Part shown: piece by piece, positions 1 to 64,000 of the stretch
Position numbering within the stretch: position 1 is the first letter of the stretch
How the letters are laid out: every line of letters begins with the position of its first letter
Origin: Laetmonice hystrix
Taxonomy: Eukaryota
Length of the DNA stretch: 64,000 nucleotides
Assembly: GCA_965235115.1 (NCBI GenBank)
Contig: OZ249436.1
Span: forward strand, 22,012,001 to 22,076,000
Direction: 5' to 3'
Notes under the pieces: model-generated
What the model was told of the DNA's origin: nothing
Database searches by the model: none
Seen by the model: only the letters and a program-made list of their open reading frames with translations
Translations under genes and position numbers: made by a program

Positions 1-319
1 CACTATATGATCAATAATATCAGTGTATTATTAGAGAATATCTGCTTAACTTTCCTTGGAAAATCTTAGCCAATATGTTATGTATCACAGGCCTGTATTC
101 TGGTCGATTTGGTGGTGCCACCTGGGGTCATGTAACAGAAGCTCCGATAAAATAAAATCTAATCATTCAACCTATACGTAAATTGAGTTTTTATTGTCGG
201 AAACATGCATATCTAACCTGCCATGCCAAGCAGACATTCGCAGAAATTATTTTAAACATTGAAAATGGCCAAAACATTACATTAAATTATAGAAGAAAAT
301 AAATAGTGGATCATAACCT
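1..319. repeat. LTDR, partial (cut by window start)
   Basis: Matches the last 319 bp of 4238-4687 and ends GGATCATAACCT. Confidence 0.85.
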
Positions 320-416
320 GTAGGGGCCTGATGGGAAACTCACTATACAAAGGAATTTTACTTCTGGTTGCCAAAGTCAACATTCAGAGAGTGTCACCCA
401 TACCCACCAAAGCATC

Positions 417-838
417 ATGGAGCCGCGGCAGTTTGTCACAAAAGTACAGGGCAGGTTACTGAGTAAAAGTAGACTCGTTTGTGGAGGGTGCCTCCTGTGG
501 ACAGAGGCCAGGACTGGTGGGGAGATTCACACTATGGGGTTCTAAGTCTTCGTTTGCCAGGTTCCTCTAAAAAGATTTATTTTCGTGTCCATAGATTAGC
601 CTATCAATTACACTACCTTATTCAACAACCAAATATTAACCACATTTCGGTTCAGATTTTAATGCCCCCCAACATCAATCTTCAGGGAGATAGGGTTGAA
701 ATTAGCCATTTGTGCCACCAAACCCTGTGTGTGAATCCCTCCCACCTGACCCTTGAGCCACGTCCAGTGAATGCTGCAAGACGTGTTTGTAATGCACAGC
801 AAGTTTGCACCCGGGAACACACCCCTAGGCCCCCCTAA
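417..838 (+). pseudogene. His-Me finger (His-Cys box, homing endonuclease-like) nuclease, frameshifted, copy 1
   Basis: ATG 417 (ATCATGG) gives MEPRQF...CGGCLLWTEARTGG. After a frameshift near the G-run 519-522 it reads GDSHYG...RVHRLAY...EISHLCHQTLCVNPSHLTLEPRPVNAARRVC...C...H, the I-PpoI-type zinc-binding His-Me motif. The 479 ORF has no ATG start. Confidence 0.85.
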
Positions 839-1451
839 CTGTTTTTTTCCTGGTAGGTGTAGCTCTAGTTTAGGTCTAACCCCGAGCTCTCTCACCGCCA
901 TAATTTATGTTCACATTTTTGTGTAGGTATGGTCACTGTGCTGAGTCTGTTTCAAGGCAAGATTTTTCTGGTAATAAGTTTTAGAATCCTGTGGTTCGCA
1001 GGTGTCCTTAAGCTTAAAAAGTGTCCTTCTTTTGTTGATTCGTGCATTCTTTTTCTTTGTTGACCCCCTGGCAAGTTTTCTGGCCATGTCCTGCTGCTGA
1101 CGTCGCAGCAGGCCACGTGTCACCCGTGTACCAGGAGTGACTGGGGCTCCCACAAACTCCGCTTGACTCAGGATTGAATCACCAATCCCTCGATTTACAG
1201 CATTCACAGCACAGTGCACTCTGGCAGCAAAGTTCCTTGAAAATGTTTTGTTCTTGGGTGTTGTACTGCTTATGGCCCTGTTGACAGCTTCACATTTCTG
1301 GGTGGTTAACAGGTGTTTGGTCTTTTCCAGGACTTTCTGGCCCAGCCTGTATTCAATCAGTCTGACCAGTTTCTCCTTGTCACCATCCGTGCATGTAAGG
1401 CCAAAGCCCTCAGGCAGGAATGCACTGTGTGACAGCCAGTTTTTCTTCTTT

Positions 1452-3273
1452 TTAGCCCCCAAACCCATCGGGTTTTGGGGGCTTATGATTCACCCTCTGT
1501 CCGTCCGTCCGTCCGTCCGTCCGTCCGTCCGTCCGTCCGTCCGTACGTCCGTCCGTCCGTCTGTCCGTCCGTCCGTGAACAGCGATATCTCAGAAACGTG
1601 CGGAACAATCATTTTCATATTTGAACACAAGATCAGGTACCATCCTGGCATGATGCACGTCAAAAGATTTTTTGATACGATCCAAGATGGCCGCCTGGCA
1701 GCCATATTGGTGAAATACACATTTACAGCGATATCTCTGTTAAAAGAATACCATTTTCATTCAAACTTAGCACAACGATAGGGGTTCATGGGGCAAACAT
1801 ACACGTCATTTTGTTTTCAGTTCGGATCCAATATGGCCGATCGGCAGCCATGTTTGTGTTGTTGGCAATGTCATTAGACTTTAGTGGCGTATAACTTGAC
1901 AATGGGGCGAGGTGTGGGTAAAGTTACTATGGGGAGCGAATAGGAAGTCATATATGAGGAATCTTTTGACACCATTATATTTGACCTTGGGTTGACATTT
2001 CAAGGTCATTCGAGGTCAGGTGTTTATTAAGGATCACTATGTCAGAAATGGTGTTCTTCAAGTCCTTTAGTGCTACGATGCATTATGCAAAGAGAGGCTT
2101 ATATTAGAATTCACCATGATCAAGATTTTGAAGAGTGCGTCCAAGATGGCCGCTCGACAGCCATATTGGCAAAATAGACATATACAGGCATATCTCTGTT
2201 AAAAGAATACCATTTTCATTCAAACTTGGCACAACGATAGGGGTTCATGAGGCAAACATACACGTCATTTTGTTTTCAGTTCGGATCCAATATGGCCGAT
2301 CGGCAGCCATGTTTGTGTTGTTGGCAATGTCATTAGACTTTAGTGGCGTATAACTTGACAATGGGGCGAGGTGTGGGTAAAGTTACTATGGGGAGCGAAT
2401 AGGAAGTCATATATGAGGAACCTTTTGACATCATTATATTTGACCTTGGGTTGACATTTCAAGGTCATTTGAGGTCAGGTGTTATTTATAGATTAGGAAG
2501 TCATATAATTATGAAGTTTCATTTGGCGCCATTTTCCATGACCGTGAGCGACCTTGAAAGGTCAATCAAGGTCATGCATTTTTTCAATAGCCTGGATCTT
2601 CAAAACAGTTGAAGATGCAGGTCAATGATATTTTTGACATCAGTCAAAATGGCCGTGTGGTGGCCATCTTGGATATTATTTGGAGCAATACCTCAGACAA
2701 AACGATCCTGATGTCTTTAAAATTTGGTGGAAAGAATATGAGGGGCAATGTGTGTGCCAATACATTGCCAGATCAGAGCAAATATGGCGACATGGCGGCC
2801 ATATTTATATCCCCCCCCCCCCCCAATAACACTGTTTTGGCTCATATCTCGAAAACGGTGCAATATAAGGCAATAGTTACTATTATTGACAGATAGGAAG
2901 TCATATATGAAGTTTGATTTGGCGCCATTTTCCATGACCTTGAGCGACCTTGAAAGGTCATGCATATTTTAATGGCCTGTACCTCCAAACCAGTTGAAGA
3001 TAACAGCATCTAATCTTGCGTGAAACATTACTTAATAACCAGGGACAGTCTATAGGGAGGACACAGGTCAAAAATATCATTAAAAATGGCTGCTTCGTGG
3101 CCATCTTGGATATAAAGAAATTCGAAGCAATAACTCTGACATTTTCTGGATTTCGTTCTTGCTGACAGAAAGCATGAGGGGTAACAAGCGTGCCAAAAGT
3201 ACACATAGTTCCTGGACCCACAGAAAATTTGTTCCTACTCAGTTGGGGGCTGTGACTCCGACGGGGTCTAGTT
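1452..3273 (+). mobile_element. Non-autonomous Helentron/DINE-1-like element (HINE), 1820 bp
   Basis: Inserted in a T-run. 5' hairpin AGCCCCCAAACCC-ATC-GGGTTTTGGGGGCT, then (GTCC)n microsatellite, internal ~459-bp duplication, 3' subterminal TTGGGGGCT, short hairpin GACTCCGACGGGGTC and end CTAG-TT. Absent from 13 sister units. Confidence 0.8.
1499..1577 (+). repeat. (GTCC)n microsatellite within HINE
   Basis: Direct reading; one unit longer than in the other two HINE copies. Confidence 0.95.
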
Positions 3274-4237
3274 TGCTTTGCAAGGCCTTGCCTTGCACAG
3301 CCGGCCCTCACTGTCGGTGATGGTGGCTGCAGCCTGATCTCCTCTTCCACTGTGTGTAGGTGAGCGGAGTAATATGAATTCTTCTTTGGTGGGTCTTACA
3401 TAGACACCTACGTCTGGTTCAGGCCTACCGGCCTGCTTTCTCAACTTGTAGGCGCAGTTACCAGGTTGAAAGCCATGTCTCCAGCTGTGCTTCTTTCTGC
3501 TACGTGATGTCATGGTAGTTTTCTAAGAAATTCTCTATAATTTAGGCGAATTTTTTTCAAAATCCTGTTCTAATCAAACAGAAAAATGATACTGAGTTTG
3601 ATCTGCCTGTTGGCTTCATATATACCCACTCCCACCCTCTTCCCAGGCAGCTCAGACTCTCAAGTGGCACCTTTGAACCCCTCCCCCTAATAACCTAGGC
3701 TTCCTGCCTGGGGTGGGTGACCACCTTTGAGGGGTCCATACATCCACACAGACACTTGGAGTACATCTCTTTTGATGTTTCTTTGAAGTGAACATCCTTC
3801 CCATATTCCCTCAACTGAATTTGACACTTTTGAAATCCAACATAGGGAGATATGGGGATAAATATAATAAAATGGACCTTTTTTTTACTGAAAATATGAC
3901 AGGGGATACTCACATGCTTCATAGGGAATGAAGATTCTCACTTTATATTTATTAATTTCAACTTTTGAACACTTTACATGTTGGCTTAATACATAACTAA
4001 AATGAGAAGTTCATAGATGAATTTATTCATTGTCTAATTTGTGCACAAAGTCAGAATACTGCTATGAGTGCAGGGCAAAATAGGGGTTTTTTATCTCCGA
4101 GTGTCCATATTGTATATGATCGATAACTCAGTCTTCATTTAGTCTACACCATTTATATTTTGTGTGGTTGTTGCAAACATATAACCATTAAAGGGGTCCA
4201 ATTTTGAACAGATTCGGGGTGATGGGTCTTGATCTGT

Positions 4238-4687
4238 AGGTCATGACCCCCTATTTAGCCAATGGGCTGCTGGTTGTCCCTCAAAATGGTATGGAGTGAA
4301 TGTATCTAGGGCCAAGAATGGATATAACCCCCCTGAATGTGCTCATCAAATACCACAGAGAAAAAGTTCACTATATGATCAATAATATCAGTGTATTATT
4401 AGAGAATATCTGCTTAACTTTCCTTGGAAAATCTTAGCCAATATGTTATGTATCACAGGCCTGTATTCTGGTCGATTTGGTGGTGCCACCTGGGGTCATG
4501 TAACAGAAGCTCCGATAAAATAAAATCTAATCATTCAACCTATACGTAAATTGAGTTTTTATTGTCGGAAACATGCATATCTAACCTGCCATGCCAAGCA
4601 GACATTCGCAGAAATTATTTTAAACATTGAAAATGGCCAAAACATTACATTAAATTATAGAAGAAAATAAATAGTGGATCATAACCT
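4238..4687. repeat. LTDR, 450 bp, with short imperfect TIRs
   Basis: Starts AGGTCATGACCC, ends GGATCATAACCT, flanked by GT on both sides; boundaries defined by its clean absence at six junctions and by the array end. Confidence 0.88.
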
Positions 4688-4784
4688 GTAGGGGCCTGAT
4701 GGGAAACTCACTATACAAAGGAATTTTACTTCTGGTTGCCAAAGTCAACATTCAGAGAGTGTCACCCATACCCACCAAAGCATC

Positions 4785-5206
4785 ATGGAGCCGCGGCAGT
4801 TTGTCACAAAAGTACAGGGCAGGTTACTGAGTAAAAGTAGACTCGTTTGTGGAGGGTGCCTCCTGTGGACAGAGGCCAGGACTGGTGGGGAGATTCACAC
4901 TATGGGGTTCTAAGTCTTCGTTTGCCAGGTTCCTCTAAAAAGATTTATTTTCGTGTCCATAGATTAGCCTATCAATTACACTACCTTATTCAACAACCAA
5001 ATATTAACCACATTTCGGTTCAGATTTTAATGCCCCCCAACATCAATCTTCAGGGAGATAGGGTTGAAATTAGCCATTTGTGCCACCAAACCCTGTGTGT
5101 GAATCCCTCCCACCTGACCCTTGAGCCACGTCCAGTGAATGCTGCAAGACGTGTTTGTAATGCACAGCAAGTTTGCACCCGGGAACACACCCCTAGGCCC
5201 CCCTAA
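4785..5206 (+). pseudogene. His-Me finger nuclease, frameshifted, copy 2
   Basis: Same translation as copy 1. Confidence 0.85.
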
Positions 5207-5278
5207 CTGTTTTTTTCCTGGTAGGTGTAGCTCTAGTTTAGGTCTAACCCCGAGCTCTCTCACCGCCATAATTTATGT

Positions 5279-6061
5279 TCACATTTTTGTGTAGGTATGG
5301 TCACTGTGCTGAGTCTGTTTCAAGGCAAGATTTTTCTGGTAATAAGTTTTAGAATCCTGTGGTTCGCAGGTGTCCTTAAGCTTAAAAAGTGTCCTTCTTT
5401 TGTTGATTCGTGCATTCTTTTTCTTTGTTGACCCCCTGGCAAGTTTTCTGGCCATGTCCTGCTGCTGACGTCGCAGCAGGCCACGTGTCACCCGTGTACC
5501 AGGAGTGACTGGGGCTCCCACAAACTCCGCTTGACTCAGGATTGAATCACCAATCCCTCGATTTACAGCATTCACAGCACAGTGCACTCTGGCAGCAAAG
5601 TTCCTTGAAAATGTTTTGTTCTTGGGTGTTGTACTGCTTATGGCCCTGTTGACAGCTTCACATTTCTGGGTGGTTAACAGGTGTTTGGTCTTTTCCAGGA
5701 CTTTCTGGCCCAGCCTGTATTCAATCAGTCTGACCAGTTTCTCCTTGTCACCATCCGTGCATGTAAGGCCAAAGCCCTCAGGCAGGAATGCACTGTGTGA
5801 CAGCCAGTTTTTCTTCTTTTTTGCTTTGCAAGGCCTTGCCTTGCACAGCCGGCCCTCACTGTCGGTGATGGTGGCTGCAGCCTGATCTCCTCTTCCACTG
5901 TGTGTAGGTGAGCGGAGTAATATGAATTCTTCTTTGGTGGGTCTTACATAGACACCTACGTCTGGTTCAGGCCTACCGGCCTGCTTTCTCAACTTGTAGG
6001 CGCAGTTACCAGGTTGAAAGCCATGTCTCCAGCTGTGCTTCTTTCTGCTACGTGATGTCAT
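5279..6061 (-). CDS. Internally deleted Kolobok-type DDE transposase (260-aa open ORF), copy 2
   Basis: ACCATG start and basic N-terminus. TTQKCEAVNRAISSTTPKNKTF resembles the catalytic-E motif region of Kolobok transposases. Basic C-terminal tail ends in DHTY. Too short to hold the two Asp motifs; apparent fusion point at LCKARPCKAK. Confidence 0.75.
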   Translation of the reverse strand: MTSRSRKKHSWRHGFQPGNCAYKLRKQAGRPEPDVGVYVRPTKEEFILLRSPTHSGRGDQAAATITDSEGRLCKARPCKAKKKKNWLSHSAFLPEGFGLTCTDGDKEKLVRLIEYRLGQKVLEKTKHLLTTQKCEAVNRAISSTTPKNKTFSRNFAARVHCAVNAVNRGIGDSILSQAEFVGAPVTPGTRVTRGLLRRQQQDMARKLARGSTKKKNARINKRRTLFKLKDTCEPQDSKTYYQKNLALKQTQHSDHTYTKM

Positions 6062-6785
6062 GGTAGTTTTCTAAGAAATTCTCTATAATTTAGGCGAATT
6101 TTTTTCAAAATCCTGTTCTAATCAAACAGAAAAATGATACTGAGTTTGATCTGCCTGTTGGCTTCATATATACCCACTCCCACCCTCTTCCCAGGCAGCT
6201 CAGACTCTCAAGTGGCACCTTTGAACCCCTCCCCCTAATAACCTAGGCTTCCTGCCTGGGGTGGGTGACCACCTTTGAGGGGTCCATACATCCACACAGA
6301 CACTTGGAGTACATCTCTTTTGATGTTTCTTTGAAGTGAACATCCTTCCCATATTCCCTCAACTGAATTTGACACTTTTGAAATCCAACATAGGGAGATA
6401 TGGGGATAAATATAATAAAATGGACCTTTTTTTTACTGAAAATATGACAGGGGATACTCACATGCTTCATAGGGAATGAAGATTCTCACTTTATATTTAT
6501 TAATTTCAACTTTTGAACACTTTACATGTTGGCTTAATACATAACTAAAATGAGAAGTTCATAGATGAATTTATTCATTGTCTAATTTGTGCACAAAGTC
6601 AGAATACTGCTATGAGTGCAGGGCAAAATAGGGGTTTTTTATCTCCGAGTGTCCATATTGTATATGATCGATAACTCAGTCTTCATTTAGTCTACACCAT
6701 TTATATTTTGTGTGGTTGTTGCAAACATATAACCATTAAAGGGGTCCAATTTTGAACAGATTCGGGGTGATGGGTCTTGATCTGT

Positions 6786-7235
6786 AGGTCATGACCCCCT
6801 ATTTAGCCAATGGGCTGCTGGTTGTCCCTCAAAATGGTATGGAGTGAATGTATCTAGGGCCAAGAATGGATATAACCCCCCTGAATGTGCTCATCAAATA
6901 CCACAGAGAAAAAGTTCACTATATGATCAATAATATCAGTGTATTATTAGAGAATATCTGCTTAACTTTCCTTGGAAAATCTTAGCCAATATGTTATGTA
7001 TCACAGGCCTGTATTCTGGTCGATTTGGTGGTGCCACCTGGGGTCATGTAACAGAAGCTCCGATAAAATAAAATCTAATCATTCAACCTATACGTAAATT
7101 GAGTTTTTATTGTCGGAAACATGCATATCTAACCTGCCATGCCAAGCAGACATTCGCAGAAATTATTTTAAACATTGAAAATGGCCAAAACATTACATTA
7201 AATTATAGAAGAAAATAAATAGTGGATCATAACCT
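6786..7235. repeat. LTDR, 450 bp
   Basis: Copy of 4238-4687. Confidence 0.88.
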
Positions 7236-7332
7236 GTAGGGGCCTGATGGGAAACTCACTATACAAAGGAATTTTACTTCTGGTTGCCAAAGTCAACATT
7301 CAGAGAGTGTCACCCATACCCACCAAAGCATC

Positions 7333-7754
7333 ATGGAGCCGCGGCAGTTTGTCACAAAAGTACAGGGCAGGTTACTGAGTAAAAGTAGACTCGTTTGTGG
7401 AGGGTGCCTCCTGTGGACAGAGGCCAGGACTGGTGGGGAGATTCACACTATGGGGTTCTAAGTCTTCGTTTGCCAGGTTCCTCTAAAAAGATTTATTTTC
7501 GTGTCCATAGATTAGCCTATCAATTACACTACCTTATTCAACAACCAAATATTAACCACATTTCGGTTCAGATTTTAATGCCCCCCAACATCAATCTTCA
7601 GGGAGATAGGGTTGAAATTAGCCATTTGTGCCACCAAACCCTGTGTGTGAATCCCTCCCACCTGACCCTTGAGCCACGTCCAGTGAATGCTGCAAGACGT
7701 GTTTGTAATGCACAGCAAGTTTGCACCCGGGAACACACCCCTAGGCCCCCCTAA
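7333..7754 (+). pseudogene. His-Me finger nuclease, frameshifted, copy 3
   Basis: Same translation as copy 1. Confidence 0.85.
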
Positions 7755-7826
7755 CTGTTTTTTTCCTGGTAGGTGTAGCTCTAGTTTAGGTCTAACCCCG
7801 AGCTCTCTCACCGCCATAATTTATGT

Positions 7827-10425
7827 TCACATTTTTGTGTAGGTATGGTCACTGTGCTGAGTCTGTTTCAAGGCAAGATTTTTCTGGTAATAAGTTTTAG
7901 AATCCTGTGGTTCGCAGGTGTCCTTAAGCTTAAAAAGTGTCCTTCTTTTGTTGATTCGTGCATTCTTTTTCTTTGTTGACCCCCTGGCAAGTTTTCTGGC
8001 CATGTCCTGCTGCTGACGTCGCAGCAGGCCACGTGTCACCCGTGTACCAGGAGTGACTGGGGCTCCCACAAACTCCGCTTGACTCAGGATTGAATCACCA
8101 ATCCCTCGATTTACAGCATTCACAGCACAGTGCACTCTGGCAGCAAAGTTCCTTGAAAATGTTTTGTTCTTGGGTGTTGTACTGCTTATGGCCCTGTTGA
8201 CAGCTTCACATTTCTGGGTGGTTAACAGGTGTTTGGTCTTTTCCAGGACTTTCTGGCCCAGCCTGTATTCAATCAGTCTGACCAGTTTCTCCTTGTCACC
8301 ATCCGTGCATGTAAGGCCAAAGCCCTCAGGCAGGAATGCACTGTGTGACAGCCAGTTTTTCTTCTTTTTAGCCCCCAAACCCATCGGGTTTTGGGGGCTT
8401 ATGATTCACCCTCTGTCCGTCCGTCCGTCCGTCCGTCCGTCCGTCCGTCCGTCCGTACGTCCGTCCGTCCGTCTGTCCGTCCGTCCGTGAACAGCGATAT
8501 CTCAGAAACGTGCGGAACAATCATTTTCATATTTGAACACAAGATCAGGTACCATCCTGGCATGATGCACGTCAAAAGATTTTTTGATACGATCCAAGAT
8601 GGCCGCCTGGCAGCCATATTGGTGAAATACACATTTACAGCGATATCTCTGTTAAAAGAATACCATTTTCATTCAAACTTAGCACAACGATAGGGGTTCA
8701 TGGGGCAAACATACACGTCATTTTGTTTTCAGTTCGGATCCAATATGGCCGATCGGCAGCCATGTTTGTGTTGTTGGCAATGTCATTAGACTTTAGTGGC
8801 GTATAACTTGACAATGGGGCGAGGTGTGGGTAAAGTTACTATGGGGAGCGAATAGGAAGTCATATATGAGGAATCTTTTGACACCATTATATTTGACCTT
8901 GGGTTGACATTTCAAGGTCATTCGAGGTCAGGTGTTTATTAAGGATCACTATGTCAGAAATGGTGTTCTTCAAGTCCTTTAGTGCTACGATGCATTATGC
9001 AAAGAGAGGCTTATATTAGAATTCACCATGATCAAGATTTTGAAGAGTGCGTCCAAGATGGCCGCTCGACAGCCATATTGGCAAAATAGACATATACAGG
9101 CATATCTCTGTTAAAAGAATACCATTTTCATTCAAACTTGGCACAACGATAGGGGTTCATGAGGCAAACATACACGTCATTTTGTTTTCAGTTCGGATCC
9201 AATATGGCCGATCGGCAGCCATGTTTGTGTTGTTGGCAATGTCATTAGACTTTAGTGGCGTATAACTTGACAATGGGGCGAGGTGTGGGTAAAGTTACTA
9301 TGGGGAGCGAATAGGAAGTCATATATGAGGAACCTTTTGACATCATTATATTTGACCTTGGGTTGACATTTCAAGGTCATTTGAGGTCAGGTGTTATTTA
9401 TAGATTAGGAAGTCATATAATTATGAAGTTTCATTTGGCGCCATTTTCCATGACCGTGAGCGACCTTGAAAGGTCAATCAAGGTCATGCATTTTTTCAAT
9501 AGCCTGGATCTTCAAAACAGTTGAAGATGCAGGTCAATGATATTTTTGACATCAGTCAAAATGGCCGTGTGGTGGCCATCTTGGATATTATTTGGAGCAA
9601 TACCTCAGACAAAACGATCCTGATGTCTTTAAAATTTGGTGGAAAGAATATGAGGGGCAATGTGTGTGCCAATACATTGCCAGATCAGAGCAAATATGGC
9701 GACATGGCGGCCATATTTATATCCCCCCCCCCCCCCAATAACACTGTTTTGGCTCATATCTCGAAAACGGTGCAATATAAGGCAATAGTTACTATTATTG
9801 ACAGATAGGAAGTCATATATGAAGTTTGATTTGGCGCCATTTTCCATGACCTTGAGCGACCTTGAAAGGTCATGCATATTTTAATGGCCTGTACCTCCAA
9901 ACCAGTTGAAGATAACAGCATCTAATCTTGCGTGAAACATTACTTAATAACCAGGGACAGTCTATAGGGAGGACACAGGTCAAAAATATCATTAAAAATG
10001 GCTGCTTCGTGGCCATCTTGGATATAAAGAAATTCGAAGCAATAACTCTGACATTTTCTGGATTTCGTTCTTGCTGACAGAAAGCATGAGGGGTAACAAG
10101 CGTGCCAAAAGTACACATAGTTCCTGGACCCACAGAAAATTTGTTCCTACTCAGTTGGGGGCTGTGACTCCGACGGGGTCTAGTTTGCTTTGCAAGGCCT
10201 TGCCTTGCACAGCCGGCCCTCACTGTCGGTGATGGTGGCTGCAGCCTGATCTCCTCTTCCACTGTGTGTAGGTGAGCGGAGTAATATGAATTCTTCTTTG
10301 GTGGGTCTTACATAGACACCTACGTCTGGTTCAGGCCTACCGGCCTGCTTTCTCAACTTGTAGGCGCAGTTACCAGGTTGAAAGCCATGTCTCCAGCTGT
10401 GCTTCTTTCTGCTACGTGATGTCAT
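7827..10425 (-). pseudogene. Deleted transposase disrupted by HINE, copy 3
   Basis: Split ORFs 7827-8384 and 10180-10425. Confidence 0.8.
8368..10185 (+). mobile_element. HINE (Helentron-like), 1816 bp
   Basis: Same element at the same site as 1452-3273, one GTCC unit shorter. Confidence 0.8.
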
Positions 10426-11149
10426 GGTAGTTTTCTAAGAAATTCTCTATAATTTAGGCGAATTTTTTTCAAAATCCTGTTCTAATCAAACAGAAAAATG
10501 ATACTGAGTTTGATCTGCCTGTTGGCTTCATATATACCCACTCCCACCCTCTTCCCAGGCAGCTCAGACTCTCAAGTGGCACCTTTGAACCCCTCCCCCT
10601 AATAACCTAGGCTTCCTGCCTGGGGTGGGTGACCACCTTTGAGGGGTCCATACATCCACACAGACACTTGGAGTACATCTCTTTTGATGTTTCTTTGAAG
10701 TGAACATCCTTCCCATATTCCCTCAACTGAATTTGACACTTTTGAAATCCAACATAGGGAGATATGGGGATAAATATAATAAAATGGACCTTTTTTTTAC
10801 TGAAAATATGACAGGGGATACTCACATGCTTCATAGGGAATGAAGATTCTCACTTTATATTTATTAATTTCAACTTTTGAACACTTTACATGTTGGCTTA
10901 ATACATAACTAAAATGAGAAGTTCATAGATGAATTTATTCATTGTCTAATTTGTGCACAAAGTCAGAATACTGCTATGAGTGCAGGGCAAAATAGGGGTT
11001 TTTTATCTCCGAGTGTCCATATTGTATATGATCGATAACTCAGTCTTCATTTAGTCTACACCATTTATATTTTGTGTGGTTGTTGCAAACATATAACCAT
11101 TAAAGGGGTCCAATTTTGAACAGATTCGGGGTGATGGGTCTTGATCTGT

Positions 11150-11599
11150 AGGTCATGACCCCCTATTTAGCCAATGGGCTGCTGGTTGTCCCTCAAAATG
11201 GTATGGAGTGAATGTATCTAGGGCCAAGAATGGATATAACCCCCCTGAATGTGCTCATCAAATACCACAGAGAAAAAGTTCACTATATGATCAATAATAT
11301 CAGTGTATTATTAGAGAATATCTGCTTAACTTTCCTTGGAAAATCTTAGCCAATATGTTATGTATCACAGGCCTGTATTCTGGTCGATTTGGTGGTGCCA
11401 CCTGGGGTCATGTAACAGAAGCTCCGATAAAATAAAATCTAATCATTCAACCTATACGTAAATTGAGTTTTTATTGTCGGAAACATGCATATCTAACCTG
11501 CCATGCCAAGCAGACATTCGCAGAAATTATTTTAAACATTGAAAATGGCCAAAACATTACATTAAATTATAGAAGAAAATAAATAGTGGATCATAACCT
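11150..11599. repeat. LTDR, 450 bp
   Basis: Copy of 4238-4687. Confidence 0.88.
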
Positions 11600-11696
11600 G
11601 TAGGGGCCTGATGGGAAACTCACTATACAAAGGAATTTTACTTCTGGTTGCCAAAGTCAACATTCAGAGAGTGTCACCCATACCCACCAAAGCATC

Positions 11697-12118
11697 ATGG
11701 AGCCGCGGCAGTTTGTCACAAAAGTACAGGGCAGGTTACTGAGTAAAAGTAGACTCGTTTGTGGAGGGTGCCTCCTGTGGACAGAGGCCAGGACTGGTGG
11801 GGAGATTCACACTATGGGGTTCTAAGTCTTCGTTTGCCAGGTTCCTCTAAAAAGATTTATTTTCGTGTCCATAGATTAGCCTATCAATTACACTACCTTA
11901 TTCAACAACCAAATATTAACCACATTTCGGTTCAGATTTTAATGCCCCCCAACATCAATCTTCAGGGAGATAGGGTTGAAATTAGCCATTTGTGCCACCA
12001 AACCCTGTGTGTGAATCCCTCCCACCTGACCCTTGAGCCACGTCCAGTGAATGCTGCAAGACGTGTTTGTAATGCACAGCAAGTTTGCACCCGGGAACAC
12101 ACCCCTAGGCCCCCCTAA
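11697..12118 (+). pseudogene. His-Me finger nuclease, frameshifted, copy 4
   Basis: Same translation as copy 1. Confidence 0.85.
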
Positions 12119-12190
12119 CTGTTTTTTTCCTGGTAGGTGTAGCTCTAGTTTAGGTCTAACCCCGAGCTCTCTCACCGCCATAATTTATGT

Positions 12191-12973
12191 TCACATTTTT
12201 GTGTAGGTATGGTCACTGTGCTGAGTCTGTTTCAAGGCAAGATTTTTCTGGTAATAAGTTTTAGAATCCTGTGGTTCGCAGGTGTCCTTAAGCTTAAAAA
12301 GTGTCCTTCTTTTGTTGATTCGTGCATTCTTTTTCTTTGTTGACCCCCTGGCAAGTTTTCTGGCCATGTCCTGCTGCTGACGTCGCAGCAGGCCACGTGT
12401 CACCCGTGTACCAGGAGTGACTGGGGCTCCCACAAACTCCGCTTGACTCAGGATTGAATCACCAATCCCTCGATTTACAGCATTCACAGCACAGTGCACT
12501 CTGGCAGCAAAGTTCCTTGAAAATGTTTTGTTCTTGGGTGTTGTACTGCTTATGGCCCTGTTGACAGCTTCACATTTCTGGGTGGTTAACAGGTGTTTGG
12601 TCTTTTCCAGGACTTTCTGGCCCAGCCTGTATTCAATCAGTCTGACCAGTTTCTCCTTGTCACCATCCGTGCATGTAAGGCCAAAGCCCTCAGGCAGGAA
12701 TGCACTGTGTGACAGCCAGTTTTTCTTCTTTTTTGCTTTGCAAGGCCTTGCCTTGCACAGCCGGCCCTCACTGTCGGTGATGGTGGCTGCAGCCTGATCT
12801 CCTCTTCCACTGTGTGTAGGTGAGCGGAGTAATATGAATTCTTCTTTGGTGGGTCTTACATAGACACCTACGTCTGGTTCAGGCCTACCGGCCTGCTTTC
12901 TCAACTTGTAGGCGCAGTTACCAGGTTGAAAGCCATGTCTCCAGCTGTGCTTCTTTCTGCTACGTGATGTCAT
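12191..12973 (-). CDS. Internally deleted DDE transposase, 260 aa, copy 4
   Basis: Same translation as 5279-6061. Confidence 0.75.
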   Translation of the reverse strand: MTSRSRKKHSWRHGFQPGNCAYKLRKQAGRPEPDVGVYVRPTKEEFILLRSPTHSGRGDQAAATITDSEGRLCKARPCKAKKKKNWLSHSAFLPEGFGLTCTDGDKEKLVRLIEYRLGQKVLEKTKHLLTTQKCEAVNRAISSTTPKNKTFSRNFAARVHCAVNAVNRGIGDSILSQAEFVGAPVTPGTRVTRGLLRRQQQDMARKLARGSTKKKNARINKRRTLFKLKDTCEPQDSKTYYQKNLALKQTQHSDHTYTKM

Positions 12974-13697
12974 GGTAGTTTTCTAAGAAATTCTCTATAA
13001 TTTAGGCGAATTTTTTTCAAAATCCTGTTCTAATCAAACAGAAAAATGATACTGAGTTTGATCTGCCTGTTGGCTTCATATATACCCACTCCCACCCTCT
13101 TCCCAGGCAGCTCAGACTCTCAAGTGGCACCTTTGAACCCCTCCCCCTAATAACCTAGGCTTCCTGCCTGGGGTGGGTGACCACCTTTGAGGGGTCCATA
13201 CATCCACACAGACACTTGGAGTACATCTCTTTTGATGTTTCTTTGAAGTGAACATCCTTCCCATATTCCCTCAACTGAATTTGACACTTTTGAAATCCAA
13301 CATAGGGAGATATGGGGATAAATATAATAAAATGGACCTTTTTTTTACTGAAAATATGACAGGGGATACTCACATGCTTCATAGGGAATGAAGATTCTCA
13401 CTTTATATTTATTAATTTCAACTTTTGAACACTTTACATGTTGGCTTAATACATAACTAAAATGAGAAGTTCATAGATGAATTTATTCATTGTCTAATTT
13501 GTGCACAAAGTCAGAATACTGCTATGAGTGCAGGGCAAAATAGGGGTTTTTTATCTCCGAGTGTCCATATTGTATATGATCGATAACTCAGTCTTCATTT
13601 AGTCTACACCATTTATATTTTGTGTGGTTGTTGCAAACATATAACCATTAAAGGGGTCCAATTTTGAACAGATTCGGGGTGATGGGTCTTGATCTGT

Positions 13698-14147
13698 AGG
13701 TCATGACCCCCTATTTAGCCAATGGGCTGCTGGTTGTCCCTCAAAATGGTATGGAGTGAATGTATCTAGGGCCAAGAATGGATATAACCCCCCTGAATGT
13801 GCTCATCAAATACCACAGAGAAAAAGTTCACTATATGATCAATAATATCAGTGTATTATTAGAGAATATCTGCTTAACTTTCCTTGGAAAATCTTAGCCA
13901 ATATGTTATGTATCACAGGCCTGTATTCTGGTCGATTTGGTGGTGCCACCTGGGGTCATGTAACAGAAGCTCCGATAAAATAAAATCTAATCATTCAACC
14001 TATACGTAAATTGAGTTTTTATTGTCGGAAACATGCATATCTAACCTGCCATGCCAAGCAGACATTCGCAGAAATTATTTTAAACATTGAAAATGGCCAA
14101 AACATTACATTAAATTATAGAAGAAAATAAATAGTGGATCATAACCT
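13698..14147. repeat. LTDR, 450 bp
   Basis: Copy of 4238-4687. Confidence 0.88.
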
Positions 14148-14244
14148 GTAGGGGCCTGATGGGAAACTCACTATACAAAGGAATTTTACTTCTGGTTGCC
14201 AAAGTCAACATTCAGAGAGTGTCACCCATACCCACCAAAGCATC

Positions 14245-14666
14245 ATGGAGCCGCGGCAGTTTGTCACAAAAGTACAGGGCAGGTTACTGAGTAAAAGTAG
14301 ACTCGTTTGTGGAGGGTGCCTCCTGTGGACAGAGGCCAGGACTGGTGGGGAGATTCACACTATGGGGTTCTAAGTCTTCGTTTGCCAGGTTCCTCTAAAA
14401 AGATTTATTTTCGTGTCCATAGATTAGCCTATCAATTACACTACCTTATTCAACAACCAAATATTAACCACATTTCGGTTCAGATTTTAATGCCCCCCAA
14501 CATCAATCTTCAGGGAGATAGGGTTGAAATTAGCCATTTGTGCCACCAAACCCTGTGTGTGAATCCCTCCCACCTGACCCTTGAGCCACGTCCAGTGAAT
14601 GCTGCAAGACGTGTTTGTAATGCACAGCAAGTTTGCACCCGGGAACACACCCCTAGGCCCCCCTAA
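14245..14666 (+). pseudogene. His-Me finger nuclease, frameshifted, copy 5
   Basis: Same translation as copy 1. Confidence 0.85.
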
Positions 14667-14738
14667 CTGTTTTTTTCCTGGTAGGTGTAGCTCTAGTTTA
14701 GGTCTAACCCCGAGCTCTCTCACCGCCATAATTTATGT

Positions 14739-15521
14739 TCACATTTTTGTGTAGGTATGGTCACTGTGCTGAGTCTGTTTCAAGGCAAGATTTTTCTGGT
14801 AATAAGTTTTAGAATCCTGTGGTTCGCAGGTGTCCTTAAGCTTAAAAAGTGTCCTTCTTTTGTTGATTCGTGCATTCTTTTTCTTTGTTGACCCCCTGGC
14901 AAGTTTTCTGGCCATGTCCTGCTGCTGACGTCGCAGCAGGCCACGTGTCACCCGTGTACCAGGAGTGACTGGGGCTCCCACAAACTCCGCTTGACTCAGG
15001 ATTGAATCACCAATCCCTCGATTTACAGCATTCACAGCACAGTGCACTCTGGCAGCAAAGTTCCTTGAAAATGTTTTGTTCTTGGGTGTTGTACTGCTTA
15101 TGGCCCTGTTGACAGCTTCACATTTCTGGGTGGTTAACAGGTGTTTGGTCTTTTCCAGGACTTTCTGGCCCAGCCTGTATTCAATCAGTCTGACCAGTTT
15201 CTCCTTGTCACCATCCGTGCATGTAAGGCCAAAGCCCTCAGGCAGGAATGCACTGTGTGACAGCCAGTTTTTCTTCTTTTTTGCTTTGCAAGGCCTTGCC
15301 TTGCACAGCCGGCCCTCACTGTCGGTGATGGTGGCTGCAGCCTGATCTCCTCTTCCACTGTGTGTAGGTGAGCGGAGTAATATGAATTCTTCTTTGGTGG
15401 GTCTTACATAGACACCTACGTCTGGTTCAGGCCTACCGGCCTGCTTTCTCAACTTGTAGGCGCAGTTACCAGGTTGAAAGCCATGTCTCCAGCTGTGCTT
15501 CTTTCTGCTACGTGATGTCAT
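14739..15521 (-). CDS. Internally deleted DDE transposase, 260 aa, copy 5
   Basis: Same translation as 5279-6061. Confidence 0.75.
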   Translation of the reverse strand: MTSRSRKKHSWRHGFQPGNCAYKLRKQAGRPEPDVGVYVRPTKEEFILLRSPTHSGRGDQAAATITDSEGRLCKARPCKAKKKKNWLSHSAFLPEGFGLTCTDGDKEKLVRLIEYRLGQKVLEKTKHLLTTQKCEAVNRAISSTTPKNKTFSRNFAARVHCAVNAVNRGIGDSILSQAEFVGAPVTPGTRVTRGLLRRQQQDMARKLARGSTKKKNARINKRRTLFKLKDTCEPQDSKTYYQKNLALKQTQHSDHTYTKM

Positions 15522-16245
15522 GGTAGTTTTCTAAGAAATTCTCTATAATTTAGGCGAATTTTTTTCAAAATCCTGTTCTAATCAAACAGAAAAATGATAC
15601 TGAGTTTGATCTGCCTGTTGGCTTCATATATACCCACTCCCACCCTCTTCCCAGGCAGCTCAGACTCTCAAGTGGCACCTTTGAACCCCTCCCCCTAATA
15701 ACCTAGGCTTCCTGCCTGGGGTGGGTGACCACCTTTGAGGGGTCCATACATCCACACAGACACTTGGAGTACATCTCTTTTGATGTTTCTTTGAAGTGAA
15801 CATCCTTCCCATATTCCCTCAACTGAATTTGACACTTTTGAAATCCAACATAGGGAGATATGGGGATAAATATAATAAAATGGACCTTTTTTTTACTGAA
15901 AATATGACAGGGGATACTCACATGCTTCATAGGGAATGAAGATTCTCACTTTATATTTATTAATTTCAACTTTTGAACACTTTACATGTTGGCTTAATAC
16001 ATAACTAAAATGAGAAGTTCATAGATGAATTTATTCATTGTCTAATTTGTGCACAAAGTCAGAATACTGCTATGAGTGCAGGGCAAAATAGGGGTTTTTT
16101 ATCTCCGAGTGTCCATATTGTATATGATCGATAACTCAGTCTTCATTTAGTCTACACCATTTATATTTTGTGTGGTTGTTGCAAACATATAACCATTAAA
16201 GGGGTCCAATTTTGAACAGATTCGGGGTGATGGGTCTTGATCTGT

Positions 16246-16695
16246 AGGTCATGACCCCCTATTTAGCCAATGGGCTGCTGGTTGTCCCTCAAAATGGTAT
16301 GGAGTGAATGTATCTAGGGCCAAGAATGGATATAACCCCCCTGAATGTGCTCATCAAATACCACAGAGAAAAAGTTCACTATATGATCAATAATATCAGT
16401 GTATTATTAGAGAATATCTGCTTAACTTTCCTTGGAAAATCTTAGCCAATATGTTATGTATCACAGGCCTGTATTCTGGTCGATTTGGTGGTGCCACCTG
16501 GGGTCATGTAACAGAAGCTCCGATAAAATAAAATCTAATCATTCAACCTATACGTAAATTGAGTTTTTATTGTCGGAAACATGCATATCTAACCTGCCAT
16601 GCCAAGCAGACATTCGCAGAAATTATTTTAAACATTGAAAATGGCCAAAACATTACATTAAATTATAGAAGAAAATAAATAGTGGATCATAACCT
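16246..16695. repeat. LTDR, 450 bp
   Basis: Copy of 4238-4687. Confidence 0.88.
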
Positions 16696-16792
16696 GTAGG
16701 GGCCTGATGGGAAACTCACTATACAAAGGAATTTTACTTCTGGTTGCCAAAGTCAACATTCAGAGAGTGTCACCCATACCCACCAAAGCATC

Positions 16793-17214
16793 ATGGAGCC
16801 GCGGCAGTTTGTCACAAAAGTACAGGGCAGGTTACTGAGTAAAAGTAGACTCGTTTGTGGAGGGTGCCTCCTGTGGACAGAGGCCAGGACTGGTGGGGAG
16901 ATTCACACTATGGGGTTCTAAGTCTTCGTTTGCCAGGTTCCTCTAAAAAGATTTATTTTCGTGTCCATAGATTAGCCTATCAATTACACTACCTTATTCA
17001 ACAACCAAATATTAACCACATTTCGGTTCAGATTTTAATGCCCCCCAACATCAATCTTCAGGGAGATAGGGTTGAAATTAGCCATTTGTGCCACCAAACC
17101 CTGTGTGTGAATCCCTCCCACCTGACCCTTGAGCCACGTCCAGTGAATGCTGCAAGACGTGTTTGTAATGCACAGCAAGTTTGCACCCGGGAACACACCC
17201 CTAGGCCCCCCTAA
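16793..17214 (+). pseudogene. His-Me finger nuclease, frameshifted, copy 6
   Basis: Same translation as copy 1. Confidence 0.85.
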
Positions 17215-17286
17215 CTGTTTTTTTCCTGGTAGGTGTAGCTCTAGTTTAGGTCTAACCCCGAGCTCTCTCACCGCCATAATTTATGT

Positions 17287-18069
17287 TCACATTTTTGTGT
17301 AGGTATGGTCACTGTGCTGAGTCTGTTTCAAGGCAAGATTTTTCTGGTAATAAGTTTTAGAATCCTGTGGTTCGCAGGTGTCCTTAAGCTTAAAAAGTGT
17401 CCTTCTTTTGTTGATTCGTGCATTCTTTTTCTTTGTTGACCCCCTGGCAAGTTTTCTGGCCATGTCCTGCTGCTGACGTCGCAGCAGGCCACGTGTCACC
17501 CGTGTACCAGGAGTGACTGGGGCTCCCACAAACTCCGCTTGACTCAGGATTGAATCACCAATCCCTCGATTTACAGCATTCACAGCACAGTGCACTCTGG
17601 CAGCAAAGTTCCTTGAAAATGTTTTGTTCTTGGGTGTTGTACTGCTTATGGCCCTGTTGACAGCTTCACATTTCTGGGTGGTTAACAGGTGTTTGGTCTT
17701 TTCCAGGACTTTCTGGCCCAGCCTGTATTCAATCAGTCTGACCAGTTTCTCCTTGTCACCATCCGTGCATGTAAGGCCAAAGCCCTCAGGCAGGAATGCA
17801 CTGTGTGACAGCCAGTTTTTCTTCTTTTTTGCTTTGCAAGGCCTTGCCTTGCACAGCCGGCCCTCACTGTCGGTGATGGTGGCTGCAGCCTGATCTCCTC
17901 TTCCACTGTGTGTAGGTGAGCGGAGTAATATGAATTCTTCTTTGGTGGGTCTTACATAGACACCTACGTCTGGTTCAGGCCTACCGGCCTGCTTTCTCAA
18001 CTTGTAGGCGCAGTTACCAGGTTGAAAGCCATGTCTCCAGCTGTGCTTCTTTCTGCTACGTGATGTCAT
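17287..18069 (-). CDS. Internally deleted DDE transposase, 260 aa, copy 6
   Basis: Same translation as 5279-6061. Confidence 0.75.
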   Translation of the reverse strand: MTSRSRKKHSWRHGFQPGNCAYKLRKQAGRPEPDVGVYVRPTKEEFILLRSPTHSGRGDQAAATITDSEGRLCKARPCKAKKKKNWLSHSAFLPEGFGLTCTDGDKEKLVRLIEYRLGQKVLEKTKHLLTTQKCEAVNRAISSTTPKNKTFSRNFAARVHCAVNAVNRGIGDSILSQAEFVGAPVTPGTRVTRGLLRRQQQDMARKLARGSTKKKNARINKRRTLFKLKDTCEPQDSKTYYQKNLALKQTQHSDHTYTKM

Positions 18070-18793
18070 GGTAGTTTTCTAAGAAATTCTCTATAATTTA
18101 GGCGAATTTTTTTCAAAATCCTGTTCTAATCAAACAGAAAAATGATACTGAGTTTGATCTGCCTGTTGGCTTCATATATACCCACTCCCACCCTCTTCCC
18201 AGGCAGCTCAGACTCTCAAGTGGCACCTTTGAACCCCTCCCCCTAATAACCTAGGCTTCCTGCCTGGGGTGGGTGACCACCTTTGAGGGGTCCATACATC
18301 CACACAGACACTTGGAGTACATCTCTTTTGATGTTTCTTTGAAGTGAACATCCTTCCCATATTCCCTCAACTGAATTTGACACTTTTGAAATCCAACATA
18401 GGGAGATATGGGGATAAATATAATAAAATGGACCTTTTTTTTACTGAAAATATGACAGGGGATACTCACATGCTTCATAGGGAATGAAGATTCTCACTTT
18501 ATATTTATTAATTTCAACTTTTGAACACTTTACATGTTGGCTTAATACATAACTAAAATGAGAAGTTCATAGATGAATTTATTCATTGTCTAATTTGTGC
18601 ACAAAGTCAGAATACTGCTATGAGTGCAGGGCAAAATAGGGGTTTTTTATCTCCGAGTGTCCATATTGTATATGATCGATAACTCAGTCTTCATTTAGTC
18701 TACACCATTTATATTTTGTGTGGTTGTTGCAAACATATAACCATTAAAGGGGTCCAATTTTGAACAGATTCGGGGTGATGGGTCTTGATCTGT

Positions 18794-19243
18794 AGGTCAT
18801 GACCCCCTATTTAGCCAATGGGCTGCTGGTTGTCCCTCAAAATGGTATGGAGTGAATGTATCTAGGGCCAAGAATGGATATAACCCCCCTGAATGTGCTC
18901 ATCAAATACCACAGAGAAAAAGTTCACTATATGATCAATAATATCAGTGTATTATTAGAGAATATCTGCTTAACTTTCCTTGGAAAATCTTAGCCAATAT
19001 GTTATGTATCACAGGCCTGTATTCTGGTCGATTTGGTGGTGCCACCTGGGGTCATGTAACAGAAGCTCCGATAAAATAAAATCTAATCATTCAACCTATA
19101 CGTAAATTGAGTTTTTATTGTCGGAAACATGCATATCTAACCTGCCATGCCAAGCAGACATTCGCAGAAATTATTTTAAACATTGAAAATGGCCAAAACA
19201 TTACATTAAATTATAGAAGAAAATAAATAGTGGATCATAACCT
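18794..19243. repeat. LTDR, 450 bp
   Basis: Copy of 4238-4687. Confidence 0.88.
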
Positions 19244-19340
19244 GTAGGGGCCTGATGGGAAACTCACTATACAAAGGAATTTTACTTCTGGTTGCCAAAG
19301 TCAACATTCAGAGAGTGTCACCCATACCCACCAAAGCATC

Positions 19341-19762
19341 ATGGAGCCGCGGCAGTTTGTCACAAAAGTACAGGGCAGGTTACTGAGTAAAAGTAGACTC
19401 GTTTGTGGAGGGTGCCTCCTGTGGACAGAGGCCAGGACTGGTGGGGAGATTCACACTATGGGGTTCTAAGTCTTCGTTTGCCAGGTTCCTCTAAAAAGAT
19501 TTATTTTCGTGTCCATAGATTAGCCTATCAATTACACTACCTTATTCAACAACCAAATATTAACCACATTTCGGTTCAGATTTTAATGCCCCCCAACATC
19601 AATCTTCAGGGAGATAGGGTTGAAATTAGCCATTTGTGCCACCAAACCCTGTGTGTGAATCCCTCCCACCTGACCCTTGAGCCACGTCCAGTGAATGCTG
19701 CAAGACGTGTTTGTAATGCACAGCAAGTTTGCACCCGGGAACACACCCCTAGGCCCCCCTAA
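19341..19762 (+). pseudogene. His-Me finger nuclease, frameshifted, copy 7
   Basis: Same translation as copy 1. Confidence 0.85.
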
Positions 19763-19834
19763 CTGTTTTTTTCCTGGTAGGTGTAGCTCTAGTTTAGGTC
19801 TAACCCCGAGCTCTCTCACCGCCATAATTTATGT

Positions 19835-22433
19835 TCACATTTTTGTGTAGGTATGGTCACTGTGCTGAGTCTGTTTCAAGGCAAGATTTTTCTGGTAATA
19901 AGTTTTAGAATCCTGTGGTTCGCAGGTGTCCTTAAGCTTAAAAAGTGTCCTTCTTTTGTTGATTCGTGCATTCTTTTTCTTTGTTGACCCCCTGGCAAGT
20001 TTTCTGGCCATGTCCTGCTGCTGACGTCGCAGCAGGCCACGTGTCACCCGTGTACCAGGAGTGACTGGGGCTCCCACAAACTCCGCTTGACTCAGGATTG
20101 AATCACCAATCCCTCGATTTACAGCATTCACAGCACAGTGCACTCTGGCAGCAAAGTTCCTTGAAAATGTTTTGTTCTTGGGTGTTGTACTGCTTATGGC
20201 CCTGTTGACAGCTTCACATTTCTGGGTGGTTAACAGGTGTTTGGTCTTTTCCAGGACTTTCTGGCCCAGCCTGTATTCAATCAGTCTGACCAGTTTCTCC
20301 TTGTCACCATCCGTGCATGTAAGGCCAAAGCCCTCAGGCAGGAATGCACTGTGTGACAGCCAGTTTTTCTTCTTTTTAGCCCCCAAACCCATCGGGTTTT
20401 GGGGGCTTATGATTCACCCTCTGTCCGTCCGTCCGTCCGTCCGTCCGTCCGTCCGTCCGTCCGTACGTCCGTCCGTCCGTCTGTCCGTCCGTCCGTGAAC
20501 AGCGATATCTCAGAAACGTGCGGAACAATCATTTTCATATTTGAACACAAGATCAGGTACCATCCTGGCATGATGCACGTCAAAAGATTTTTTGATACGA
20601 TCCAAGATGGCCGCCTGGCAGCCATATTGGTGAAATACACATTTACAGCGATATCTCTGTTAAAAGAATACCATTTTCATTCAAACTTAGCACAACGATA
20701 GGGGTTCATGGGGCAAACATACACGTCATTTTGTTTTCAGTTCGGATCCAATATGGCCGATCGGCAGCCATGTTTGTGTTGTTGGCAATGTCATTAGACT
20801 TTAGTGGCGTATAACTTGACAATGGGGCGAGGTGTGGGTAAAGTTACTATGGGGAGCGAATAGGAAGTCATATATGAGGAATCTTTTGACACCATTATAT
20901 TTGACCTTGGGTTGACATTTCAAGGTCATTCGAGGTCAGGTGTTTATTAAGGATCACTATGTCAGAAATGGTGTTCTTCAAGTCCTTTAGTGCTACGATG
21001 CATTATGCAAAGAGAGGCTTATATTAGAATTCACCATGATCAAGATTTTGAAGAGTGCGTCCAAGATGGCCGCTCGACAGCCATATTGGCAAAATAGACA
21101 TATACAGGCATATCTCTGTTAAAAGAATACCATTTTCATTCAAACTTGGCACAACGATAGGGGTTCATGAGGCAAACATACACGTCATTTTGTTTTCAGT
21201 TCGGATCCAATATGGCCGATCGGCAGCCATGTTTGTGTTGTTGGCAATGTCATTAGACTTTAGTGGCGTATAACTTGACAATGGGGCGAGGTGTGGGTAA
21301 AGTTACTATGGGGAGCGAATAGGAAGTCATATATGAGGAACCTTTTGACATCATTATATTTGACCTTGGGTTGACATTTCAAGGTCATTTGAGGTCAGGT
21401 GTTATTTATAGATTAGGAAGTCATATAATTATGAAGTTTCATTTGGCGCCATTTTCCATGACCGTGAGCGACCTTGAAAGGTCAATCAAGGTCATGCATT
21501 TTTTCAATAGCCTGGATCTTCAAAACAGTTGAAGATGCAGGTCAATGATATTTTTGACATCAGTCAAAATGGCCGTGTGGTGGCCATCTTGGATATTATT
21601 TGGAGCAATACCTCAGACAAAACGATCCTGATGTCTTTAAAATTTGGTGGAAAGAATATGAGGGGCAATGTGTGTGCCAATACATTGCCAGATCAGAGCA
21701 AATATGGCGACATGGCGGCCATATTTATATCCCCCCCCCCCCCCAATAACACTGTTTTGGCTCATATCTCGAAAACGGTGCAATATAAGGCAATAGTTAC
21801 TATTATTGACAGATAGGAAGTCATATATGAAGTTTGATTTGGCGCCATTTTCCATGACCTTGAGCGACCTTGAAAGGTCATGCATATTTTAATGGCCTGT
21901 ACCTCCAAACCAGTTGAAGATAACAGCATCTAATCTTGCGTGAAACATTACTTAATAACCAGGGACAGTCTATAGGGAGGACACAGGTCAAAAATATCAT
22001 TAAAAATGGCTGCTTCGTGGCCATCTTGGATATAAAGAAATTCGAAGCAATAACTCTGACATTTTCTGGATTTCGTTCTTGCTGACAGAAAGCATGAGGG
22101 GTAACAAGCGTGCCAAAAGTACACATAGTTCCTGGACCCACAGAAAATTTGTTCCTACTCAGTTGGGGGCTGTGACTCCGACGGGGTCTAGTTTGCTTTG
22201 CAAGGCCTTGCCTTGCACAGCCGGCCCTCACTGTCGGTGATGGTGGCTGCAGCCTGATCTCCTCTTCCACTGTGTGTAGGTGAGCGGAGTAATATGAATT
22301 CTTCTTTGGTGGGTCTTACATAGACACCTACGTCTGGTTCAGGCCTACCGGCCTGCTTTCTCAACTTGTAGGCGCAGTTACCAGGTTGAAAGCCATGTCT
22401 CCAGCTGTGCTTCTTTCTGCTACGTGATGTCAT
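19835..22433 (-). pseudogene. Deleted transposase disrupted by HINE, copy 7
   Basis: Split ORFs 19835-20392 and 22188-22433. Confidence 0.8.
20376..22193 (+). mobile_element. HINE (Helentron-like), 1816 bp
   Basis: Same element and site as 8368-10185. Confidence 0.8.
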
Positions 22434-23157
22434 GGTAGTTTTCTAAGAAATTCTCTATAATTTAGGCGAATTTTTTTCAAAATCCTGTTCTAATCAAACA
22501 GAAAAATGATACTGAGTTTGATCTGCCTGTTGGCTTCATATATACCCACTCCCACCCTCTTCCCAGGCAGCTCAGACTCTCAAGTGGCACCTTTGAACCC
22601 CTCCCCCTAATAACCTAGGCTTCCTGCCTGGGGTGGGTGACCACCTTTGAGGGGTCCATACATCCACACAGACACTTGGAGTACATCTCTTTTGATGTTT
22701 CTTTGAAGTGAACATCCTTCCCATATTCCCTCAACTGAATTTGACACTTTTGAAATCCAACATAGGGAGATATGGGGATAAATATAATAAAATGGACCTT
22801 TTTTTTACTGAAAATATGACAGGGGATACTCACATGCTTCATAGGGAATGAAGATTCTCACTTTATATTTATTAATTTCAACTTTTGAACACTTTACATG
22901 TTGGCTTAATACATAACTAAAATGAGAAGTTCATAGATGAATTTATTCATTGTCTAATTTGTGCACAAAGTCAGAATACTGCTATGAGTGCAGGGCAAAA
23001 TAGGGGTTTTTTATCTCCGAGTGTCCATATTGTATATGATCGATAACTCAGTCTTCATTTAGTCTACACCATTTATATTTTGTGTGGTTGTTGCAAACAT
23101 ATAACCATTAAAGGGGTCCAATTTTGAACAGATTCGGGGTGATGGGTCTTGATCTGT

Positions 23158-23607
23158 AGGTCATGACCCCCTATTTAGCCAATGGGCTGCTGGTTGTCCC
23201 TCAAAATGGTATGGAGTGAATGTATCTAGGGCCAAGAATGGATATAACCCCCCTGAATGTGCTCATCAAATACCACAGAGAAAAAGTTCACTATATGATC
23301 AATAATATCAGTGTATTATTAGAGAATATCTGCTTAACTTTCCTTGGAAAATCTTAGCCAATATGTTATGTATCACAGGCCTGTATTCTGGTCGATTTGG
23401 TGGTGCCACCTGGGGTCATGTAACAGAAGCTCCGATAAAATAAAATCTAATCATTCAACCTATACGTAAATTGAGTTTTTATTGTCGGAAACATGCATAT
23501 CTAACCTGCCATGCCAAGCAGACATTCGCAGAAATTATTTTAAACATTGAAAATGGCCAAAACATTACATTAAATTATAGAAGAAAATAAATAGTGGATC
23601 ATAACCT
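23158..23607. repeat. LTDR, 450 bp
   Basis: Copy of 4238-4687. Confidence 0.88.
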
Positions 23608-23704
23608 GTAGGGGCCTGATGGGAAACTCACTATACAAAGGAATTTTACTTCTGGTTGCCAAAGTCAACATTCAGAGAGTGTCACCCATACCCACCAAAG
23701 CATC

Positions 23705-24126
23705 ATGGAGCCGCGGCAGTTTGTCACAAAAGTACAGGGCAGGTTACTGAGTAAAAGTAGACTCGTTTGTGGAGGGTGCCTCCTGTGGACAGAGGCCAGG
23801 ACTGGTGGGGAGATTCACACTATGGGGTTCTAAGTCTTCGTTTGCCAGGTTCCTCTAAAAAGATTTATTTTCGTGTCCATAGATTAGCCTATCAATTACA
23901 CTACCTTATTCAACAACCAAATATTAACCACATTTCGGTTCAGATTTTAATGCCCCCCAACATCAATCTTCAGGGAGATAGGGTTGAAATTAGCCATTTG
24001 TGCCACCAAACCCTGTGTGTGAATCCCTCCCACCTGACCCTTGAGCCACGTCCAGTGAATGCTGCAAGACGTGTTTGTAATGCACAGCAAGTTTGCACCC
24101 GGGAACACACCCCTAGGCCCCCCTAA
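23705..24126 (+). pseudogene. His-Me finger nuclease, frameshifted, copy 8
   Basis: Same translation as copy 1. Confidence 0.85.
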
Positions 24127-24198
24127 CTGTTTTTTTCCTGGTAGGTGTAGCTCTAGTTTAGGTCTAACCCCGAGCTCTCTCACCGCCATAATTTATGT

Positions 24199-24981
24199 TC
24201 ACATTTTTGTGTAGGTATGGTCACTGTGCTGAGTCTGTTTCAAGGCAAGATTTTTCTGGTAATAAGTTTTAGAATCCTGTGGTTCGCAGGTGTCCTTAAG
24301 CTTAAAAAGTGTCCTTCTTTTGTTGATTCGTGCATTCTTTTTCTTTGTTGACCCCCTGGCAAGTTTTCTGGCCATGTCCTGCTGCTGACGTCGCAGCAGG
24401 CCACGTGTCACCCGTGTACCAGGAGTGACTGGGGCTCCCACAAACTCCGCTTGACTCAGGATTGAATCACCAATCCCTCGATTTACAGCATTCACAGCAC
24501 AGTGCACTCTGGCAGCAAAGTTCCTTGAAAATGTTTTGTTCTTGGGTGTTGTACTGCTTATGGCCCTGTTGACAGCTTCACATTTCTGGGTGGTTAACAG
24601 GTGTTTGGTCTTTTCCAGGACTTTCTGGCCCAGCCTGTATTCAATCAGTCTGACCAGTTTCTCCTTGTCACCATCCGTGCATGTAAGGCCAAAGCCCTCA
24701 GGCAGGAATGCACTGTGTGACAGCCAGTTTTTCTTCTTTTTTGCTTTGCAAGGCCTTGCCTTGCACAGCCGGCCCTCACTGTCGGTGATGGTGGCTGCAG
24801 CCTGATCTCCTCTTCCACTGTGTGTAGGTGAGCGGAGTAATATGAATTCTTCTTTGGTGGGTCTTACATAGACACCTACGTCTGGTTCAGGCCTACCGGC
24901 CTGCTTTCTCAACTTGTAGGCGCAGTTACCAGGTTGAAAGCCATGTCTCCAGCTGTGCTTCTTTCTGCTACGTGATGTCAT
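24199..24981 (-). CDS. Internally deleted DDE transposase, 260 aa, copy 8
   Basis: Same translation as 5279-6061. Confidence 0.75.
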   Translation of the reverse strand: MTSRSRKKHSWRHGFQPGNCAYKLRKQAGRPEPDVGVYVRPTKEEFILLRSPTHSGRGDQAAATITDSEGRLCKARPCKAKKKKNWLSHSAFLPEGFGLTCTDGDKEKLVRLIEYRLGQKVLEKTKHLLTTQKCEAVNRAISSTTPKNKTFSRNFAARVHCAVNAVNRGIGDSILSQAEFVGAPVTPGTRVTRGLLRRQQQDMARKLARGSTKKKNARINKRRTLFKLKDTCEPQDSKTYYQKNLALKQTQHSDHTYTKM

Positions 24982-25800
24982 GGTAGTTTTCTAAGAAATT
25001 CTCTATAATTTAGGCGAATTTTTTTCAAAATCCTGTTCTAATCAAACAGAAAAATGATACTGAGTTTGATCTGCCTGTTGGCTTCATATATACCCACTCC
25101 CACCCTCTTCCCAGGCAGCTCAGACTCTCAAGTGGCACCTTTGAACCCCTCCCCCTAATAACCTAGGCTTCCTGCCTGGGGTGGGTGACCACCTTTGAGG
25201 GGTCCATACATCCACACAGACACTTGGAGTACATCTCTTTTGATGTTTCTTTGAAGTGAACATCCTTCCCATATTCCCTCAACTGAATTTGACACTTTTG
25301 AAATCCAACATAGGGAGATATGGGGATAAATATAATAAAATGGACCTTTTTTTTACTGAAAATATGACAGGGGATACTCACATGCTTCATAGGGAATGAA
25401 GATTCTCACTTTATATTTATTAATTTCAACTTTTGAACACTTTACATGTTGGCTTAATACATAACTAAAATGAGAAGTTCATAGATGAATTTATTCATTG
25501 TCTAATTTGTGCACAAAGTCAGAATACTGCTATGAGTGCAGGGCAAAATAGGGGTTTTTTATCTCCGAGTGTCCATATTGTATATGATCGATAACTCAGT
25601 CTTCATTTAGTCTACACCATTTATATTTTGTGTGGTTGTTGCAAACATATAACCATTAAAGGGGTCCAATTTTGAACAGATTCGGGGTGATGGGTCTTGA
25701 TCTGTAGGGGCCTGATGGGAAACTCACTATACAAAGGAATTTTACTTCTGGTTGCCAAAGTCAACATTCAGAGAGTGTCACCCATACCCACCAAAGCATC

Positions 25801-26222
25801 ATGGAGCCGCGGCAGTTTGTCACAAAAGTACAGGGCAGGTTACTGAGTAAAAGTAGACTCGTTTGTGGAGGGTGCCTCCTGTGGACAGAGGCCAGGACTG
25901 GTGGGGAGATTCACACTATGGGGTTCTAAGTCTTCGTTTGCCAGGTTCCTCTAAAAAGATTTATTTTCGTGTCCATAGATTAGCCTATCAATTACACTAC
26001 CTTATTCAACAACCAAATATTAACCACATTTCGGTTCAGATTTTAATGCCCCCCAACATCAATCTTCAGGGAGATAGGGTTGAAATTAGCCATTTGTGCC
26101 ACCAAACCCTGTGTGTGAATCCCTCCCACCTGACCCTTGAGCCACGTCCAGTGAATGCTGCAAGACGTGTTTGTAATGCACAGCAAGTTTGCACCCGGGA
26201 ACACACCCCTAGGCCCCCCTAA
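25801..26222 (+). pseudogene. His-Me finger nuclease, frameshifted, copy 9
   Basis: Same translation as copy 1; preceded by an LTDR-less junction. Confidence 0.85.
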
Positions 26223-26294
26223 CTGTTTTTTTCCTGGTAGGTGTAGCTCTAGTTTAGGTCTAACCCCGAGCTCTCTCACCGCCATAATTTATGT

Positions 26295-27077
26295 TCACAT
26301 TTTTGTGTAGGTATGGTCACTGTGCTGAGTCTGTTTCAAGGCAAGATTTTTCTGGTAATAAGTTTTAGAATCCTGTGGTTCGCAGGTGTCCTTAAGCTTA
26401 AAAAGTGTCCTTCTTTTGTTGATTCGTGCATTCTTTTTCTTTGTTGACCCCCTGGCAAGTTTTCTGGCCATGTCCTGCTGCTGACGTCGCAGCAGGCCAC
26501 GTGTCACCCGTGTACCAGGAGTGACTGGGGCTCCCACAAACTCCGCTTGACTCAGGATTGAATCACCAATCCCTCGATTTACAGCATTCACAGCACAGTG
26601 CACTCTGGCAGCAAAGTTCCTTGAAAATGTTTTGTTCTTGGGTGTTGTACTGCTTATGGCCCTGTTGACAGCTTCACATTTCTGGGTGGTTAACAGGTGT
26701 TTGGTCTTTTCCAGGACTTTCTGGCCCAGCCTGTATTCAATCAGTCTGACCAGTTTCTCCTTGTCACCATCCGTGCATGTAAGGCCAAAGCCCTCAGGCA
26801 GGAATGCACTGTGTGACAGCCAGTTTTTCTTCTTTTTTGCTTTGCAAGGCCTTGCCTTGCACAGCCGGCCCTCACTGTCGGTGATGGTGGCTGCAGCCTG
26901 ATCTCCTCTTCCACTGTGTGTAGGTGAGCGGAGTAATATGAATTCTTCTTTGGTGGGTCTTACATAGACACCTACGTCTGGTTCAGGCCTACCGGCCTGC
27001 TTTCTCAACTTGTAGGCGCAGTTACCAGGTTGAAAGCCATGTCTCCAGCTGTGCTTCTTTCTGCTACGTGATGTCAT
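26295..27077 (-). CDS. Internally deleted DDE transposase, 260 aa, copy 9
   Basis: Same translation as 5279-6061. Confidence 0.75.
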   Translation of the reverse strand: MTSRSRKKHSWRHGFQPGNCAYKLRKQAGRPEPDVGVYVRPTKEEFILLRSPTHSGRGDQAAATITDSEGRLCKARPCKAKKKKNWLSHSAFLPEGFGLTCTDGDKEKLVRLIEYRLGQKVLEKTKHLLTTQKCEAVNRAISSTTPKNKTFSRNFAARVHCAVNAVNRGIGDSILSQAEFVGAPVTPGTRVTRGLLRRQQQDMARKLARGSTKKKNARINKRRTLFKLKDTCEPQDSKTYYQKNLALKQTQHSDHTYTKM

Positions 27078-27801
27078 GGTAGTTTTCTAAGAAATTCTCT
27101 ATAATTTAGGCGAATTTTTTTCAAAATCCTGTTCTAATCAAACAGAAAAATGATACTGAGTTTGATCTGCCTGTTGGCTTCATATATACCCACTCCCACC
27201 CTCTTCCCAGGCAGCTCAGACTCTCAAGTGGCACCTTTGAACCCCTCCCCCTAATAACCTAGGCTTCCTGCCTGGGGTGGGTGACCACCTTTGAGGGGTC
27301 CATACATCCACACAGACACTTGGAGTACATCTCTTTTGATGTTTCTTTGAAGTGAACATCCTTCCCATATTCCCTCAACTGAATTTGACACTTTTGAAAT
27401 CCAACATAGGGAGATATGGGGATAAATATAATAAAATGGACCCTTTTTTTACTGAAAATATGACAGGGGATACTCACATGCTTCATAGGGAATGAAGATT
27501 CTCACTTTATATTTATTAATTTCAACTTTTGAACACTTTACATGTTGGCTTAATACATAACTAAAATGAGAAGTTCATAGATGAATTTATTCATTGTCTA
27601 ATTTGTGCACAAAGTCAGAATACTGCTATGAGTGCAGGGCAAAATAGGGGTTTTTTATCTCCGAGTGTCCATATTGTATATGATCGATAACTCAGTCTTC
27701 ATTTAGTCTACACCATTTATATTTTGTGTGGTTGTTGCAAACATATAACCATTAAAGGGGTCCAATTTTGAACAGATTCGGGGTGATGGGTCTTGATCTG
27801 T

Positions 27802-28251
27802 AGGTCATGACCCCCTATTTAGCCAATGGGCTGCTGGTTGTCCCTCAAAATGGTATGGAGTGAATGTATCTAGGGCCAAGAATGGATATAACCCCCCTGA
27901 ATGTGCTCATCAAATACCACAGAGAAAAAGTTCACTATATGATCAATAATATCAGTGTATTATTAGAGAATATCTGCTTAACTTTCCTTGGAAAATCTTA
28001 GCCAATATGTTATGTATCACAGGCCTGTATTCTGGTCGATTTGGTGGTGCCACCTGGGGTCATGTAACAGAAGCTCCGATAAAATAAAATCTAATCATTC
28101 AACCTATACGTAAATTGAGTTTTTATTGTCGGAAACATGCATATCTAACCTGCCATGCCAAGCAGACATTCGCAGAAATTATTTTAAACATTGAAAATGG
28201 CCAAAACATTACATTAAATTATAGAAGAAAATAAATAGTGGATCATAACCT
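27802..28251. repeat. LTDR, 450 bp
   Basis: Copy of 4238-4687. Confidence 0.88.
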
Positions 28252-28348
28252 GTAGGGGCCTGATGGGAAACTCACTATACAAAGGAATTTTACTTCTGGT
28301 TGCCAAAGTCAACATTCAGAGAGTGTCACCCATACCCACCAAAGCATC

Positions 28349-28770
28349 ATGGAGCCGCGGCAGTTTGTCACAAAAGTACAGGGCAGGTTACTGAGTAAAA
28401 GTAGACTCGTTTGTGGAGGGTGCCTCCTGTGGACAGAGGCCAGGACTGGTGGGGAGATTCACACTATGGGGTTCTAAGTCTTCGTTTGCCAGGTTCCTCT
28501 AAAAAGATTTATTTTCGTGTCCATAGATTAGCCTATCAATTACACTACCTTATTCAACAACCAAATATTAACCACATTTCGGTTCAGATTTTAATGCCCC
28601 CCAACATCAATCTTCAGGGAGATAGGGTTGAAATTAGCCATTTGTGCCACCAAACCCTGTGTGTGAATCCCTCCCACCTGACCCTTGAGCCACGTCCAGT
28701 GAATGCTGCAAGACGTGTTTGTAATGCACAGCAAGTTTGCACCCGGGAACACACCCCTAGGCCCCCCTAA
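28349..28770 (+). pseudogene. His-Me finger nuclease, frameshifted, copy 10
   Basis: Same translation as copy 1. Confidence 0.85.
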
Positions 28771-28842
28771 CTGTTTTTTTCCTGGTAGGTGTAGCTCTAG
28801 TTTAGGTCTAACCCCGAGCTCTCTCACCGCCATAATTTATGT

Positions 28843-29625
28843 TCACATTTTTGTGTAGGTATGGTCACTGTGCTGAGTCTGTTTCAAGGCAAGATTTTTC
28901 TGGTAATAAGTTTTAGAATCCTGTGGTTCGCAGGTGTCCTTAAGCTTAAAAAGTGTCCTTCTTTTGTTGATTCGTGCATTCTTTTTCTTTGTTGACCCCC
29001 TGGCAAGTTTTCTGGCCATGTCCTGCTGCTGACGTCGCAGCAGGCCACGTGTCACCCGTGTACCAGGAGTGACTGGGGCTCCCACAAACTCCGCTTGACT
29101 CAGGATTGAATCACCAATCCCTCGATTTACAGCATTCACAGCACAGTGCACTCTGGCAGCAAAGTTCCTTGAAAATGTTTTGTTCTTGGGTGTTGTACTG
29201 CTTATGGCCCTGTTGACAGCTTCACATTTCTGGGTGGTTAACAGGTGTTTGGTCTTTTCCAGGACTTTCTGGCCCAGCCTGTATTCAATCAGTCTGACCA
29301 GTTTCTCCTTGTCACCATCCGTGCATGTAAGGCCAAAGCCCTCAGGCAGGAATGCACTGTGTGACAGCCAGTTTTTCTTCTTTTTTGCTTTGCAAGGCCT
29401 TGCCTTGCACAGCCGGCCCTCACTGTCGGTGATGGTGGCTGCAGCCTGATCTCCTCTTCCACTGTGTGTAGGTGAGCGGAGTAATATGAATTCTTCTTTG
29501 GTGGGTCTTACATAGACACCTACGTCTGGTTCAGGCCTACCGGCCTGCTTTCTCAACTTGTAGGCGCAGTTACCAGGTTGAAAGCCATGTCTCCAGCTGT
29601 GCTTCTTTCTGCTACGTGATGTCAT
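28843..29625 (-). CDS. Internally deleted DDE transposase, 260 aa, copy 10
   Basis: Same translation as 5279-6061. Confidence 0.75.
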   Translation of the reverse strand: MTSRSRKKHSWRHGFQPGNCAYKLRKQAGRPEPDVGVYVRPTKEEFILLRSPTHSGRGDQAAATITDSEGRLCKARPCKAKKKKNWLSHSAFLPEGFGLTCTDGDKEKLVRLIEYRLGQKVLEKTKHLLTTQKCEAVNRAISSTTPKNKTFSRNFAARVHCAVNAVNRGIGDSILSQAEFVGAPVTPGTRVTRGLLRRQQQDMARKLARGSTKKKNARINKRRTLFKLKDTCEPQDSKTYYQKNLALKQTQHSDHTYTKM

Positions 29626-30444
29626 GGTAGTTTTCTAAGAAATTCTCTATAATTTAGGCGAATTTTTTTCAAAATCCTGTTCTAATCAAACAGAAAAATG
29701 ATACTGAGTTTGATCTGCCTGTTGGCTTCATATATACCCACTCCCACCCTCTTCCCAGGCAGCTCAGACTCTCAAGTGGCACCTTTGAACCCCTCCCCCT
29801 AATAACCTAGGCTTCCTGCCTGGGGTGGGTGACCACCTTTGAGGGGTCCATACATCCACACAGACACTTGGAGTACATCTCTTTTGATGTTTCTTTGAAG
29901 TGAACATCCTTCCCATATTCCCTCAACTGAATTTGACACTTTTGAAATCCAACATAGGGAGATATGGGGATAAATATAATAAAATGGACCTTTTTTTTAC
30001 TGAAAATATGACAGGGGATACTCACATGCTTCATAGGGAATGAAGATTCTCACTTTATATTTATTAATTTCAACTTTTGAACACTTTACATGTTGGCTTA
30101 ATACATAACTAAAATGAGAAGTTCATAGATGAATTTATTCATTGTCTAATTTGTGCACAAAGTCAGAATACTGCTATGAGTGCAGGGCAAAATAGGGGTT
30201 TTTTATCTCCGAGTGTCCATATTGTATATGATCGATAACTCAGTCTTCATTTAGTCTACACCATTTATATTTTGTGTGGTTGTTGCAAACATATAACCAT
30301 TAAAGGGGTCCAATTTTGAACAGATTCGGGGTGATGGGTCTTGATCTGTAGGGGCCTGATGGGAAACTCACTATACAAAGGAATTTTACTTCTGGTTGCC
30401 AAAGTCAACATTCAGAGAGTGTCACCCATACCCACCAAAGCATC

Positions 30445-30866
30445 ATGGAGCCGCGGCAGTTTGTCACAAAAGTACAGGGCAGGTTACTGAGTAAAAGTAG
30501 ACTCGTTTGTGGAGGGTGCCTCCTGTGGACAGAGGCCAGGACTGGTGGGGAGATTCACACTATGGGGTTCTAAGTCTTCGTTTGCCAGGTTCCTCTAAAA
30601 AGATTTATTTTCGTGTCCATAGATTAGCCTATCAATTACACTACCTTATTCAACAACCAAATATTAACCACATTTCGGTTCAGATTTTAATGCCCCCCAA
30701 CATCAATCTTCAGGGAGATAGGGTTGAAATTAGCCATTTGTGCCACCAAACCCTGTGTGTGAATCCCTCCCACCTGACCCTTGAGCCACGTCCAGTGAAT
30801 GCTGCAAGACGTGTTTGTAATGCACAGCAAGTTTGCACCCGGGAACACACCCCTAGGCCCCCCTAA
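30445..30866 (+). pseudogene. His-Me finger nuclease, frameshifted, copy 11
   Basis: Same translation as copy 1. Confidence 0.85.
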
Positions 30867-30938
30867 CTGTTTTTTTCCTGGTAGGTGTAGCTCTAGTTTA
30901 GGTCTAACCCCGAGCTCTCTCACCGCCATAATTTATGT

Positions 30939-31721
30939 TCACATTTTTGTGTAGGTATGGTCACTGTGCTGAGTCTGTTTCAAGGCAAGATTTTTCTGGT
31001 AATAAGTTTTAGAATCCTGTGGTTCGCAGGTGTCCTTAAGCTTAAAAAGTGTCCTTCTTTTGTTGATTCGTGCATTCTTTTTCTTTGTTGACCCCCTGGC
31101 AAGTTTTCTGGCCATGTCCTGCTGCTGACGTCGCAGCAGGCCACGTGTCACCCGTGTACCAGGAGTGACTGGGGCTCCCACAAACTCCGCTTGACTCAGG
31201 ATTGAATCACCAATCCCTCGATTTACAGCATTCACAGCACAGTGCACTCTGGCAGCAAAGTTCCTTGAAAATGTTTTGTTCTTGGGTGTTGTACTGCTTA
31301 TGGCCCTGTTGACAGCTTCACATTTCTGGGTGGTTAACAGGTGTTTGGTCTTTTCCAGGACTTTCTGGCCCAGCCTGTATTCAATCAGTCTGACCAGTTT
31401 CTCCTTGTCACCATCCGTGCATGTAAGGCCAAAGCCCTCAGGCAGGAATGCACTGTGTGACAGCCAGTTTTTCTTCTTTTTTGCTTTGCAAGGCCTTGCC
31501 TTGCACAGCCGGCCCTCACTGTCGGTGATGGTGGCTGCAGCCTGATCTCCTCTTCCACTGTGTGTAGGTGAGCGGAGTAATATGAATTCTTCTTTGGTGG
31601 GTCTTACATAGACACCTACGTCTGGTTCAGGCCTACCGGCCTGCTTTCTCAACTTGTAGGCGCAGTTACCAGGTTGAAAGCCATGTCTCCAGCTGTGCTT
31701 CTTTCTGCTACGTGATGTCAT
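30939..31721 (-). CDS. Internally deleted DDE transposase, 260 aa, copy 11
   Basis: Same translation as 5279-6061. Confidence 0.75.
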   Translation of the reverse strand: MTSRSRKKHSWRHGFQPGNCAYKLRKQAGRPEPDVGVYVRPTKEEFILLRSPTHSGRGDQAAATITDSEGRLCKARPCKAKKKKNWLSHSAFLPEGFGLTCTDGDKEKLVRLIEYRLGQKVLEKTKHLLTTQKCEAVNRAISSTTPKNKTFSRNFAARVHCAVNAVNRGIGDSILSQAEFVGAPVTPGTRVTRGLLRRQQQDMARKLARGSTKKKNARINKRRTLFKLKDTCEPQDSKTYYQKNLALKQTQHSDHTYTKM

Positions 31722-32540
31722 GGTAGTTTTCTAAGAAATTCTCTATAATTTAGGCGAATTTTTTTCAAAATCCTGTTCTAATCAAACAGAAAAATGATAC
31801 TGAGTTTGATCTGCCTGTTGGCTTCATATATACCCACTCCCACCCTCTTCCCAGGCAGCTCAGACTCTCAAGTGGCACCTTTGAACCCCTCCCCCTAATA
31901 ACCTAGGCTTCCTGCCTGGGGTGGGTGACCACCTTTGAGGGGTCCATACATCCACACAGACACTTGGAGTACATCTCTTTTGATGTTTCTTTGAAGTGAA
32001 CATCCTTCCCATATTCCCTCAACTGAATTTGACACTTTTGAAATCCAACATAGGGAGATATGGGGATAAATATAATAAAATGGACCTTTTTTTTACTGAA
32101 AATATGACAGGGGATACTCACATGCTTCATAGGGAATGAAGATTCTCACTTTATATTTATTAATTTCAACTTTTGAACACTTTACATGTTGGCTTAATAC
32201 ATAACTAAAATGAGAAGTTCATAGATGAATTTATTCATTGTCTAATTTGTGCACAAAGTCAGAATACTGCTATGAGTGCAGGGCAAAATAGGGGTTTTTT
32301 ATCTCCGAGTGTCCATATTGTATATGATCGATAACTCAGTCTTCATTTAGTCTACACCATTTATATTTTGTGTGGTTGTTGCAAACATATAACCATTAAA
32401 GGGGTCCAATTTTGAACAGATTCGGGGTGATGGGTCTTGATCTGTAGGGGCCTGATGGGAAACTCACTATACAAAGGAATTTTACTTCTGGTTGCCAAAG
32501 TCAACATTCAGAGAGTGTCACCCATACCCACCAAAGCATC

Positions 32541-32962
32541 ATGGAGCCGCGGCAGTTTGTCACAAAAGTACAGGGCAGGTTACTGAGTAAAAGTAGACTC
32601 GTTTGTGGAGGGTGCCTCCTGTGGACAGAGGCCAGGACTGGTGGGGAGATTCACACTATGGGGTTCTAAGTCTTCGTTTGCCAGGTTCCTCTAAAAAGAT
32701 TTATTTTCGTGTCCATAGATTAGCCTATCAATTACACTACCTTATTCAACAACCAAATATTAACCACATTTCGGTTCAGATTTTAATGCCCCCCAACATC
32801 AATCTTCAGGGAGATAGGGTTGAAATTAGCCATTTGTGCCACCAAACCCTGTGTGTGAATCCCTCCCACCTGACCCTTGAGCCACGTCCAGTGAATGCTG
32901 CAAGACGTGTTTGTAATGCACAGCAAGTTTGCACCCGGGAACACACCCCTAGGCCCCCCTAA
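32541..32962 (+). pseudogene. His-Me finger nuclease, frameshifted, copy 12
   Basis: Same translation as copy 1. Confidence 0.85.
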
Positions 32963-33034
32963 CTGTTTTTTTCCTGGTAGGTGTAGCTCTAGTTTAGGTC
33001 TAACCCCGAGCTCTCTCACCGCCATAATTTATGT

Positions 33035-33817
33035 TCACATTTTTGTGTAGGTATGGTCACTGTGCTGAGTCTGTTTCAAGGCAAGATTTTTCTGGTAATA
33101 AGTTTTAGAATCCTGTGGTTCGCAGGTGTCCTTAAGCTTAAAAAGTGTCCTTCTTTTGTTGATTCGTGCATTCTTTTTCTTTGTTGACCCCCTGGCAAGT
33201 TTTCTGGCCATGTCCTGCTGCTGACGTCGCAGCAGGCCACGTGTCACCCGTGTACCAGGAGTGACTGGGGCTCCCACAAACTCCGCTTGACTCAGGATTG
33301 AATCACCAATCCCTCGATTTACAGCATTCACAGCACAGTGCACTCTGGCAGCAAAGTTCCTTGAAAATGTTTTGTTCTTGGGTGTTGTACTGCTTATGGC
33401 CCTGTTGACAGCTTCACATTTCTGGGTGGTTAACAGGTGTTTGGTCTTTTCCAGGACTTTCTGGCCCAGCCTGTATTCAATCAGTCTGACCAGTTTCTCC
33501 TTGTCACCATCCGTGCATGTAAGGCCAAAGCCCTCAGGCAGGAATGCACTGTGTGACAGCCAGTTTTTCTTCTTTTTTGCTTTGCAAGGCCTTGCCTTGC
33601 ACAGCCGGCCCTCACTGTCGGTGATGGTGGCTGCAGCCTGATCTCCTCTTCCACTGTGTGTAGGTGAGCGGAGTAATATGAATTCTTCTTTGGTGGGTCT
33701 TACATAGACACCTACGTCTGGTTCAGGCCTACCGGCCTGCTTTCTCAACTTGTAGGCGCAGTTACCAGGTTGAAAGCCATGTCTCCAGCTGTGCTTCTTT
33801 CTGCTACGTGATGTCAT
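33035..33817 (-). CDS. Internally deleted DDE transposase, 260 aa, copy 12
   Basis: Same translation as 5279-6061. Confidence 0.75.
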   Translation of the reverse strand: MTSRSRKKHSWRHGFQPGNCAYKLRKQAGRPEPDVGVYVRPTKEEFILLRSPTHSGRGDQAAATITDSEGRLCKARPCKAKKKKNWLSHSAFLPEGFGLTCTDGDKEKLVRLIEYRLGQKVLEKTKHLLTTQKCEAVNRAISSTTPKNKTFSRNFAARVHCAVNAVNRGIGDSILSQAEFVGAPVTPGTRVTRGLLRRQQQDMARKLARGSTKKKNARINKRRTLFKLKDTCEPQDSKTYYQKNLALKQTQHSDHTYTKM

Positions 33818-34541
33818 GGTAGTTTTCTAAGAAATTCTCTATAATTTAGGCGAATTTTTTTCAAAATCCTGTTCTAATCAAACAGAAAAATGATACTGAG
33901 TTTGATCTGCCTGTTGGCTTCATATATACCCACTCCCACCCTCTTCCCAGGCAGCTCAGACTCTCAAGTGGCACCTTTGAACCCCTCCCCCTAATAACCT
34001 AGGCTTCCTGCCTGGGGTGGGTGACCACCTTTGAGGGGTCCATACATCCACACAGACACTTGGAGTACATCTCTTTTGATGTTTCTTTGAAGTGAACATC
34101 CTTCCCATATTCCCTCAACTGAATTTGACACTTTTGAAATCCAACATAGGGAGATATGGGGATAAATATAATAAAATGGACCCTTTTTTTACTGAAAATA
34201 TGACAGGGGATACTCACATGCTTCATAGGGAATGAAGATTCTCACTTTATATTTATTAATTTCAACTTTTGAACACTTTACATGTTGGCTTAATACATAA
34301 CTAAAATGAGAAGTTCATAGATGAATTTATTCATTGTCTAATTTGTGCACAAAGTCAGAATACTGCTATGAGTGCAGGGCAAAATAGGGGTTTTTTATCT
34401 CCGAGTGTCCATATTGTATATGATCGATAACTCAGTCTTCATTTAGTCTACACCATTTATATTTTGTGTGGTTGTTGCAAACATATAACCATTAAAGGGG
34501 TCCAATTTTGAACAGATTCGGGGTGATGGGTCTTGATCTGT

Positions 34542-34991
34542 AGGTCATGACCCCCTATTTAGCCAATGGGCTGCTGGTTGTCCCTCAAAATGGTATGGAG
34601 TGAATGTATCTAGGGCCAAGAATGGATATAACCCCCCTGAATGTGCTCATCAAATACCACAGAGAAAAAGTTCACTATATGATCAATAATATCAGTGTAT
34701 TATTAGAGAATATCTGCTTAACTTTCCTTGGAAAATCTTAGCCAATATGTTATGTATCACAGGCCTGTATTCTGGTCGATTTGGTGGTGCCACCTGGGGT
34801 CATGTAACAGAAGCTCCGATAAAATAAAATCTAATCATTCAACCTATACGTAAATTGAGTTTTTATTGTCGGAAACATGCATATCTAACCTGCCATGCCA
34901 AGCAGACATTCGCAGAAATTATTTTAAACATTGAAAATGGCCAAAACATTACATTAAATTATAGAAGAAAATAAATAGTGGATCATAACCT
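34542..34991. repeat. LTDR, 450 bp
   Basis: Copy of 4238-4687. Confidence 0.88.
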
Positions 34992-35088
34992 GTAGGGGCC
35001 TGATGGGAAACTCACTATACAAAGGAATTTTACTTCTGGTTGCCAAAGTCAACATTCAGAGAGTGTCACCCATACCCACCAAAGCATC

Positions 35089-35510
35089 ATGGAGCCGCGG
35101 CAGTTTGTCACAAAAGTACAGGGCAGGTTACTGAGTAAAAGTAGACTCGTTTGTGGAGGGTGCCTCCTGTGGACAGAGGCCAGGACTGGTGGGGAGATTC
35201 ACACTATGGGGTTCTAAGTCTTCGTTTGCCAGGTTCCTCTAAAAAGATTTATTTTCGTGTCCATAGATTAGCCTATCAATTACACTACCTTATTCAACAA
35301 CCAAATATTAACCACATTTCGGTTCAGATTTTAATGCCCCCCAACATCAATCTTCAGGGAGATAGGGTTGAAATTAGCCATTTGTGCCACCAAACCCTGT
35401 GTGTGAATCCCTCCCACCTGACCCTTGAGCCACGTCCAGTGAATGCTGCAAGACGTGTTTGTAATGCACAGCAAGTTTGCACCCGGGAACACACCCCTAG
35501 GCCCCCCTAA
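35089..35510 (+). pseudogene. His-Me finger nuclease, frameshifted, copy 13
   Basis: Same translation as copy 1. Confidence 0.85.
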
Positions 35511-35582
35511 CTGTTTTTTTCCTGGTAGGTGTAGCTCTAGTTTAGGTCTAACCCCGAGCTCTCTCACCGCCATAATTTATGT

Positions 35583-36365
35583 TCACATTTTTGTGTAGGT
35601 ATGGTCACTGTGCTGAGTCTGTTTCAAGGCAAGATTTTTCTGGTAATAAGTTTTAGAATCCTGTGGTTCGCAGGTGTCCTTAAGCTTAAAAAGTGTCCTT
35701 CTTTTGTTGATTCGTGCATTCTTTTTCTTTGTTGACCCCCTGGCAAGTTTTCTGGCCATGTCCTGCTGCTGACGTCGCAGCAGGCCACGTGTCACCCGTG
35801 TACCAGGAGTGACTGGGGCTCCCACAAACTCCGCTTGACTCAGGATTGAATCACCAATCCCTCGATTTACAGCATTCACAGCACAGTGCACTCTGGCAGC
35901 AAAGTTCCTTGAAAATGTTTTGTTCTTGGGTGTTGTACTGCTTATGGCCCTGTTGACAGCTTCACATTTCTGGGTGGTTAACAGGTGTTTGGTCTTTTCC
36001 AGGACTTTCTGGCCCAGCCTGTATTCAATCAGTCTGACCAGTTTCTCCTTGTCACCATCCGTGCATGTAAGGCCAAAGCCCTCAGGCAGGAATGCACTGT
36101 GTGACAGCCAGTTTTTCTTCTTTTTTGCTTTGCAAGGCCTTGCCTTGCACAGCCGGCCCTCACTGTCGGTGATGGTGGCTGCAGCCTGATCTCCTCTTCC
36201 ACTGTGTGTAGGTGAGCGGAGTAATATGAATTCTTCTTTGGTGGGTCTTACATAGACACCTACGTCTGGTTCAGGCCTACCGGCCTGCTTTCTCAACTTG
36301 TAGGCGCAGTTACCAGGTTGAAAGCCATGTCTCCAGCTGTGCTTCTTTCTGCTACGTGATGTCAT
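35583..36365 (-). CDS. Internally deleted DDE transposase, 260 aa, copy 13
   Basis: Same translation as 5279-6061. Confidence 0.75.
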   Translation of the reverse strand: MTSRSRKKHSWRHGFQPGNCAYKLRKQAGRPEPDVGVYVRPTKEEFILLRSPTHSGRGDQAAATITDSEGRLCKARPCKAKKKKNWLSHSAFLPEGFGLTCTDGDKEKLVRLIEYRLGQKVLEKTKHLLTTQKCEAVNRAISSTTPKNKTFSRNFAARVHCAVNAVNRGIGDSILSQAEFVGAPVTPGTRVTRGLLRRQQQDMARKLARGSTKKKNARINKRRTLFKLKDTCEPQDSKTYYQKNLALKQTQHSDHTYTKM

Positions 36366-37184
36366 GGTAGTTTTCTAAGAAATTCTCTATAATTTAGGCG
36401 AATTTTTTTCAAAATCCTGTTCTAATCAAACAGAAAAATGATACTGAGTTTGATCTGCCTGTTGGCTTCATATATACCCACTCCCACCCTCTTCCCAGGC
36501 AGCTCAGACTCTCAAGTGGCACCTTTGAACCCCTCCCCCTAATAACCTAGGCTTCCTGCCTGGGGTGGGTGACCACCTTTGAGGGGTCCATACATCCACA
36601 CAGACACTTGGAGTACATCTCTTTTGATGTTTCTTTGAAGTGAACATCCTTCCCATATTCCCTCAACTGAATTTGACACTTTTGAAATCCAACATAGGGA
36701 GATATGGGGATAAATATAATAAAATGGACCTTTTTTTTACTGAAAATATGACAGGGGATACTCACATGCTTCATAGGGAATGAAGATTCTCACTTTATAT
36801 TTATTAATTTCAACTTTTGAACACTTTACATGTTGGCTTAATACATAACTAAAATGAGAAGTTCATAGATGAATTTATTCATTGTCTAATTTGTGCACAA
36901 AGTCAGAATACTGCTATGAGTGCAGGGCAAAATAGGGGTTTTTTATCTCCGAGTGTCCATATTGTATATGATCGATAACTCAGTCTTCATTTAGTCTACA
37001 CCATTTATATTTTGTGTGGTTGTTGCAAACATATAACCATTAAAGGGGTCCAATTTTGAACAGATTCGGGGTGATGGGTCTTGATCTGTAGGGGCCTGAT
37101 GGGAAACTCACTATACAAAGGAATTTTACTTCTGGTTGCCAAAGTCAACATTCAGAGAGTGTCACCCATACCCACCAAAGCATC

Positions 37185-37606
37185 ATGGAGCCGCGGCAGT
37201 TTGTCACAAAAGTACAGGGCAGGTTACTGAGTAAAAGTAGACTCGTTTGTGGAGGGTGCCTCCTGTGGACAGAGGCCAGGACTGGTGGGGAGATTCACAC
37301 TATGGGGTTCTAAGTCTTCGTTTGCCAGGTTCCTCTAAAAAGATTTATTTTCGTGTCCATAGATTAGCCTATCAATTACACTACCTTATTCAACAACCAA
37401 ATATTAACCACATTTCGGTTCAGATTTTAATGCCCCCCAACATCAATCTTCAGGGAGATAGGGTTGAAATTAGCCATTTGTGCCACCAAACCCTGTGTGT
37501 GAATCCCTCCCACCTGACCCTTGAGCCACGTCCAGTGAATGCTGCAAGACGTGTTTGTAATGCACAGCAAGTTTGCACCCGGGAACACACCCCTAGGCCC
37601 CCCTAA
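37185..37606 (+). pseudogene. His-Me finger nuclease, frameshifted, copy 14
   Basis: Same translation as copy 1. Confidence 0.85.
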
Positions 37607-37678
37607 CTGTTTTTTTCCTGGTAGGTGTAGCTCTAGTTTAGGTCTAACCCCGAGCTCTCTCACCGCCATAATTTATGT

Positions 37679-38461
37679 TCACATTTTTGTGTAGGTATGG
37701 TCACTGTGCTGAGTCTGTTTCAAGGCAAGATTTTTCTGGTAATAAGTTTTAGAATCCTGTGGTTCGCAGGTGTCCTTAAGCTTAAAAAGTGTCCTTCTTT
37801 TGTTGATTCGTGCATTCTTTTTCTTTGTTGACCCCCTGGCAAGTTTTCTGGCCATGTCCTGCTGCTGACGTCGCAGCAGGCCACGTGTCACCCGTGTACC
37901 AGGAGTGACTGGGGCTCCCACAAACTCCGCTTGACTCAGGATTGAATCACCAATCCCTCGATTTACAGCATTCACAGCACAGTGCACTCTGGCAGCAAAG
38001 TTCCTTGAAAATGTTTTGTTCTTGGGTGTTGTACTGCTTATGGCCCTGTTGACAGCTTCACATTTCTGGGTGGTTAACAGGTGTTTGGTCTTTTCCAGGA
38101 CTTTCTGGCCCAGCCTGTATTCAATCAGTCTGACCAGTTTCTCCTTGTCACCATCCGTGCATGTAAGGCCAAAGCCCTCAGGCAGGAATGCACTGTGTGA
38201 CAGCCAGTTTTTCTTCTTTTTTGCTTTGCAAGGCCTTGCCTTGCACAGCCGGCCCTCACTGTCGGTGATGGTGGCTGCAGCCTGATCTCCTCTTCCACTG
38301 TGTGTAGGTGAGCGGAGTAATATGAATTCTTCTTTGGTGGGTCTTACATAGACACCTACGTCTGGTTCAGGCCTACCGGCCTGCTTTCTCAACTTGTAGG
38401 CGCAGTTACCAGGTTGAAAGCCATGTCTCCAGCTGTGCTTCTTTCTGCTACGTGATGTCAT
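37679..38461 (-). CDS. Internally deleted DDE transposase, 260 aa, copy 14
   Basis: Same translation as 5279-6061. Confidence 0.75.
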   Translation of the reverse strand: MTSRSRKKHSWRHGFQPGNCAYKLRKQAGRPEPDVGVYVRPTKEEFILLRSPTHSGRGDQAAATITDSEGRLCKARPCKAKKKKNWLSHSAFLPEGFGLTCTDGDKEKLVRLIEYRLGQKVLEKTKHLLTTQKCEAVNRAISSTTPKNKTFSRNFAARVHCAVNAVNRGIGDSILSQAEFVGAPVTPGTRVTRGLLRRQQQDMARKLARGSTKKKNARINKRRTLFKLKDTCEPQDSKTYYQKNLALKQTQHSDHTYTKM

Positions 38462-39280
38462 GGTAGTTTTCTAAGAAATTCTCTATAATTTAGGCGAATT
38501 TTTTTCAAAATCCTGTTCTAATCAAACAGAAAAATGATACTGAGTTTGATCTGCCTGTTGGCTTCATATATACCCACTCCCACCCTCTTCCCAGGCAGCT
38601 CAGACTCTCAAGTGGCACCTTTGAACCCCTCCCCCTAATAACCTAGGCTTCCTGCCTGGGGTGGGTGACCACCTTTGAGGGGTCCATACATCCACACAGA
38701 CACTTGGAGTACATCTCTTTTGATGTTTCTTTGAAGTGAACATCCTTCCCATATTCCCTCAACTGAATTTGACACTTTTGAAATCCAACATAGGGAGATA
38801 TGGGGATAAATATAATAAAATGGACCTTTTTTTTACTGAAAATATGACAGGGGATACTCACATGCTTCATAGGGAATGAAGATTCTCACTTTATATTTAT
38901 TAATTTCAACTTTTGAACACTTTACATGTTGGCTTAATACATAACTAAAATGAGAAGTTCATAGATGAATTTATTCATTGTCTAATTTGTGCACAAAGTC
39001 AGAATACTGCTATGAGTGCAGGGCAAAATAGGGGTTTTTTATCTCCGAGTGTCCATATTGTATATGATCGATAACTCAGTCTTCATTTAGTCTACACCAT
39101 TTATATTTTGTGTGGTTGTTGCAAACATATAACCATTAAAGGGGTCCAATTTTGAACAGATTCGGGGTGATGGGTCTTGATCTGTAGGGGCCTGATGGGA
39201 AACTCACTATACAAAGGAATTTTACTTCTGGTTGCCAAAGTCAACATTCAGAGAGTGTCACCCATACCCACCAAAGCATC

Positions 39281-39702
39281 ATGGAGCCGCGGCAGTTTGT
39301 CACAAAAGTACAGGGCAGGTTACTGAGTAAAAGTAGACTCGTTTGTGGAGGGTGCCTCCTGTGGACAGAGGCCAGGACTGGTGGGGAGATTCACACTATG
39401 GGGTTCTAAGTCTTCGTTTGCCAGGTTCCTCTAAAAAGATTTATTTTCGTGTCCATAGATTAGCCTATCAATTACACTACCTTATTCAACAACCAAATAT
39501 TAACCACATTTCGGTTCAGATTTTAATGCCCCCCAACATCAATCTTCAGGGAGATAGGGTTGAAATTAGCCATTTGTGCCACCAAACCCTGTGTGTGAAT
39601 CCCTCCCACCTGACCCTTGAGCCACGTCCAGTGAATGCTGCAAGACGTGTTTGTAATGCACAGCAAGTTTGCACCCGGGAACACACCCCTAGGCCCCCCT
39701 AA
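39281..39702 (+). pseudogene. His-Me finger nuclease, frameshifted, copy 15
   Basis: Same translation as copy 1. Confidence 0.85.
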
Positions 39703-39774
39703 CTGTTTTTTTCCTGGTAGGTGTAGCTCTAGTTTAGGTCTAACCCCGAGCTCTCTCACCGCCATAATTTATGT

Positions 39775-40557
39775 TCACATTTTTGTGTAGGTATGGTCAC
39801 TGTGCTGAGTCTGTTTCAAGGCAAGATTTTTCTGGTAATAAGTTTTAGAATCCTGTGGTTCGCAGGTGTCCTTAAGCTTAAAAAGTGTCCTTCTTTTGTT
39901 GATTCGTGCATTCTTTTTCTTTGTTGACCCCCTGGCAAGTTTTCTGGCCATGTCCTGCTGCTGACGTCGCAGCAGGCCACGTGTCACCCGTGTACCAGGA
40001 GTGACTGGGGCTCCCACAAACTCCGCTTGACTCAGGATTGAATCACCAATCCCTCGATTTACAGCATTCACAGCACAGTGCACTCTGGCAGCAAAGTTCC
40101 TTGAAAATGTTTTGTTCTTGGGTGTTGTACTGCTTATGGCCCTGTTGACAGCTTCACATTTCTGGGTGGTTAACAGGTGTTTGGTCTTTTCCAGGACTTT
40201 CTGGCCCAGCCTGTATTCAATCAGTCTGACCAGTTTCTCCTTGTCACCATCCGTGCATGTAAGGCCAAAGCCCTCAGGCAGGAATGCACTGTGTGACAGC
40301 CAGTTTTTCTTCTTTTTTGCTTTGCAAGGCCTTGCCTTGCACAGCCGGCCCTCACTGTCGGTGATGGTGGCTGCAGCCTGATCTCCTCTTCCACTGTGTG
40401 TAGGTGAGCGGAGTAATATGAATTCTTCTTTGGTGGGTCTTACATAGACACCTACGTCTGGTTCAGGCCTACCGGCCTGCTTTCTCAACTTGTAGGCGCA
40501 GTTACCAGGTTGAAAGCCATGTCTCCAGCTGTGCTTCTTTCTGCTACGTGATGTCAT
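39775..40557 (-). CDS. Internally deleted DDE transposase, 260 aa, copy 15
   Basis: Same translation as 5279-6061. Confidence 0.75.
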   Translation of the reverse strand: MTSRSRKKHSWRHGFQPGNCAYKLRKQAGRPEPDVGVYVRPTKEEFILLRSPTHSGRGDQAAATITDSEGRLCKARPCKAKKKKNWLSHSAFLPEGFGLTCTDGDKEKLVRLIEYRLGQKVLEKTKHLLTTQKCEAVNRAISSTTPKNKTFSRNFAARVHCAVNAVNRGIGDSILSQAEFVGAPVTPGTRVTRGLLRRQQQDMARKLARGSTKKKNARINKRRTLFKLKDTCEPQDSKTYYQKNLALKQTQHSDHTYTKM

Positions 40558-41376
40558 GGTAGTTTTCTAAGAAATTCTCTATAATTTAGGCGAATTTTTT
40601 TCAAAATCCTGTTCTAATCAAACAGAAAAATGATACTGAGTTTGATCTGCCTGTTGGCTTCATATATACCCACTCCCACCCTCTTCCCAGGCAGCTCAGA
40701 CTCTCAAGTGGCACCTTTGAACCCCTCCCCCTAATAACCTAGGCTTCCTGCCTGGGGTGGGTGACCACCTTTGAGGGGTCCATACATCCACACAGACACT
40801 TGGAGTACATCTCTTTTGATGTTTCTTTGAAGTGAACATCCTTCCCATATTCCCTCAACTGAATTTGACACTTTTGAAATCCAACATAGGGAGATATGGG
40901 GATAAATATAATAAAATGGACCTTTTTTTTACTGAAAATATGACAGGGGATACTCACATGCTTCATAGGGAATGAAGATTCTCACTTTATATTTATTAAT
41001 TTCAACTTTTGAACACTTTACATGTTGGCTTAATACATAACTAAAATGAGAAGTTCATAGATGAATTTATTCATTGTCTAATTTGTGCACAAAGTCAGAA
41101 TACTGCTATGAGTGCAGGGCAAAATAGGGGTTTTTTATCTCCGAGTGTCCATATTGTATATGATCGATAACTCAGTCTTCATTTAGTCTACACCATTTAT
41201 ATTTTGTGTGGTTGTTGCAAACATATAACCATTAAAGGGGTCCAATTTTGAACAGATTCGGGGTGATGGGTCTTGATCTGTAGGGGCCTGATGGGAAACT
41301 CACTATACAAAGGAATTTTACTTCTGGTTGCCAAAGTCAACATTCAGAGAGTGTCACCCATACCCACCAAAGCATC

Positions 41377-41798
41377 ATGGAGCCGCGGCAGTTTGTCACA
41401 AAAGTACAGGGCAGGTTACTGAGTAAAAGTAGACTCGTTTGTGGAGGGTGCCTCCTGTGGACAGAGGCCAGGACTGGTGGGGAGATTCACACTATGGGGT
41501 TCTAAGTCTTCGTTTGCCAGGTTCCTCTAAAAAGATTTATTTTCGTGTCCATAGATTAGCCTATCAATTACACTACCTTATTCAACAACCAAATATTAAC
41601 CACATTTCGGTTCAGATTTTAATGCCCCCCAACATCAATCTTCAGGGAGATAGGGTTGAAATTAGCCATTTGTGCCACCAAACCCTGTGTGTGAATCCCT
41701 CCCACCTGACCCTTGAGCCACGTCCAGTGAATGCTGCAAGACGTGTTTGTAATGCACAGCAAGTTTGCACCCGGGAACACACCCCTAGGCCCCCCTAA
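41377..41798 (+). pseudogene. His-Me finger nuclease, frameshifted, copy 16
   Basis: Same translation as copy 1. Confidence 0.85.
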
Positions 41799-41870
41799 CT
41801 GTTTTTTTCCTGGTAGGTGTAGCTCTAGTTTAGGTCTAACCCCGAGCTCTCTCACCGCCATAATTTATGT

Positions 41871-42653
41871 TCACATTTTTGTGTAGGTATGGTCACTGTG
41901 CTGAGTCTGTTTCAAGGCAAGATTTTTCTGGTAATAAGTTTTAGAATCCTGTGGTTCGCAGGTGTCCTTAAGCTTAAAAAGTGTCCTTCTTTTGTTGATT
42001 CGTGCATTCTTTTTCTTTGTTGACCCCCTGGCAAGTTTTCTGGCCATGTCCTGCTGCTGACGTCGCAGCAGGCCACGTGTCACCCGTGTACCAGGAGTGA
42101 CTGGGGCTCCCACAAACTCCGCTTGACTCAGGATTGAATCACCAATCCCTCGATTTACAGCATTCACAGCACAGTGCACTCTGGCAGCAAAGTTCCTTGA
42201 AAATGTTTTGTTCTTGGGTGTTGTACTGCTTATGGCCCTGTTGACAGCTTCACATTTCTGGGTGGTTAACAGGTGTTTGGTCTTTTCCAGGACTTTCTGG
42301 CCCAGCCTGTATTCAATCAGTCTGACCAGTTTCTCCTTGTCACCATCCGTGCATGTAAGGCCAAAGCCCTCAGGCAGGAATGCACTGTGTGACAGCCAGT
42401 TTTTCTTCTTTTTTGCTTTGCAAGGCCTTGCCTTGCACAGCCGGCCCTCACTGTCGGTGATGGTGGCTGCAGCCTGATCTCCTCTTCCACTGTGTGTAGG
42501 TGAGCGGAGTAATATGAATTCTTCTTTGGTGGGTCTTACATAGACACCTACGTCTGGTTCAGGCCTACCGGCCTGCTTTCTCAACTTGTAGGCGCAGTTA
42601 CCAGGTTGAAAGCCATGTCTCCAGCTGTGCTTCTTTCTGCTACGTGATGTCAT
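41871..42653 (-). CDS. Internally deleted DDE transposase, 260 aa, copy 16
   Basis: Same translation as 5279-6061. Confidence 0.75.
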   Translation of the reverse strand: MTSRSRKKHSWRHGFQPGNCAYKLRKQAGRPEPDVGVYVRPTKEEFILLRSPTHSGRGDQAAATITDSEGRLCKARPCKAKKKKNWLSHSAFLPEGFGLTCTDGDKEKLVRLIEYRLGQKVLEKTKHLLTTQKCEAVNRAISSTTPKNKTFSRNFAARVHCAVNAVNRGIGDSILSQAEFVGAPVTPGTRVTRGLLRRQQQDMARKLARGSTKKKNARINKRRTLFKLKDTCEPQDSKTYYQKNLALKQTQHSDHTYTKM

Positions 42654-43377
42654 GGTAGTTTTCTAAGAAATTCTCTATAATTTAGGCGAATTTTTTTCAA
42701 AATCCTGTTCTAATCAAACAGAAAAATGATACTGAGTTTGATCTGCCTGTTGGCTTCATATATACCCACTCCCACCCTCTTCCCAGGCAGCTCAGACTCT
42801 CAAGTGGCACCTTTGAACCCCTCCCCCTAATAACCTAGGCTTCCTGCCTGGGGTGGGTGACCACCTTTGAGGGGTCCATACATCCACACAGACACTTGGA
42901 GTACATCTCTTTTGATGTTTCTTTGAAGTGAACATCCTTCCCATATTCCCTCAACTGAATTTGACACTTTTGAAATCCAACATAGGGAGATATGGGGATA
43001 AATATAATAAAATGGACCTTTTTTTTACTGAAAATATGACAGGGGATACTCACATGCTTCATAGGGAATGAAGATTCTCACTTTATATTTATTAATTTCA
43101 ACTTTTGAACACTTTACATGTTGGCTTAATACATAACTAAAATGAGAAGTTCATAGATGAATTTATTCATTGTCTAATTTGTGCACAAAGTCAGAATACT
43201 GCTATGAGTGCAGGGCAAAATAGGGGTTTTTTATCTCCGAGTGTCCATATTGTATATGATCGATAACTCAGTCTTCATTTAGTCTACACCATTTATATTT
43301 TGTGTGGTTGTTGCAAACATATAACCATTAAAGGGGTCCAATTTTGAACAGATTCGGGGTGATGGGTCTTGATCTGT

Positions 43378-43827
43378 AGGTCATGACCCCCTATTTAGCC
43401 AATGGGCTGCTGGTTGTCCCTCAAAATGGTATGGAGTGAATGTATCTAGGGCCAAGAATGGATATAACCCCCCTGAATGTGCTCATCAAATACCACAGAG
43501 AAAAAGTTCACTATATGATCAATAATATCAGTGTATTATTAGAGAATATCTGCTTAACTTTCCTTGGAAAATCTTAGCCAATATGTTATGTATCACAGGC
43601 CTGTATTCTGGTCGATTTGGTGGTGCCACCTGGGGTCATGTAACAGAAGCTCCGATAAAATAAAATCTAATCATTCAACCTATACGTAAATTGAGTTTTT
43701 ATTGTCGGAAACATGCATATCTAACCTGCCATGCCAAGCAGACATTCGCAGAAATTATTTTAAACATTGAAAATGGCCAAAACATTACATTAAATTATAG
43801 AAGAAAATAAATAGTGGATCATAACCT
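43378..43827. repeat. Terminal LTDR, 450 bp (array end)
   Basis: Complete LTDR; similarity to the array stops after ...ATAACCT-GT. Confidence 0.9.
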
Positions 43828-45022
43828 GTTAGGGGAACGGGCTCCGGGCCCCCTACTGCGGTCCCTACACACACAGACACCCCCCACCCCGGCCCTCGCC
43901 ACCTCGCCTGCCGAACGTGTCACTGAGTCAGTGAGTGGCAGCCCGACGAACGGCGGTGCTCTGAGAGGGACGGCGGCGTCACGGTTCGCCCCGCGGGTGG
44001 GAAGGCTGCCGCTGGTACACACTCATTTTGAACTCGCGATTTTTCATGAACTACGCTACGCATCGTTATCAGACTTAGACTAGAGTCTACAACATAGAAA
44101 TATTATATGCTAGTGTAAAGTTCGAGTAAATAGCACCCCTCCTTATGCGCGTGTTAACGGGCACCGGGGCCTCGGCAGCTCGGCTGAGTCGCGTAGCACA
44201 GAACGAGTAGCACACCGAGCACACTCCTCGCGTAGCAGACTCCTCTGGCAACCGTTTTAGTGTAGCCACTACAACAAGCCCCGTTTTCTCAGCAGAGGAT
44301 GAGCGATGAATATTTTATCTTAGTATATAGTCTATAGTCTATAGCCAATACTAGTACTAGTTTGCTCCTCCACGTACCGAGGTGCGAGCATCGACTGAAA
44401 TGGCCCAGCGTGTGTTGCGGGGCGTGGGGCGGTGGGGCATTCCCCGGAAGCGGCCTAGCGGGGTATTATGGGATGGTTGATGCAATGACGTCAGTCATAG
44501 CGCCACTTGTCGACAGCGGCAGATTTGAACTCAACAACAATAACATGGACAGTGTTTACTCGGGACCCCGGCTGGAGCACACTTTCACGGTTTTCTCGAC
44601 ATTGCAGCGCCTGTGAGACATCATATTTCACATGTGGGTACACATTGACTAACTGGAACGAGGGGAGAGTAACTTGGGGACCTTTAAGAACATCTCCTCA
44701 AAGAGCGGGGTATTTAATGCCAGGGAACTTCATGTTCTGTCTGAAGGGGGGTCAGGGGTGGCGCAGTGGTTAGAGCACGGGACCTTTCATCCAAAGCTTC
44801 TGGGTTCGAGCCGCGGCCAGGCGCATCCTGCATTCTACCCCTTGAGCGCAGCCCATGCTAACTGGGCAGAAGTTAACCCTGAGGTCAACCTCATGAATAT
44901 TAATTGGACCTGTCATCGGCGCTCCACCTGCACTAACGGTCCAGACCGAAGGCTTACTTCTCGCAAAAATGCCTGATAGCCTTGCCCAGGTCGCTGATAA
45001 ACAAATGTGTCGCTCCCTAACA
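43827..45022. mobile_element. Putative LTR (solo-LTR-like), ~1.2 kb
   Basis: TGTTAGGG...CCCTAACA perfect 8-bp inverted termini (TG..CA); left TSD not visible because the array abuts it. Confidence 0.5.
44756..44825 (+). mobile_element. tRNA-derived SINE head
   Basis: A-box TGGCGCAGTGG and B-box GGTTCGAGCC; no convincing acceptor stem. Confidence 0.55.
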
Positions 45023-46418
45023 ATACAGTTAGTTATAGTCTGTGTCCTTGAAGCCCTGTCAACTCAAAGTTGTTCCTCTCACTGTCACTATAGTGTCAGG
45101 ATTAAATGCCTACCCGTTGCTGCTATCGTTGGCTTCGCCATTGCTTCGACAACAATAACTTTACCGTGGGAACGTTCCCATTGGCTAACCAGAAATGCAC
45201 TCTAATTTTTATGAATCGTGCCACAGGCAGTGCTCCAATCTCATGGCGCGGCCGCAGACGGCAGCAAGGGGGAAACTACGGTGGCCGAAAAGTACGTAGC
45301 TCCGACAAGGGGTACTGCAGTGAAGTAGGTCGATCAATCCTCCTTCGCTGCACCACCTGGTGCAGCGAAGTAGGCTCGGTCACTGTGCTGCGCCGGCAGG
45401 GTCTGCAGTAGCCTGGCACCCGGTGCCTTAACCATACGCATCCGCTATGTAAGGCCCGGTGATGGCTAACAGAAAGCGGAAAGTGAAAGTGAAAGTAAAA
45501 CGGAAGTGGTTATCTCCAAGCACTTCCGCCTCGGAGCTAATCACTTCCGCCTCCGGTCCGTTGGTCAGCGTTAACAGAGTGATTGACTTCTGCTTGGAGC
45601 GTGGCCGGGAGTGGCCAACAATAACAACATGTCCCTGCGTATGCAGACCGTAGCAGGTGTGGGGACTGCTGACGCTATGTTTACATCCAGAAAAGCGAGG
45701 ACATTTAACACTTGTATTTTAAAGGGATTGACGAAAATATTTGTGTCTTGTTGGAGAAATACGGAGGGTACGGAACTATACCTCGTTTGCGTCCATGTTT
45801 TCGATGGGCCAATCACAACGCTTGCTTCGATTGGCCATCACCAGGCTTTATATACGAAGTCAATATAGAGCTGGGGACCAGGCCAGGTCTGCAGCGAACC
45901 GTAAGGTCTCAGGTTACTACTTCCTTTGTTTATATTAACATGCAGCCTTGGTCAAATAACGCCTATAGGTCTAAATGTAATAGGTGTTAGCCTATATATA
46001 GGCCTAGGTGTGATAATAAATTATAAAAACAAGTTACTATTACAGAGAAACCTGTATGTTCCCGGATAGGCTATTTCATTCTGCCAATTTGGACGAGAGT
46101 GCCTGTAGTCATACGGGGATTTGCAATATGTTGACGTGACTCCTTACACACGTATGGATACCAGGAAGAGGCTAAATCCTATAGCGGGAATCCGGGGTGT
46201 GACGTTAGAGCTATGTAGGTCAGGGAATACCCTCTTCTGGCTGCCAGCAAAATATGGATTCACCACTATAGCCTAACCGGAACGGACCCTAAAGGAGGTA
46301 CGATATACCTCATCGCCTGTTAATTTTGGCCTCTATTCTGGAGGGCTCTACACAGTTCTAAAGAGGAATTCTACGGGTCTAAGATGATGTGCATTCACTC
46401 CTGGAGACCCGAGACCTG

Positions 46419-46584
46419 GGCCCGGTTCGCGATACTAAGATATCTTGCTTAAGCTTAAGCTTAAGCTTTCTGATTGGCTGATTGTCACACATTTAAGCTG
46501 CCTTGCTTAAACCGGTGACAACTAGCCAATCAGTTGCATTAAGCTTAAGCTTAAGCAAGATGTCTTAGTATCGCGAACCGGGCC
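46419..46584. mobile_element. PIF/Harbinger-like MITE, 166 bp
   Basis: Near-full palindrome GGCCCGGTTCGCGATACTAAGA...TCTTAGTATCGCGAACCGGGCC with 3-bp TSD CTG. Confidence 0.8.
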
Positions 46585-46848
46585 CTGGTCACTTTCAGCG
46601 GCGGGATTGAGGACCAGGATTCAGGGCTTGGTCACCTAAATCGACCAATACCCGGGGCCTGGGAACTTATAGGTGGGAGTAGGCCTATCTGGGACCAGGA
46701 TTCAGGGCTTGGTCACCTATATTGACCAATACCCGAGGTCTGGATACCCATATACTGGATACCAGGCCTCGGGTATTCGTCAATACAGGCTACATTGTAG
46801 GTGACCAAGTCTTGAATCCTGGTCGACTCCCACCTATAAGGTGACCAG

Positions 46849-46970
46849 GGCCCGGTTAACAAAGAAAGTCATGTCAATTTTAATTGACTTGAAGTCAATT
46901 TTACTTGAATGTGTTTGGTTAAAATGGATTTCAAGTTAATTAAAATTGACTTGACTTTGTGAACCGGGCC
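46849..46970. mobile_element. PIF/Harbinger-like MITE, 122 bp
   Basis: GGCCCGGTTAACAAAG...CTTTGTGAACCGGGCC with TSD CAG. Confidence 0.78.
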
Positions 46971-47072
46971 CAGGCCTCGGGTATTGGTCAATATAGATGA
47001 CCACGTCCTGAATCCTGGTCCCATATCTAGGCCTACTCGGACCTATACTCTCACCTTAAAAGTAAAGGGTAT

Positions 47073-47972
47073 TGTGGCGATTTTGGGTTTGTGTGTGCGA
47101 TTTCCCTTAAGTTTATTGTAAGGCCTTATTCTAGTGTATGTGCCGGTGACCGTGGTGGCCCCCCCTCCCACCCGCCAGTGTCCAGACTGTGCGTGCGTGG
47201 GTGTGGCCAAGTGGGGAGCTGAGACGTCAATCTCAGGCCACTCCTGGGCGGATGCTTGCCCATTGGTCAGCCCCGCTGGCCGGGTGGAGAGGGCTGCCCC
47301 TCACTGGTCGCCGGCCTGGTAGGCTGCAGGGTCCCCCCTTCATAAGGGTCTGCACGCCCTGTATTCGGGGAGAGTGATCCACCCTCTCCGATGGGACGGC
47401 AGCCAGCACCACCACCCGCCTGAGCAGCAGTAGAGCAGCAGTAGAGCAGCAGTCGGGGAGCAGAGTAAGCGCGCAGTTGGCGGCACTGGTCTACAAGAGA
47501 ATCTTCAGTTTCCAGCAGCGGGAGTGCATTCGGCAACCTGGTCCGGCTGAGGCTGGCGACTGATAGGTCAATGCCGAGCCTCCCAACCCAGTGCTACCTT
47601 CTGCGCCGAAGACCTACCCTGCTGTTCCGCGGTGTGTGTTGCTAGCTGGCTCGCCTCCCAAAGGAGTGGCGCTCTCCCAAGAGATGTACCCCCCCCGTCT
47701 AAACCCGCTATCTTTGTAAATAACGTGCACATGAACCAGGTAAGCTGCCAACCACAACGGGTCAGGGACCGTGAAGTGACCAATATATTTCATTATCAAC
47801 TATATGCTGTGTTATGTCTCACCTCCCCTCTTTGCCCATATTTAACACCTTAGTCCATTTTCCCCCACTCCAGCCACACCGTCTCAATCCTTTCGAGGTA
47901 AATGAACACAACGAGAAGTAAAATATCCCCGGCCCTGTACTAAAACTAACACCCACAGTCAGGGTCGCTACA
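47073..47972. mobile_element. Solo LTR, 900 bp (Gypsy-like 4-bp TSD)
   Basis: GTAT|TGTGGCGA...TCGCTACA|GTAT: TG..CA ends, 7/8 inverted termini, perfect 4-bp TSD. Confidence 0.75.
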
Positions 47973-48036
47973 GTATAATAGTATTGGTCGATTTAGCTGA
48001 TCAAGCCCTGAATCCTGGTAGAGTAGTCTATCCCAT

Positions 48037-48494
48037 CAAAGGCCGATCCAGAGGGGGCACAGGGGGCACGTGCCCCCCCCCCTTTAGCTTTACTAATTGT
48101 AGGCCTACGCGGCTAGATCTATAGCCTACTCATTTTTAATTAATTTTAACACTGACGATGTGTCTCAGGGAAACCCTGAGCTATTATGTAGGCCTATACC
48201 TCTAAAACTCTCATTCAAGAGCATGAGCTTTAATTAGTAATGCAAACAATCATGAATTGCTTTTCTGTGCCCCCCCCCCCCCTCCCTTTTAGTGAAATCA
48301 AGGGTGTAGCCAGGATTTTCTGAGGGGGGGGGGCTGAGATCCGCGACGAGCTGAAACCCGCGCACATGTGCCCGTCACCATCATTGAAAATTCAATCTTT
48401 ACTGGTGTAAGCCTGGGTGGGGGGGGGGGGGGGCGAGGCCCCCTTCCCCCCCCCCCCCCCGGCTACACCCCTGGAAATCCTAGATCCGCCAGTG
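48037..48494. mobile_element. MITE with 5-bp TSD CCCAT
   Basis: CCCAT|CAAAGGCCGATCCA...TAGATCCGCCAGTG|CCCAT with G/C-run subtermini. Confidence 0.6.
48299..48473. mobile_element. Nested MITE with 5-bp TSD GAAAT
   Basis: GAAAT|CAAGGGTGTAGCC...GGCTACACCCCTG|GAAAT. Confidence 0.7.
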
Positions 48495-51048
48495 CCCATA
48501 TATTGGTAGGTAGGCTAGCGAGTCGCGGCGCTTGCCTCGTGTGCTGCATACTTTATAGCCCGTTATACTACTGTTTCTGACTCTTTCCTACTCTCTATCA
48601 ATTAGAAACCAATAGATTTGTATTTTAGGAGAATATCTGTCTCGATTTTGGGCAGTATCTGTATAAACTCCTCAAAAATAGTGTTTAGGACCGCCTCTAT
48701 CGAGAACTCAGTCGCGACATAAGACGGAACGGAAAGTCTGTTAGCTATAAAAATAGGATTTTCCCACAACCCCCTAGGGAATCCACGACCTGGATTCTCC
48801 CCATCTTCCCGCTAATCTAGGAATCACGTCAACAAGTTGAACACCAGCTACAACAGATAGCTAACACACTTACCGCTAACATTAATCTACCGGCCTAAGG
48901 ATTAGGAAATTACCTAAAGTGCCTTCTATGTTTCGTCAAAGCTAAATTTTCTAGTACTGATGACGTAGACCCTTATTTAGTGCTCAGCCAAGATTATGCT
49001 ATTTAAGTAATAACGAATTTGTTTTCCGAGACCTTTATATTGCTTCCAGTTCCTACCGTCAGAGGGCTTTATGGCCCTAGCGGGAAAACCGTATACTACG
49101 CTGCTTCCTTCGCTGCACGAGGTGGTGCAGCGAAGGAGGCTGATCGACCCTACTTCGCTGCACCACCTCTTGCAGCGAAGGAGTATTAACCGACCTACTT
49201 CACTGCAGTGTGCAGCGAAGGAGGCTGATCGACCCTACTTCGCTGCACCAGGTGGTGCAGCGAAGGAGTACTAACCGGCCTACTTCACTGCAGTACCCCT
49301 TGTCGCAGCTACGTACTTTTCGGCCACCGTAGTACGCAGGTGGCGCTGCGAGGAACGCGTTTCTAAGAATAGACGGGCAGGCGGGAGGGGGATGAATCAA
49401 CTGCAAGTGCAGCGGATCAACCCCAAGCGGGGGAGGATGCGGCCAGGCTGGACTTTCCTTCATAGAAGTGCTGCCGACTGCTTTATCAAAGGCCGGCGTG
49501 TCATGATACATCTGGAGGGGCACGTTAAACATCCTTTGGCACATAAGAGTAGGGGTTCGCCCCGATGGCGGGTTTCCTCCTGTCATTTCATTATTAGCAC
49601 ACAATGGATTAAAGGATTGTTGAAATGGTAGAGTACTCCATGAGTGTGCAGGTTTTAATGTTTGACTGTTGCCACTTGGGAGTTTTAACTAGTCCACTCT
49701 AGCCTTTTTCAATTTTCCTTTTGTACTTAGTTTGCTCTTTACTAAATTGTCTGGCATGTAGGCTTTAGGGTCGGGTGCCAGGGTTATCGTTAAGAGTAGG
49801 TATTGGTTTTTAGAGTCTTTTAAAATTAAAAAAAAAATTCCGTGTGGAGGAACATTACAATGAGTCTATAGACAAAATTTTGCAGCCCTGCTCAAAGAGC
49901 AGGGTAATCTGAAAATATAAAAATATTAAATAGGGCTGGTTCTAAGCGGTTGTCCGTTTGTCCGAGACAACCTAAATGTCCTCCGGACAACTGGAGCCTC
50001 CCATCACAGTTGTCCGCGGGACAACCCAACATTTCTTCTGACTGCAAAACACTGAGTGGGAAGCCAATCGGCGCAGACAAAATACACAAAACACAGTGCC
50101 CGCCAAAAGGGGGTTTGAACACGACTATGGCCCCTCCCCCAGCGCCCTCTGCAGTGCAATTTGGCGCGCAATCCGTTGTCTCTCACTAGGTGGCGCCAAG
50201 ACATTTTGCTCTGACGATCATGTGACCACTGACCGATAGCACGGCCCATCAATTTGAGTATGTAAAGAAAACACCAGCTGTAGATATGTGGTGATCGGTT
50301 CAAAGATTTCGGCCGACGAAACTATGGTAAACCTGTTTTTTTTTCATCCATCGATAGCCTATACTTTTTTTTTAATTATTTTTATGAAGATTTTTTGCCC
50401 CCTGCTCAAACAGCAGGGTAGCCTTTAGAACCTGAAAATATAAAAATACCCTACCTGCCCTTTGTCCTAAAGATTACCTACACACAGGCCTTAGCATCTG
50501 GAATCTTTTGATGGTCTGGATATATGGATCAATTTGACAAAACCAGTGCGGTAAATTTTGCAGCCGTTGTTCAAGTGAGACTGCGCCTCAAGATACTCTA
50601 TTCTTAGCATATTTTGTAATTTGATCTGGGCCATGGCGCAAATTAGGCATTTTTGCTGTGCAATAATAGCAAGCTTGGATACCTTATCTCAGACCTATAT
50701 AGTTAAGAGTAGTTATTGAGTTTTAGAGTCTTTTATAAATAATAATAAAAAAAAAAAAAGATTCCCGTGGGGAGGAACATTACAATGAGTCTATAGACGA
50801 ATTACAATTGCATCCCTGCTCTCAGAGCGGGACAATTGAATAACAAAAAAAAGTGTCCTAAAGCAAATAGATTAAAGCGACATTATCTACAGCCATTTTA
50901 TTTTGTCAGAGAGCAAAACCGCCTGTACACGCCTGGGTAGAGAGTTGCGTATCCATCCATGGTACTGTATAAGTTAACAAAACGACAGGGAATACTATAC
51001 CTGACATAGCAGAGTCCAGACGAGAAGAGAATGACGTCTGAGCACCTT

Positions 51049-51212
51049 GGCCCGGTTTCTCGAAAAAAAAAAATTACGTCTGAGTTTCACTCAAATCTAC
51101 CCAACTCAGGAATCGCGCCAAAATGGAATGAAATGGAAGATTCACACTGGTTAACAACGATTTTTGGAACGCCTGACTCTGACTTGAGTAGATTTGAGTG
51201 AAAAACCGGGCC
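51049..51212. mobile_element. PIF/Harbinger-like MITE
   Basis: GGCCCGGTTT...AAACCGGGCC with internal inverted CACTCAAATCTAC/GTAGATTTGAGTG; flanks CTT/CTG. Confidence 0.6.
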
Positions 51213-51607
51213 CTGTTTTGTACAGTTCTTAAACAATGGGGTTCCATCCACAGCGCCCTCTGACGACGAGTAGAAATGGTGTCGCCACCTGGTGATAATG
51301 AGACAAACGTATTCCGATCGTGCGAAGTCAACGACTTCTCTCTAGGCCCTATGTTGGATTGGATTAACCCTTGCATCTGGTAGATTCGTCTACCGTAACG
51401 GTCGATTTAACATTGGCGTAGAAAGGTGAAATTTTAGGAAGGAGAACGCACAAACACTCTACAGGGCAGTGTATCCAGGCCTGAAGTCAGCTAAAGGTTG
51501 CTGTTCGAGCAATGGTGTGGGTTTAGCCTTTAGGCTGGTACCGTTTTAACTACAAGAAATTTCAGGCAATCTTTTCGATATAAATGGAAAATCAGCCTTT
51601 TAATATA

Positions 51608-53760
51608 GTCAACGGGTAGTCCTCACTACATGTACATGTCCTACCTCCACCTCGTCCACCTCGTCAGGCCTGGCCGTGATGTCCACGGGTAGTCCTCACT
51701 ACATGTGCATGTCCTACCCCCACCTCGTCCACCTCGTCAGGCCTGGCCGTGATGTCCACGGGTAGTCCTCAGTACATGTCCTACCCCCACCTCGTCCACC
51801 TCGTCAGGCCTGGCCATGGTGTCCACGGGTAGTCCTCACTACATGTCCTACCCCCACCTCGCCCACCTCGTCAGGCCTGGCCGTGATGTCCACGGGTAGT
51901 CCTCACTACATGTACGTCCTACCCCCACCTCGTCAGGCCTGGCCGTGATGTCCACGGGTAGTCCTCACTACATGTACATGTCCTACCCCCACCTCGTCAG
52001 GCCTGGCCGTGATGTCCACGGGTAGTCCTCACTACTTGTACATGTCCTACCCCCACCTCGTCAGGCCTGGCCGTGATGTCCTCGGGTAGTCCTCTCTACA
52101 TTTACATGTCCTACCCCCACCTCGTCCACCTCGTCAGGCCTGGCCGTGATGTCCACGGGTAGTCCTCACTACATGTACATGTCCTACCCCCACCTCGCCC
52201 ACCTCGTCAGGCCTGGCCGTGATGTCCACGGGTAGTCCTCACAACATGTACATGTCCAACCCCCACCTCGTCCACCTCGTCAGGCCCGGTCGTGATGTCC
52301 ACGGGTAGTCCTCACAACATGTACATGTCCTACCCCCACCTCGTCCACCTCGTCAGGCCTGGCCGTGATGTCCACGGGTAGTCCCCACTACATGTACATG
52401 TCCTACCCCCACCTCGTCCACCTCGTCAGGCCCGGCCGTGATGTCCACGGGTAGTCCTCACTACATGTACATGTCCTACCCCCACCTCGTCCACCTCGTC
52501 AGGCCTGGCCGTGATGTCCACGGGTAGTCCTCACTACATGTGCATGTCCTACCCCCACCTCGTCCACCTCGTCAGACCTGGCCGTGATGTCCACGGGTAG
52601 TCCTCACTACATGTACATGTCCTACCCCCACCTCGTCCACCTCGTCAGGCCCGGCCGTGATGTCCACGGGTAGTCCTCACTACATGTACATGTCCTACCC
52701 CCACCTCGTCCACCTCGTCAGGCCTGGCCGTGATGTCCTCGGGTAGTCCTCACTACATGTACATGTCCTACCCCCACCTCGTCAGGCCTGGCCGTGATGT
52801 CCACCGGTAGTCTTCACTACATGTACATGTCCTACCCCCACCTCGTCCACCTCGTCAGGCCTGGCCGTGATGTCCACGGGTAGTCCTCACTACATGTACA
52901 TGTCCTACCCCCACCTCGTCCACCTCGTCAGGCCTGGCCGTGATGTCCTCGGGTAGTCCTCACTACATGTACATGTCCTACCCCCACCTCGTCCACCTCG
53001 TCAGACCTGGCCGTGATGTCCTTGGGTAGTCCTCACAACATGTACATGTCCTACACCCACCTCGCCCACCTCGTCAGGCCTGGTCGTGATGTCCTCGGGT
53101 AGTCCTCACTACATGTACATGTCCTACCCCCACCTCGTCCACCTCGTCAGGCCTGGCCGTGATGTCCACGGGTAGTCCTCACTACATGTACATGTCCTAC
53201 CCCCACCTCGTCCACCTCGTCAGGCCTGGCCGTGATGTCCCCGGGTAGTCCTCACTACATGTACATGTCCTACCCCCACCTCGTCCACCTCGTCAGACCT
53301 GGCCGTGATGTCCTTGGGTAGTCCTCACAACATGTACATGTCCTACACCCACCTCGCCCACCTCGTCAGGCCTGGTCGTGATGTCCTCGGGTAGTCCTCA
53401 CTACATGTACATGTCCTACCCCCACCTCGTCCACCTCGTCAGGCCTGGCCGTGATGTCCACGGGTAGTCCTCACTACATGTACATGTCCTACCCCCACCT
53501 CGTCAGGCCTGGCCGTGATGTCCACGGGTAGTCCTCACTACATGTGCATGTCCTACCCCCACCTCGTCCACCTCGTCAGACCTGGCCGTGATGTCCACGG
53601 GTAGTCTTCACTACATGTACATATCCTACCCCCGCCTCGTCCACCTCGTCAGGCCTGGCCGTGATGTCCACGGGTAGTCCTCTCTACATGTACATGTCCT
53701 ACCCCCACCTCGTCCACCTCGTCAGACCTGGCCGTGATGTCCACGGCTAGTCTTCACTAC
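51608..53760. repeat. 73-bp minisatellite (64-bp variants lack one CACCTCGTC), block 1, about 30 units
   Basis: Unit GTCCACGGGTAGTCCTCACTACATGTACATGTCCTACCCCCACCTCGTCCACCTCGTCAGGCCTGGCCGTGAT. Confidence 0.95.
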
Positions 53761-54015
53761 AGTTACATGAGTGACAACAATAAAATGAGTCCAAACAACG
53801 TAAATCCGTTTAGCCTAGATTAGGCCACTTATAGTTACAGGCACTAGTCAGTTAACCTCTACCCGCGATATTTCTACTAATACTGCATCGATTGTCTTAA
53901 ACTTGCAAGACAATAAACTAATATGTTCCATGGAACCTCGCCCATAGTAGGCCTATATGGAGATTTCGTCGCGAAACATTGGCTCTCGGTCAAGAGCTAA
54001 CATAATTCTGCAGTG

Positions 54016-54273
54016 CCTCGGGTGGCCGAGTGGTAGGTGTTGGCTCATGACACCAGTCCTAGGACCATCGCCTCATACCACTGCGGTCCGGGTTCGATGC
54101 CCGGCCAGGCCTGGGCTGCATGTGTGAAAGGTTTGTCAGTCAGCGGTACTCCGGGTCCCTCCACCAAGAAAAACTGACTTTCATCATCATCTTCACCGCC
54201 GTCCTATGACTGAGGCTGTTGCAAGGCGTAAATCCCCAAATACCCACCCACCCATCCAAATAATGAAAAAAAA
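54016..54273 (+). mobile_element. tRNA-derived SINE
   Basis: A-box TGGCCGAGTGG, B-box GGTTCGATGCC, core GGTACTCCGG..CCTCCACC, tail GGCGTAAATCCCCAAA followed by (ACCC)n and an A-rich end. Confidence 0.7.
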
Positions 54274-54540
54274 AGCAATAAAGTTTTAGTTTTTTTCAGA
54301 AGCTGTGTAGTGCCATGTAACCTAGAAGCGGAGTTGACTCAAACAAGCTAGGGCAGCTGTAGTAGTGATTAAGCCAAGTCAACTTAAACTAATTAATTTA
54401 TCTGGAAGAAAACAAAATAAAGAAACATAAGCTGAATCAGCTCAAGTTAAAATTGCTTATTTTGCTCAATTTTATAGTTGCAGCACCGTTCCCTTAATAG
54501 GATTAAGTTGAAACAACATGGCAGGGTTAACTGTTACAGT

Positions 54541-55317
54541 GTACATGTCCCACCCCCACCTCGTCCTCCTCGTCAGGCTCGGCCGTGATGTCCTTGGATA
54601 GTCCTCACTACATGTACATGTCCTACCCCCACCTCGTCCACCTCGTCAGGCCTGGCCGTGATGTCCACGGGTAGTCCTCACTACATGTACATGTCCTACC
54701 CCCACCTCGTCCACCTCGTCAGGCCTGGCCGTGATGTCCACGGGTAGTCCTCACTACATGTACATGTCCTACCCCCACCTCGTCCACCTCGTCAGGCCTG
54801 GCCGTGATGTCCTCGGGTAGTCCTCACTACATGTACATGTCCTACCCCCACCTCGTCAGGCCTGGCCGTGATGTCCACGGGTAGTCCTCACTACATGTGC
54901 ATGTCCTACCCCCACCTCGCCCACCTCGTCAGACCTGGCCGTGATGTCCACGGGTAGTCCTCACTACATGTACATGTCCTACCCCCACCTCGTCCACCTC
55001 GTCAGGCCTGGCCGTGATGTCCTTGGGTAGTCCTCACTACATGTACATGTCCTACCCCCACCTCGTCCACCTCGTCAGGCCTGGCCATGGTGTCCACGGG
55101 TAGTCCTCACTACATGTACATGTCCTACCCCCACCTCGTCCACCTCGTCAGGCCTGGCCATGGTGTCCACGGGTAGTCCTCACTACATGTACATGTCCTA
55201 CCCCCACCTCGTCCACCTCGTTAGGCCTGGCCGTGATGTCCACGGGTAGTCCTCACTACATGTACATGTCCTACCCCCACCTCGTCCACCTCGTTAGGCC
55301 TGGCCGTGATGTCCACG
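54541..55317. repeat. 73-bp minisatellite, block 2, about 10-11 units
   Basis: Same unit as 51608-53760. Confidence 0.95.
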
Positions 55318-55627
55318 TTTATTTTCTTTTTCCCTTTCCTGTGTTCCTGATTGACTTGAACTAAACGATGCGTACCGTTAGGTTTACATTCCGCTAGTTG
55401 TATGAAAGGAATTGACGTGAGCATTCAAACAGGTATGTTTCCTACTGTGCCGTTTTTACAGACGTTTGACACTTTCGTGGGGCGCGAGTGATTACCGTCT
55501 GGGGCAACTGAGACAGGTCGTCCCCTTCTGGGACCTCAGTTTCTTGTGACACGATGATGGTCCATGGGCCATGATCACCATGAAGGTTATCATTCGGGAG
55601 GACCTGCAAACACAAAGGGCGGAGGGG

Positions 55628-56485
55628 CCACACATTTGGGAGGGCCCAGAATCACATACGGTAGGGGGACCACACGTTTGGGAGGGCCCAGAATCACATA
55701 CGGTAGGGGGACCACACGTTTGGGAGGGCCCAGAATCACATACGGTAGGGGGACCACACGTTTGGGAGGGCCCAGAATCACATACGGTAGGGGGACCACA
55801 CGTTTGGGAGGGCCCAGAATCACATACGGTAGGGGGCCACACATTTGGGAGGGCCCAGAATCACATACGGTAGGGGGACCACACGTTTGGGAGGGCCCAG
55901 AATCACATACGGTAGGGGGACCACACGTTTGGGAGGGCCCAGAATCACATACGGTAGGGGGACCACACGTTTGGGAGGGCCCAGAATCACATACGGTAGG
56001 GGGACCACACGTTTGGGAGGGCCCAGAATCACATACGGTAGGGGGACCACACGTTTGGGAGGGCCCAGAATCACATACGGTAGGGGGACCACACGTTTGG
56101 GAGGGCCCAGAATCACATACGGTAGGGGGACCACACGTTTGGGAGGGCCCAGAATCACATACGGTAGGGGGGGGCACACGTTTGGGAGGGCCCAGAATCA
56201 CATACGGTAGGGGGACCACACGTTTGGGAGGGCCCAGAATCACATACGGTAGGGGGACCACACGTTTGGGAGGGCCCAGAATCACATACGGTAGGGGGAC
56301 CACACGTTTGGGAGGGCCCAGAATCACATACGGTAGGGGGACCACACGTTTGGGAGGGCCCAGAATCACATACGGTAGGGGGACTACACGTTTGGGAGGG
56401 CCCAGAATCACATACGGTAGGGGGACCGCACGTTTGGGAGGGCCCAGAATCACATACGGAAGGGGGACCGAGAGGGCCCAGAATC
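55628..56485. repeat. 42-bp minisatellite, about 20 units, with a degenerate tail to ~56690
   Basis: Unit CCACACGTTTGGGAGGGCCCAGAATCACATACGGTAGGGGGA. Confidence 0.95.
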
Positions 56486-58297
56486 GCCAAAGAAACTGGG
56501 ACCTCATATTTGTGAGGGCCCAAAATTACCTACGGAAGTGGAACCACAAATTTAGGAGGGCCGAATTTCAACTACGGAAGGGTGACCACATATACGGGAG
56601 GGCCCGGGTTCAACAATGGAGGGGAACCACACATTTGGGAGAGCCAGTTTCAACAACAGAGATGGGGGGGGGCACATATTCGGGGAGATTGAAAACACTG
56701 GAACATTAGAACAAGAACAGTACGATTAGTGAGACTAACCCAGTTATTATTCAATACTTTCGTTCACAAGAAGAAGGATGTTGCAAAGTTTGACCCTGCT
56801 TGGTCAAGACAAAACAACCTGAAAGCTAGCTTTCGCTTCTTTTTTTCACCGGGTTCTTCTTCATGGTGCACCTATGGATCGAAGCTGATTCCTATGGAGC
56901 CCCGGAGGTGACATGCTGAAAATATTTTTTTTTAATCCGTGCGCACAGATTACTAAACCGTGCGCATGGATTACTAAACCGTGTGGTATCAGTACGTGCT
57001 GTCATTTCGCTAGGATTCGTTACATAAATCATTCCTTCTATGAGAGTTCGGGTAGTCATTTTATTTCAAGCATTATTGCAATTCAATTATAACATCCCCA
57101 TGGTAGGCCTACTGCGGACTATTCAGCATTTGTACCTCAGGCCCCCTTGATAGAAACTTTAACGCTGTGCCAGTGTCTGCACCATTCCTCCGACCTTGGA
57201 CCATCTCAATGCAGGTATCCTGTTACTAATCTTCCCAGGCACAAAGTGATACCACGCCCGTTGACCCTCACCACACCTGATTGCCTCCCATTCTCTGACC
57301 AAATTCCAAATCAAGTGTCGCTGATTGACGTTCAGTCGAGCGTTCCGTTGTTATCAGTATTGGTATGCCAGACACCGAGAGGTCATCGCGATATTTCCGT
57401 TTGACTCGATCCGGGTCTTTGGCCTCGTGTTCGGGACCAATGTGTCAAGACTGTTCGTCCCTCGGATAATGAATGCTTTATTCTGTGTGGTCTCCTCGGT
57501 GGAATACGAGCGGCACATATTGCCTAGTAAGGTGGAAACAGTGCTAAATGAGGTCAGGGTAGTTAACGCCCTGCCCGTTGTACCCCACCGCGGGTTGGTT
57601 AGCCACAGACATGCTGCTGTTGTGGCCTTTAACATGGACTCACAGCGCCATGGGGATACCCGGAAATCAGCACTTCTTAACCTTTCGCTCAGACCACAAC
57701 CAAAATATGATTATTTTACTGAAAGCCTCGCCATATTTTTGAAATTACCTGAAAAACAAAATCTCTTCCTAATGGCTCAGCAAATGTGGATCCTTAAACC
57801 TTCAACACGCAGGAGGAATTGGGCCTTGTAAAATGGTACATGGATTAGATCTGTGTCACATTTTCATATGGATTCTTCACCAGGTTTCCTGGAGTTGGAA
57901 GTACTATTTTTCTCGAGGTTATGTTAAGGAAACAATGTACACTTTTACCCGGTCATAAATCTTACTTCAATGGAACCCAATGAGACCAGAATCTTCAACA
58001 TTGGTCTGGAGACAGAGGAAGAGGTCCTGTGTTGTCTGCCACCAATTTCCGTTTCGCTATACTACTTACAGTGATGATCCCTCGCTTGATTCTACTGAGG
58101 GAACATTGATTTCTGTGCAATAATTCCACGGAATTTATCTCGGAAAAACTATATAAACGATCTGGAATGGCACGGTTTACGATAGCTATGAAATAAGATC
58201 TCTGGTTATTAGTAATATCTAGGGTTTTATCAGCAATATGGAACAGGAGGCTCGTATTGGATGTTTCTATGGGGTTTGCTTGCTTTGTGGCTCAGGG

Positions 58298-59181
58298 CCA
58301 ATCTCCCGGCACTGTTTAAAGAATAAAATTCGCAGATGTCATGTCTATCTGTGACGCTGGCCGCCGTTGTCCGAGGGCAGGGGCAATCTTCACCCTTATT
58401 TACACACGCTTGAACACGGCGAAACCAATCTGAAATAAATTTTCCGATCGACTTAGTCTCATTCGCCTTGATTGGGTTTCGAATCTATTCAAAACTTAAT
58501 CATGCACGACGATCTAATATTTGGCTAACATTTTCACCCGATTCTGGCCGGGCGTTGCCTGCCTGACACCTTTTGTGTGCGAGCAGTGATAGAAAGGGCG
58601 CCAATTGTCGACTAACTTGGCTCCATTCCGACCCCGTGCGATTAGATCTATTTTCAATGGCGGGAGGATATTGGTGTTTATGATGAGTTTGCAGGGCTAT
58701 CGATGTCGTCTGGGCCAAATGGTGCTTTACAGGGCAACACGGGGGGAGGGCACATGGGCAAGTATCGTTTTCTGGACAGTTTTGTCTGTTTGAGAAGGGT
58801 GGGGTGAGGAGGTTGTGTCGGGGTGGGGGCAGGATGGGATAATCCATCTTGATACAGAAGATTAGATAGCGTCGCCTTAATCAGGACGTGGGCCTGGGAG
58901 GGCGGCGACCTGGGTCTGGTCTGATCAGGAGACGGTGTGGGGATTAGTGTGGCAGACGGGTGGGGTGAGGGTTAATAACACAGGGATGAAGATTTAATAA
59001 ACCCCCGTCCTGGAGTAACTGCTTGTCTATACAATGTATTGCCGGGAATAATTTTTTGTATTTTTTAATTACATTAAATAACATTACAACGAATCCCTGC
59101 CCTCGGACAACGGCGGCCAGCGTCACAGAGAGACATGAGATCTGCGAATTTTATTCTTTCAACAGCGCTGAGAGATTGGAT
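58298..59181. mobile_element. Foldback/TIR element with ~85-bp imperfect inverted repeats
   Basis: AAAGAATAAAATTCGCAGATGTCATGTCTATCTGTGACGCTGGCCGCCGTTGTCCGAGGGCAGGG at ~58318 is mirrored at ~59095-59159. Confidence 0.6.
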
Positions 59182-60273
59182 TTGATCGACAACTGTATTC
59201 TACTTATTTGCTTGGGTAGTCTGTTTCAAAATAATCGATTTTTCGAATTATTGCGTACTCTATCCATTATCCACAGTATCTTTTCCCGAGCAGTATAACA
59301 CACATCCCTTCCGTATAAAAGACGGAAGAAAATTCCCCCAATTACAACACGTATAGTATAGATTACCATAGTTTATCAGTTTTCTTGCCAATACTTAACA
59401 TGCTGGTTTTAACCAAACGTAAGGCCTTTCACGTCAAAAAGTAAGTCTCCTCGTCCAAACTGACTGGGCACCCACGAACACTTTACGGTGCTATTGTCTG
59501 TTTATCTTTTTAACAATCTCTATTTCCGACCTTCACAAAGACGTCGCCGCCGCGTTGGCGTGACCTTCCATCCAATCTCCTGACCCGGATATTGACCCGT
59601 GTTGATCCGCGACCTTTTGAGACAGACACCTGCTTTGCGTGCCACTGCGTGCCACTGTTCCCGCCAAGCACGCCGTTTTAGCATCAACCAAAACGGAACG
59701 GCTCCCACGTCGCAGAGAAGCCCGGATGCAGATTCGCAGACGACTTCCGGTCAATTAAAGAGGTTTGAAAATGTCCTGGCCGCTAGGGGCGCTGTCAATT
59801 TAACGGTTTCCTTCAACCTTTGTGCGATATGTTGGCTCTCAAGAATTTGTCTACGACCTGCACACGCCCTAAAGATGATAGCATAGTCTCAGTGGTTTAG
59901 AAAGCCACCGGTTTCGTGGTGAATATCACTTGGGACTTCAGCTGCTATTCGATTGTCTCCTAACCTGCAAACACCTTAATGGGAACGAAGACTAGAGACG
60001 ACAACACAGACATCTCATTCCCCTCGTTTTCCCAACGCTATCTGTCAGTCATAAATGTGAACAAACTCGTGTGGCCAAGTTCATAACTCCATGAAAGCTG
60101 ATTTAATGTTTTTTTATTTCTCCCTCTTCCCTCCCATCAAAGTGTATAGTGTTTGATATTCCTAACGTTCTGAAAGTAGAGAAAGCTAATTTGATTGAGA
60201 TGGTGTACGGTGAAGGTGTAGAATAGATGCCAGCCTCAGTTGCACTGCTCCCTTAAAGAACCGTGACTGTCCA

Positions 60274-61569
60274 GTCGAATAGTCGGTCTGTGTTTGAGAC
60301 GGTCACTGCTGCCTGACCACAAGGTGATCTGTCCTGTCGAATAGTCGGTCTGTGTTTGAGACGGTCACTGCTGCCTGACCACAAGGTGATCTGTCCTGTC
60401 GAATAGTCGGTCTGTGTTTAAGACGGTCACTGCTGCCTGACCACAAGGTGGTCTGTCCTGTCGAATAGTCAGTCTGTGTTTGAGACGGTCACTGCTGTCT
60501 GACCCCAAGGTGATCTGTCCTGTCGAATAGTCGGTCTGTGTTTGAGACGGTCACTGCTGCCTGACCCCAAGGTGATCTGTCCTGTCGAATAGCCGGTCTG
60601 TGTTTGAGACGGTCACTGCTGCCTGACCACAAGGTGATCTGTCCTGTCGAATAGTCAGTCTGTGTTTGAGACGGTCACTGCTGCCTGACCACAAGGTTAT
60701 CTGTCCTGTCGAATAGTCGGTCTGTGTTTGAGGCGGTCACTGCTGCCTGACCACAAGGTGATCTGTCCTGTCGAATAGTCGGTCTGTGTTTGAGACGGTC
60801 ACTGCTGCCTGACCACAAGGTGATCTGTCCTGTCGAATAGTCAGTCTGTGTTTGAGACGGTCACTGCTGCCTGACCACAAGGTGATCTGTCCTGTCGAAT
60901 AGTCGGTCTGTGTTTGAGACGGTCACTGCTGCCTGACCACAAGGTGATCTGTCCTGTCAAATAGTCGGTCTGTGTTTGAGACGGTCACTGCTGCCTGACC
61001 ACAAGGTGATCTGTCCTGTCGAATAGTCGGTCTGTGTTTGAGACGGTCACTGCTGCCTGACCACAAGGTGATCTGTCCTGTCGAATAGCCGGTCTGTGTT
61101 TGAGACGGTCACTGCTGCCTGACCACAAAGTGATCTGTCCTGTCGAATAGCCAGTCTGTGTTTGAGACGGTTACTGCTGCCTGACCACAAGGTGATCTGT
61201 CCTGTCGAATAGTCAGTCTGTGTTTGAGACGGTCACTGCTGCCTGACCACAAGGTGATCTGTCCTGTCGAATAGTCGGTCTGTGTTTGAGACGGTCACTG
61301 CTGCCTGACCACAGGGTGATCTGTCCTGTCGAATAGTCGGTCTGTGTTTGAGACGGTCACTGCTGCCTGACCACAAGGTGATCTGTCCTGTCGAATAGTC
61401 GGTCTGTGTTTGAGACGGTCACTGCTGCCTGACCACAGGGTGATCTGTCCTGTCGAATAGTCGGTCTGTGTTTGAGACGGTCACTGCTGCCTGACCACAA
61501 GGTGATCTGTCCTGTCTAATAGTCGGTCTGTGTTTGAGACGGTCACTGCTGCCTGACCACAAGGTGATC
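60274..61569. repeat. 62-bp minisatellite, about 21 units
   Basis: Unit GTCGAATAGTCGGTCTGTGTTTGAGACGGTCACTGCTGCCTGACCACAAGGTGATCTGTCCT. Confidence 0.95.
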
Positions 61570-64000
61570 AATGGATGGTAGATGGAAGACACGGAGAATT
61601 TTAATGGCCCAAAGTCTGTGGTTAATCCGCTAGATATAATTATAATCAAGCTGCATACTTCAAAACGGCATCGACACTTTGGTTCCTTTGTTCTACAAGA
61701 AAAGTGTTTTCAAGTCTGACTGAGAGTGGACATCCATTATTCCGCGGTGAATTCGGTTTGAAGTGATTAATCTGTGAATGCCAATCGACATTTTAAACAC
61801 ATTAGACATATTGTCTTCAAGTGTCAGTTTCAAGTCTAGACTAGACTGTATGACGTTGCTCAGACCTTGGGAGAATAATAGAACTTACTGTATGATTCCT
61901 ACAAGATTAGACCCAATAACATTGCTCATGGGTTTTTATTCATGCAAAATATCGTATACCTTAACACCCGGGGGCTGTGAATTCTGGTAAAATATACAAA
62001 ATATTCAGTGTATTATGTATTGATAATTGAGATTTGTTTATCTTTCACATATTTAAGCCTTTCTTTGCCACATTTTCCCGATTGAAGGAAATACCGCGTT
62101 CAATAAATACCTCCTTGGAATATCAGAGCTTTTCGCGCCAACATTCCAACTTAAGGGATCCTGTACTCGGCCGGACGGACTGCGAACGATGGACAGCCCC
62201 ACTCAGCTTACCGGCAGTTGTTTGAAATCTAAGTTGAGGGCCTGATGAGAGGTCGAGGCAGCCGAAGCGGTCAGCGCTCACGGAGAACATGAAAGCTATA
62301 CTCGCCAACGTCTGAGCGATTGGTACTCCTCCACCAGCCGAGGTGTACAGTGTCACCGCTACGGCCCGCGGCACCGCTGCCGGTCCCCACATGATGACTG
62401 GACACCAATGGTATTGTCTTAACGCGCCATCTAATTAACACTAATTAGAACAGGTGGGATGGCCAGGACTGCAGAATACCGGGAGTCAAATACGAGCCCC
62501 CTGTGTGCTACCTACGACGGCTGTCAGGCAGGCGCCGGGCACAGGGGCCACCTTAAAGACAACATACCAAATTTCAAATAATATTTATACAGACTTTGTT
62601 ATAATGGGGCGCCTTAATTAGAAAGGGCAGGTTGCAATTGTATCAATTTGTCCCGAGGGCCTTTCCCTTGGACTAATCAACAGTGGTCCTCTTTCAGGGA
62701 GAGTACAAGCACCATGAGAGGAAGCGTCTACGAGCAGAGTATAGCGAGTGGCCGTGGAAACCTGAGAACATATGATTTATTTCAAAGAGACAACCCGATG
62801 GAAGCGTCTTACAGATAGTATATAGTGTTGTTCATTGCTCATGCCGAGAAAGTAACTTTTGTAGAAACCACGGGAGGGTGTCCTTTTGAAAGGCGAACGC
62901 GTAGATGTCGAACAGAAGCCACACAGGCGCTGACCAAGAGTGGAGAGCACTTCGCTCTATACTTGAACTGCAAGCTTTTCAAAGTATGTTTGAGTGCAAG
63001 CACCTCACTGCAGGGGAGCTTGGTGGATGTTGTTTGTTATGTTTGTCTAATTAACGGTCGGAGGATGAGGCCAATAATTGGCGAACGCTGCAAACTTTTG
63101 TTAAGCGAAGCGCCACCTCTCGGCAGACACGTGTGACGTTTTCATCGAATGAAAACCCGACACAAAGACCTTTTCATCTTGTTGTGAACTCCCAATTCTG
63201 ACACCCTCAGCCCAGTATGCTACTCCAAATACGAACAGCACTTACTGTGTGGGCCACTGGTATTTGAAGGGTATGCGATGTACAGAAAGCGGTGGTAGAA
63301 ACTGTTTGTTTGGAGTGTGTCAGGGTGGAGGGCGGGCAGGTCCCCCCTGAATCTACTGAAAGGTTCGGCACGTGCACAGGGCGTGCGAGGCGCACGTGGG
63401 CCGGGCTGGCGGTGACCTGACAGAGGACCTGACAGAGGGACGCCTACAGGACTGACATCTGCTGTGTCATTTAGTTACATTAGGATGCTATCTGAAGATT
63501 GAGCGAACACACGATCTTCTTCACCCCAGAAGTTAACATCACTATTGACCTTATCTCATATGTAAATCACAGATTTATCACTTGGCGATTACGTACTAAC
63601 AAGTATAATTAACGGAAACCACATGTGGTCGACAATAACATACATTTCGGAGAATGTAAAAGAAAACTAATAATAAAAATATGAATGTGTGCCTTAATGT
63701 AGAACGTTTTCTTACGTGGACATAATGAGTGTCGTCAAGGGGAGTGTCGTTTCTCCAAGTGCAGGATGTCGGCAATATGTTACACCAATCATACAGTTCA
63801 TCTCTTTTTTATATTTTTGACTAAAGTTCCATTTCTACATGTTTACCTCCCGATGCACCGACCTGTTCCTGTCCAATCATTGCGTCTACTAGGCATTGTA
63901 TTTTTGGCAGAATTCCTTCAACTCCTGCCTTTATCTATACCAGTATGTAGGCCTACACGTTTGTCATCAACCCCATGCGCCGGTAACTTTTTCTCAATAA

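Follow-up and report, generated by a model that had tools for sequence, protein, structure and literature searches.

A 49-kb tandem array in Laetmonice hystrix as a probable multimer of a non-autonomous KolobokP transposon

The window analysed here is a stretch of 64,000 nucleotides from Laetmonice hystrix (GenBank assembly GCA_965235115.1, contig OZ249436.1, positions 22,012,001 to 22,076,000 of the forward strand). Its left part belongs to a long tandem array of internal units (INT) and direct repeats (LTDR), and this array is very probably a multimer of a non-autonomous KolobokP element (Kolobok superfamily, LTDR-bearing) that inserted once and then grew locally. KolobokP is a lineage of Kolobok DNA transposons described by Kojima & Bao (Mob DNA 2022, PMC9587614).

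Results

As assembled, the whole array consists of 18 INTs (2,100 bp) and 13 LTDRs (448 bp) arranged head-to-tail over 49,051 bp, from 5,224 bp beyond the window's left edge through base 43826; the number and order of the units are taken from assembly GCA_965235115.1 alone. The left extension holds two INTs, two LTDRs and the remainder of an LTDR starting at window position -129, the right 318 of whose 448 bp occupy 1-318. The LTDRs in the window lie on the plus strand and the INTs on the minus strand, the latter being the direct strand of the element. Here, 10 of the 16 INTs directly follow an LTDR: 319-4238 (unit 3 of the array), 4687-6786 (the 2,100-bp reference unit, with TGTA at its start and end), 7235-11150, 11599-13698, 14147-16246, 16695-18794, 19243-23158, 23607-25706, 28251-30350 and 34991-37090. 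The other six (25703-27802, 30347-32446, 32443-34542, 37087-39186, 39183-41282 and the last unit, 41279-43378) abut the previous INT with one TGTA common to both, as at 25703-25706, where no LTDR separates the INT starting at 23607 from its neighbour. Complete LTDRs are found at 4239-4686, 6787-7234 (the reference copy, GGTCATGACC...GGATCATAACC), 11151-11598, 13699-14146, 16247-16694, 18795-19242, 23159-23606, 27803-28250, 34543-34990 and, as the terminal copy, 43379-43826.

All 16 INT copies of the original prediction were therefore located in the window, whilst the strict alternation of LTDR and INT that it described holds for the 10 INTs preceded by an LTDR and fails for the six that abut another INT. 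Its direct repeat of about 450 bp is real, with an exact length of 448 bp (GG...CC), and the array does end on an LTDR end, but at base 43826 rather than 43827 and with a start to the left of base 1. The self-comparison suggested at that time gave a near-identical tandem pattern from base 1 to ~43830, in blocks of up to 10.9 kb with 99.99-100% identity, and 25-mer copy counts separated segments present in 16, 10-11 and 3 copies, the array being a mosaic of three unit types. Assembly polishing could account for part of the near-perfect identity of the units.

The array terminates in an LTDR end on either side and interrupts a copy of an interspersed repeat of ~1.13 kb, here called 'H', the right part of which follows at 43827-44688 and starts with TGT. 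Uninterrupted copies of 'H' read ...GGCATGTTAGGGG across the insertion site, and TGT is present on both flanks of the array. Taken together, the LTDR ends on both sides, the continuity of 'H' and the flanking TGT show that one element was inserted, in a single event, into a copy of another interspersed repeat. The array lacks a perfect target-site duplication, with TGTA to its left and TGTT to its right, and the leftmost LTDR begins with A where the others have G.

Each INT carries a nuclease pseudogene on the plus strand and, convergent with it, a 263-aa open frame on the minus strand, which in the reference unit lie at 4785-5206 (start codon at 4785) and 5279-6070 (260 aa from the Met at 6061), respectively. 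The His-Cys-box nuclease that had been proposed for each INT is indeed recognisable, the remnant matching PF05551 (His-Me, E 1.6e-13) and retaining the region of the core SHLCH...N motif; relative to an intact copy, insertions of 5 and 10 bp shift its frame twice. The 260/263-aa frame had been read as a remnant of a DDE transposase and has no Pfam match of its own in a Pfam search, but the label is right, since the frame represents residues 1-76 joined in frame to residues 485-667 of a 667-aa transposase. It is the catalytic domain itself that has been deleted, the missing residues 77-484 corresponding to Pfam domain PF20700, and overall the INT of the window equals the autonomous INT minus ~1,220 bp. 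Given that the catalytic domain is lost and the nuclease is frameshifted, the arrayed element depends on a few intact copies elsewhere in the genome.

An autonomous parent, for which a search had been recommended, is present in the same genome as a 4,178-bp copy bounded by two identical 448-bp LTDRs, the same as those of the array, with a TGTG target-site duplication. It encodes a transposase of 667 aa (PF20700, E 3e-52) and, convergent with it, a His-Me nuclease of 164 aa (PF05551, E 3.4e-14), both intact, and set against this parent the arrayed copy is a defective derivative, as had been claimed. There are six intact autonomous copies, five in one segmental duplication on C1 and one on C10, and an intact nuclease gene was directly read in two of them, which are identical copies. 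Of the solved structures, I-PpoI is the one that this nuclease matches best (E 9.5e-5), its residues 77-125 aligning with 80-127. Thirteen dispersed monomers and one solo LTDR were also located in the genome, and the 4-bp target-site duplications are perfect in 12 of the 15 elements examined.

The Pfam label for the transposase domain is 'Mutator-like', not Kolobok. By eye, the 667-aa transposase is collinear, motif by motif, with the named KolobokP transposases in the alignment of PMC9587614, and the Kolobok assignment is based on this comparison, rather than a scored alignment, together with the architecture. The KolobokP identity put forward in the original prediction agrees with all features tested, namely LTDRs with terminal inverted repeats, the 4-bp duplication, the pairing of transposase and nuclease, the solo LTDR, monomers and multimers, and the INT-INT junctions. 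The inverted repeats of the LTDR are imperfect (16/19 positions), every LTDR of a multimer has TGTA on both sides, and exactly one TGTA is kept per INT-INT junction, in 6/6 cases in the array and at 163 exact junctions genome-wide.

Three INTs (those starting at 319, 7235 and 19243) contain an unrelated transposon of 1,814-1,818 bp on the plus strand. The 1,818-bp copy at 1454-3271, which includes a (GTCC)n microsatellite (1499-1576), divides its INT into parts A (1135 bp) and B (967 bp), and those at 8370-10183 and 20378-22191 (1,814 bp) are exactly identical. The insertion falls between Ts at INT position 1135, close to the joint of the transposase deletion; the T run at its boundary varies in length, and there is no target-site duplication. 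The interior includes a microsatellite and tandem repeats, and the ends comprise a 5' palindromic sub-terminal inverted repeat with its partner ~25 bp from the 3' end, and a 3' stem-loop; this is probably a HINE/Helentron-type non-autonomous element, a class assigned from end structure only. HINE/DINE-1 non-autonomous Helentrons (Thomas et al., Mob DNA 2014, PMC4067079) have the same end structure and internal repeats, insert between Ts and likewise lack a target-site duplication. Among the copies scored, the INT bearing this element is present only in this array.

The 18 INTs vary at just one of 2,100 positions, the sole substitution being a T to C at position 1741 of the INTs starting at 25703 and 32443, and the 13 LTDRs are identical with the exception of base 1 of the leftmost. 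Dispersed monomers match the window INT at no more than 97.9-99.1% identity, and the units of other arrays show 99-100% identity. Long blocks recur within the array: 3272-13700 is 100% identical to 15280-25708, and 23606-34544 is 99.99% identical to 30346-41284. The HINE-bearing INTs are spaced 6,916 and 12,008 bp apart and the two occurrences of the substitution 6,740 bp apart, each of these distances being made up of whole units. This variation at a single position, together with the duplicated multi-unit blocks, points to recent growth of the array on the spot by unequal exchange.

Discussion

We propose that the single insertion was followed by local growth to the present 49 kb, with 18 INTs and 13 LTDRs. 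Units on sister chromatids or homologues probably misaligned and underwent unequal exchange repeatedly, with blocks of two to five units doubled each time. The Helentron-type element would have entered one INT before or during this growth and then been copied to three. At least one LTDR would have been lost precisely, leaving one TGTA, and the LTDR-less junction copied to six; the data fit a loss through transposase excision as well as one through deletion between the CTGTAGG repeats (7 bp) found on either side of every LTDR.

The pattern of units is the basis for inferring unequal exchange, and both spontaneous exchanges and exchanges started in trans by the element's nuclease are compatible with the data. 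The latter case, the 'induced unequal crossover' of Kojima & Bao (PMC9587614), would add a driver to the explanation above rather than give the array a different identity: the His-Me nuclease of the few intact copies would act in trans, cutting the units of the array close to or at the ends of LTDRs, and repair from a misaligned sister template, or re-joining of compatible 4-nt ends, would lead to the gain or loss of LTDR-INT units. We consider such a driver possible but doubtful. The six intact autonomous copies, the nuclease gene read intact in two of them, and the number of arrays from one family fit with it, as do the TGTA tetranucleotides at the LTDR borders and INT-INT junctions and the likeness of the nuclease to I-PpoI, which, according to PMC9587614, cuts a semi-palindromic site leaving 4-nt overhangs. 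The INT-to-LTDR junction is itself a 24-bp semi-palindrome centred on TGTA, but equally good semi-palindromes occur six times per 2.5-kb unit and so this junction alone is not significant; the LTDR-to-INT junction, when examined, showed no palindrome. In addition, the nuclease genes within the arrays are broken, plain unequal exchange accounts for the block pattern with no need of a nuclease, and the discussion in PMC9587614 states that the cleavage site is known for no KolobokP nuclease. Growth from a circular LTDR+INT unit, through rolling-circle copying or repeated integration of the circle into an LTDR, is unlikely. A circular 'translocatable unit' has been proposed in PMC9587614 and could suit long uniform runs elsewhere, such as the 44 INT-INT junctions ~2.09 kb apart on C6, but the present array is a mosaic in which the HINE and the substitution recur in multi-unit blocks, and copying of a single circle would require later exchange. 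Of the growth routes put forward originally, these blocks therefore point to unequal exchange more than to the copying of one unit by a rolling circle.

Since the units are practically identical and their number and order are known from the assembly alone, one might consider that the assembler lengthened a short multimer or put its units in the wrong order. We think this quite improbable: the presence or absence of LTDRs, the HINE and the substitution break the periodicity of the array and so offer anchor points to long accurate reads, the assembly contains at least 10 distinct arrays of this family, on at least seven chromosomes, and LTDR-to-INT back-joints occur in Logan contigs from public runs of the same organism (possibly the same sample, and from any array). 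It is very unlikely that the multimer was transposed ready-made from another locus, even though it is bounded by transposon ends and a partial target-site duplication, and the outermost ends of a multimer are in principle open to use by the transposase. The restriction of the HINE-bearing INT to this array, among the copies scored, speaks against such a transfer, and the identity within the array is far above that to monomers elsewhere, and also above the 99-100% shown by the units of other arrays, which argues that at least most of the growth was local and recent.

The element resembles KolobokP, as described in PMC9587614, in several respects: its LTDR measures ~450 bp, has RR...YY termini and contains terminal inverted repeats, the target-site duplication is 4 bp long, and solo LTDRs, monomers and both (LTDR-INT)n-LTDR and LTDR-(INT)n-LTDR multimers occur, as do internally deleted non-autonomous derivatives. 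In both, the INT has identical 4-base ends of which one copy is kept at INT-INT junctions (a 4-bp micro-deletion), the tetranucleotide being TATA in KolobokP-1_MeMe and TGTA here. The arrayed copies differ in that both genes are broken, and in scale: 18 units are present here, and in the main text of PMC9587614 array sizes are not stated and the term satellite does not appear. The size pair of 4,178 bp and 448 bp matches no family in Table S1 of that paper, and the exact strings of the LTDR and both proteins are in none of its four supplementary files, so this is probably an undescribed family within the known KolobokP kind.

The match of the nuclease to I-PpoI takes in the SHLCH, C.NP.HL..E and N..R..C motifs, and the nuclease also matches PF05551. 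Unlike I-PpoI and the other homing endonucleases of the His-Cys box type in group I introns, it is transposon-borne beside a transposase rather than intronic, is frameshifted in the array and has no known homing site. Tandem arrays of terminal-repeat retrotransposons (TRIM/Cassandra) and other transposon-derived satellites offer a further parallel, one made in the discussion of PMC9587614: there, too, adjacent elements have a terminal direct repeat in common and arrays expand through unequal exchange. The present element differs in being a DNA transposon, which involves no reverse transcription, in its far longer units (2.1-2.5 kb) and in terminal repeats that themselves bear inverted repeats.

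Calling the array an unusual snapshot was an overstatement given that KolobokP multimers have been known since 2022 (PMC9587614) and that several larger arrays exist in this genome; it is the scale seen here that is unusual. The 49-kb array is one of many in the Laetmonice hystrix genome, in which there are 163 INT-INT and 307 LTDR-INT junctions, and the largest arrays reach ~133 kb on C10, ~121 kb on C1 and ~98 kb on C6, the last being almost pure INT.

Organisation of the array

Up to base ~43,830 of the window, blocks of as much as 10.9 kb recur at 99.95-100% identity on self-comparison and self-BLAST, and 25-mer counts split this repeated stretch into segments with copy numbers of 16, 10-11 and 3. 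The GC content lies between 0.41 and 0.45 over the first ~44 kb and between 0.46 and 0.58 thereafter. Reading across the junctions revealed three components: a 448-bp long terminal direct repeat (LTDR; e.g. 6787-7234), a 2,100-bp internal unit (INT; e.g. 4687-6786) with TGTA at both ends, and an insertion of 1,814-1,818 bp that is present in three of the INTs. The array escaped Tandem Repeats Finder, which reports periods of up to 500 bp, and Rfam gave no matches within the window.

The original prediction was right in substance. The 16 INT copies that it placed in the window were recovered as 16 INT starts, but the strict alternation of LTDR and INT holds for only 10 of these, the remaining 6 directly adjoining the previous INT with no LTDR between them. 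Where two INTs abut, they share a single TGTA, so that the period there is 2,096 bp. The predicted span of 1..43827, ending on an LTDR end, stands on the right, where an LTDR does end at base 43826, but not on the left: in the 20 kb examined to the left of the window the array continues for 5,224 bp before it stops on an LTDR start. The full array is 49,051 bp long and contains 18 INTs and 13 LTDRs. With a standing for LTDR+INT, d for LTDR+INT with the insertion and b for INT alone, the units run a a d a d a a a d a b a b b a b b b, and a terminal LTDR closes the array. Among public runs the array flank was seen only in the Logan contigs of one sample and in two metagenomes with small shares. 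The contigs from the former, compared with 41279-46000, contain LTDR-to-INT back-joints, but over that interval they provide neither usable depth nor any spanning record, so the copy number and unit order rest on the assembly (627 Mb in 35 contigs).

The arrayed unit and its autonomous parent

The INT was predicted to pair a His-Cys-box nuclease with the remnant of a convergent transposase, and both were identified. A plus-strand frame of the INT matches the Pfam family zf-His_Me_endon (PF05551, E 1.6e-13). The minus strand carries a 263-aa frame whose identity could be reached only through an intact parent, because Pfam found no match for the frame alone: it corresponds to residues 1-76 of a 667-aa transposase and continues in frame into residues 485-667, with 96-97% identity. 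The ~1,220 bp deleted from the arrayed INT comprise practically the entire Pfam domain of the transposase, whilst the nuclease gene in the window, compared with an intact copy, has gained insertions of 5 bp and 10 bp, each of which shifts the frame, together with a further 33 bp upstream of the start codon. With both genes thus broken, the unit of the array is a non-autonomous derivative.

A genome search with the C-terminal 178 residues of the 263-aa frame returned 150 scored matches among 516 candidates, five of which lie in 670-codon open frames near 72.2 Mb on C1, the contig of the window. One of these loci (L011) holds an autonomous parent with the same LTDR, such as the original prediction had suggested looking for. 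This complete element spans 4,178 bp, its two LTDRs are identical at 448/448 positions and it is flanked on both sides by a TGTG duplication. It encodes the 667-aa protein, matching PF20700 over residues 106-485 (E 3e-52), and, convergent with it, an intact 164-aa nuclease matching PF05551 (E 3.4e-14). With the deleted transposase segment as the query there were 12 matches among 14 candidates in the genome, six of them intact. Five of the six lie in a single segmental duplication (C1:72158448-72265287; loci L011 and L012), two copies of which were checked and are identical over all 4,178 bp, flanks included, and the sixth is on C10. There may consequently be only two independent intact autonomous insertions, the C1 duplication and that at C10:5.017 Mb. 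Of 538 candidates for the C-terminal part of the frame in a large protein database, 9 proteins match at E<=0.001. Their identity to it is 47-73%, and PF20700 is present in 8 of them.

Relationship to KolobokP

The original prediction interpreted the element as a member of KolobokP, and its architecture supports this. KolobokP LTDRs have been described as ~450 or ~660 bp long, with RR...YY ends and inverted repeats of their own (PMC9587614), those at the termini measuring 11-18 bp or more (PMC9587614). Here the LTDR measures 448 bp in the autonomous copy and in 13 monomers, its ends are GG...CC, and its left end, GGTCATGACCCCCTATTTA, agrees at 16 of 19 positions with the right end in reverse complement, GGTTATGATCCACTATTTA. 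The monomers come from 17 further loci; of the other four, one is a solo LTDR, one a truncated INT-LTDR, one an INT lacking LTDRs and one an array of INTs only. For the lineage, duplications of 3-5 bp at the target site are reported (PMC9587614). The 13 monomers, together with the solo LTDR and the autonomous copy, make up 15 elements with both ends present, of which 12 have a perfect 4-bp duplication and 3 an imperfect one. An alternative reading, in which a 3-bp duplication accompanies a 449-bp LTDR, was rejected since 12 of the 15 show 4-bp duplications with 448-bp boundaries.

As to coding capacity, the INT in the published description carries genes for a Kolobok-superfamily DDD/E transposase and, downstream on the opposite strand, a His-Me finger (His-Cys box) nuclease (PMC9587614). 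The convergent 164-aa frame provides the nuclease, and its ISHLCH motif also occurs in the published nuclease alignment (PMC9587614). Amongst solved structures its best match is I-PpoI (E 9.5e-5), in an alignment that takes in SHLCH and the stretch C.NP.HL..E....N..R..C. It shares with the I-PpoI group of His-Cys box homing endonucleases, which cleave a defined homing site, the conserved catalytic S-H pair, the H, E and N of the His-Me finger and the Cys/His zinc ligands, and the window copies retain the aligned stretch. The Pfam match of the 667-aa transposase is named 'Mutator-like transposase' (PF20700, E 3e-52), an accession for which a literature search gave no paper. Compared by eye, in an unscored comparison, the protein is collinear with KolobokP-1_CorFlu, -1_DrPo, -2_SiCo and -4_MeMe through all conserved blocks, among which, in the first three, are NVE.DS.Y.NP, CP.HPG, TTQKCEAVNR and the region of the second D. 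KolobokP is, to our knowledge, the only eukaryotic transposon lineage that pairs a transposase with a homing-type nuclease.

Solo LTDRs are known from KolobokP, as are multimers of the form (LTDR-INT)n-LTDR from which an LTDR is sometimes missing (PMC9587614), with a micro-deletion of 3-4 bp at INT-INT junctions (PMC9587614). The present family has a solo LTDR (L022, with a TAAA duplication) and, in the window, a multimer; its INT-INT junctions, 6 here and 163 across the genome, keep one of the two TGTAs. The published alignments contain short motifs from each of the two proteins (PMC9587614), but the exact strings of the LTDR ends and longer protein words are absent from the supplements of that paper, and the size pair 4,178/448 belongs to no family in its Table S1; we therefore regard the element as probably a new family within a lineage that is already described.

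An insertion within three of the units

The 1.8-kb insertion lies at INT position 1135, in a run of T and within ~10 bases of the joint of the transposase deletion. That it might be an alternative form of the INT was ruled out, since it is one of a dispersed family for which there are 2,546 first-look candidates and many full-length copies at 96-99% identity. All 9 copies examined have the same ends, with T on both sides and no target-site duplication. A palindromic inverted repeat forms the 5' end; its partner is found ~25 bp from the 3' end and is followed by a stem-loop and CTAG, and the interior contains a (GTCC)n microsatellite and repeats spaced by 459 bp. Helentron-associated non-autonomous elements (HINEs) are characterised by sub-terminal inverted repeats, a 3' stem-loop, insertion at TT without duplication and internal simple or tandem repeats (PMC4067079). 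Judged by these structural features, the insertion is a candidate HINE that fits the description well. It is a passenger in the array and can be used as a marker.

Arrays elsewhere in the genome

Exact junction 32-mers occur genome-wide 163 times for INT-INT and 307 times for LTDR-INT, and never for the reversed controls, so the genome must contain at least 470 INTs. Arrays of the same element range from 2 units to >100 kb and include, among others, those at C10:3.463-3.596 Mb, C1:66.48-66.61 Mb, C29:1.65-1.72 Mb and C3:8.497-8.559 Mb. A further array lies at C4:32.575-32.66 Mb; at C4:32604818-32658610 an array of the family has a period of ~2,423 bp, a shorter variant of the unit. On C6 (C6:21887938-21985531, ~98 kb) there are 44 exact INT-INT junctions at a period of ~2.09 kb and almost no LTDRs, which makes it a satellite from which the LTDRs have gone. 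In the assembly, the level at which this comparison applies, the element shares with macrosatellites its long head-to-tail arrays of kilobase units, found at several loci and, as seen in the array of the window, homogenised.

Given these other arrays, some of ~98-133 kb compared with 49 kb here, the array in the window is typical of the genome rather than exceptional. The conversion of transposon to satellite that was predicted thus stands, but not its description as an unusual snapshot, the more so as multimers have already been published. The KolobokP kind, multimers included, is already known, and our findings extend that lineage without adding a new kind; the novelty lies in the family, in how large the arrays are, in a satellite almost free of LTDRs and in a clear record of block duplication. 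The literature matches listed for Kolobok, satellite and tandem included no title on KolobokP arrays. With six intact autonomous copies alongside at least 470 non-autonomous INTs, the genome represents a young and very active test case, in which the built-in markers (the Helentron insertion and the presence or absence of LTDRs) record the order of duplication.

Insertion site and growth of the array

Both flanks of the array are parts of a ~1.13-kb interspersed host repeat, lying at 43827-44688 in the window and at 4507-4774 of locus L010 on the left; the flanks give 236 and 298 first-look candidates. Uninterrupted copies of this repeat read ...GGCATGTTAGGGG, whereas the left flank ends ...GGCATGTA, the right flank begins TGTTAGGGG and the leftmost LTDR starts with A rather than G. 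Read against the empty copies, TGT has been duplicated and the 4-bp duplication is imperfect (TGTA/TGTT); the array therefore sits in one target site. A loose end joining the left flank to the right at 43827 was considered as an empty allele and dismissed, the host repeat having hundreds of uninterrupted copies. TGTA, which borders the LTDRs within the composite, also stands on one side of L027, L031 and L033, the 3 elements with imperfect duplications, and at the left end of this array. This may reflect a few donor bases travelling with the element, and excision footprints with donor bases have been suggested for KolobokP (PMC9587614).

Within the array the 18 INTs differ at one site, INT position 1741, where the units at 25703 and 32443 have C in place of T, and the 13 LTDRs are identical except for the first base of the leftmost; copies dispersed through the genome share 97.9-99.1% identity with the INT of the window. 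The HINE-bearing INT recurs at distances of 6,916 and 12,008 bp and the substitution at 6,740 bp, all of them whole-unit steps, and there are duplicated blocks of 10.4 kb at 100% and 10.9 kb at 99.99% identity. Repeated unequal exchange in different registers would generate both the whole-unit marker steps and the duplicated multi-unit blocks, and from this pattern we infer it to be the likely mechanism of growth, which is one of the two routes that the original prediction gave for the expansion of a defective derivative. Rolling-circle copying of one unit would instead yield a uniform ladder.

What might provoke such exchange is a separate matter. The describers of KolobokP proposed that cleavage by the nuclease, within the LTDR or at it, triggers unequal crossover and that multimers are built in this way (PMC9587614). 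Applied here, nuclease supplied in trans from the few intact copies would cut at the TGTA flanking every LTDR, and the resulting 4-nt ends would be re-joined or repaired from a misaligned sister unit; a single activity would then account for array growth, for precise loss of an LTDR leaving one TGTA and for release of LTDR or LTDR+INT circles. Consistent with this, intact nuclease genes are present outside the arrays, TGTA flanks every LTDR with exactly one kept at each INT-INT junction, and the INT|LTDR junction, GGTCTTGATC-TGTA-GGTCATGACC, is a 24-bp semi-palindrome centred on TGTA (6777-6800 in the window and at each INT|LTDR junction). The first 10 bases of the LTDR also form a perfect palindrome. 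However, the 2.5-kb unit contains six semi-palindromes of similar quality, so that at the junction is not significant alone, and LTDR loss is explained equally well by deletion between 7-bp CTGTAGG repeats. On balance we think it unlikely that the element's own homing-type nuclease made the arrays. Were it to have done so, this would be a selfish nuclease manufacturing satellite DNA, and since a DNA transposon is here becoming a macrosatellite while its parent persists, the idea is directly testable.

Other repeats in the window

Several further repeats lie to the right of the array. A 73-bp satellite, C-rich on the plus strand (GC skew -0.30), occupies 51608-53769 and 54535-55317 with 30 and 11 copies at 92-94% matches. 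At 55624-56469 there is a 42-bp tandem repeat of 20 copies (98% matches) that keeps all frames open, as is expected of a 42-bp period. A 62-bp tandem repeat of 21 copies (97% matches) spans 60263-61569, and 49108-49294 holds a 45/85-bp repeat of hairpin-like units (GCTGCACCA..TGGTGCAGC).

What the first reader, a model, noticed from the sequence alone, without database searches (positions are those of the whole stretch)
25692..41290. LTDR cleanly absent at six junctions, leaving GATCT-GT-AGGGG
Seen: at GT positions 25704, 30348, 32444, 37088, 39184 and 41280, exactly 452 bp (450-bp LTDR plus one GT) is missing and INT joins INT. This is the footprint expected if the TIR-bounded LTDR excised precisely like a MITE with a 2-bp GT duplication. 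LTDR excision has been proposed for KolobokP (from recall). Caveat seen in the sequence: both LTDR borders share a 7-bp microhomology CTGTAGG, so microhomology-mediated deletion gives the same product. All six probably descend from one event, as they cluster in the right half.
Basis: partly seen in the sequence, partly recalled or inferred. Interest (0 to 1): 0.72.

Follow-up and report, generated by a model that had tools for sequence, protein, structure and literature searches.

The report
Known KolobokP repeat loss, then copied
In a head-to-tail row of a crippled marine-invertebrate jumping gene (KolobokP), one 448-base end repeat plus 4 bases is cleanly missing at six identical junctions, a junction type published in 2022 that was likely made by one or a few cut-outs by a related transposase and then likely copied along the row.

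Summary
Observation confirmed: six identical INT-INT junctions each lack exactly 452 bp, and the same joint stands in contigs of three public runs from one sample, so it is not an assembly error. The array is a non-autonomous KolobokP: transposase with a ~408-residue in-frame deletion, frameshifted His-Me nuclease on the other strand. Kojima and Bao 2022 describe this junction (one TATA left) and ascribe it to LTDR excision. Clustering (P about 0.005) and a shared SNP show copying; parsimony cannot separate one from four losses. Untargeted microhomology deletion is unlikely (1 of 182 pairs of 7 bp or more), but host slippage helped by the inverted repeats is not excluded. Family-specific extra: the INT end next to the repeat mimics the TIR (9 of 11). 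The scan reported this junction type before, once in this genome and twice in other genomes. Known structure, apparently uncatalogued family.

The parts
1..43826 (-). Tandem array of a non-autonomous KolobokP family: 16 INT copies, 10 whole LTDRs and one partial; runs off the left window edge. The element's direct strand (transposase) is the minus strand
25703..25706 (.). INT-INT junction 1: single TGTA left (inside the 7-bp CTGTAGG, 25702-25708)
30347..30350 (.). INT-INT junction 2, single TGTA
32443..32446 (.). INT-INT junction 3, single TGTA
37087..37090 (.). INT-INT junction 4, single TGTA
39183..39186 (.). INT-INT junction 5, single TGTA
41279..41282 (.). INT-INT junction 6, single TGTA
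4239..4686 (.). Reference LTDR, 448 bp, GG..CC, imperfect TIR 15 of 18. Identical copies at 6787, 11151, 13699, 16247, 18795, 23159, 27803, 34543, 43379; partial at 1-318
4687..6786 (.). Reference INT, 2100 bp counting the TGTA at each end
4785..5206 (+). His-Me finger (His-Cys box) nuclease gene in two frames; the frame changes near 4879, where contigs of X2, X3 and part of X4 have 5 bases fewer
   Evidence: PF05551 E 1.6e-13
5279..6061 (-). Transposase remnant: N-terminal ~77 aa fused in frame to the C-terminal ~182 aa; ~408 aa with the first two catalytic aspartates (by alignment) missing
   Evidence: 47% and 73% identity to P0001 residues 52-127 and 536-719; PF20700 relatives; alignment
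4224..4234 (-). TIR-like end of INT (9 of 11 match to the adjoining LTDR TIR); with TGTA it forms a 26-bp near-palindrome at every INT/LTDR joint; also at 25692-25702 and the other empty junctions
   Evidence: fold z = -1.47
27443..27443 (.). T-to-C variant in INT, shared with position 34183; marks two INT+LTDR units inside the junction zone as copies of one another
43827..43830 (.). Right flank TGTT, candidate 4-bp target duplication (left end outside the window)
8370..10185 (+). 1816-bp Helentron/HINE-like insertion at a TT in INT (also about 1454-3273 and 20378-22193); never next to an empty junction
   Evidence: features as in PMC4067079 passages

Best explanation
The six junctions are sites in a non-autonomous KolobokP array where one 448-bp LTDR and one of the two flanking TGTA are missing; the loss was likely made by an intact KolobokP transposase from elsewhere in the genome acting on the LTDR's two inverted ends, and the resulting INT-INT unit was then likely multiplied by unequal crossover. 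Steps: (1) shown: precise 452-bp absence, TIR-bounded, one TGTA left; (2) shown: the array's own transposase lacks its core and its nuclease is frameshifted, so any enzyme came in trans; (3) inferred from PMC9587614's model: the LTDR leaves with a target-length spacer from one side (copy-out circle of 452 bp), or by 4-nt staggered cuts whose identical ends rejoin; both give this product; (4) partly shown: copying of blocks inside the array (shared SNP, exact repeats of 7.2 to 10.6 kb spanning junctions, clustering); the number of original losses in this window is most simply 1 to 4.
For: Deletion ends fall on the TIR-bounded unit. It is the only loss among the array's units apart from 4 bp in the microsatellite of the nested insert, while the unit offers 182 other or equal direct-repeat pairs of 7 bp or more at 50-1000 bp spacing, 41 at 350-550 bp. 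The same junction with one 4-mer left is published for KolobokP-1_MeMe and -4_MyCo. In the Fig. S3 text for 1_MeMe the shared sequence is only TATA, so a 7-bp homology is not needed. One 1_MeMe insertion repeats the same unusual junction three times, a precedent for one loss then copying (my reading of the extracted text). LTDR ends are joined to several different flanks in public contigs, so the family has moved recently. The identical joint is abundant in X4-X6, whose INT differs from the window's at six positions where no window-type letter is listed (5233, 5530, 5564, 5922, 5923, 6634), which hints at a second, independent loss.
Against: The product cannot be told from a host deletion at the 7-bp homology. 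No variant footprint (450-455 bp) was listed in X1-X7, whereas the paper finds 1-5 bp variation. No LTDR circle or LTDR-LTDR joint was listed. No solo LTDR with both flanks could be seen (no genome held; no hit in metagenome contigs). X4/X5 also hold 121-bp and 33-bp deletions at depths 865-4874 with only 2-3 shared letters, so ordinary deletions do arise and spread in this family, and abundance is no sign of recurrence. The haplotype hint can be explained by an old junction plus homogenisation, and contigs drop variants. A paper search for Kolobok with excision and footprint listed six papers, none by title or abstract start an excision experiment; a 2026 review says the paper's nuclease-driven crossover model awaits confirmation.
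Confidence: 0.6

Rival explanations
1. Host-made precise loss without transposase: the LTDR's inverted ends pair on single-stranded DNA, or a break at the near-palindromic INT/LTDR joint is repaired, and slippage or end joining across CTGTAGG removes the repeat (as recalled for transposase-independent precise excision of bacterial Tn10; recalled, no call).
For: 7-bp homology directly outside/at the TIRs; only one footprint seen; near-palindrome at one border; explains why this pair of 182 was used.
Against: TIR stem is short and imperfect (15 of 18) across 448 bp; the junction hairpin is weak (-5.7 kcal/mol, 15 of 200 shuffles as good); published families show the same loss with 4-bp homology and with 1-5-bp variants.
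Confidence: 0.22
2. One-off untargeted microhomology deletion that happened to remove exactly the LTDR, then amplified.
For: One loss plus four duplications explains the window at minimal cost; other random deletions are amplified in X4/X5.
Against: About 1 in 182 if 7-bp pairs are equally used (the figure ignores that readers notice only neat cases); the same structure recurs in other families.
Confidence: 0.08
3. No LTDR was lost: INT plus one TGTA was gained, by crossover between the two TGTA-centred homologies of sister copies or by insertion of an INT circle.
For: INT+TGTA (2096 bp) is the repeating unit in runs of 1, 2 and 3; the product is the same sequence.
Against: The reciprocal LTDR-TGTA-LTDR joint was not listed in X1-X7 (contigs show presence only); INT has a TIR-like sequence at one end only.
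Confidence: 0.08
4. Assembly artefact in a near-identical array.
For: Units are 99.9-100% identical, so order and count could be misassembled.
Against: The joint is in contigs of three public runs at depths in the thousands.
Confidence: 0.02

Closest known systems
KolobokP LTDR-(INT)n-LTDR multimers, e.g. KolobokP-1_MeMe, -4_MyCo, -7_MeMe (Kojima and Bao 2022, PMC9587614)
   Same: About 450-bp LTDR with short TIRs and GG..CC ends; INT that begins and ends with the same 4-mer; abutted INTs with one 4-mer left; transposase on the direct strand and His-Me nuclease downstream on the other; multimers; the same junction repeated within one insertion.
   Different: 4-mer is TGTA and the homology extends to 7 bp; array is at least 16 units (43.8 kb) with six empty junctions; terminal 11-12-mers were not found in the paper's Data S1, so the family seems uncatalogued there; one INT end mimics the TIR.
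KolobokP-4N1_CorFlu and -7N2_CorFlu LTDR-INT / INT-LTDR / solo INT copies (PMC9587614 Fig. 2, Table 3)
   Same: Loss of one LTDR with 1-5 flanking bases from one side; a loose end in X5 joins the INT end, minus TGTA, straight to other DNA, which would be the INT-LTDR form.
   Different: There the loss is at a terminal LTDR and footprints vary; here it is internal and a single footprint was seen. 4N1_CorFlu INT has no TIR-like start.
MITE excision with a 2-bp TSD (Tc1/mariner-Stowaway type; recalled)
   Same: Short TIR-bounded non-coding unit absent, one copy of a short repeat left.
   Different: GT is not constant in the flanks; the family has mostly 3-5-bp TSDs; the unit is the terminal repeat of a composite element.
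Bacterial copy-out IS families (IS3, IS256) as invoked in PMC9587614
   Same: Predicts a circle with abutted TIRs and a TSD-length spacer from one side, which matches 448 + 4.
   Different: No circle seen here; the pathway is untested for Kolobok.

Membership tests
KolobokP | LTDR-INT-LTDR with LTDR of about 450 or 660 bp | tested here: met
   448 bp, 10 identical whole copies
KolobokP | LTDR has its own short TIRs with 5'-RR..YY-3' ends | tested here: met
   GG..CC, 15 of 18; AG..CT parse 17 of 20
KolobokP | DDD/E Kolobok transposase on the direct strand | tested here: inconclusive
   Only a deleted remnant here; 73% identical to full-length PF20700 proteins that show DxxH and the zinc-finger cysteines; shares TQKCEAVNR with a record in the paper's alignment (record name not seen). 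Six other peptides gave no hit in that file. No tree with the paper's sequences was possible.
KolobokP | His-Me finger nuclease downstream on the complementary strand | tested here: met
   PF05551 E 1.6e-13, opposite strand, frameshifted; same arrangement suggested in relatives: 21 of 30 transposase loci gave a minus-strand nuclease hit at E <= 0.01
KolobokP | 3-5-bp TSD around whole insertions | not testable with these tools
   Left end of the array is outside the window; no genome held; contigs show one flank at a time
KolobokP | Multimers (LTDR-INT)n-LTDR, sometimes with abutted INTs lacking 3-4 bp | tested here: met
KolobokP | Solo LTDRs with TSD | tested here: inconclusive
   No solo locus retrieved; several LTDR-flank joints seen, one end only
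MITE with 2-bp GT target duplication | Constant 2-bp GT duplication at insertion sites | tested here: not met
   Read with AG..CT ends, flanks give AT, TT, AC or GT on the left and AA or GT on the right; one flank starts directly after CC (only 9 of 16 and 18 of 33 loose ends were shown)
MITE with 2-bp GT target duplication | Dispersed free copies | not testable with these tools
   No copy in 43828-64000; no genome held

The most novel reading that the evidence does not exclude
In this family the INT end carries a working second TIR, so INT+LTDR (2544 bp) is itself a complete TIR-bounded transposon and every INT/LTDR joint mimics the abutted-TIR joint of an excised circle. The transposase then cuts LTDRs and whole units out of very large arrays repeatedly, and the empty GATC-TGTA-GGGG site is a preferred target for putting an LTDR back: a reversible composite transposon in an animal, with the same precise loss arisen independently on two INT lineages.
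Probability: 0.1. Interest if true: 0.55.

Novelty: new member of a known kind. Interest (0 to 1): 0.2.

Why it matters
It is a clean, young, high-copy example of a structure that the 2022 paper inferred from older bivalve copies. LTDR excision in KolobokP rests on genome comparison in that paper, and this family offers near-identical filled and empty junctions, close intact transposase relatives (P0001, P0002) and a sharp prediction (a 452-bp circle with a TGTA spacer), so it is a handy test system. It does not by itself add a new mechanism.

Tried and rejected
Whole-genome search: no genome held. Exact 24-base LTDR end in metagenome contigs: 0 hits. Transposase profile in viral contigs: 43 pattern hits, 0 relatives. 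TIR-like INT end as a general KolobokP trait, and as the cause of the paper's 40:6 INT-LTDR excess: rejected. Of 30 fetched loci 18 were scanned; in the nine whose candidate LTDR I judged credible by eye (L001, L004, L006, L010, L011, L015, L016, L017, L021, plus L026 as a tenth, weaker one) the INT start matched the TIR at 2-5 of 11, against 9 of 11 here (boundaries are my candidates, unverified); 4N1_CorFlu INT matches 5 of 11 by eye. First unrestricted TIR scan gave mostly chance pairs. Hairpin at the junctions: weak or none. Parsimony to prove a single loss: ties for 1-4 losses. Naming the nearest published family by motif search in supplement 3: no terminal match, one 12-mer hit inside an unrelated INT, no hit for six peptides; line breaks and alignment gaps can hide matches, and supplement 4 was cut when stored. 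Pfam gave no family for the transposase remnant itself. Run X7 laid nothing on the junction region. Depths of contigs were not used as copy numbers.
Full report
Observation. The window from 1 to 43826 is a tandem array. Cutting it at every CTGTAGG gives nine identical 450-bp segments, thirteen 2094-bp segments and three longer ones that carry an insertion; a tenth whole repeat ends the array. At the six positions named, one 2094-bp segment joins the next across GT. The filled form is 452 bp longer and otherwise identical over 502 bp each side of 25704, and all six junctions share at least 2098 bp left and 1739 bp right exactly. A joint that skips 452 bp with 7 shared letters is present in contigs of runs X4, X5 and X6, which are one sample; it was not listed for X1-X3 and X7 laid nothing. 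The junction therefore exists outside this assembly.

What the element is. INT holds a His-Me finger nuclease frame on the plus strand (PF05551, E 1.6e-13), split over two frames near 4879, where contigs of X2, X3 and part of X4 have five bases fewer. On the minus strand is a 260-residue frame whose first 77 and last 182 residues match residues 52-127 and 536-719 of a 719-residue PF20700 protein: an in-frame loss of about 408 residues that, by alignment, takes out the first two catalytic aspartates. This is the KolobokP layout of Kojima and Bao 2022 (PMC9587614; I read parts 1-5 of 6 of the text, that is all but the end of the references, Table S1 whole, supplement 2 parts 1-2 of 7 plus passages, and search passages of supplements 3 and 4). 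The array cannot supply either enzyme itself.

Correct parse. Because of the 7-bp homology the deletion can be drawn as 450 + GT or 448 + TGTA. The published LTDRs I saw end GG..CC, Table S1 gives mostly 3-5-bp TSDs, and many INTs start and end with the same 4-mer (TATA, TTAA). Read that way, the LTDR here is 448 bp with a 15-of-18 TIR, INT starts and ends with TGTA, and the array's right flank is TGTT. Loose ends in public contigs give left 4-mers AATA, ATTA, CACA, AGTA, TGTA and right 4-mers TAAA, GTTA and TGTA four times; the GTTA flank follows CC directly (9 of 16 and 18 of 33 loose ends shown). GT is thus not a constant duplication. TSD length could not be measured since no insertion was seen with both flanks.

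It is in print. [quoted passage not shown] In the Fig. S3 text the 1_MeMe junctions share only TATA, and one insertion shows one unusual junction three times (my reading of extracted PDF text). Two library searches for KolobokP and for Kolobok with LTDR gave this paper and one review; the review passage says the nuclease-driven crossover model awaits confirmation (PMC13565253, passages). A search for Kolobok, excision, footprint, transposon listed six papers, seen as listings only apart from the 2022 paper.

How many events. Six of 15 internal junctions are empty, all in the last eight (P 0.0056; two-sided rank test 0.0048). Both full junctions inside that zone follow an INT with the same T-to-C change (27443, 34183), so a block was copied. 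A search over losses, SNPs and tandem duplications for the last ten units needs six events for one, two, three or four losses, seven for five and eight for six. So copying is supported, a single origin is plausible from the clustering, but it is not proved.

Excision or deletion. The sequence cannot separate them. For a directed event: the unit has 182 direct-repeat pairs of 7 bp or more at 50-1000 bp spacing, and the one used bounds the TIRs; the same loss occurs in other families with 4-bp homology; X4 lists no window-type letter at six INT positions yet holds the identical joint, which hints at a separate loss. Against: only one footprint was listed; no circle or LTDR-LTDR joint was listed; 121-bp and 33-bp deletions with 2-3 shared letters are also abundant in X4/X5, so random deletions spread in this family too; the haplotype hint could reflect an old junction and homogenisation, and contigs drop variants. 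I put transposase excision in trans at 0.6, host loss guided by the TIRs or the palindrome at 0.22, untargeted deletion and INT gain at 0.08 each, artefact at 0.02. The chemistry (copy-out circle, or 4-nt staggered cuts as recalled for piggyBac) is inferred, not shown.

A family-specific extra. The INT end that abuts the LTDR reads inward as a 9-of-11 copy of the neighbouring TIR. In the unit only the two true TIRs and this site reach that score (3 of 5074 positions); in the non-array part of the window 3 of 40318 do. The match was noticed after the fact, and the TIR's last 10 bases are themselves a palindrome, so it may equally be a degenerate 14-bp tandem copy. It makes INT+LTDR a TIR-bounded unit. 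One loose end in X5 (two contigs, agreement 0.78) leaves INT exactly at that end (4234), which fits use of the hidden TIR but equally the published loss of a terminal LTDR with four bases. Related loci do not have it (2-5 of 11) nor does 4N1_CorFlu by eye, and the hairpin is weak. It does not produce INT-INT junctions by itself.

Earlier notes of this scan (unchecked AI notes, consulted after my reading was set) report the same junction type 188 kb upstream in this genome and in two other genomes, each filed as known. I could not check them.

Verdict. Real, correctly spotted, slightly misparsed, and already described; the family appears uncatalogued in the 2022 data as far as motif searches reach. 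Interest 0.2.

Noticed in passing
window 1454-3273, 8370-10185, 20378-22193: 1816-1820-bp gene-less insertion at a TT inside the transposase remnant, with 5' inverted repeat, (GTCC)n microsatellite, internal ~459-bp duplication, subterminal inverted repeat and 3' hairpin: Helentron/HINE (DINE-1-like) features per PMC4067079 passages. Three copies differ only by one GTCC; one insertion copied with the array.
   Followed up: partly
window 4224-4249 and every INT/LTDR joint: 26-bp near-palindrome centred on TGTA, because the INT end mimics the TIR (9 of 11); absent in related loci.
   Followed up: yes
window 43827-43856: Right flank TGTTAGGGG resembles the INT start TGTAGGGG and opens a small hairpin (TAGGGG..CCCCTA). 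Four of six right flanks shown from public contigs start TGTA, three TGTAGG: possible target preference for INT-junction-like sites, or INT remnants.
   Followed up: partly
window 4234 (run X5): INT end without TGTA or LTDR joined to foreign DNA in two contigs; candidate INT-LTDR copy.
   Followed up: no
window 4879, 5293, 5338: 5-6-bp length differences between the window's INT and contigs of other runs; the one at 4879 lies where the nuclease frame changes.
   Followed up: partly
L004:187-217: In another KolobokP-like family two LTDRs abut with a 9-bp spacer made of the first 5 and last 4 bases of INT, as if INT had dropped out; may be an assembly join.
   Followed up: no
L001, L002, L006, L009-L011, L013-L016: Metagenome contigs of 3.4-4.4 kb with terminal overlaps, consistent with collapsed LTDR+INT units of autonomous KolobokP relatives.
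   Followed up: partly
window 46413-46590 and 46845-46974: Two short palindromic elements with the same GGGCCCGGTT ends, MITE-like, nested in a further inverted-repeat element (about 46611-47047).
   Followed up: no
window 51608-53769, 54535-55317, 55624-56469, 60263-61569: Minisatellites of 73 bp (two arrays), 42 bp and 62 bp; the long ORFs at 55558-56709 arise from the 42-bp repeat.
   Followed up: no
window 45275-45382 and 49106-49333: Inverted copies of a hairpin-rich 45-bp-unit repeat about 4 kb apart.
   Followed up: no
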